A stretch of DNA of 23,257 nucleotides from an uncultured Elusimicrobia bacterium (GCA_964359165.1 CAYHRV010000008.1:1-23257); one strand, 5' to 3'; shown: positions 1 to 23,257, counted from the stretch's first letter. The notes: generated by a model not told the origin, from the letters alone. Numbers and translations: made by a program.

Positions 1-2
1 CG

Positions 3-3000
3 GGAAACTCATACGGGGTCGCGTGGGGTGACTACGACAACGACGGCGACCTGGATGCGATCGTGGCCAACTATTCCAACCAGGACGAGTTCCTTATTCG
101 CAACGATACGGCGGCCGTCCATGCGGCGCCGACGCCCCCCGGCGCATTCTCAGCCTCTTTCCAGGAGTACGGTCTTTCCTCCTCCTCCGGCGTTCTGACC
201 CTGTCCTGGGGCAACGGCGCGGACGTCGAGAACTCTACGGCTTCCCTGCGCTACTTCATCCGGGTGGGGACCACGGTGGCTGGGTCGAGCACGACCTTCA
301 AGATACCGGCGAGATATTCCTTGGACGGCTATTCCGGCGGCGGGTCCTCCCTCTACAGCACGAAGATCTCCTCCGCGGTCCGGGGCATGAAGCTCGTTAT
401 GCAGAAAGAGACCACCGTCTATTGGGCGGTGGTGACCGAGGACGGGGAGTTCCAGCGTTCGGCGCAGTCCGCGGAACAGACGGCGTTCCTGGCGGCTCCG
501 GGGGCGGTCACGGACCTGCGGGTCGCCTCCATCGTGTCCACCGGCCTGGGCGCCTCCTCCATGACGGTGACCCTGGCCTGGACGGCCCCGGGGGAGAACG
601 GCTACACGGGAGCCATCACGGGCGGCTCCTACGACATCCGTTACTCCACCCTGGCTCCCATCACGAGCACCAACGCCTACGCGGCGGCGGCCTTCACGAT
701 ATCCGTAGCCACCAACGCCAACCCTGGCGAGACGCACTCCTACGCGATCCCCCTCTTGGAGGCGAAGGCCACCCACTATTTCGCGATCACGGTCAAGGAC
801 GCGGCCGGAGTCCGCTCGGGACTATCGAACCCGACCACGGCCCAGGCCTATGTCGATGCCCTGTCGGGAACGGCGGACGGGGCCTACGATCTGGCCTTTG
901 GGGACTACGACCGGGACGGGGACCTCGACGCGATAACGGCCAACAGCGGGGCGGCGGACGAGACGCTCCTGCGCAACGACGGCAACAGCGTCTTCACCCG
1001 CCTCACCGTCGCCGGAAGCGCCGGCGACTCGCGGGGCGTCGCGTGGGGGGACTACGACAACGATGGAGATCTCGACGCGGCGGTGGCCAACGCCGGCGGC
1101 CAGGACGAGGTCCTTCTTCGCAACGACGGCGGGGGGGCCTTCGCCGTCGTCGCCCTCACGGGCTCGGGAGGGGATTCCGCCGGCGTGGCGTGGGGGGATC
1201 ACGACAACGACGGCGACCTGGACCTGGCCGTGTCCAACGCCGGCGGGCAGGACGAATATATCGCCCGCAACAACGGCGACGGGACCTTCTCGACCTTCAC
1301 TCTTACCGGCACGGCGGGCGCATCCTGGGGGGTCGGCTGGGGAGACTACGACAACGACGGGGACCTGGACCTCGCGGTGGCCAACGCGGCAGCGAACATG
1401 GTCTTGGCGCGCAACGACGGCAACGGCGTCTTTTCGACCTCGTCGGTCGCCGGGACATCGAACTATCGAGCCCTCGCCTGGGGGGATTTCGACGGCGACG
1501 GCGACCTGGACCTCGTGCTGGGGACCAACGGCGACGAGCTGCTGGTCCGCAACAACGGCAATGGGACCTTCACTTCCGCCGCGCTGACGGGGTCCGGAGG
1601 GGACACCTACGGCCTGGCCGCCGGCGACTACGACAACGACGGGGACCTCGACTTGCTCTTGGGCAATTTCGCCGGCGTGGACGAGACCCTCCTGCGCAAC
1701 GATGGCGTGGGGAATTTCACCCCCGTCGTCCTCGGCGGGACCGGGAGGAGCACGCTGGGAGCCTCTTGGGGAGATTTCGACGGCGACGGCGACCTCGACG
1801 CGATGCTCGCCGCTTCCAACGTCGATGACTTTATCCTGCGCAACGATACGGCTTCCACCCATAACGCGCCCACCGCCCCAGCCGGGGGATTCTCCTCCTC
1901 GTTCCAGGAATATGGGATCGCTTCGAGCTCGGGCGTCCTGACCCTCTCCTGGGGGAACGGTTCGGACACGCCGCATTCGACAACCACCCTGCGCTACCTC
2001 GTCCGGGTGGGGACCACGGTGGCTGGGTCGAGCACCACGGTCAAGATCCCGTCGAGGTTCAGCGTGGGTGGGTTCTCGGGCTCCCTTCCCTACAGCACGA
2101 ATGTCTCCTCCGCGGTCCGGGGCATGAAGCTGGTCCTGCAGAAAGAGGCCACCGTCTATTGGGCCGTGGCCGCGGAGGACTCCGAGTTCGCGCGCTCGGC
2201 GCAGTCCGCGGAGCAGACCGCGTCCCTCGTGGCCCCGGGCCGGGTGACGGACCTGCGTGTCGTCTCCATCGTGTCGACGGGCCTGGGCGCGAGCACGATG
2301 ACGGTCACCCTCCAGTGGACCGCCCCGGGCGATGACGGCTATTCGGGGGCCTTGGCCGGGGGAACTTTCGACCTCCGCTATTCGACCCTCGCCCCCATCC
2401 TGGGCTGGAACGACTACTCCACCGCGCCGTTCACGGTCTCGATCGCCAGTTCGGTCAACGCGGGAGAACTTCAGACCTATGTGATCGCCGACCTGGATGT
2501 CCGGACCTCGCACTATTTCGCCATCACGACCAAGGACGGGCTTGGCGTGCGGTCGGCTCTCTCGAACCTCAATGCCATCGCCACCGGGTACATACTGCTC
2601 CTGCCGGGGACCTCCGGGAGCGATCCGGGGGCGGCCTGGGGGGACTATGACCGGGACGGAGACCTCGACCTCCTGCTCTCGGACAGCCGGCTCATGCGCA
2701 ACGACGGGAACGGGAGCTTCGTGCAGGTCGCCGTCCCGGGAATGGGAGGGTTCGGCGCGTCCTGGGGCGATTACGACAACGACGGAGACCTCGACATCGT
2801 GTCCAACGCCAACGCCATCGGCGACGAGGTGGTCCTGCGCAACGACGGGGGCGCCTTCACGGCCGTCGCGGTGACCGGCTCTGGCGGCAACTCCGCCGGC
2901 GGCAACGCCTGGGGAGATTTCAACAACGACGGGCGCTTGGACTTCGCCGCGGCCAATCAGAGCGCGGAGAACGAGGTCCTGGCCCGCAACAACGGCAACG

Positions 3001-6000
3001 GGACATTCTCGACCTCCACCCTCACGGGCTCCGGCGGCTCCTCGCAAGGCATCGCTTGGGGCGACTACGACAACGACGGGGACCTGGACCTGGCCGTGGC
3101 CAACGGCGGCGAGGACCCGGTGCTGTTGAGGAACAACGGCGGGGGCGCCTTGAGCGTCACAACGGCCCTCAACGGGTTCGGGTTCCCGGTGCGCGCCATT
3201 GCTTGGGGCGATTACGACAAGGACGGGGACCTCGACCTGGCCTTGGCCCGCAGCGGCGGGGCCGATGAGAGCCTCCTGCGCAACAACGGCAACGGGACCT
3301 TCACGGAAGCGGTCCTCACCGGGTCCGGGGGGGATTCCTTCGGCGTCGCTTGGGGCGACTACGATAACGACGGCGACCTGGACCTAGCCGTGGCCAATGC
3401 GGGGGGAGGCGACGAGGTGGTCCTGCGCAACAACGGCAACGGAACTTTCTCCAAGTTCATCCTGGCGGGCACGGCCGGGAATACCCATGGGATAACCTGG
3501 GGAGACTTCGACGGCGACGGCGACTTGGACCTGGCCGCGGCGAGCGACGACAAGCAGGTCATGGTGCTTCGCAACGACGCGGCGCTGGCCCACAGTGTTC
3601 CGACCCCGCCCGTCGCCGGCTTCTCCGCCTCCTACCAGGAGTACGACGCCTCGGCCAGCTCCGGCGTGCTGACGCTCCAATGGGGCAACGGGTCGGATGT
3701 GGAGGATTCGACGGCTACCCTCCGCTATTTCGTCCGGGTCGGGACCACGGTGGCCGAAAGCAGCACCACGTTGAAGCTTCCCTCCCGTTACTCGCTCGAC
3801 GGTTTCGCCGGAGGGGGATCTTTCCTTTATAGCACCCAGGTCTCATCGGCGGCGCGCGGCATCAAGCTGGTGATGCAGAAGGAGACCACGGTCTATTGGT
3901 CCGTGCTCACCGAGGATTCCGAGTTCCTGCGCAGTTCCTCCTCCACGGAGCAGACGAGCTATCTCATCGCCCCCGGCCGGGTCACGGACCTTCGGGTCTC
4001 GGCCATCTCCTCCACGGGCCTCGGCGCGTCGTCGATGACGGTGACCCTGCAGTGGACCGCGCCCGGAGACAACGGCTATTCCGGGGCGCTATCGGGCGCC
4101 CTCTACGACATCCGCTACTCGACCCTGGCCCCCATCACCGCGGCAGGGGCGTACCTGGCCGCGCCGTTCACCCTTTCCATCTCCACCAACGTCAATCCCG
4201 GGGAAACGCAGACGGCGCTCCTCCAGTATCTGGAAGCCAAGGCCACCCATTATTTCGCGATCACGGCCAAGGACTCGACCGGCGTCCGGTCCTTGCTCTC
4301 CAATCCGGCCACGGCCGAGGCGTATGTCCGCTACCCGGCGGCGACCGGCGGGAACTCGAAGGCCGTCGCCTGGGGGGACTACGACAAGGATGGGGACCTC
4401 GACGCGCTCGTGGCCAACGGCGGGGGGGCCGACGAGTTCCTTATGCGCAACGACGGCAACGGCGCCTTCACGAAAGTGACCATCGCCGGCTCGGGAGGGG
4501 ATTCCACCGCCGTGGCGTGGGGAGACTACGACAACGACGGGGACCTCGACGCCCTGGTGGCCAATACCGGGAACGAGGATGAGTTCCTCCTGCGCAACGA
4601 CGGCGGGGCGTTCACCAAAGTCGCGCTCACGGGCACGGCGGGCAACTCGAAGGCCGCGGCGTGGGGCGATTATGACAACGACGGGGATCTCGACGCGCTC
4701 GTGGCCAACGCCGGGACGCAGGATGAATATCTGCTCCGCAACAACGGGACCTCGTTCTCCAGCGCGGCGATCGTCGGGATCGGCGGCGACTCCAATGGCG
4801 TGGCCTGGGGGGACCATGACGGCGACGGCGACCTGGACGCCGTCGTGGCCAACGGCGGAGCGGAGGACGAGGTCCTCCTGCGCAACGACGGGAGCGGGGT
4901 ATTCGTCCCCCTCGTCATGGCCGGGGGCTCGGGCGGAGCGTCTTACGGCGCGGCCTGGGGGGATTACGACAACGACGGGGACCTCGACATTCTCGTGGCC
5001 AACGGCGGAGCGGAGGACGAGGTCCTTTTGCGAAACGACGGGGGCGGCACCTTCTTCAAGATCACGCTGACAGGCTCTGGCGGCGACACCCGGGGCGCAG
5101 TGTGGGGCGACGCGGACAACGACGGGGACCTCGACATCCTCGCGGCCACCGGCGGCGGCGAGGACAAGATCCTCCTGCGCAACGACGGCGGAGGGACATT
5201 CGCCAAAGTCGTGCTGGCCGGATCCGGCTCTGAGTCGCGAGGCGCATCCTGGGGCGATTACGACGGCGACGGCGACCTGGACGCCGTCCTGGCCGGCGAT
5301 TCGGCGCAAGACGAGTCGATCCTTCGCAACGATCTCGCGTCTTCCCATAACGCGCCTTCCGCGCCTTCCTCGGGCTTTTCCGCCTCCTTCCAGGAATACG
5401 GGATCTTCGCGACCTCGGGGGTGCTGACGCTCTCCTGGGGGAACGGCTCCGATGCCGAGACTCCCGCCGCTTCCCTGCGCTATCTCGTTCGGATCGGCAC
5501 CACGGTGGCCGGTTCGAGCACCACGCTCAAGGTCCCTGTCCGCGTGAGCCTCAACGGTTCCTCCCCGTACAGCACGCGCATCACCCCGGCCGCGCGGGGC
5601 CTCAAGATCATCATACAGAAGGAGACCACCGCCTATTGGGCCGTGACCGCGGAAGACGGCGAGTCCTTGAGATCGTCCGAATCGGTGGAGCAGAGCGCCT
5701 TCCTGGCGGCTCCCGCGGCCATCGCGGATCTGGCCGCGGCTCAAGATAACACGGTGGAAACCTCCTCGAGCGCGTGGATGACGCTCACGTGGACGGTGCC
5801 CGGCGAGGACGGTTCGGCCTCCACGCTCCAGTCCGGCGCGGTCTACGACTTGCGCTGGAGCACGGTCGGGGTCGTGGACTCGCAAGCCAAATACGAGGCG
5901 GTCCCCAATCAATCGCTCATCGCGGCCGACGGCCAAATCCCAGGAACCGTGCGCACGCAACTGGTGGCCGTGCCGCCTGGAAAGACCTACTACTTCGCCC

Positions 6001-9000
6001 TCACCGTCAAGGACAGCCTCGGCTCGCGTTCGGGCCTTTCCAACGCCGCCGCCGGGGTGTTCGCCAACGCGCTTATGGAAGAGACCACCGGCGTCGCCAT
6101 CCCCACCGCGCTCCAGGGCGACACGACCGCCTTCCTGAAGGTGAAGCTCTGGGTAGATTCGGGGACCCTGACCTGGCTCAAGATCGCGGTGCGCAAGACC
6201 GGAGGCGTGCCCGACTCCGCCGTCAAGAACGTGGCGGTCTATCAGGACAGCAACGCCAACGGCGTTTTCGACGCGGCCGATTCCTTCGCCCTGCGCACCT
6301 CGCCGGCGGTGTTCGTCTCGAGCGCGGCGACGCTCACGCTGAGCCCGGCTCAGACCATCAATACGACCACCAAGACCTACTTCGTCGCCTTGCAGTTCGA
6401 GCCCGCGAACCTGCAGACCGACGGCTCCAGCGTGGCCGTCCGCCTCGATCCCCAGCCCTTCACCGTGCGAGGAGCCGGTATCCCCGGGACCGATCTGCCC
6501 GCCCTGCTCCTTGATGGAGTCGACGACCAGGTGCGCGTCCCCACGAGCGGGAGCCTCAACGCGATCGGCGCCTTGACCGTCGAAGCCTGGGTGAAGACCA
6601 CGGACTCGGGGGCAGACCGGTCCATCGTGACGCGGGCCAACGGGGGTCTGACTCAGGGCTTCCGGCTCTGGCTCAACGGCGCGGGCTGCGGAGCGGGAGT
6701 GCCGACCTTGTTCATCGGTCCGGCGTTCCTATGCGCCAATCGAGAAGGAACGCCCGTCCGCGTCGACGACGGACGCTGGCATCACGTGGCCGCGGCCTAC
6801 AACGACCTCAACGGCAAGCGCATATTCGTCGACGGCGAGATGCTCTCCACCGGGCCGGTGTCCGCCGGCGTGCTCGCCGACACCAGCGACCTGGCCTTCG
6901 GAGGGCCCAATCCGGCAGGCGGCGGGTACCTCGCCGGGGTCCTAGACGAGGTGCGGGTCTCGAATTTCATGCGCTACACATCCGGCTTCGTCCCCGCGCT
7001 GCGCAACTCCACCGACGGAGGCACCGCCCTCCTGCACCATTTCGACGCGCTCGTGGGGACCGGGACCCTGGTGGTTGACGCCTCGGCCAACGGCAACAAC
7101 GGGACCTTGCTCGGAAACATGGCGGGCTATGGGCGGTCCACTTCGACGGTGCTTGTCGACGTCCAGGACGTCCTCCAGTCCAGCGGGACGGATATCAGTC
7201 CGACCACGATGTATCGCAACGCCACGGACGTGGGACTGCTCAAGCTCCAGCTCTGGACCGACCACGACTACGCGACCTTCCAACGCATCTCGGTCGGCCA
7301 TTTCGGGTCGGGGTCGGAGGCCGGGGTCACCAACATCCGGATGTACAAGGACGACGGCGACGGGCTCTTCTCCCCGGTCTTGGACTCGAACCTGACCCTG
7401 GGCCAAGACTTCGCCGTCGGCAAGGCCACCTTCGACCTCGTGGCCGCGGGGCAGACCCAGGTCATCACCCCCTCGACGAAGACCTACTTCTTCTCCTGGG
7501 ACATCACCGGCGCGGCCCAGATCGGCGAGTCCCTCGGCCTGCAGATAGGCAGCACGGAGGACATCCTGCTTTCCGGGACCACGGACGCGGTGTCCGCGTT
7601 GAGCTTCCCCATCCAGACCGCCACGCGCGCGGTGGTGGCGGCCAGCGCCTTCGTGGCCGCCGAGACGGCTACGGGGACCTGGGTCAATATCTCCTCCATC
7701 GTCTTCAACGGCAATTTCAACCTCGGCAACGTGAACCACTTCCACCCCCGCTGGGACCAGAATCCCGCGACATCGATCACTGGGACGGAGCCGCTCTGGA
7801 ACGCCGGGAAAACCACGACCACGGCGACCCAGGACGCCAATGATTGGTATTTCCACGTGAAGGCCTTCGATGGGAGCGACACTCCGGGCACCCAGCAGGA
7901 CCTGGGCCCCTTCTTCGTCGACCGGACCCCGCCTTCCGCCTCCCTGTTCCGCAGCTTCAACTCCACGGCCGGAGCGCTGGCCGAGGCGCAGGTCAACGAC
8001 CTCGCCTTGGGGGTGACGGTCCAGCTCGCCGTGCAGGATGCCCTATCGGGCCTGAGCCTCGACGGTTTGGCGCCCTTGGCTCCCGTGGAAGGCACCGTGG
8101 GGCTCTGGCATTTCGACGACCCCTCGGGTTCGGTCTGGAAGGATTCCGGGACCGCCGGCATCCAGCTCTCGGGTTCCGGCGTCGTCACTCGGGCGGCGGG
8201 ACGCTTCCGCACCGGTCTGCTCTTCGACGGGTCCGGGAACCTGAGCGCATCGCCCTCCTCCCTCCCCCTGGGCGCCGCGGTGCGGAGCATCGAGGCGTGG
8301 ATCAACCCCGTCTCGACGCAGACCACGCTCGGCCTGGTGACCTGGGGAGCGGCGGGATCGAACACCCTGATGCGATTCGGGATGATAAACGGAAAGCTCT
8401 CCTCGGACATGGGCGGGGTGTCCAATCTCGCGGGGCCGGTATTGAGCACGGGGGTCTGGCAGCACGCCGCTTTCACCTATGACGGGAGCGCGGCGCGCTA
8501 TTACCTCAACGGCGTCTTCGTGGGAAGCCACACCTACGGGGCCGTAGCCACCTCGGCGGGGACTCTCTATGTCGGAGCCGGAGAGGGCGCCACGCTCAAG
8601 TTCCGAGGCACCATTGACGAGGCCCGCATCCTCAACCGCGTCTTGAGCGCGGAAGAGGTCTATAACGATCGATTCCGGGGTGACCCGTATTACGCGGCCT
8701 ACTCCACTTCCGCCGGCAATTCCTGGCAGTTCGTGCTGAGCACCACCCCCGGCTCGGGCCCCTGGGTGGCGCGCAGCGGCGCGCACGGCTCCTCGGCGCT
8801 GGAGACGATCTCGGTGTACGGCCTCAACCTCATCGTCTCCACCAGCAACGCCGCCGGGGCCCAAGCCACCAATCAGGTGCTTTTCTATGCCGCGGACACC
8901 GCGGGCAACGCGCAGGTGTCCGGCCCCTTCGGCCTGGTGGTGGACACCAACGCCGCCGTGGCTCTGTCCACGCCGATCGCGCCAGCCAATGGGGTCTACA

Positions 9001-12000
9001 CGGGTCCGCGCCCCAACTTCGACTGGGCGGGCCCGAGCACCACCAGCGTGGCCGCCATGGCCGGTCCGGGGGGCAACGGCGGGCGCTTCTATCTTCAGGC
9101 GGCCGCCAACGACCCCTCCTTCTCCCCGGGAAGCATCGTCCTGAGCATCTCCACTCCGGCCCTGGTCGCGGACACGAGCCTTTCTCGCGTGGTCGGCGTC
9201 TACCAGTCCACCTTCACCTTGGCGGAGGGGAACACCTATTATTGGCGCGTGCGCTCGCTGAGTTCGCTGGGGGTCTCCGGACCCTGGAGCGCCTACAGTA
9301 GTTTCGTGGTGGACGCTTCCAGTCCGTCGGCCTCGAGCTATCTCCTCTTCAATTCGAGCGGCGGTGCCTTGGGCGAGACCCAATACACGGACATCCTGCG
9401 CGGAGCGACTGCGCAGATGACCTTCGCGGACGGGCTGGCCGGGTTCCCGCGCAAGCTAGATTTCGGCCCGAACGCGGGGACCATCGCTTTGTGGCATTTC
9501 AATGAGCGCGACGGCTCCTTCCCCGTGGACGCCAGCACCAACTCGCTGGCGGGAACGCTGATCGGCATCAATGCCTCCTCCGCCGCCTATCGGGCCACCC
9601 CCTTCGGCGCCGGCCTGCGCTGCGAGGGGGCCCAAGCCATGCTCGCCTCGAGCGCCCCGTTCAACTTCGCCGCCGGGAGCGAGTTCACCTTCGAGGCGTG
9701 GATCAACCCCGACAGCGTTACCGGGATCCAGATCATCGGCGGGGTGGGAAGCGTGAGCCCGGGAGCGGGGAACGGCAACTGGCTCTTGCGCATCGACAAC
9801 TCCAAGCTCTACTTCACCAACGCGACGAGCGCGGGATTCGCGACGCTCCCCGGGGTGGTTTCCGCCGGCGTCTGGCAGCATGTCGCCATGACGGTGCGCG
9901 GGAGTAAGACCTCCTTCTACGTCAATGGGGTGCTCAACTCCGTGGGAGGCAACGGAGCCAACAGCGGCACCTACGACAAGCCCTTCGCCCTGTGCACGGC
10001 CATCGGGACTTCCGGCGTCTATGAGAATCCCTACCAGGGTCTCATCGATGAGGTGCGCATCCTCAACTACGAGGCCACGGCGGAGCAGGTCGCCTCCGAT
10101 CACGCGGCCACGGCTCCGGGGATCTTCTCGGTGGAGTATTCGACCACGGCCGGCAACACCTGGGCCGTGGTGAGCGCCACCACCCCCGCCGCGGGCTACG
10201 CCTATCTCTCCTTCCCCGGAGCGGAGGGGGGGCTGGGACCGGACACCCTGGTCCTGCGCGACATGACGCTCGCCCATTCGACCAACTCCTCGGCCGGGGC
10301 CGCCGCGACCAACCAGGTCCGATTCATCGTCCCCGACCGCGCGGGGAACTTCCAGACGGCCGGGCCCTTCGCGGTGCTGGCCGACACCGTGGCCGCGACC
10401 GCGGTCTCCACGCCGAGCTATCCGGTCGGCGGGGCCTACGCGCAGACCCGGACCAATTTCCTCTGGGCCGGACCGAGCACCAAGACGGCGTCCGGGATGG
10501 GGGCTTCGGCCTCCTATCTGCTCCAGGTCGACGATGCCCAGGACTTCTCCTCTCCCGACATCTCCGTCTCCACCCCGGTGGCCACGCACAGCACCTCGGC
10601 GGTCACGGTGTTCGGTGCCTATGTCAGCACCTTCACCTTGGCCGACGCCACGACCTTCTACTGGCGCGTCATGGCCAAGGATTTCCTGGGCCAGCTCTCG
10701 CCGCCTCTGACCACCGGAAAATTCGTCACGGACATGAGCACCCCAGTTTCCTCGAGCTTCGGCACCTTCGATTCCACCCGGGGGTTCACCTCGGAGAGCG
10801 GCGCCAACAACCTCCAATCGGGGGTGACGGCGCAGTTGACGGTGCAGGAGGCGGGGCCCTCCGGCCTGAGGACGGGGCTTTTGGACGGGAACAGGACTTT
10901 CGGGGTGATCTACACGACCGGAGGCCACAATCCGGCGGCTTCCGTCACTTGGAACGACGGGGGCATGGCCGAGGCCCTCTCCGACTCGGCGGGCGGGTAT
11001 TTCACCTCGCTGGCCGTGTACCAAGGGAGGCTCTACGCGGGCTTGGCCACCGGCGGCTCCGGAGGCAAGGTGTACTCTTTTGATGGTTCGGCTTGGGCCG
11101 CGCCCGATCCCTTCGTCAACGACGTGCTGGCTCTCATGGAGTTCCAGGGGAAACTCTATGCCGGGCTGGAGGGAGGCGAGGTCTGGGGCTTCGACGGCGC
11201 CCTATGGACCCTGGCCGCGGACTTGCCGGAGGTCCGGGTCAACTCCCTGGCCGAGTACCACGGCAGGCTCTACGCCGCCACCGGCAGCCAGGGGCGCATC
11301 TATGCCTATGACCCGGCCGCGGGTTCCTGGTACGAGACCTACAAGTCCACGAACGTCGAGATATTCTCCCTGGAAGTCTACAACGGGCGGCTCTTCGCGG
11401 GGGGCAACCCGACCCTCTACGCGTTCAGCGGCAGCACTTGGACGCCGGCCTTCCATTTTCAGGCAGGGGGGAATTTCTACGACCTCCAAACCCATAATGG
11501 GAAGCTCTACGCCGCGACGAACAATCAGCGCGTGTATTCCTACGACGGCAGCGCCTGGACGTTCTTCACTCCCCCCGAGACCGAGATCCGGGCGCTGGGC
11601 GCGCATCAGGGCAGGCTCTATTTCGGCGCGAGCCTGCCCAGCATCGGACGCGTCTACACTCATGACGGCAAGGATCTCCTGCGGGTGCGGGACCTGGCCA
11701 CCAACAGCGACCGCATCTTCGCCCTCAAGACCTTCCAAGACAGGCTTTATATGGGGGCGCAGAGCGGAGCCGGTCCGGCCAAGGTCTATGTCTCCACCCC
11801 GCTTGCCTCCTCCATCACCGGCGTCGACGGCACGAACTCGGCCCAGACGCTCCAGGCGACCGGATTGGATCTCATCGCCTCGCAAAACGGCGTGGTCTGC
11901 GGCGGGTCTTCCCCCTGCCTGGCCACCAACCAGGTGCGGCTCACGGTCTCGGACATGGCGGGCAACGTGCATCAGGCCGGGCCCTTCTCCGTGCTCGTCG

Positions 12001-15000
12001 ACCCGCTCATCGTCCCTTCCACCGCCGTCTATCCTGCGGACGGCTCTTTCGTGCGGGCGAGCTCTCCGGTCTTCACCTGGTCCGAGCTCAACCCCATGAC
12101 CACGCATCAAGTCCAGGTCTCCAGCGTCCCCAGTTTCTCGAACCTGAGCGTGGATAAGCTCTTCAACACCCCCTCGTTCACCTCTCCGATGGCTCTCGCC
12201 CACGGCACGACCTATTACTGGCGCATCCGTTCCCAGAACGCGGCCGGGATCTATTCGGCCTATTCCGAGCCCATATCTTTCGCCATGGACCTGGCTCGTC
12301 CCAGCACCTCGGCGTTCCGCCATGTCAGCTCCAGCGGCGGGGCCCTGGGGGAGAGCCAGTTCAACGCCTTGGCCAGCGGCCTGACCGTGCAGATCGACAT
12401 CCAGGACGCCTTTTCGGGACTCGACGGCGGCCCCCTGCGCCTTCCCGTGGACCAGGCCGCGGCGCTCTATCCCTTCGACGAAGGACAGGGCAATTACGCC
12501 CTGCCCCTCTCCGGGGCCAATCGCCTGGGCTTCAGCGGGGCCTCCGCCTGGGCCCAGGGCCTCTACGGCAAAGCCGTCAAATTCGACGGGACGAACAGCC
12601 TCTATTCCAACTCCGCCGCGGACCTCCCCCTGGGCAACTCCGCGCGCACCCTCGAGGCCTGGGTATACCCCGAGGACTCCAACGGCGGCGGCATACTCCA
12701 ATACGGCAACCTCATGCGCCTGAGCATCAATGGGAGCTGTTCCGCGGGAACGGGCACGACGGGCAACGGAAAACTCTGCCTGGACGCCGCGGATTCCGGA
12801 GACTACACCTTCACCCCCAACCAATGGCACCATGTCGCCTTCACCTATGACGGCAACGGAAGCGGGGCTCTCTATGCCGACGGCGTCCATGTGGCCACGG
12901 TCACGCGCTCCTTCGCCACCCCGGCCGGGGATGTGTGGGTGGGGAGCGCGGCCGCCTGCGGGTCCTTCAACGGCCGCATAGACGAACTGCGCGTGCTCTC
13001 CAAGGGGCTCTCCGGGGCGGAACTGCGGGCGGACTACCTGCGGGCAGGCGCCTTCCGGGCGGAGGTCTCGACCACGGCGGGCCAGGCCTGGGAGGTGATC
13101 GCCGCCACGGCCCCCCATAACGGGCGCTACCTCGCTTTAAGCGGCGCTCCGGGAAGCGCGGCCGTGGAGACCATGAGCCTCTACCATCTCGACCTCCCCG
13201 AATCCACGACCACGCTCAAGGGCGCGAGCGGGACGAACCAGGTGAAGTTCGTCGTCTCGGACCGCGCGGGCAACGAGGTCACGGCCGGCCCCTATACCGT
13301 CTTAAAAGACACCACCGTGCTCCAGCCCTCGCTTTTCTGGATGGTGCCGCTCTCCACCCAGTCCATCTACCTGGTGGCCTCGGCCACGGATAATTTCAGC
13401 GGCATCAGGGACTTCCAGTTCGAGATTTCCTCCTCCGTGCTGTTCAACTCGTCGGTCTCCACCTCGCCCTGGGTGGAGAGCGCGACCTACACCTTCACCG
13501 GACTGCTCAACTCGACCACCTATTTCGCGCGGGTGCGCGCGCGCGACAACCTCCTCAACGTCTCGATCCCCTCGCGCCTGGACCAAGTGGGAGGATTCGC
13601 CATCCCGGCCGCCACCTCGACCTTCGGCTCCGTCTATTACGCCACGGCGCCGGCCGCGCCCGCAAGCGCTCTTCAGGACAGCTACGTGCCCATGGTGAAG
13701 TTCACCCTGCAGACGCCCCCGGGAGCGACCTCCAAGTTCTTCTATCTGCGCGTGCGCAAGACCGGCAACACCGCGGATTCCAGCATCGTGGAGGCGAGCG
13801 TCCATACGGACGGGAACTCCGATGGGGTGTTCCAATCCACGGCGGACGTGCGGCAGGCGGGGTCCCCGCTGGTCAATGGGACGGCGTTGATCAATCTCTC
13901 CGCGGAAGGGAGCACCCAGCAGCTCAACGACACGGCCAAGACCTTCTTCGTGGCGCTGCGCATGAGGTCCGACGCTCCCCCGGGGGAGACGGTCGGGCTC
14001 GACATCCTCCAGGCCTCGGATTTCGGCCTTCAGTTCCCATCCAGCCCGGAAGGCCCCTTCCCGACCTCGGCGGCGCCTATCCCCATCAGCGACGGAGTCA
14101 ACGACTTGACCATCGCCGGGGTCAGCCTCTCCCCCGTGGTGGCCCAGCCCAACGAGAAGAACATCAAGCTCCTGCGCCTGCAGGCCCAGACCAACAGCGG
14201 CACAAGCATCATCAACTCCATCGCCTTCCAGCTCAAGGGGACACTGCCCTCCACTCAACTCAAGAGCCTCACGGTCTGGAGGGATAAGGACGGGGACGGA
14301 GGCTTTGACCCGGCCGTCGACGAGGCGGTGTCCGACGGCAATGATTCCTTCGCAGGCGGAGTCTCCACCGTCGCCCTCACGGCGCAAGCCTCCTCGCGCA
14401 CGGTCAGCGTGACCCCGACGATCTTCTTCCTGAGCGCCGACATCCTGCCGACCGCGACCCTGGGCGACTGGTTCCAGGTGGAGTTCGCCACCGCGAACGT
14501 GGCGCTGCTCAACCCCCTCGACATCGTCAAATTCGCCGAGGCGGGGACGATCATCTCCAGCGCCTGCACGGTGCAGCAGAACAACATCGTGACGGTCTCG
14601 ACCACGGACGTCATGCCCGTCGCTTTCTTCCAAGGAGAATCCTATACCGTGCTCAAGCTCATGGCCCAGGTGGACATCGGTTTCGCGGTGGTCAACCGGT
14701 TCCAGATCAGCGCGGTGGGGACCGGGCAGGATTCCGACGTCACGACGGTGTCCGTCTGGAGGGATTTGACCGTCGACGGAGGACCGCTCAACAAGGTGAC
14801 CGACAAGCTCCTGGGATCGGCGCCCTTCGTCTCCGGGCTCGCTACCATGGACATCCCGGCCGAGCTCAACGAAGATTACAAGAAGCTCTTGGCGGGCACG
14901 ACCGCCGTGTTCTTCGTGACCTACGACATCGGCCCAGGCGCCAGCCCGGGCCGGAGCCTGGGAGCGAAGCTGACCAACGCGAGCTACCTCCGCATGGCCA

Positions 15001-18000
15001 CCCCCTTGAGCGCGGTAGTGAGCTCCTTCCCGGTGGTCACCGCCACGGCCCTCATCCAGGCGACGACGAACTTCCTGCAGATCCCCACGGTGGTGTCCCT
15101 GGCCCCCGGCGGGGTCGACCAGGGGGCCTCGGACATCCCCATGCTCCGCTTCGACCTGCTCTCCAACAAGAACAACTTCTCCTGGCAGGGCGTGGTCGTT
15201 GAGAAGACCGGCACGGCCCAGGACTCCGACGTGGGGGCGGTGAAGGTCTGGCTCGACAACGGCGACGGGGTCTTCTCGGTGGCGATGGATTCCGCCATTA
15301 CCAACGGCCTGGACACCTTCCTCTCCGGGCAGGCCAACGTCGCTCTCACTACGCCGCAGACCATCTCCAAGAGCACGCAGAGCTATTTCATCACCGTCGG
15401 CGTGAGCCCGAGCGCGGTCCCGGGCAGGACGATCGGATTGCAGGTGGCCACCTCGGCCAGCCTGGTCGTCAACTACCCCAACGAGGTCTCTACGATGACC
15501 GTCGCCTTCCCGCTGGAAGGCGGGCCGGCGCCCATCAACCAGTTCGCCAACACGGTCTCGGTGACCACCGCCAGCATAGTCCCCGTCCTGGGGGCCGAGC
15601 CGGGAACCCAGAACGTGGCGGTCATGTCCCTGGAGATGAAGACCAACGTGTCCAACGCCCGCTGGCTCATCCTGCCCATCAGCCAGATCGGCACGGCCCC
15701 GGACACGGACCTCGGCGACGTCAAGGTGTATTACGACGTGAGCAACATCGGGTCCTTCAACTCCGCCAACCTGAGCTCCTACGTGCTCATCACCTCCACG
15801 GGGCACCGGTTCGGACAGAACGGTCCCAAGTCGGTGCGCTTGGCCTTCGCCTCCCCGCCCACGCTCGGCCCGGCGACCCAGCGCTTCTTCGTCACGGTCG
15901 ATCTGAATTCCTCCGCCAAGCCCGAGAACACCGTGAAGCTGAGGACCAACGTCTCCGCGGGAGAGCCGGGGATCATCGAGTCGCCCAACACCCTGGCCAT
16001 CAGCTTCGAATCCTCGGCGTTGAACATCAATCCTCCCCCGACGCTCATGTACGTCCTGGCGGCCAGCTCCGCGCCCGCCTCGGTCAACCAGGGCGACTCC
16101 AACCTTCCCATCCTCACCCTCAGGGCGTGGATGGCGGCCTACACCGGACAATGGACGCAGTTGGCCGTGTCCCGCTGGGCGCCCGGCCTGGATTCGGACG
16201 TCTCCGGCGTAAAGCTCTTCTACGACAGCAACGACAACGGGGTCCTCGACGTCACCTCCGACCAGCGCCTGAGCACCGCCTCCTTCGTCGCGGGCACCGC
16301 GACGCTGGGTTTCTCCACCCAGACCATCCGGGTCGCGACGCAGACCTATTTCCTCACCTACGACATCTCCATCACGGCCGGCGGAGGCAACGGAGCGAGC
16401 GCCTCCCTGGGGGCGCCGGGGGTGTTCACCGTGGCCGCTCCGCACAGCGTCTCTTCGCTGGGCTTCCCGATACAATCGGCCTCCGCCACGGTGAAGGCCA
16501 CCCAGACGGGGCTCTTCGCCCTCGGGCAGGCCAAGGCCCCCGGCCAGCTCGTGCAGAGCGCCACCAACCAGGTCATGCTCACCCTGGAGCTCTATACGAC
16601 TCAGTACGCGCTGCTCTGGAGCGGCCTGTCCGTGCAAAGGACGGGCACGGCTTCGGATGCGGATATCACCGCGGTGCATGTCTGGACCGACGGCGGGACC
16701 TACGGCGTCATAGATCCGGAGGACAAGGACATCACCTCCGGCCTCAACTCCTTCCTGGCCGGGTCGGCCGGGGTGAGCCTCGTCAACGTCCAGACGATCG
16801 GCACCTCGCACGCGCGCTACCTGGTCACCGTGGACATCGCGCCCTTCGCCGACCCGGCCAAGACCTTCGGCCTCTCCGTCGCCGCCGCGTCCGCGTTCAC
16901 GCTCAATTCCCCCAATGTCGCAGTGGACCAGAATTTCCCGATGACCGTGGCGCCCGTTCCCCTGCGGAAGCTGCCCGAGAACCTCGTGGTGACGCCGCAG
17001 AACCTGATGCCCGGCGGGGTCAACCAGGGGCAGGAGTCGACGGCGGCCAAGCTCCTGGTGCGCGCCTCGCGGGATCGGGTGACCTGGACCCGGCTGAAGC
17101 TGGCGAAAGCGGGCAGCATCGAGGAGGCAAGCGTGCGCGAAGTCCGCATCGTCAAGGACCTGGATGGCTCGGGCGCTGTGAGCTCCGGCGACCTTATCGT
17201 AGGAAGCGGGACCTTCAGCTCCGGCGTGGCCGACATCGTCTTCTTCGCCGCCCAGACCGTCACCGCGTCTACGGCGACATACTTCATGACCATGGTCCTG
17301 GATTCCTCGGCCACGGTGGACGCCCTGGCGGGGTTCACCCTGGGCAATGAGACCTTCTTCTCCGTGGACGCTCCCGACGGGGCGGTCTTGAACGGCACCT
17401 CCTTCGCCACGACCTTGGGGAAGGTGCTCGATTCCAAGACCCCGCTCATGCCCGTGGTCACGCTCGATGGGGCCATGAGCAGCCAATTCGAATACCTGCA
17501 CTTCGTCTGGAATTCCACCGTGGCGTTCGGGAGCATGGACAAGGCATGGTACGCGGTGGGAACGGATTCCAGCACCGACGCGGGCAGGCAGAACGTGCTC
17601 GCCTACACCGCCATCCCGGTCACGGCCGTGGATTACAAAGGCATAGGGTTCCCCTTGAAGAGCGGCACCACTTATTATGTCTCGGTCAAGACGCAGTCCT
17701 CCTTCGGCTTCTTCAGCCCGGCGGGCATCTCCCCGGGTATGCTCATGGATTTCACCGTCCCTCCGGTCCCGGCGCCGGCGGTGACCGCCGGGCAGGCCGC
17801 GGTGCTCGTGAGCTGGGGGACCGTCGGCGGGGGCCCCACCGGGATCGCCGGCTACCTCGTCGAATACCGCAAGGGCGACAGCCCCATCTGGTACAACGCG
17901 AAGACCAAGAGCCGGAGCAGCGTCGCCTCCGTATCCTCGATGCGCGCGGATGTCCGCGTAGCCGAGGTCATCACCTCCACCGCCGAACTCGTCACAGGAG

Positions 18001-18425
18001 GCTCCTTCCAGGGCACGGATCTTCCCTCCGGCACGCTCTATGTGCGCGTGCGGTCGGTGACCGGGGCCGGGGTGGCGAGCGCGCCGAGTGAGCCGGTTAA
18101 GGTCCAGGTCGGCGTCCTTCCGCCGGGGGGGATCTCCGACGCCGCCAACTATCCCAACCCCTTCGACTCGCGCAAGAGGGACACGACCATCGTGTACACC
18201 CTGAGCGCGAACGCGGACATGTCCATCAAGATATACGACGTGTATGGCCGCTTGGTCCGGGAGATCGGCTACGGCGCGGGCGGACCCGGGGGCCAGGCCG
18301 GGACCAACGAGGTCAAGTGGGACGGCACGGACGCGGGGGGCCGGAAAGTATCCAAGGGCATCTACCTGGCCGTGCTCCAATCCGGCGGAGCCAAGGTCAT
18401 CCTAAAGATCGGCGTCATTCACTGA
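3..18425 (+). CDS. Giant modular secreted/cell-surface adhesin-like protein, 5'-truncated by the window (>6,140 aa visible)
   Basis: One uninterrupted frame runs from the window edge to TGA at 18423-18425. Codons 3-62, upstream of the tracked GTG(63), read GNSYGVAWGDYDNDGDLDAI. That is another FG-GAP/VCBS blade, so the gene continues upstream and GTG63 is an ORF-caller artefact. Extracellular domain motifs occur along the whole length (VCBS/FG-GAP, FN3-like, LamG_3-like, propeller blades, T9SS-type CTD). Confidence 0.95.
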   Translation, partial: GNSYGVAWGDYDNDGDLDAIVANYSNQDEFLIRNDTAAVHAAPTPPGAFSASFQEYGLSSSSGVLTLSWGNGADVENSTASLRYFIRVGTTVAGSSTTFKIPARYSLDGYSGGGSSLYSTKISSAVRGMKLVMQKETTVYWAVVTEDGEFQRSAQSAEQTAFLAAPGAVTDLRVASIVSTGLGASSMTVTLAWTAPGENGYTGAITGGSYDIRYSTLAPITSTNAYAAAAFTISVATNANPGETHSYAIPLLEAKATHYFAITVKDAAGVRSGLSNPTTAQAYVDALSGTADGAYDLAFGDYDRDGDLDAITANSGAADETLLRNDGNSVFTRLTVAGSAGDSRGVAWGDYDNDGDLDAAVANAGGQDEVLLRNDGGGAFAVVALTGSGGDSAGVAWGDHDNDGDLDLAVSNAGGQDEYIARNNGDGTFSTFTLTGTAGASWGVGWGDYDNDGDLDLAVANAAANMVLARNDGNGVFSTSSVAGTSNYRALAWGDFDGDGDLDLVLGTNGDELLVRNNGNGTFTSAALTGSGGDTYGLAAGDYDNDGDLDLLLGNFAGVDETLLRNDGVGNFTPVVLGGTGRSTLGASWGDFDGDGDLDAMLAASNVDDFILRNDTASTHNAPTAPAGGFSSSFQEYGIASSSGVLTLSWGNGSDTPHSTTTLRYLVRVGTTVAGSSTTVKIPSRFSVGGFSGSLPYSTNVSSAVRGMKLVLQKEATVYWAVAAEDSEFARSAQSAEQTASLVAPGRVTDLRVVSIVSTGLGASTMTVTLQWTAPGDDGYSGALAGGTFDLRYSTLAPILGWNDYSTAPFTVSIASSVNAGELQTYVIADLDVRTSHYFAITTKDGLGVRSALSNLNAIATGYILLLPGTSGSDPGAAWGDYDRDGDLDLLLSDSRLMRNDGNGSFVQVAVPGMGGFGASWGDYDNDGDLDIVSNANAIGDEVVLRNDGGAFTAVAVTGSGGNSAGGNAWGDFNNDGRLDFAAANQSAENEVLARNNGNGTFSTSTLTGSGGSSQGIAWGDYDNDGDLDLAVANGGEDPVLLRNNGGGALSVTTALNGFGFPVRAIAWGDYDKDGDLDLALARSGGADESLLRNNGNGTFTEAVLTGSGGDSFGVAWGDYDNDGDLDLAVANAGGGDEVVLRNNGNGTFSKFILAGTAGNTHGITWGDFDGDGDLDLAAASDDKQVMVLRNDAALAHSVPTPPVAGFSASYQEYDASASSGVLTLQWGNGSDVEDSTATLRYFVRVGTTVAESSTTLKLPSRYSLDGFAGGGSFLYSTQVSSAARGIKLVMQKETTVYWSVLTEDSEFLRSSSSTEQTSYLIAPGRVTDLRVSAISSTGLGASSMTVTLQWTAPGDNGYSGALSGALYDIRYSTLAPITAAGAYLAAPFTLSISTNVNPGETQTALLQYLEAKATHYFAITAKDSTGVRSLLSNPATAEAYVRYPAATGGNSKAVAWGDYDKDGDLDALVANGGGADEFLMRNDGNGAFTKVTIAGSGGDSTAVAWGDYDNDGDLDALVANTGNEDEFLLRNDGGAFTKVALTGTAGNSKAAAWGDYDNDGDLDALVANAGTQDEYLLRNNGTSFSSAAIVGIGGDSNGVAWGDHDGDGDLDAVVANGGAEDEVLLRNDGSGVFVPLVMAGGSGGASYGAAWGDYDNDGDLDILVANGGAEDEVLLRNDGGGTFFKITLTGSGGDTRGAVWGDADNDGDLDILAATGGGEDKILLRNDGGGTFAKVVLAGSGSESRGASWGDYDGDGDLDAVLAGDSAQDESILRNDLASSHNAPSAPSSGFSASFQEYGIFATSGVLTLSWGNGSDAETPAASLRYLVRIGTTVAGSSTTLKVPVRVSLNGSSPYSTRITPAARGLKIIIQKETTAYWAVTAEDGESLRSSESVEQSAFLAAPAAIADLAAAQDNTVETSSSAWMTLTWTVPGEDGSASTLQSGAVYDLRWSTVGVVDSQAKYEAVPNQSLIAADGQIPGTVRTQLVAVPPGKTYYFALTVKDSLGSRSGLSNAAAGVFANALMEETTGVAIPTALQGDTTAFLKVKLWVDSGTLTWLKIAVRKTGGVPDSAVKNVAVYQDSNANGVFDAADSFALRTSPAVFVSSAATLTLSPAQTINTTTKTYFVALQFEPANLQTDGSSVAVRLDPQPFTVRGAGIPGTDLPALLLDGVDDQVRVPTSGSLNAIGALTVEAWVKTTDSGADRSIVTRANGGLTQGFRLWLNGAGCGAGVPTLFIGPAFLCANREGTPVRVDDGRWHHVAAAYNDLNGKRIFVDGEMLSTGPVSAGVLADTSDLAFGGPNPAGGGYLAGVLDEVRVSNFMRYTSGFVPALRNSTDGGTALLHHFDALVGTGTLVVDASANGNNGTLLGNMAGYGRSTSTVLVDVQDVLQSSGTDISPTTMYRNATDVGLLKLQLWTDHDYATFQRISVGHFGSGSEAGVTNIRMYKDDGDGLFSPVLDSNLTLGQDFAVGKATFDLVAAGQTQVITPSTKTYFFSWDITGAAQIGESLGLQIGSTEDILLSGTTDAVSALSFPIQTATRAVVAASAFVAAETATGTWVNISSIVFNGNFNLGNVNHFHPRWDQNPATSITGTEPLWNAGKTTTTATQDANDWYFHVKAFDGSDTPGTQQDLGPFFVDRTPPSASLFRSFNSTAGALAEAQVNDLALGVTVQLAVQDALSGLSLDGLAPLAPVEGTVGLWHFDDPSGSVWKDSGTAGIQLSGSGVVTRAAGRFRTGLLFDGSGNLSASPSSLPLGAAVRSIEAWINPVSTQTTLGLVTWGAAGSNTLMRFGMINGKLSSDMGGVSNLAGPVLSTGVWQHAAFTYDGSAARYYLNGVFVGSHTYGAVATSAGTLYVGAGEGATLKFRGTIDEARILNRVLSAEEVYNDRFRGDPYYAAYSTSAGNSWQFVLSTTPGSGPWVARSGAHGSSALETISVYGLNLIVSTSNAAGAQATNQVLFYAADTAGNAQVSGPFGLVVDTNAAVALSTPIAPANGVYTGPRPNFDWAGPSTTSVAAMAGPGGNGGRFYLQAAANDPSFSPGSIVLSISTPALVADTSLSRVVGVYQSTFTLAEGNTYYWRVRSLSSLGVSGPWSAYSSFVVDASSPSASSYLLFNSSGGALGETQYTDILRGATAQMTFADGLAGFPRKLDFGPNAGTIALWHFNERDGSFPVDASTNSLAGTLIGINASSAAYRATPFGAGLRCEGAQAMLASSAPFNFAAGSEFTFEAWINPDSVTGIQIIGGVGSVSPGAGNGNWLLRIDNSKLYFTNATSAGFATLPGVVSAGVWQHVAMTVRGSKTSFYVNGVLNSVGGNGANSGTYDKPFALCTAIGTSGVYENPYQGLIDEVRILNYEATAEQVASDHAATAPGIFSVEYSTTAGNTWAVVSATTPAAGYAYLSFPGAEGGLGPDTLVLRDMTLAHSTNSSAGAAATNQVRFIVPDRAGNFQTAGPFAVLADTVAATAVSTPSYPVGGAYAQTRTNFLWAGPSTKTASGMGASASYLLQVDDAQDFSSPDISVSTPVATHSTSAVTVFGAYVSTFTLADATTFYWRVMAKDFLGQLSPPLTTGKFVTDMSTPVSSSFGTFDSTRGFTSESGANNLQSGVTAQLTVQEAGPSGLRTGLLDGNRTFGVIYTTGGHNPAASVTWNDGGMAEALSDSAGGYFTSLAVYQGRLYAGLATGGSGGKVYSFDGSAWAAPDPFVNDVLALMEFQGKLYAGLEGGEVWGFDGALWTLAADLPEVRVNSLAEYHGRLYAATGSQGRIYAYDPAAGSWYETYKSTNVEIFSLEVYNGRLFAGGNPTLYAFSGSTWTPAFHFQAGGNFYDLQTHNGKLYAATNNQRVYSYDGSAWTFFTPPETEIRALGAHQGRLYFGASLPSIGRVYTHDGKDLLRVRDLATNSDRIFALKTFQDRLYMGAQSGAGPAKVYVSTPLASSITGVDGTNSAQTLQATGLDLIASQNGVVCGGSSPCLATNQVRLTVSDMAGNVHQAGPFSVLVDPLIVPSTAVYPADGSFVRASSPVFTWSELNPMTTHQVQVSSVPSFSNLSVDKLFNTPSFTSPMALAHGTTYYWRIRSQNAAGIYSAYSEPISFAMDLARPSTSAFRHVSSSGGALGESQFNALASGLTVQIDIQDAFSGLDGGPLRLPVDQAAALYPFDEGQGNYALPLSGANRLGFSGASAWAQGLYGKAVKFDGTNSLYSNSAADLPLGNSARTLEAWVYPEDSNGGGILQYGNLMRLSINGSCSAGTGTTGNGKLCLDAADSGDYTFTPNQWHHVAFTYDGNGSGALYADGVHVATVTRSFATPAGDVWVGSAAACGSFNGRIDELRVLSKGLSGAELRADYLRAGAFRAEVSTTAGQAWEVIAATAPHNGRYLALSGAPGSAAVETMSLYHLDLPESTTTLKGASGTNQVKFVVSDRAGNEVTAGPYTVLKDTTVLQPSLFWMVPLSTQSIYLVASATDNFSGIRDFQFEISSSVLFNSSVSTSPWVESATYTFTGLLNSTTYFARVRARDNLLNVSIPSRLDQVGGFAIPAATSTFGSVYYATAPAAPASALQDSYVPMVKFTLQTPPGATSKFFYLRVRKTGNTADSSIVEASVHTDGNSDGVFQSTADVRQAGSPLVNGTALINLSAEGSTQQLNDTAKTFFVALRMRSDAPPGETVGLDILQASDFGLQFPSSPEGPFPTSAAPIPISDGVNDLTIAGVSLSPVVAQPNEKNIKLLRLQAQTNSGTSIINSIAFQLKGTLPSTQLKSLTVWRDKDGDGGFDPAVDEAVSDGNDSFAGGVSTVALTAQASSRTVSVTPTIFFLSADILPTATLGDWFQVEFATANVALLNPLDIVKFAEAGTIISSACTVQQNNIVTVSTTDVMPVAFFQGESYTVLKLMAQVDIGFAVVNRFQISAVGTGQDSDVTTVSVWRDLTVDGGPLNKVTDKLLGSAPFVSGLATMDIPAELNEDYKKLLAGTTAVFFVTYDIGPGASPGRSLGAKLTNASYLRMATPLSAVVSSFPVVTATALIQATTNFLQIPTVVSLAPGGVDQGASDIPMLRFDLLSNKNNFSWQGVVVEKTGTAQDSDVGAVKVWLDNGDGVFSVAMDSAITNGLDTFLSGQANVALTTPQTISKSTQSYFITVGVSPSAVPGRTIGLQVATSASLVVNYPNEVSTMTVAFPLEGGPAPINQFANTVSVTTASIVPVLGAEPGTQNVAVMSLEMKTNVSNARWLILPISQIGTAPDTDLGDVKVYYDVSNIGSFNSANLSSYVLITSTGHRFGQNGPKSVRLAFASPPTLGPATQRFFVTVDLNSSAKPENTVKLRTNVSAGEPGIIESPNTLAISFESSALNINPPPTLMYVLAASSAPASVNQGDSNLPILTLRAWMAAYTGQWTQLAVSRWAPGLDSDVSGVKLFYDSNDNGVLDVTSDQRLSTASFVAGTATLGFSTQTIRVATQTYFLTYDISITAGGGNGASASLGAPGVFTVAAPHSVSSLGFPIQSASATVKATQTGLFALGQAKAPGQLVQSATNQVMLTLELYTTQYALLWSGLSVQRTGTASDADITAVHVWTDGGTYGVIDPEDKDITSGLNSFLAGSAGVSLVNVQTIGTSHARYLVTVDIAPFADPAKTFGLSVAAASAFTLNSPNVAVDQNFPMTVAPVPLRKLPENLVVTPQNLMPGGVNQGQESTAAKLLVRASRDRVTWTRLKLAKAGSIEEASVREVRIVKDLDGSGAVSSGDLIVGSGTFSSGVADIVFFAAQTVTASTATYFMTMVLDSSATVDALAGFTLGNETFFSVDAPDGAVLNGTSFATTLGKVLDSKTPLMPVVTLDGAMSSQFEYLHFVWNSTVAFGSMDKAWYAVGTDSSTDAGRQNVLAYTAIPVTAVDYKGIGFPLKSGTTYYVSVKTQSSFGFFSPAGISPGMLMDFTVPPVPAPAVTAGQAAVLVSWGTVGGGPTGIAGYLVEYRKGDSPIWYNAKTKSRSSVASVSSMRADVRVAEVITSTAELVTGGSFQGTDLPSGTLYVRVRSVTGAGVASAPSEPVKVQVGVLPPGGISDAANYPNPFDSRKRDTTIVYTLSANADMSIKIYDVYGRLVREIGYGAGGPGGQAGTNEVKWDGTDAGGRKVSKGIYLAVLQSGGAKVILKIGVIH
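108..870 (+). other. FN3-like domain pair, copy 1 of 4
   Basis: The first half reads PTPPGAFSASFQEYG..GVLTLSWGNGADV..LRYFIRVGTTVAGS..VYWAVVTEDGE. The second half reads VTDLRV..MTVTLAWTAPGENGYTG..YDIRYST..THYFAITVKDAAGVRSGLSN. The WTAPGDDG..YDIRYS..YYFA..D..GN.S motif is typical of bacterial FN3-like surface domains. Confidence 0.7.
870..1850 (+). repeat. FG-GAP/VCBS repeat beta-propeller 1 (7 blades, ~47-50 aa each)
   Basis: Seven in-frame copies of [AS]WGD[YFH]D[NGR]DGDLD..(3-4)N..(6-10)L.RN[DN]G.G.F. The DxDxDGxxD loop is the integrin-alpha/VCBS calcium-binding motif. Confidence 0.85.
1850..2600 (+). other. FN3-like domain pair, copy 2 of 4
   Basis: Colinear with copy 1 (APTAPAGGFSSSFQEYG..LTLSWGNGSD..LRYLVRVGTTVAGS..; VTDLRV..LQWTAPGDDGYSG..FDLRYST..SHYFAITTKDGLGVRSALSN). 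It shares a 34-nt identical stretch with copy 1 (259-292 = 2002-2035). Confidence 0.7.
2600..3580 (+). repeat. FG-GAP/VCBS repeat beta-propeller 2 (7 blades)
   Basis: Seven WGD[YF][DN].DG.LD blades. One is degenerate (WGDFNNDGRLDF). Confidence 0.85.
3580..4330 (+). other. FN3-like domain pair, copy 3 of 4
   Basis: VPTPPVAGFSASYQEYD..LTLQWGNGSDV..LRYFVRVGTTVAES..; VTDLRV..LQWTAPGDNGYSG..YDIRYST..THYFAITAKDSTGVRSLLSN. Confidence 0.7.
4330..5335 (+). repeat. FG-GAP/VCBS repeat beta-propeller 3 (7 blades)
   Basis: Seven WGD[YHA]D[NKG]DGDLD blades. Adjacent blades share a 34-nt identical stretch (4843-4876 = 4993-5026). Confidence 0.85.
5335..6075 (+). other. FN3-like domain pair, copy 4 of 4 (most diverged, not followed by a propeller)
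   Basis: APSAPSSGFSASFQEYG..LTLSWGNGSDAE..LRYLVRIGTTVAGS..; then LTWTVPGEDGS..YDLRWST..TYYFALTVKDSLGSRSGLSN. Confidence 0.65.
6075..6495 (+). other. Dispersed copy a of the unassigned ~140-160 aa module (see array 13600-17435)
   Basis: LKVKLWVDSGTLTWLKIAVRKTGGVPDSAVKNVAVYQDSNANGVFDAADS..TKTYFVALQFEP has the same motif order as the tandem array copies. Confidence 0.6.
6497..6990 (+). other. LamG_3-like (concanavalin A-like lectin/glucanase fold) domain 1
   Basis: LLLDGVDDQVRVP..LTVEAWVK..GRWHHVAAAYN..IFVDGE..LAFGG..YLAGVLDEVRVSN. This is the characteristic motif series of Laminin_G_3-type domains. Confidence 0.7.
7150..7640 (+). other. Dispersed copy b of the unassigned module
   Basis: LKLQLWTDHDYATFQRISVGHFGSGSEAGVTNIRMYKDDGDGLFSPVLDS..TKTYFFSWDITGAAQIGESLGLQI. 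Confidence 0.6.
8100..8675 (+). other. LamG_3-like domain 2
   Basis: LWHFDDPSGSVWKDSG..GLLFDGSGNL..SIEAWINP..GVWQHAAFTYDGS..YYLNGV..LYVGA..FRGTIDEARILNRVLSAEEV. Confidence 0.75.
9485..10105 (+). other. LamG_3-like domain 3
   Basis: LWHFNERDGSFPVDAS..FTFEAWINPDS..GVWQHVAMTVRGS..FYVNGV..YQGLIDEVRILNYEATAEQV. Confidence 0.75.
10990..11795 (+). repeat. Seven-bladed beta-propeller-like repeat (~38-41 aa blades), family unassigned
   Basis: Seven consecutive copies of h..L..[YFH].G[RK]L[YF]A[GA]....G.[VI]Y.[YF]DG..W. Examples are LAVYQGRLYAG..KVYSFDGSAW, LMEFQGKLYAG..EVWGFDGALW, LAEYHGRLYAA..RIYAYDPAAGSW, LEVYNGRLFAG, LQTHNGKLYAA..RVYSYDGSAW, LGAHQGRLYFG..RVYTHDGKD and LKTFQDRLYMG..KVYVS. Confidence 0.7.
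12463..13045 (+). other. LamG_3-like domain 4
   Basis: LYPFDEGQGNYALPLSG..GKAVKFDGTNSL..TLEAWVYPED..NQWHHVAFTYDGNG..LYADGV..VWVGS..FNGRIDELRVLSKGLSGAEL. Confidence 0.75.
13600..17435 (+). repeat. Eight tandem copies of an unassigned ~160-aa (~477-nt) module with an embedded D-x-[DN]-x-[DN]-G calcium-loop-like motif
   Basis: The conserved T.[TSR][YF]F[VIL].h motif recurs at ~13935, 14415, 14901, 15375, 15876, 16338, 16809 and 17271, giving periods of 462-501 nt. Each copy has the motif order [ML]L.L.L......W..h.V...GT..DSDV..V.V[WY].D.n.dG.F.....D......F..G.A...L......I...T.TYFh..Dh...A..G...G. Confidence 0.75.
17435..18125 (+). other. Two FN3-like domains preceding the C-terminal sorting domain
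   Basis: FEYLHFVWNS..AWYAVGTDS..GTTYYVSVKTQSSFGFFSPAG; then AAVLVSWGTVGGGPTGIAGYLVEYRKGDSP..GTLYVRVRSVTGAGVASAPSEPV. Confidence 0.6.
18130..18422 (+). other. C-terminal T9SS-type sorting domain (Por_Secre_tail type A / FlgD Ig-like fold)
   Basis: The last ~95 aa read NYPNPFDSRKRDTTIVYTLSANADMSIKIYDVYGRLVREI...GTNEVKWDGTDAGGRKVSKGIYLAVLQSGG.KVILKIGVIH. This matches the YPNPF...T.I.Y.L......L.IYD..G.LV..L......G.....WDG.D..G..V.SG[VI]Y consensus, and the protein ends directly after the domain. Confidence 0.75.
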
Positions 18426-18430
18426 TTATC

Positions 18431-18472
18431 CTGAAAATCCAGCAAATTCCATGGAATTTGCTGGATTTTCAG
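18431..18472. terminator. Perfect 42-bp palindrome (21-nt arms); a candidate intergenic hairpin, terminator/attenuator or operator
   Basis: CTGAAAATCCAGCAAATTCCA|TGGAATTTGCTGGATTTTCAG is its own exact reverse complement, centred on CCATGG. It lies 5 nt after the giant gene stop and 19 nt before the next start. It is AT-rich in a GC-rich context. No downstream T-run follows the stem, although the 3' arm contains TTTTC. Confidence 0.55.
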
Positions 18473-18491
18473 TCACATTCGTGGTTTCTTC

Positions 18492-20087
18492 GTGATTCAG
18501 CGCGCGAGCGGGCTACACTATAGCGTGCGCGGATTCCTCGCCGTCATCAGCCTTATTTCCCTCTCCATCCCCCCGGCTTTCTGCGCAGGCGTCGCCGGAA
18601 GGCCGGGCGACCTGTTCAATTTCGGCGCCGGGGCGCGCTCCTTGGGCATGGGCTCGGCCGCGACCGCGGTGGTCAACGACGTGACCTCCGTCTACTACAA
18701 CCCCGCGGGGCTGGGCCTGCTGCCCTCGCGGGAAGTCGTGTTCATGCGCGCCATGCTCTTCCAGGGGGCCAACTACGATTATCTGGGCTACGCGCAGAAC
18801 AAGAGCAAGACGGCCGGCGGCTGGGGCTTGGAGTTCATCCGCCTGGGCATCCAGGGGGCGGAGGGGCGCGATGAGTTCAACCAGCCGACCGGCGGGTTCG
18901 GCTATTCCGAGACCGCCTTCTCCTTCGCCAGCGGCTGGCGGGGGGTGCTCCACCCCAACATGTCCCTGGGAGTGCGGGGCAAGATGCTCCAGCGCAGCCT
19001 GGCCGGCAGTTCGGACAGGCTCGTGGGCGTTGATTTCGGGGCGCAGGCCGGCCCCTTCATGGGCGAGCGCCTGACCCTGGGCGCCGTGGCCTCCAACGTC
19101 GTGGGCCTCAAGACCGGCGACACCGACGACAAGCTCCCGACCTTCCTGCGCGTCGGGGCCGCCTACCGGGTGGCCGGGCCCCTCTCCATCGCCGGCGACT
19201 TCTCCAACGACAAGGAGTTCCGCCTGGGCACGGAGTACGCCTTCGGCATGGTGTCCGTGCGCCTGGGCATGGCCGATGAGGGCCTCACCTTCGGGGGCGG
19301 CCTGGTCTTCAAGAACCGCTACCGCATGGACCTGGCCGTGCTCAGCCATCCCGAATTGGGAATGTCCCAGAGGATATCCCTCGGGTATCGTTTCGGCGCC
19401 GTCGCGCCCACGGCGAAGGGGCGCAAGATGCAGTTCTTCGCCGGGCAGTTCCTCGGAGAGGCCCAGGCCGCGCTCAAGAAGCGCGACTACCTCAAGGCCT
19501 CCTCGGCCCTGGACACGGGCATCGGCATCGACCCCAAGCTGGGCGGGGGGGAATGGCGCGCCAAGGCGGAGCGTCTGCGGCGCATCGTCATGAAGCTCGA
19601 CCTCCAAGCCCATCCCGAGGACGCCGAGGTGCTCGCCCAGGAGACCGAGGCGGCCTACATCGCCTATGCCGCCATCGACGCCTACCTGACGCGCGATGAG
19701 GACAGGGCCCTCCTGCTCGCGCACGCGGCCCTGGGCCAGGAGCCCAGCAAGGGCGCCTACCAGCACCTTCTGGACGCTCTCTCGGGACTCAGCGGCAGGC
19801 CGGTGGACCGCGACCTGGTCCTGCCTCCCGGGCGCCTGGCCGAGCTCAAGATGAAGAAAGCCGTGGACGCGGTCTACGCGCGGCGCTTTGAAGCCGCCAT
19901 CGTTCTGCTCCGGGAAGCGCTCTGGCTCGACCCGGAGAACGCCGCGGCCTGGACCAAGCTCGGGTCCGCCTATTTCGCGGTCAACGACAAGGAGCGCGCG
20001 GCCGAAGCCTACCGGAAAGCGGTGGAGCTCGATCCCGCCGACACCAAGCTCAAGGAGTTCATGCGCGCCCAAGGGATGCGGCAATAA
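18492..20087 (+). CDS. Outer-membrane beta-barrel of the FadL/PorV-like superfamily fused to a C-terminal TPR domain
   Basis: GTG start. The N-terminus is signal-peptide-like (RGFLAVISLISLSIPPAFCAG). The motif GAGARSLGMGSAATAVVNDVTSVYYNPAGLGLL matches the G.GAR..GMGGA..A..D....[YW]NPAGL hatch motif of FadL/TodX/PorV/TraF-like barrels. Alternating-hydrophobic strands run to RISLGYRF. TPR-like repeats follow and the ORF stops at TAA 20085-20087. Confidence 0.85.
   Translation: MIQRASGLHYSVRGFLAVISLISLSIPPAFCAGVAGRPGDLFNFGAGARSLGMGSAATAVVNDVTSVYYNPAGLGLLPSREVVFMRAMLFQGANYDYLGYAQNKSKTAGGWGLEFIRLGIQGAEGRDEFNQPTGGFGYSETAFSFASGWRGVLHPNMSLGVRGKMLQRSLAGSSDRLVGVDFGAQAGPFMGERLTLGAVASNVVGLKTGDTDDKLPTFLRVGAAYRVAGPLSIAGDFSNDKEFRLGTEYAFGMVSVRLGMADEGLTFGGGLVFKNRYRMDLAVLSHPELGMSQRISLGYRFGAVAPTAKGRKMQFFAGQFLGEAQAALKKRDYLKASSALDTGIGIDPKLGGGEWRAKAERLRRIVMKLDLQAHPEDAEVLAQETEAAYIAYAAIDAYLTRDEDRALLLAHAALGQEPSKGAYQHLLDALSGLSGRPVDRDLVLPPGRLAELKMKKAVDAVYARRFEAAIVLLREALWLDPENAAAWTKLGSAYFAVNDKERAAEAYRKAVELDPADTKLKEFMRAQGMRQ
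18597..19394 (+). other. Beta-barrel portion ending in an internal OMP beta-signal-like strand
   Basis: Gly/aromatic-rich amphipathic strands include GGWGLEFIRLGIQG, FSFASGWRG, SLGVRGKML, LVGVDFGAQAG, LRVGAAYRV, FRLGTEYAF and RMDLAVL. The final strand RISLGYRF (19371-19394) ends in an aromatic Phe, like a BAM beta-signal. Confidence 0.65.
19435..20084 (+). repeat. TPR-like helical repeats (predicted periplasmic)
   Basis: FLGEAQAALKKRDYLKASSALDTGIGIDPK, plus AVDAVYARRFEAAIVLLREALWLDPENAAAWTKLGSAYFAVNDKERAAEAYRKAVELDPADTK. The W-L-G-Y-A-F-A-P spacing is typical of TPRs. Confidence 0.75.
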
Positions 20088-20093
20088 GATCCG

Positions 20094-21044
20094 ATGGACA
20101 TTGTGATCGTGGTCGTCGTCCCCCTTCTGTTCCTGATGCTGGCCGCCAGCATGCTGGTGGTCAGCCAGCTCTCCGGCTTCTACCACTTCAACAAGTATTC
20201 GAAGCGCCAGCAGGAGAACAAGCGCGAGATCGCCACCTTCATGAACCGCCTGGCCGCGGCCCAGAACACCGTGTTCCAGCGCAGCCGGCAGCTCGAGGAC
20301 CTCTCCTCCCGGCTCCAGATGAACAATCAGGAGCTGGCGCGCCTCAACAGCATGAAGACCAAGTTCCTGTCTATGGCCGTCCACGACATGAGGACGCCTC
20401 TGGCCACCATGAAGGGCTTCGGAGAGATGCTCAGCCGGCAGGTCTATGAGGACAAGCAGAAGAAGTACGTCGATTACATCGTCCGCGGCAGCGACAAGAT
20501 CAACGACCTCCTGGCCGACCTCACCGACCTCTCCATCATCGAGGCCGGCAAGCTGCGCATGTCCAAGTCCCCCTTCGAGCTCTCCGCGATGCTCGACTCG
20601 GACATCACGCCCCGCATCGGATTCGCCGCCCAGGAGAAAGGCATCGTTTTCACCACGACGGGCCTTCCCCAGAGCGTCACAGTGCATGGAGACCGCGCGA
20701 ACCTCGCAAAAGCCCTCAAGAACATGCTCAATAACGCGGTCAAGTTCACCCCGGCCGGCGGAAAGGTGGACCTCAAGGTGACGCTGACCGGCCGCGGATT
20801 GCTCTTCCAGATCAAGGACACCGGCCCCGGCATCCACCTCTCCGAGCGCAAGCGCGTCTTCGAGAAGTTCTACCAATCGCAATTCGGAGACCCCAAGGCG
20901 AAGAAGCAGGGCTGGGGCCTGGGGCTGGCCATCGCCCAAGAGATCGTCAAGGCCCATCAAGGGGAGGCCGGGGTGGACTCCCCGGGACTGGGCAAGGGCT
21001 CGACCTTCTGGTGCCGCATCCCCCTCAAGCCCTCCCGCGCGCCC
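20094..21044 (+). other. Histidine kinase core (TM1, coiled-coil, DHp/HisKA, HATPase_c) with no extracytoplasmic sensor domain
   Basis: H-box FLSMAVHDMRTPL (His97 codon at 20382-20384). N-box LKNMLNNAVKFTPAGG. G1 IKDTGPGI. F-box VFEKFYQ. G2 GWGLGLAIAQEIV. C-terminal GKGSTFWCRIPL. Confidence 0.9.
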
Positions 21045-22562
21045 ATGAAGGCCCTGGCTTCCCTTGCGCTCTTCTTCCTGCTCGGCCTGCTCCCGGGGAG
21101 GGCGAAGGCCCAGTCGGGCATCCCGCTCGACGACAAGGCCAAGTTCGAGCGGTCGCTCGAGGAAAAGGCGGAGTCGGTGCTCCTGCGCATCCTGGGCCCC
21201 AACCGCTCCCGCGTGGTCGTGGACGCGACCATCGATTTCACGCGCATCGAGAAGTTCGAGGTCAAGGCCGGCGCGGCCATCGGCGGTGAGGAGAGGAACG
21301 CCCTCTTCCTCTGGCAGAACATCGGGGCCCAGAGCGGAGGCCAGGAGCTCTTGCCCGGCATCCCCTCGCCGGAAGCGGCCCCGGGTTTCGGCGCGAAGTC
21401 CTATGAGAGGCAGAACTCCTTCCCTAGCTCCTTCGTCAAGCGGCTCAAGGTCACCGTGGTCCTGGACCGCACCGTGAGCGCGGAGATGGACGACGTCCTG
21501 ACCCGGGCCGTCGGGGAGATACTCAATCTCCAGGCGGACCGCGATGAGATGTCGATCACCCGGGCGCCCTTCGCCCCTCCTTGGAAGACGATATGGCACA
21601 CGCAGGAGTCGGTGAGCCTCCTATTTAAGTACGCCGTGGTGAGCCTCATGACGCTGATCACCCTGGTGGTGGTGGCCGCCTGCTTCCTCAAGCTGGCCAG
21701 CGCCATGGATTCCGTGGCCCAAGCCCAAGCCCATCAGCTTCAGATGGACTTCGGCCAGGGGAAGGAAGGGGAGGGAGGGGCCGGCGCGGATGGGAAGAAG
21801 AAGGAAGGCGAGGAGGAGGAAGAGGAGGAGGAAGGGCCGCAGAAGATCGTCTTCAACGTGCGGCCGGAACAGGTGGAGACGCTCGCCGAGCTCCTGCGCG
21901 GCCAGGACCCGGAGAACGTAGCTCTAGTGGCCGCGCACCTGAGCCAGGACGTCAAGAAGCTCTTCTTCGCCCAACTCTCCCCCTCCGCCTATAGCCAGGT
22001 GCTCCTGCACCTGAGCCGCATCCGCTTCGTGGAGGCCGAGGTCGTCTCCGCGGTCAAAGACGAGCTCGAGCGGCGCATGGACAGCGCCGTGGGCGGACGC
22101 TCGAACCTGCTGGAGCTCATCGACACCTCCGACCTGCGCGGCAAGCGGGAGCTCCTGGGCATGCTGGAAGCCACCGACCCCGACCTCTACGCCGTGGCGC
22201 GGGAGCGGATACTGCTCTTCGAGGACCTCTCCGATTTGGAGGAAAAGGATTGGTCGCTCGTGCTCTCCGTCGTGACCCTGGAGGAATGGGCCTTCGCGCT
22301 CTATGAGGCTCCCGAACTCCTGGTCGAGGCCCTAAGGGGGCAGATGCTGCCCAAGACCTGGGCGATATTGGCGCAGATGATGCAGGTGGGCAGGCCCTCC
22401 GAAGCCGCGGTGAAGAAGACGCATGAGCGCATCGTCAAGGCGGTCGCCAAGCTCATCGCCGACGGCCGCATCACCAATCCGGTGACACGGCGCATCGAGC
22501 TCAAGACACTGCAGAAAGAGGAGGCCCTCCCCGCTCAAGAGGAGGGGGTGCTCAATGGCTGA
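20094..22562 (+). CDS. Chimeric membrane protein: histidine kinase + FliF C-terminal (RBM3)-like periplasmic domain + FliG middle/C-terminal-like domain
   Basis: ATG lies 6 nt after the upstream stop. The single 822-codon frame has no internal stop. Three hydrophobic helices (aa ~3-25, ~320-336, ~510-535) give a topology that places the kinase and FliG-like parts in the cytoplasm and the FliF-like part in the periplasm. See the sub-features for motifs. Confidence 0.85.
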   Translation: MDIVIVVVVPLLFLMLAASMLVVSQLSGFYHFNKYSKRQQENKREIATFMNRLAAAQNTVFQRSRQLEDLSSRLQMNNQELARLNSMKTKFLSMAVHDMRTPLATMKGFGEMLSRQVYEDKQKKYVDYIVRGSDKINDLLADLTDLSIIEAGKLRMSKSPFELSAMLDSDITPRIGFAAQEKGIVFTTTGLPQSVTVHGDRANLAKALKNMLNNAVKFTPAGGKVDLKVTLTGRGLLFQIKDTGPGIHLSERKRVFEKFYQSQFGDPKAKKQGWGLGLAIAQEIVKAHQGEAGVDSPGLGKGSTFWCRIPLKPSRAPMKALASLALFFLLGLLPGRAKAQSGIPLDDKAKFERSLEEKAESVLLRILGPNRSRVVVDATIDFTRIEKFEVKAGAAIGGEERNALFLWQNIGAQSGGQELLPGIPSPEAAPGFGAKSYERQNSFPSSFVKRLKVTVVLDRTVSAEMDDVLTRAVGEILNLQADRDEMSITRAPFAPPWKTIWHTQESVSLLFKYAVVSLMTLITLVVVAACFLKLASAMDSVAQAQAHQLQMDFGQGKEGEGGAGADGKKKEGEEEEEEEEGPQKIVFNVRPEQVETLAELLRGQDPENVALVAAHLSQDVKKLFFAQLSPSAYSQVLLHLSRIRFVEAEVVSAVKDELERRMDSAVGGRSNLLELIDTSDLRGKRELLGMLEATDPDLYAVARERILLFEDLSDLEEKDWSLVLSVVTLEEWAFALYEAPELLVEALRGQMLPKTWAILAQMMQVGRPSEAAVKKTHERIVKAVAKLIADGRITNPVTRRIELKTLQKEEALPAQEEGVLNG
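21045..21700 (+). other. TM2, a FliF C-terminal (YscJ_FliF_C/RBM3)-like periplasmic domain, then TM3
   Basis: MKALASLALFFLLGLLPGRAKAQ is followed by LEEKAESVLLRILGPNRSRVVVDATIDFTRIEKFEV...PGIPSPEAAP...YERQNSF...RLKVTVVLDRTV..DDVLTRAVGEILNLQADRDEMSITRAPF, then LLFKYAVVSLMTLITLVVVAACFLKLA. The motif order parallels the last periplasmic domain and second TM of Salmonella FliF (IEAILSPIVG..V.AQV.A.LDF...E.T.E.Y.P ... PG...N.P ... ERLSVAVVV ... I..L...A.GF...RGD.L.V...PF ... TM). Confidence 0.6.
21759..21846 (+). repeat. Low-complexity acidic/Gly/Lys linker including E8 (GAG/GAA run 21810-21833)
   Basis: GKEGEGGAGADGKKKEGEEEEEEEEGPQK, with eight consecutive Glu codons (gag gag gag gaa gag gag gag gaa). 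Confidence 0.9.
21850..22530 (+). other. FliG middle + C-terminal-like domains (MgtE_N/FliG armadillo-like fold)
   Basis: LAELLRGQDPENVALVAAHLSQDVKKLFFAQLSPSAYSQVLLHLS parallels the FliG_M L..LL..EHPQ..AL.L..L.....A.VL..L......EV. LLFEDLSDLEEKDWSLVLSVVTLEEWAFALYEAPELLVEALRGQMLPKTWAILAQMMQVGRPSEAAVKKTHERIVKAVAKLIADGRI parallels the FliG_C F.FEDL..LDDR.IQ.VLREV....LA.ALK.A...L.EKI..NMS.RAA..L.E.ME..GPVR..DVE.AQ..I...VR.L...GEI. Confidence 0.7.
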
Positions 22563-23257
22563 AAAGGTCGATTTCCTGCTCGCCTCCCTGCGCGGCCAGC
22601 CTCCTCCCGAGGCGCCGCCAGAGGAAGGTGATTTCACGTCGGCCGCCGCCCCTTCCGAGGACGCGCTCGCCCCCATGCGGGCCAAGATCGAGGAACTCGA
22701 GCGCAAGCTGGCCGAGGCGGCCTCTCCCCCGGCCCCGGCGGAAGGGGAGGAGGCGGCGCCCCAGCCGCCCCAGGCGCCGACCGAGTTGGCTCTCTTCCTC
22801 CATACCCGCGTGGAGCTATTGGAGAAGAGGCTGGAGCTGGCCCAGCAGGAGGCTCTGCGCGCCAATCTGATACTCCGGGAGAGGGAGGACGCCCAGCGCA
22901 AGGCCCAGACCGAGGTGGAGGACCTCTTCCGCGGCATCCGGGAACAGGAACGCGCGGCCCGCTTCGACCGGAGGCTAAGGGAGGATCACTCGACGGTGCG
23001 GGGCAAGGTGGAGGAACTGGAGGCGCGCCTGGCCATGGCCCAACTGCGCATGATCCCGGCCTCGGAGGTGCTCGCCTTCCTGGAGAAGGAAGAGGGGCTT
23101 GAACGGCTTAAGGAAAGGCTCAAAGAACAGCTATCAAGAATCGAGAACGCGGCGCCTTTGGAGGCGCCAGTTCCAGAGGCAGAGGAGCGGCCCGGGCACG
23201 CCCGGCCCCCCCCCGGGCGCCCCGGTACCGGCCCCCCCCCGCCCATAGCGCCCCAGG
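22555..23257 (+). CDS. Coiled-coil / proline-rich protein, 3'-truncated by the window and absent from the supplied ORF track
   Basis: ATG at 22555 overlaps the upstream stop (ATGGCTGA, 8-nt overlap). GGAGGGGG at 22541-22548 is a Shine-Dalgarno-like site 6 nt upstream. The frame is open for 234 codons to the window edge: MAEKVDFLLASLRGQPPPEAPPEEG...MRAKIEELERKLAEA...LEKRLELAQQEALRANLILREREDAQRKAQTEVEDLF...VRGKVEELEARLAMAQLRM...ERLKERLKEQLSRIEN...RPPPGRPGTGPPPPIAPQ. The heptad-like E/R/L/A-rich segments indicate coiled coil. Confidence 0.7.
   Translation, partial: MAEKVDFLLASLRGQPPPEAPPEEGDFTSAAAPSEDALAPMRAKIEELERKLAEAASPPAPAEGEEAAPQPPQAPTELALFLHTRVELLEKRLELAQQEALRANLILREREDAQRKAQTEVEDLFRGIREQERAARFDRRLREDHSTVRGKVEELEARLAMAQLRMIPASEVLAFLEKEEGLERLKERLKEQLSRIENAAPLEAPVPEAEERPGHARPPPGRPGTGPPPPIAPQ
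23206..23240 (+). repeat. Two C9 homopolymer tracts inside the proline-rich coding tail
   Basis: C9 at 23206-23214 and C9 at 23232-23240, encoding PPP/PPPP. Confidence 0.9.

Follow-up and report, generated by a model that had tools for sequence, protein, structure and literature searches.

A conserved Elusimicrobiota gene cluster that may encode an envelope-spanning machine made of flagellar motor parts and linked to a giant adhesin

We report a conserved and previously undescribed gene cluster whose products seem to make up a machine of a new kind that spans the cell envelope. The window, by which we mean the whole stretch of 23,257 nt analysed here, comes from a groundwater Elusimicrobiota metagenome and holds four co-directional genes on the + strand. 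With moderate confidence, we interpret the cluster as encoding an adhesin-linked machine that uses components of the flagellar motor to span the envelope but belongs to no flagellum. Our best explanation as a whole, held with the same moderate confidence, is that a conserved operon of Elusimicrobiota encodes this machine and that the window covers the upstream five-sixths of that operon. The encoded system is most likely a proton-driven rotor-stator module that works in the absence of type III export machinery and is coupled to a barrel that holds the adhesin. Whether it ultimately serves to move the adhesin, to deploy it or to sense load can only be inferred and remains speculative. The features of the window are as follows.

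3..18425, + strand: giant adhesin ORF, open at the 5' end of the window (protein >6,140 aa)
3..5740, + strand: super-repeat, at least four copies of 1,737 nt, each an FG-GAP beta-propeller (49-aa blades) and a module of ~280 aa
6513..12905, + strand: Laminin_G_3 region (concanavalin-like lectin domains, Pfam) with Ig-like modules in between
6513-6965, 8229-8660, 9654-10094 and 12618-12905, + strand: the four Laminin_G_3 domains (Pfam)
18150..18425, + strand: C-terminal sorting domain (CTD), YPNPF...KIGVIH-stop, of the T9SS type-A / FlgD-Ig kind
18431..18472, + strand: perfect 19-bp, AT-rich hairpin in the 66-nt gap between giant and barrel genes
18492..20087, + strand: barrel-TPR gene, PorV/FadL-like barrel and periplasmic TPR with an N-terminal signal peptide
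~18729-19394, + strand: PorV/FadL-like barrel of 14 strands (AF2 and Foldseek)
~19407-20069, + strand: periplasmic TPR domain (AF2 helical repeat domain, TPR match)
20094..22562, + strand: chimera gene, histidine kinase, FliF RBM3 and FliG_M/FliG_C
20094..21107, + strand: kinase part, with TM1 (aa 1-25), a long helix, the HK core and TM2 (aa 316-338)
20322-21029, + strand: HK core, HisKA (aa 87-152) and HATPase_c (aa 199-312) (Pfam)
21123..21701, + strand: FliF RBM3-like ring-building domain (aa 344-500), then TM3 (aa 506-536) (profile, PF08345, AF2)
21876..22562, + strand: cytoplasmic FliG_M (aa 595-665) and FliG_C (aa 691-794) (Pfam, PDB profile)
22555..23257, + strand: 5' part of a coiled-coil gene that runs off the window

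The first two gaps between the genes measure 66 nt and 6 nt, and the last two genes overlap by 8 nt. The ORF coordinates confirm all four + strand ORFs and the gaps given for them in an earlier interpretation made without database searches, hereafter the sequence-only reading. That reading took the cluster to consist of these four genes. All four are real, but the coiled-coil gene is not the end, as motA and motB come next in relatives. In a relative with 96% identity they are directly downstream, and the same is true of every other locus of that layout with enough sequence to tell. Judging from these relatives, the window ends just before a flagellar-type motA and motB. The hairpin seen in the 66-nt gap was borne out by folding (-32 kcal/mol, z = -6.35), and 0 of 200 shuffles folded equally well. 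It was not called in a terminator scan because it has no canonical U-tract. Its sequence is absent from the other loci, and it may be an attenuator or a stabiliser of the mRNA end.

Related clusters were found in ~60 loci with several layouts and a G+C content of 29-66%. The gene arrangement is not due to chance, since the same order occurs in ~60 independent loci. The 51 GTDB loci all belong to Elusimicrobiota and fall into two layouts with the same parts, fused in type A, which includes the clade of the window, and split in type B. In nearly all of the ~60 loci long enough to show it, the barrel-TPR gene is near the FliF/FliG gene, located either directly upstream or with the kinase and motA in between. 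In some loci the kinase is part of the FliF/FliG protein, and in others it is encoded by a gene of its own, either next to FliF/FliG or separated from it by motA. This Rosetta-stone pattern argues for a physical link. A giant CTD gene lies directly upstream in every type A locus whose sequence reaches that far, and the same holds for three of the four very distant loci sampled. Distant relatives with 24-28% identity and a G+C content of 29-64% keep the order giant-CTD, barrel-TPR, FliF/FliG. The association of module and giant gene that was proposed from the window thus holds for its clade and for three of the four distant loci, but it is not universal: the giant gene is missing beside the module in most type B loci and in locus L061.

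The giant gene has an open reading frame up to window position 3, where the sequence is already within an FG-GAP repeat and no signal peptide is present. The protein of >6,140 aa is therefore cut at its N-terminus, and this end, with the signal peptide, falls outside the window. The sequence-only reading correctly identified a giant CTD-bearing adhesin, but overlooked the 5' truncation of the gene. Pfam matches comprise FG-GAP_3 (365 bits), four Laminin_G_3 domains, fn3 and FlgD_ig. FG-GAP_3 forms six stretches per 612-aa piece of the protein, and the super-repeat families have a spacing of ~1,737 nt and a DNA identity of 70-82%. Three further type A loci (L056-L058) encode giants of 5,404-5,989 aa with the same domain make-up in the same position. 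The complete or called giants in the clade of the window have 2,250, 4,082, 5,404, 5,736 and 5,989 aa, and those of the three very distant loci have 17,141, 3,850 and at least 3,521 aa. The bodies of the giants vary (FG-GAP/laminin-G vs Kelch), whereas the CTD is common to all.

The YPNPF-type sorting domain proposed for the end of the giant protein is supported by TIGR04183 (25.9 bits, cut-off 23), met at the extreme C-terminus, and by FlgD_ig (31.5-34.4 bits, cut-off 27). Pfam Por_Secre_tail scored 21.8 bits, which is under its cut-off. The CTD is 52-59% identical to those of the giants in loci L062 and L063, where FliF/FliG is only ~25% identical. Over these loci the CTD is thus conserved far better than the motor proteins, which would fit a CTD that docks on the barrel encoded beside it.

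The AF2 model of the barrel-TPR protein (pLDDT 88.9) has 14 strands and a helical repeat domain. For the barrel, Foldseek ranked 6h3i_F, the PorV in the SprA translocon from F. johnsoniae, first among PDB structures (E = 1.7e-7), with TbuX and FadL next. The barrel thereby meets the criterion for a PorV fold, i.e. 14 strands and PorV as the top PDB match. The earlier assignment to a PorV/FadL-like barrel with TPRs stands with respect to the fold and the profile matches to UPF0164 and TPR, but the NCBIfam PorV_fam score of 80.9 bits falls short of the cut-off of 90. A type B homologue reaches the Pfam PorV cut-off (27.6 bits vs 27), and some homologues are named PorV/PorQ family by NCBI. Apart from RBM3 of the chimera, the TPR domain and MotB are the only periplasmic modules in the cluster.

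These features resemble the T9SS and gliding systems of Bacteroidota (SprB-SprF, PorV, GldLM/PorLM). There too, the gene for a giant repetitive CTD adhesin is directly upstream of a dedicated barrel with the FadL/PorV fold. A proton-driven 5:2-type stator and an inferred logic leading from an inner-membrane motor to a surface adhesin are also shared. In contrast, GldLM works on a GldKN ring, whereas MotAB would work on a FliG/FliF ring here, and PorV and SprF do not carry the TPR domain found in the barrel of the cluster. The phylum Elusimicrobiota is also outside the group usually credited with T9SS. The cluster loci have no GldJ. The T9SS core genes SprA/Sov, PorK/L/M/N and PorU/Z were found neither in the window nor, for the 13 loci that have gene tables, at a distance of up to 10 kb, which upholds the claim that the window has no canonical T9SS motor or ring genes and extends it to these loci. 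It should be noted that this absence, like that of flagellar genes described below, covers 13 loci +/- 10 kb only, and genes elsewhere in these genomes are not directly excluded.

The likeness to T9SS could also mean that the cluster encodes a dedicated secretion and anchoring system. A MotAB-FliG-FliF ring would then supply energy in the way of PorLM/GldLM and, together with the barrel, export and attach the giant protein without any later movement. The CTD belongs to the T9SS type A class and shows strong conservation, the best structure for the barrel is a PorV taken from an SprA translocon complex, and the CTD genes are directly upstream, with an additional small CTD-only ORF in some loci. 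We still find this unlikely. A 14-strand barrel is too small to be the export pore of the giant, so the translocon is missing from the cluster, and no SprA/Sov-like translocon, PorU sortase or PorK/N ring genes were found in the loci examined. Most type B loci, moreover, keep the whole motor module without an adjacent cargo gene.

The chimera has three TM segments, with the kinase and FliG parts predicted to be cytoplasmic and RBM3 periplasmic, based on AF2 secondary structure and hydropathy. Profile searches support all three parts assigned to it by the sequence-only reading. In brief, HisKA (57.5 bits) and HATPase_c (83.5 bits) are both above cut-off, the H-box (SMAVHDMRTPL) is intact, as are the N, G1 and G2 boxes, and Foldseek matched HK853, DivL and GacS. 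No sensor domain was found in the kinase part.

A profile of the RBM3 domain searched against all PDB sequences matched only FliF at E <0.1 (5e-7, 1e-6). The domain aligns with Salmonella FliF 241-286 and 376-440, and PF08345 was matched by all 23 members scanned. YscJ_FliF_C scored a weak 19.2 bits in the whole chimera and 24.7 bits for the isolated domain (cut-off 23.8). The AF2 topology is alpha-beta-beta-[loop]-beta-beta-alpha-beta. A conserved insertion, aa 391-443, is located at the position of the FliF beta-collar and is disordered in the AF2 monomer model. There was no match in the chimera to RBM1/RBM2 (PF01514), which house the export gate in FliF, and the periplasmic region is only ~170 aa.

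An acidic disordered linker connects TM3 straight to FliG_M. FliG_M (31.5 bits) and FliG_C (54.7 bits) are both above cut-off, and the PDB matches of the C-terminal part are all FliG (1lkv, 3e-11) apart from one insignificant match. FliG_N, the domain to which the tail of FliF binds with its C-terminus, had no match in the chimera, and the alignment to full-length FliG (3hjl) begins at residue 107. The hinges GG and xxFED are kept, with VGG and LLFED aligning with the T. maritima hinges. The FliM-binding motif EHPQR is not kept and aligns with QDPEN or EDPAN, with Pro kept throughout and Glu also kept in type B. In the torque helix, the R281 position is a conserved Lys, and D288/D289 are Q and M/S/T (E. 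coli numbering). The covalent fusion sets FliF:FliG at 1:1.

The cytoplasmic coiled-coil protein, which has 373 aa in the nearest relative, gave no Pfam or PDB match, and no TM segment or signal peptide was found. Its homologue is downstream of FliF/FliG wherever it is detectable, i.e. in every type A locus and in many of type B; in locus L005 it is 91% identical. MotA from L005 matched flagellar MotA/PomA structures over its full length (E 3e-30 to 6e-24); TolQ matched at 5e-3. MotB of the relatives has MotB_plug, an OmpA-like peptidoglycan-binding domain and the channel Asp (YGDMM) in a TM segment. On sequence comparison, the prediction of a flagellar-type stator rather than ExbB/TolQ is met by MotA and MotB of the relatives. 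Charges are present on both rotor and stator, but they are arranged differently, and the classical pairs of these FliG residues with MotA E98 and R90 are lost (the E98 position is K/R). In favour of the motor interpretation, an Arg of the MotA loop and an acidic residue by the FliG torque helix disappear together between the two clades. We rejected Zorya (ZorAB with the effectors ZorC/D/E), as only MotB matched the ZorB models; MotA had no ZorA match, and no other PADLOC family was found. In most type A loci the gene after motB is OmpR-like, and receivers of the CheY type are found repeatedly in the neighbourhood.

With such regulators adjacent, the adhesin, barrel and ring could be the mechanical input of a surface or load sensor whose output is phosphotransfer, with MotAB being load-dependent and not propulsive. 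We regard this as rather improbable, even if a kinase without a sensor domain of its own, fused to or encoded beside the ring protein, would suit such a role. Type C loci keep the giant, barrel-TPR and FliF/FliG but have neither motAB nor a kinase within 10 kb, so the kinase appears to be accessory rather than core. In addition, the OmpR-like receiver is degenerate, and a full stator with a plug and a peptidoglycan-binding domain would be costly for a pure sensor.

The loci that lack an adjacent giant, i.e. most type B loci and L061, raise the question of whether the adhesin is merely a neighbour. The barrel-TPR, FliF/FliG, MotAB and kinase would then do something else, such as Tol-Pal-like outer-membrane maintenance, and the giant would be adjacent by descent. 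Against this, a giant CTD gene is upstream in all type A loci with upstream sequence and in three of the four very divergent loci, the CTD is the same where the bodies of the giants differ, and the barrel resembles the family that binds such CTDs. We therefore consider it very unlikely.

According to a preprint, most free-living Elusimicrobiota have no flagellum structural genes, yet have retained fliG and motAB, and a few have complete flagellar gene sets. The cluster shares with the flagellar basal body the RBM3 region of FliF, FliG_M/FliG_C with hinges, a flagellar MotA, and a MotB with plug, Asp and OmpA-like domain. Fusions of FliF and FliG, both natural and engineered, are known, e.g. 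PDB 8z4d. Unlike the basal body, the cluster has no RBM1/RBM2, FliG_N or EHPQR, its charge pairs are rearranged, the N-terminus of its FliF is a histidine kinase, and it is partnered with a PorV-like barrel and an adhesin that bears a CTD. No type III export or filament genes were seen near the cluster, and no FliM/N, FliH/I/J, FlhA/B, FliPQR, rod or hook genes were found up to 10 kb away in any of the 13 loci that have gene tables, which agrees with the earlier view that this is not simply an ordinary fliF-fliG locus. An ordinary or decaying flagellar locus, suggested by FliF_C, FliG_M, FliG_C, MotA and MotB all being flagellar families and by the complete flagellar sets of a few Elusimicrobiota, is already largely ruled out and merits next to no credence, given these missing domains and genes, the intact reading frames conserved at 24 to 96% identity across ~60 loci with non-flagellar partners, and the two copies of the system in several genomes.

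Two other systems offer partial parallels. The Agl-Glt machinery of Myxococcus spans the envelope and couples a MotAB/TolQR-type motor to an adhesin on the surface by way of proteins in the periplasm and outer membrane, and its cytoplasmic coiled-coil scaffolds include AglZ, much as proposed for the cluster. However, AglRQS is generic and TolQR-like, without a FliG or FliF partner, and no Glt protein is homologous to the parts of the cluster. In Campylobacter and Helicobacter, the periplasmic TPR proteins PflA and PflB position stators around the flagellar rotor. By analogy, the TPR domain of the barrel might instead have such a positioning role, but PflA and PflB belong to true flagella and are not fused to an outer-membrane barrel.

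We propose the following for the rotor-stator machine coupled to the adhesin. The FliF/FliG fusion would assemble into a ring in which each FliF carries its own FliG, similar to the flagellar MS-ring (~33-34 FliF subunits) and C-ring. Protons flowing through MotAB, which is anchored to peptidoglycan, would turn or load this ring through FliG_C. On its periplasmic side, the ring may engage the TPRs of the barrel. The barrel, in turn, may hold the adhesin by its CTD, like PorV/SprF-type barrels with T9SS cargo; no contact has been shown for either step. We infer that motor force could thus reach the surface adhesin and result in gliding-like movement, tensioning or deployment. The sensor-less kinase carried on the rotor might report or regulate the state of the motor via the adjacent OmpR-like and CheY-like regulators.

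Several points stand against this interpretation. There is no direct evidence for ring formation, rotation, or the TPR-RBM3 and barrel-CTD contacts. The classical rotor-stator charge pairs are not kept. Most type B loci have no adjacent giant, type C has no motAB or kinase within 10 kb, motAB is not in the window itself, and the translocon is missing from the cluster. The sequence-only reading, which had proposed an envelope-spanning adhesin apparatus, named three outcomes that would refute it: no synteny with giant or CTD-bearing genes in related genomes, no profile support for PorV/FadL, FliF_C and FliG, and a complete flagellar regulon of which this is simply the fliF-fliG locus. All three were tested and none refuted the proposal, which largely holds.

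Only three proton-driven rotary machines are recognised in a review, i.e. ATP synthase, the flagellar motor and T9SS. It is possible, but in our opinion doubtful, that the cluster encodes a fourth kind, in which a FliF(RBM3)-FliG ring turned by MotAB drives or tensions a giant adhesin via a PorV-like barrel without type III export. FliG and flagellar-type MotAB are regarded as specific to flagella. What is new here is a rotor-stator module apart from the secretion apparatus, rod and filament, joined to a T9SS-style barrel, a CTD adhesin and a histidine kinase, and conserved across a deep-branching, largely non-flagellated phylum.

If functional, the cluster would be a natural test of whether FliF/FliG/MotAB works alone, which is relevant to models of flagellar origin. 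Its minimal rotor, one polypeptide with ring, FliG and kinase, would be attractive for structural work. For uncultured bacteria of groundwater, it would also be a candidate mechanism of surface motility or adhesion. These bacteria include magnetotactic Elusimicrobiota that have no flagella and for whose motility there is no explanation (preprint). If the rotary interpretation is true, Elusimicrobiota would possess a new gliding or adhesion motor, and the flagellar rotor-stator would be able to function on its own. This would bear on the evolution of the flagellar motor, regardless of whether the machine is a relic or a derivative.

The window has a G+C content of 66% and carries four co-directional genes. 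From 5' to 3' its features are:

Position 3 onwards, + strand: giant adhesin gene ending in a T9SS-type C-terminal sorting domain (CTD), 6,140 residues visible
18431-18472: perfect 19 bp hairpin in the 66-nt gap behind the giant gene
+ strand, after the 66-nt gap: barrel-TPR gene, 531 aa
+ strand, 6 nt further: kinase-FliF-FliG gene (the chimera), 822 aa
+ strand, overlapping the chimera gene by 8 nt: coiled-coil gene, extending past the window end

The last three genes are found in identical copy on a 4-kb contig from a Hainich groundwater metagenome. The hairpin is AT-rich (-32 kcal/mol, z = -6.35), has no canonical U-tract and was not called in a terminator scan, and its sequence was not found in the 55 other loci compared. 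It may set the expression ratio of the adhesin and motor genes.

Already at position 3 the giant reading frame is open, and its first residues lie inside an FG-GAP repeat; the gene is thus cut by the 5' end of the window. The visible protein consists of the following parts:

Part 1: at least four super-repeats of 579 aa, each made of an FG-GAP propeller and a further module (about 280 aa)
Part 2: four Laminin_G_3 domains with Ig-like spacers between them
Part 3: a long run of repeats of about 110 aa, matching no Pfam family
Part 4: an fn3 domain
Part 5: the CTD, YPNPF...KIGVIH, above cut-off for both TIGR04183 (25.9 bits, cut-off 23) and FlgD_ig (34.4 bits, cut-off 27)

In its AF2 model (pLDDT 88.9), the barrel-TPR protein starts with a signal peptide and a short plug-like N-terminal segment. 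Residues 80-301 then form a barrel of 14 strands, and residues 306-526 a TPR domain that is helical throughout. Among solved structures, PorV from the SprA translocon complex of F. johnsoniae matches best (6h3i_F, E = 1.7e-7); TbuX and FadL come next. Pfam UPF0164 scores above its cut-off and NCBIfam PorV_fam, with 80.9 bits, slightly below its cut-off of 90. Based on the structure match and these scores, we place the barrel fold and its family neighbourhood as PorV/PorQ-like. PorV, however, lacks the C-terminal TPR extension of the window's protein.

Hydropathy and the AF2 model (pLDDT 76) predict that the chimera crosses the membrane three times. Between TM1 and TM2 lies a cytoplasmic kinase core (DHp and catalytic domains, aa 77-312) that has no sensor domain, and between TM2 and TM3 some 160 aa form a periplasmic domain. 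Behind TM3, a linker that is acidic and disordered leads to FliG_M and FliG_C. Foldseek with the whole model was uninformative on the periplasmic domain, since the best 50 matches listed are histidine kinases only. A profile of this domain, compared with all PDB sequences, gave FliF as the sole match at E < 0.1 (5e-7 and 1e-6), aligned to residues 241-286 and 376-440 of Salmonella FliF, which are the two halves of its ring-building domain 3 (RBM3). PF08345 matches 23 of the 23 chimera-family members scanned. In the insertion between the halves (aa 391-443), W, PG, P and Y residues are invariant; the insertion has no ordered structure in the AF2 monomer and takes the position of FliF's ring-dependent beta-collar. 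Neither RBM1 nor RBM2 is present. For the C-terminal part, FliG structures are the only matches (1lkv, 3e-11), apart from one insignificant match. Its GG and xxFED hinges are kept, FliG_N is missing and the EHPQR motif for FliM binding has not been preserved. Of the torque-helix residues, R281 corresponds to a conserved Lys, and D288 and D289 are replaced.

The sequence-only reading had described four + strand genes with this spacing, a YPNPF-type CTD on the giant, a PorV/FadL-like barrel with TPRs and FliF RBM3-like and FliG domains in the chimera, and these assignments are borne out.

For the coiled-coil protein no Pfam, PDB or PADLOC relative was detected, and these searches speak neither for nor against a FliH-like identity. 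As such proteins have no TM segment, signal peptide or detectable relatives, we take them to be cytoplasmic. In L005, a relative with 96% identity, and in every sufficiently long locus of the window's own layout (type A), motA and motB lie 3' of the coiled-coil gene. Over its full length, this MotA aligns with structures of flagellar MotA and PomA (E ~1e-30), whereas TolQ reaches only 5e-3; an ExbB/TolQ-type motor is rejected on these values. In MotB, the plug, channel Asp and OmpA-like domain are all present. The MotA E98 position is always K or R. The R90 position is R in loci of a split layout (type B) and Q in type A; in these two layouts FliG reads D/E-K-T-W and P-K-T-W, respectively. As judged from residues alone, this paired change is consistent with a MotA-FliG interface that is direct but re-wired. 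It should be noted that the change represents one evolutionary event only.

Next after motB, most type A loci encode an OmpR-like regulator with a degenerate receiver; in L002 (15034-15720) and its homologues in L056-L058 the receiver retains the Asp that corresponds to PhoB D53 but not the conserved Thr and Lys. One type A locus (L003, 16339-17190) has a FlgO/CsgG-like lipoprotein gene directly 3' of motB. In Vibrio, FlgO forms part of the flagellar rings at the outer membrane. Two further type A loci (L057, 20201-22481; L058, 15994-21576) have a GGDEF response regulator and an F-type ATP synthase operon just 3' of the cluster.

GTDB contigs (one genome per species) were scanned with a closer 8-sequence alignment as seed, a 17-sequence alignment being too divergent. 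The FliF/FliG part was found in 51 loci, all from Elusimicrobiota MAGs, and the barrel-TPR family is restricted in the same way. With phmmer, run exhaustively against 1.84 billion representatives, there were 239 matches at E <= 1e-10, many of them RBM3-TM-FliG fusions of 480-660 aa with 22-30% identity, some with an extra C-terminal TPR. Named members come from Elusimicrobia and one Candidatus Saganbacteria MAG. Four distant phmmer matches were placed on contigs. The gene orders of types A and B and of these four loci (L060-L063) are:

Type A: giant-CTD, barrel-TPR, kinase-FliF-FliG (fused or split-adjacent), coiled-coil, MotA, MotB
Type B: receiver, barrel-TPR, kinase, MotA, FliF/FliG, one or two coiled-coil proteins, MotB
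L060 (G+C 29%): 17,141-aa giant with the same CTD, small CTD-only ORF, barrel-TPR, FliF/FliG-TPR, very long coiled-coil proteins
L061 (G+C 39%): barrel-TPR, FliF/FliG-TPR, coiled-coil; no giant gene
L062 (G+C 64%): 3,850-aa Kelch-rich giant with CTD, barrel-TPR, FliF/FliG, MotA, ECF sigma module, kinase
L063 (G+C 43%): giant of at least 3,521 aa with CTD, barrel-TPR, FliF/FliG-TPR

The order shared by these loci gives a near-constant core, a barrel-TPR gene close 5' of FliF(RBM3)/FliG and then a coiled-coil protein. The two genes are direct neighbours in all but type B, in which kinase and motA genes stand between them.

Several loci deviate in detail. The FliF/FliG proteins of L060, L061 and L063 (P0292, P0299, P0303 and P0312) form a subfamily whose added C-terminal TPR is predicted to be cytoplasmic; no kinase or motAB lies within 10 kb in these three loci. 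In L062, a distant Elusimicrobiota locus, the stretch 3' of the barrel and motor genes (12508-15521) encodes an ECF sigma factor, an anti-sigma factor of the zf-HC2 type, a MucB/RseB homologue and a separate histidine kinase, which suggests a link to envelope-stress signalling. In L019 (type B, UBA9634) two FliF/FliG paralogues (5858-7345 and 9341-10786) flank motA, a hint of either a ring with two components or a recent duplication. The whole system is duplicated in GWA2_61_42 (L023 and L027), binchicken_co248_100 (L005 and L013) and SKS5.bin41 (L051 and L055).

The analysis establishes the identities of the parts, their topologies and their conserved linkage; how they work together is inferred. 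We suggest that the kinase-FliF-FliG fusion would form an RBM3 ring with one FliG per subunit, and that MotAB, anchored on peptidoglycan, would act on FliG_C. The TPR domain of the barrel, the only other periplasmic module of the cluster, may contact the ring or the stators. The barrel itself would grip the adhesin through the CTD, in likeness to the PorV and SprF-type barrels that hold cargo in T9SS. The output could be gliding-like movement, tensioning or deployment of the adhesin, and is unproven. The sensor-less kinase, which is fused, adjacent or separated depending on lineage, most plausibly reads or controls the state of the motor.

That the cluster is instead a secretion energiser, or a pure load sensor, is not excluded. 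A further, less likely rival is that the giant adhesin gene is a coincidental neighbour. Type B loci mostly lack an upstream giant gene. A giant CTD cargo gene usually lies 5' of the core, and the synteny expected from the sequence-only reading was met: CTD giants stand by the barrel-TPR and FliF/FliG genes in every type A locus with upstream sequence and in three of the four distant loci. Complete or called type A giants measure 2,250, 4,082, 5,404, 5,736 and 5,989 aa. Between the window and L062 or L063, CTD identity is 52-59% where FliF/FliG identity is down to about 25%. The CTD of the L060 giant (1-7241, the gene exceeding the locus), a protein very large for bacteria, is 39% identical. 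A small ORF of 89-159 aa, mainly CTD, lies between the giant and barrel genes in L004 (8166-8435), L056 (7983-8396) and the very distant L060 (7869-8348), and such an ORF is also present in L007, L008 and L012.

An ordinary fliF-fliG locus, which would have undone the proposal, is essentially excluded: FliM/N, FliH/I/J, FlhA/B, FliPQR, rod, hook and flagellin families are absent within 10 kb in 13 of 13 loci with gene tables, the regions missing from FliF and FliG are exactly those binding the export gate, FliM and each other, and the two whole copies in several genomes are not expected of a decaying flagellar remnant. Identity with Zorya was rejected.

A full-text literature search found no paper describing the cluster; the only mention found notes an orphan fliG and motAB in passing and calls their role unclear. 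The envelope-spanning system proposed from the window is supported, and extended by motA and motB in its relatives. On wholly computational evidence, its parts all belong to known families and their assembly matches no described system: a flagellar rotor-stator is combined, in the absence of a flagellum, with a PorV-like barrel, a giant CTD-bearing adhesin and a kinase.

Follow-up and report, generated by a model that had tools for sequence, protein, structure and literature searches.

The window, by which we mean the whole 23,257-nucleotide stretch of DNA analysed here, carries part of a gene cluster in which a giant surface protein, a PorV-like outer-membrane barrel with a TPR domain, a fusion of a histidine kinase (HK) with FliF- and FliG-type domains and a coiled-coil protein are encoded one after the other (Table 1). 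The frame of the giant gene is open from base 3 of the window, so this gene probably starts upstream of it. It is the conserved upstream partner in nearly all loci. The last 90 residues of its product reach 30.2 bits against TIGR04183 (Por_Secre_tail, cutoff 23), and its C-terminus also matches PF13860 (FlgD_ig, E 8.5e-8). The PorV-like protein matches NF033709 (PorV_fam) with an E value of 1.2e-22 and 80.9 bits, below the 90-bit cutoff, and in every locus, distant ones included, the RBM3-FliG gene is immediately preceded by the gene of a full-length homologue. The spacing is operon-like, with a 6-bp gap upstream of the fusion gene and an 8-bp overlap downstream, where the start of the coiled-coil gene overlaps the fusion stop at ATGGCTGA; no internal promoter- or terminator-like sites were found on the + strand of the cluster in the window. 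The N-terminal peptide of the coiled-coil protein, MAEKVDFLLASLRG, is conserved.

Table 1. Features found in the window, with positions counted from its first nucleotide
Feature	Position	Strand	Basis
Giant surface protein, >6120 aa, with 18 FG-GAP_3, 4 Laminin_G_3 and fn3/Ig domains	63..18425	+	Pfam; synteny
Sorting domain at the C-terminus of the giant protein (T9SS type-A CTD / FlgD_ig-like)	18150..18407	+	TIGR04183, PF13860
PorV/PorQ-family (UPF0164-like) outer-membrane barrel, signal peptide, C-terminal TPR (aa ~449-523)	18492..20087	+	NF033709, Pfam TPR
Fusion gene, 822 aa: HK - signal peptide - FliF RBM3 - TM - acidic linker - FliG_M - FliG_C	20094..22562	+	Profile and fold searches
Kinase TM1, aa 1-30, highly conserved (PllfL.LAasmlVVSQ)	20094..20183	+	Hydrophobicity, conservation
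Kinase core: HisKA/DHp aa 87-152 (H97) and HATPase_c aa 199-312, N/G1/F/G2 boxes	20352..21029	+	Pfam, motifs
Internal Sec-type signal peptide MKALASLALFFLLGLLPGRAKA, predicted signal peptidase I cut A339/Q340	21045..21110	+	Conservation, split relatives
Periplasmic FliF RBM3-like ring-building domain, aa 340-505	21111..21608	+	Profile, PF08345, Foldseek
TM3 and juxtamembrane helix, aa 506-542	21609..21719	+	Conservation
Acidic low-complexity cytoplasmic linker with E8 run	21729..21857	+	Composition; pLDDT <50
FliG middle (aa 595-665) and C-terminal (aa 691-794) domains	21876..22475	+	Pfam, profile, Foldseek
Cytoplasmic coiled-coil partner gene, 5' part, running off the window end	22555..23257	+	Conservation

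MotA, MotB and the regulators lie just beyond the window and are known from the loci of relatives, in which the complete order is giant adhesin, PorV-like protein with TPR, (HK-)RBM3-FliG, coiled-coil protein, MotA, MotB and regulators. About 20 loci of the clade that carries the kinase (HK clade) share this gene order, and in L009, which is 96% identical to the window, the genes unk, MotA and MotB follow the fusion gene. The MotA of these relatives matches PomA/MotA/MotP at 1e-44, far above TolQ (5e-8), and their MotB has its best match in MotD/MotB (1.2e-42), the best NCBIfam matches of both (PomA/MotA and MotD/MotB) being below equivalog cutoffs. As in the flagellar stator, P173 and P222 are conserved in MotA, and MotB has a plug, a conserved D32 and an OmpA-like peptidoglycan-binding domain (PF13677, PF00691). 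MotB also matches the PADLOC ZorB models (best E 1.8e-24), which is the point in favour of a Zorya-like anti-phage defence working on a MotAB-like motor. However, MotB scores higher against flagellar MotD/MotB, MotA has no ZorA match, no ZorC- or ZorD-like proteins were found, and Zorya has nothing that corresponds to the FliG/FliF domains, the PorV-like protein or the adhesin. This is to us the least credible of all readings: membership of Zorya is not supported, and what is seen is a generic similarity between ZorB and MotB.

The preliminary description of this DNA had stated that no response regulator is encoded in the window, which is right, but relatives carry regulators directly after motB. 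The OmpR-like regulator beside motB has a degenerate receiver that keeps D57 and lacks the DD, T and K residues. In L001, L003/4/22, L013, L015, L023 and L024, the gene of a response regulator with a GGDEF domain (RR-GGDEF) follows closely after the cluster on the other strand; in L011 it is about 6 kb further on. Canonical single-domain receivers lie near the cluster in L002, L005, L006 and L021.

The fusion protein and its domains

The single 822-codon frame that had been recognised in the preliminary description was confirmed, and the fusion is a real gene and not an artefact, since it is kept in more than 30 Elusimicrobiota MAGs and has a dN/dS of 0.11 (against a 96%-identical relative). 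Indeed, a search for orthologous fusions returned over 30 fused homologues, 37-86% identical and from independent assemblies, in addition to a protein of identical 822 residues (P0001), which also comes from an independent assembly. One might still see here a remnant of a flagellum that no longer works, or two genes wrongly joined by an assembly or frameshift error, considering that one indel suffices to turn the separate HK and RBM3-FliG genes of split relatives into a fusion, and that rotor proteins lacking a filament are often discussed as remnants (PMC12199754). This is nevertheless extremely improbable, and effectively refuted by the independent fused orthologues, the dN/dS value, the conserved catalytic and hinge motifs and the PorV-TPR / RBM3-FliG / MotAB synteny, which spans 34-67% GC.

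The protein has three hydrophobic segments (aa 1-30, 316-335 and 506-542), and its AlphaFold2 model reaches a pLDDT of 81. TM3 with its juxtamembrane segment and the DHp domain are its two most conserved stretches. In the kinase part, HisKA (PF00512, aa 87-152, E 1.5e-15) and HATPase_c (PF02518, aa 199-312, E 1.8e-23) are matched, and H97, in KFLSMAVHDxRTPL, is kept together with the N, G1, F and G2 boxes in 38 fused homologues, so that the complete core described earlier holds; the family profile matches solved kinases at E 3e-48. Judged from its motifs, all of them intact, this is a complete class I (HisKA-type) histidine kinase. No periplasmic sensor domain is present in the kinase, as seen from the domains and topology of the 822-aa protein.

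The periplasmic part had been likened to the last periplasmic domain of FliF, and several searches agree with this. The match of the whole protein to the FliF profile is sub-threshold (19.2 bits vs 23.8), and the periplasmic domain alone reaches 24.7 bits. PF08345 is matched by 22/22 family members (best 6.9e-14), the family profile matches FliF RBM3 chains of known structure with E values of 2e-8 to 1e-4, and a Foldseek search with the AlphaFold2 model gives FliF S-ring/RBM3 at about 1.5e-4. This part is only about 165 aa long, directly following the signal peptide. At the position of the FliF beta-collar it carries an insert of about 43 aa (aa ~393-435) with a near-invariant ELLPGIP, modelled with low confidence.

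The FliG-like domains were likewise borne out by significant matches: FliG_M (PF14841, aa 595-665, E 2e-7, above the gathering score) and FliG_C (PF01706, aa 691-794, E 1.4e-14) are found by Pfam, the family profile matches the FliG structure 1lkv at E 1.8e-39, and Foldseek with the AlphaFold2 model matches FliG_MC at about 6e-10. The Gly-Gly hinge and the LLFEDL motif are kept. The E8 acidic linker is also present, and FliG_N, RBM1 and RBM2 are indeed missing from the 822-aa fusion (Pfam, AlphaFold2 model). The covalent RBM3-TM-FliG_MC chain replaces the non-covalent contact between the FliF C-terminus and FliG_N, as had been proposed. A literature search found no published description of the HK-RBM3-FliG architecture, in line with the novelty suspected for it.

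The kinase junction and the wider RBM3-FliG family

The three-TM topology proposed earlier stands as far as the location of the domains is concerned, with the kinase and FliG parts cytoplasmic and the FliF-like part periplasmic. What had been taken as TM2, however, is a conserved Sec-type signal peptide of the cleavable type, with a site between AxA and Q. In split relatives, the RBM3-FliG gene begins at this very junction, with MRLAGLFFAFALPAAAQ followed by TIPLE. In L003, L004, L016 and L022 the kinase is a gene of its own, its TGA overlapping the ATG of the RBM3-FliG gene, and the two are separated by a further gene in L006 and L021. The claim of a single polypeptide holds for the ORF, which is one frame with fused homologues, but a single mature chain is doubtful because the junction retains this cleavable-type signal peptide, and two separate proteins may result after maturation.

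The kinase-less RBM3-TM-FliG(-TPR) family is far larger than the HK clade. The RBM3-FliG family comprises 528 clusters at 50% identity (E<=1e-30), and nearly all of the best 150 listed matches align across RBM3-TM-FliG_MC. In distant HK-less loci, PorV-TPR is encoded directly upstream and FlbD-MotA-MotB downstream. Since it is a separate gene in some relatives and absent from this much larger family, the kinase is, on this distribution, an accessory and not the essence of the system. Most free-living Elusimicrobiota have been reported to carry motAB, flbD and fliG yet no flagellar structural genes, the role of these orphan motAB and fliG genes in non-flagellated species being called unclear, while a few members have full flagellar gene sets (bioRxiv 10.1101/2022.07.08.499144).

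The preliminary description suggested a ring scaffold coupled to phosphotransfer. The coupling appears reasonable, because the motifs of the kinase are all intact and because TM1 and TM3 equal the catalytic domains in conservation across the 38 fused homologues, but 'rotor subunit' describes the protein better than 'signalling scaffold', given that the kinase is separable or absent and that MotAB, the PorV-like/TPR protein and the adhesin belong to the cluster. The stators of flagella respond to load, and in Caulobacter contact with a surface is signalled by the motor to a diguanylate cyclase. By analogy with this precedent, the RBM3-FliG ring and MotAB could form a surface- or mechano-sensing complex, that is a load or stall sensor tied to the adhesin through the PorV-like protein, whose output would be phosphotransfer to RR-GGDEF or CheY-like receivers (acting on c-di-GMP and gene regulation) and not mechanical work. 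An intact kinase that is sensorless, produced 1:1 with the rotor subunit and endowed with a very conserved TM1 fits such a complex, as do the RR-GGDEF or canonical single-domain receivers near many clusters. We nonetheless regard it as unlikely: the same PorV-TPR / RBM3-FliG / MotAB core is present throughout the larger family without HK, and therefore signalling through the kinase is not the ancestral or general function. Within the HK clade, the sensing and mechanical-work readings are compatible with each other.

Relation to the flagellum and a proposed machine

The likeness to the flagellar MS-ring/C-ring and MotAB extends to RBM3, FliG_M/FliG_C, the Gly-Gly hinge and an MFxF-type motif, and in the wider family also to FlbD beside motAB. 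PDB entries 8z4d and 8z4g represent a Vibrio FliF-FliG fusion, and 8z4d is matched by both the FliG and the RBM3 parts of the family profile. Such engineered or spontaneous fusions resemble the present protein in their covalent chain and fixed 1:1 stoichiometry, and they still form rings. They differ in joining two full-length proteins of a working flagellum, whereas the fusion found here is natural, is truncated to RBM3 and FliG_MC and has the FliF C-terminus/FliG_N interface deleted.

All this, along with the few Elusimicrobiota that have full flagellar sets, could be taken to indicate a divergent but genuine part of a flagellar basal body, with the remaining flagellar genes elsewhere in the genome. 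We consider this very improbable. RBM1 and RBM2, which house the flagellar export gate, are missing together with FliG_N and the FliM-binding EHPQR motif, which is replaced by QDPEN (R160 is not conserved), and FliM/FliN genes are absent from all loci inspected (±10 kb); because of these two last points a full C-ring cannot form. Where FliF has an N-terminal TM helix, a cleavable signal peptide is found here, with the FliF and FliG parts in one chain. In about 25 loci, the ±10 kb around the cluster contain no fli, flg or flh genes, and none for an export gate, rod, hook or filament; the partners that recur are instead the PorV-like barrel, the giant adhesin with its sorting domain and the coiled-coil protein. 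Moreover, these genes have been reported in species lacking structural flagellar genes (bioRxiv 10.1101/2022.07.08.499144).

The residues of the flagellar stator-rotor interface differ as well. In the HK clade, FliG K264, R281, D288, D289 and R297 are replaced by Y/T, K, Q, M and S, and MotA R90/E98 are not conserved, position 98 being R. The wider HK-less family keeps K/R264, EE at 288/289 and MotA E98. The FliG and MotA residues have changed together in the HK clade, where any stator-rotor contact must use a different interface, the torque-helix charges not being kept. For the rotor reading given below, this joint change, the residues kept in the wider family and the FliG hinge motifs are favourable; the replaced charges, the missing EHPQR motif and FliM/FliN, the short insert at the collar position, the PorV score under its cutoff and the degenerate receiver beside motB count against it.

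On balance, we think that the fusion is probably a rotor subunit with a lineage-specific kinase attached, belonging to a stator-rotor machine of Elusimicrobiota that derives from the flagellum but is non-flagellar; 'non-flagellar' is said here from the local gene context and one preprint (bioRxiv 10.1101/2022.07.08.499144). The best reading, drawn from synteny, is that a MotAB-driven envelope machine would serve the adhesin and that the kinase would report or control the state of this machine. In the inner membrane, RBM3 domains would oligomerise into a ring resembling the S-ring, which would place a FliG ring under the membrane at a fixed 1:1 stoichiometry. Peptidoglycan-anchored MotAB, drawing on the proton gradient, would push on FliG_C so that the ring is turned or strained. 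Its periplasmic face might, at a guess, couple to the PorV-like outer-membrane protein through the TPR domain of the latter, and this protein would hold the giant adhesin by its sorting domain. In this way, energy from the motor would reach the cell surface, where the adhesin would be moved, in a gliding-like fashion, or exported and deployed. The kinase, made 1:1 with the rotor subunit and probably freed by signal peptidase I between AKA and Q, would stay associated through TM contacts and could report ring assembly or load to RR-GGDEF, to CheY-like receivers and to the atypical OmpR-like regulator.

More tentatively, and with somewhat more doubt than belief, we propose that the RBM3-TM-FliG ring, MotAB, the PorV-like/TPR protein and the giant adhesin may constitute an unrecognised flagellum-independent rotary machine, with a rotor-tethered kinase acting as tachometer or load sensor. 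If true, Elusimicrobiota would have a new way of moving on surfaces or of deploying an adhesin, and this would be the first FliG-MotA rotor-stator pair at work outside the flagellum. According to its phylogeny, the machine would then be a radically repurposed flagellar motor or the surviving relative of a pre-flagellar rotary device.

Other envelope motors and rings

Bacteroidota's type IX secretion system (T9SS) and gliding machinery offers the other close parallel. There too, a giant (>6000 aa) repeat adhesin with a type-A CTD, comparable to SprB, goes with an outer-membrane barrel (PorV there, a PorV-like protein here), a proton-driven 5:2-type inner-membrane motor is encoded alongside, and a two-component system is attached to the motor, as with PorXY; PorX and the activity of the T9SS motor are discussed in PMC10951265. 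In the T9SS, however, the motor is GldLM, whereas here it is MotAB with a FliG/FliF-type ring, and the PorV-like protein has a TPR domain. No GldLM/PorLM, PorKN, SprA or PorU genes were found in the cluster or flanks of the inspected loci, which belong to Elusimicrobiota and not to Bacteroidota.

Non-flagellar 5:2 motors of the MotAB family include ExbBD-TonB, TolQR-TolA, AglRQS-Glt (Myxococcus gliding) and ZorAB (PMC12204202). They resemble the proposed machine in that an ion-driven inner-membrane motor powers an outer-membrane or surface process, but they act via a periplasm-spanning partner and have no FliG-type rotor; in our literature search, a FliG ring as motor partner was found only in flagella. 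The rings of the injectisome (SctJ/PrgK/EscJ) and of sporulation (SpoIIIAG) share the RBM fold, which builds a periplasmic or intermembrane ring, but they have neither FliG domains nor a pairing with MotAB. The RBM3 domain of the fusion gives weak profile and fold matches to PrgK, EscJ and SpoIIIAG, its best matches being clearly to FliF RBM3.

The fusion protein and its junction

The FliF RBM3 and FliG domains of the fusion protein are real. Pfam recognizes both kinase domains and both FliG domains above threshold (see the table), NCBIfam confirms a generic class-I kinase core, and hydropathy finds three hydrophobic segments; after the last of them comes an acidic linker that includes eight consecutive Glu. 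The preliminary description of the sequence, including H97, was thus accurate, and the FliG N-domain and FliF RBM1/RBM2, which it had claimed to be missing, are absent from the protein. On the whole 822-aa protein, the Pfam model YscJ_FliF_C (PF08345) stays sub-threshold (19.2 bits for a cutoff of 23.8). Scanned alone, the periplasmic domain reaches 24.7 bits, over the cutoff, and PF08345 is matched individually by 22 of the 22 members of the alignment A2 (best E 6.9e-14), which is the periplasmic segment cut from the alignment of homologues (A1). Used as a profile against solved structures, A2 retrieves FliF chains and essentially nothing else (9yh6, E 2e-8; 8z5s, 9e-7), and it matches Salmonella FliF (6scn, E 1.3e-4) over residues 241-439, which correspond to RBM3. 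The whole-family profile matches the middle and C-terminal domains of Thermotoga FliG (FliG_MC) with an E of 1.8e-39.

The AlphaFold2 model of aa 318-822 (mean pLDDT 81) predicts an alpha-beta-beta-(disordered insert)-beta-beta-alpha-beta order for the RBM3-like part, from which a long TM helix and a disordered linker lead to a FliG-like part made only of helices. The best Foldseek matches in the PDB are to FliG_MC (E about 6e-10), those to FliF S-ring/RBM3 coming next (about 1.5e-4) and those to PrgK and EscJ far behind. Profile and structure searches thus both give the FliF and FliG matches on which the preliminary reading depended. In the otherwise variable, disordered RBM3 insert, at the FliF beta-collar position, the motif ELLPGIP is near-invariant, which makes it a candidate for the site where a periplasmic partner makes contact.

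Searching with aa 318-822 gave 56 relatives, the named ones being nearly all Elusimicrobiota MAGs. Another assembly encodes an identical 822-aa protein, and the orthologous fusions that the preliminary description had proposed to look for do exist: more than 30 relatives of 808-847 aa have the same HK, RBM3 and FliG layout, at 37-86% identity. The dN/dS is 0.11 against the 96%-identical relative L009 (492 codons). Together, these observations exclude an assembly artefact or a frameshift. One HK-RBM3 gene fragment, split over two frames, lies on a contig binned to a betaproteobacterium (L025, CAZJKR010000120.1, 'Curvibacter' bin); it is probably a mis-binning or misassembly rather than a transfer, and was left aside.

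Some relatives (489-609 aa) do not contain the kinase. L003/L004/L022 and L016 encode it upstream in a gene of its own, the TGA of which overlaps the next ATG (GCATGA), and their RBM3-FliG gene begins with a classical Sec signal peptide, MRLAGLFFAFALPAAAQ|TIPLE. The second hydrophobic segment of the fused forms, which had been read as a TM helix, keeps all the features of this signal peptide, namely a basic n-region, a short h-region of 10-16 residues, and an AxA|Q site, immediately after which the mature N-terminus is strongly conserved (IPLEEKAK[FY]E). Among the membrane segments, this one also shows the lowest conservation (top-residue frequency of 0.48, versus 0.75 for TM1 and 0.80 for TM3), which is more in keeping with a targeting signal than with a packed helix. 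Considering the split relatives and the signal-peptide features kept at the fused junction, the fusion is a one-indel variant of a translationally coupled gene pair. Judging from these sequence features, there is a roughly even chance that signal peptidase I cuts the precursor at A339|Q340, which would separate an RBM3-TM-FliG protein from a kinase that stays anchored through two hydrophobic segments. Other genes can stand between kinase and rotor: a 642-aa coiled-coil gene in L006, and motA in L021. The latter relative, which has a low GC content (38%), shows HK, MotA and RBM3-FliG in that order and motB several kb further downstream; the kinase, stator and rotor genes are shuffled yet kept together.

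The gene cluster and its conserved neighbours

The fusion gene lies in a tight same-strand cluster. The giant adhesin ORF is open at the window edge, so its true start is upstream of the window, and its C-terminus is a T9SS type-A sorting domain (TIGR04183, 30.2 bits for a cutoff of 23). The adhesin has at least four copies of a large module, made of an FG-GAP propeller block and a conserved Ig-like block ('SASFQEYG...VRVGTTVAGSSTT...'). The gene 66 bp after the giant ORF encodes a barrel protein of the PorV/PorQ family (NF033709, E 1.2e-22, slightly below the cutoff) with a TPR domain at its C-terminus; the fusion gene follows after a 6-bp gap, and a further ORF overlaps the fusion-gene stop by 8 bp and runs off the window end. 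No promoter- or terminator-like sites were found between the cluster genes on the + strand of the window. Two long antisense ORFs opposite real genes were rejected as genes, as their Arg/Gly/Pro-rich translations are typical of spurious ORFs in 66% GC DNA.

In the kinase-bearing relatives (the HK clade), the ORF overlapping the fusion stop is a cytoplasmic coiled-coil protein of 360-680 aa with a conserved N-terminal peptide, and it is followed by MotA, MotB (MotB_plug and OmpA) and an OmpR-type regulator. This order is near-exceptionless across about 20 loci in a blast-based survey, and in L009 the coiled-coil gene, motA and motB are directly downstream of the fusion gene. Thus, the window ends before the stator genes and the regulators. 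The coiled-coil partner and two proteins of L006 (642 and 503 aa) match no NCBIfam family (coiled-coil noise only) and have no precomputed Pfam matches.

Several relatives carry, between the giant and PorV-like genes, a small stand-alone protein (89-137 aa) consisting of little more than a T9SS-type sorting domain; the window contains no counterpart. Near its extra 642-aa gene, L006 also encodes three single-domain receivers and a sorting-domain protein accompanied by a second canonical PorV (PF19572). In L002, motB is followed by a gene for a CsgG/FlgO-family outer-membrane lipoprotein. FlgO is a Vibrio flagellar outer-ring protein, and this gene may be another borrowed envelope part or a coincidence.

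Features of the window and of related loci (positions in nucleotides unless marked aa)
Feature	Location	Strand	Evidence or content
Giant adhesin ORF, >6120 aa	window 3-18425	+	open from base 3; 18 FG-GAP_3 repeats, 4 Laminin_G_3 domains, fn3 domains
Fusion ORF, 822 codons	window 20094..22562	+	ORF call
HisKA	fusion aa 87-152		Pfam, E 1.5e-15, above threshold
HATPase_c	fusion aa 199-312		Pfam, E 1.8e-23, above threshold
FliG_M	fusion aa 595-665		Pfam, E 2e-7, above threshold
FliG_C	fusion aa 691-794		Pfam, E 1.4e-14, above threshold
Hydrophobic segments	fusion aa 1-30, 316-335, 506-542		hydropathy
RBM3 insert with ELLPGIP	window 21270-21398 (aa 393-435)		
Antisense ORF, 1692 aa	window 13302-18380	-	rejected as gene
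Antisense ORF, 1028 aa	window 18513-21599	-	rejected as gene
Stand-alone sorting-domain gene	L001 7983-8396; L005 8166-8435; also L011, L012, L016		
Extra 642-aa coiled-coil gene; second PorV gene with sorting-domain protein; receivers	L006 6381-8309 and 13677-14948		PF19572
CsgG/FlgO-family gene	L002 16339-17190		
HK, MotA, RBM3-FliG	L021 2629-6043		
Sorting-domain cargo and PorV-like barrel pairs; Roadblock/LC7 (MglB-like) gene	L027 1-5327 and 15798-16145		CHU_C/Por_Secre_tail
RR-GGDEF (response-regulator diguanylate cyclase)	L001 15750-16697; L003 15994-16968; others	opposite	

The wider family and the stator-rotor interface

A profile without the kinase columns (A4), searched against a library of 1.8 billion proteins, matches 528 clusters at 50% identity (E<=1e-30). 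Among the best 150 of these matches (E down to about 1e-48), nearly all span RBM3, TM and FliG_MC, and most are 480-750 aa long. Sampled members carry YscJ_FliF_C, FliG_M and FliG_C, the last closer to the canonical form (E about 1e-30), and they often end in a TPR domain. Their GC content spans 34% to 67%, and all the organism-named members are Elusimicrobiota. In four loci of this wider family (L026-L029), the kinase is absent, a full-length PorV-like/TPR homologue is found directly upstream and giant proteins further upstream, that of L028 having a sorting domain homologous to the one in the window. Two of the loci (L028 and L029) extend far enough downstream to show FlbD-MotA-MotB, which is separated from the rotor gene by one or two large unknown proteins. 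Since these loci keep PorV-TPR, RBM3-FliG and MotAB, these three form the conserved heart of the system, and the kinase is a clade-specific addition. The size of this family, the dN/dS and the survey of conserved loci exclude a decaying flagellar remnant. L027 has two divergent pairs of sorting-domain cargo and PorV-like barrel genes, which suggests that cargo with its own barrel is a general arrangement in these bacteria, and a Roadblock/LC7 (MglB-like) gene downstream of the rotor gene.

The MotA of the relatives matches PomA/MotA/MotP models at 1e-44 versus 5e-8 for TolQ, which rejects a TolQR/ExbBD-type motor, and their MotB matches MotD/MotB at 1e-42; MotB D32 and MotA P173/P222 are conserved. 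In the FliG part, the Gly-Gly hinge is retained, as is LLFEDL (an MFxF-type motif). In textbook accounts of the bacterial flagellum, FliG is the rotor and MotAB the stator. An origin of the cluster in a divergent true flagellum is unlikely, considering that RBM1/2 and FliG_N are missing, that the FliM-binding EHPQR motif is not retained in the FliG part, that a signal peptide is present, and that no fli, flg or flh gene was found within 10 kb on either side in about 25 loci. In the HK clade, a helix specific to the family, PKTWAIL, takes the place of the charges of the FliG torque helix (K264, D288, D289 and R297), and MotA has Arg in place of E98. The wider HK-less family keeps FliG K264 (K/R), D288/D289 (as EE) and MotA E98. 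The sequences thus argue that the ancestral system has a flagellar-type stator-rotor interface, both sides of which diverged together in the HK clade.

Two further candidates were rejected. For a Zorya-like defence system, PADLOC finds a generic MotB-ZorB similarity only, with no matches to ZorA, ZorC or ZorD. For an MgtE-type transporter, the MgtE membrane domain is absent, and the MgtE_N matches reflect the known FliG-MgtE_N homology.

A proposed surface machine and its signalling parts

The cluster keeps only the torque-generating core (RBM3 ring, FliG_MC and MotAB), the parts needed for export, rod, hook and filament being dropped, and joins it to surface components of the T9SS kind, the PorV-like barrel and the giant sorting-domain adhesin. 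In this phylum, which for the most part has no flagella, the cluster is conserved and subject to purifying selection; we rate it as lying outside both kinds of system from which it borrows, the flagellum and the T9SS. From domain content, topology signals, conservation and synteny, we infer a machine in which the RBM3 domains would form an S-ring-like ring, with the covalently attached FliG_MC domains as a ring beneath it, on whose FliG_C the peptidoglycan-anchored MotAB would act. The periplasmic face of the ring would communicate with the TPR domain of the PorV-like barrel, which would hold the sorting domain of the adhesin, and the output would be the movement or deployment of the latter. 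This logic is analogous to that of GldLM-PorV-SprB in the gliding of Bacteroidota, with a flagellar-type rotor and stator instead. To our knowledge, there is no case of FliG working outside the flagellum.

We found no description of this architecture or cluster in the literature; relevant to the cluster are a passing remark and a general comment in two texts (bioRxiv 10.1101/2022.07.08.499144 and PMC12199754, respectively). The orphan motAB/fliG genes of non-flagellated Elusimicrobiota, noted earlier, now have an architecture and a conserved set of partners, and a working machine would explain them. It would also be a new route for ion-motive energy to the cell surface and a natural minimal rotor-stator system with which to ask what parts of a flagellar motor are enough to generate torque, and which of them evolved first.

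In the kinase-bearing clade, the role proposed for the kinase is to sense or control the assembly or load of the ring. The main rival explanation is that the complex is chiefly a mechanosensor. Both readings are compatible within the HK clade. The majority of the family, having no HK, speaks against signalling as the core function. The kinase of the HK clade ties a rotor subunit physically and directly to two-component signalling, so that a single gene product is enough to test motor-based surface sensing. Its motifs are conserved, and TM1 and TM3 are conserved as highly as the DHp and CA domains, a sequence pattern that suggests specific contacts within the membrane. Downstream of motB, the OmpR-like regulator has the phospho-Asp but not the acidic pair, Thr and Lys that a working receiver carries. 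Canonical single-domain receivers are found in L002, L005, L006 and L021. An RR-GGDEF gene recurs on the opposite strand just past the cluster in L001, L003/4/22, L013, L015, L023 and L024, and about 6 kb further on in L011, which hints at a c-di-GMP output; it is sometimes accompanied by a HEAT-repeat gene.
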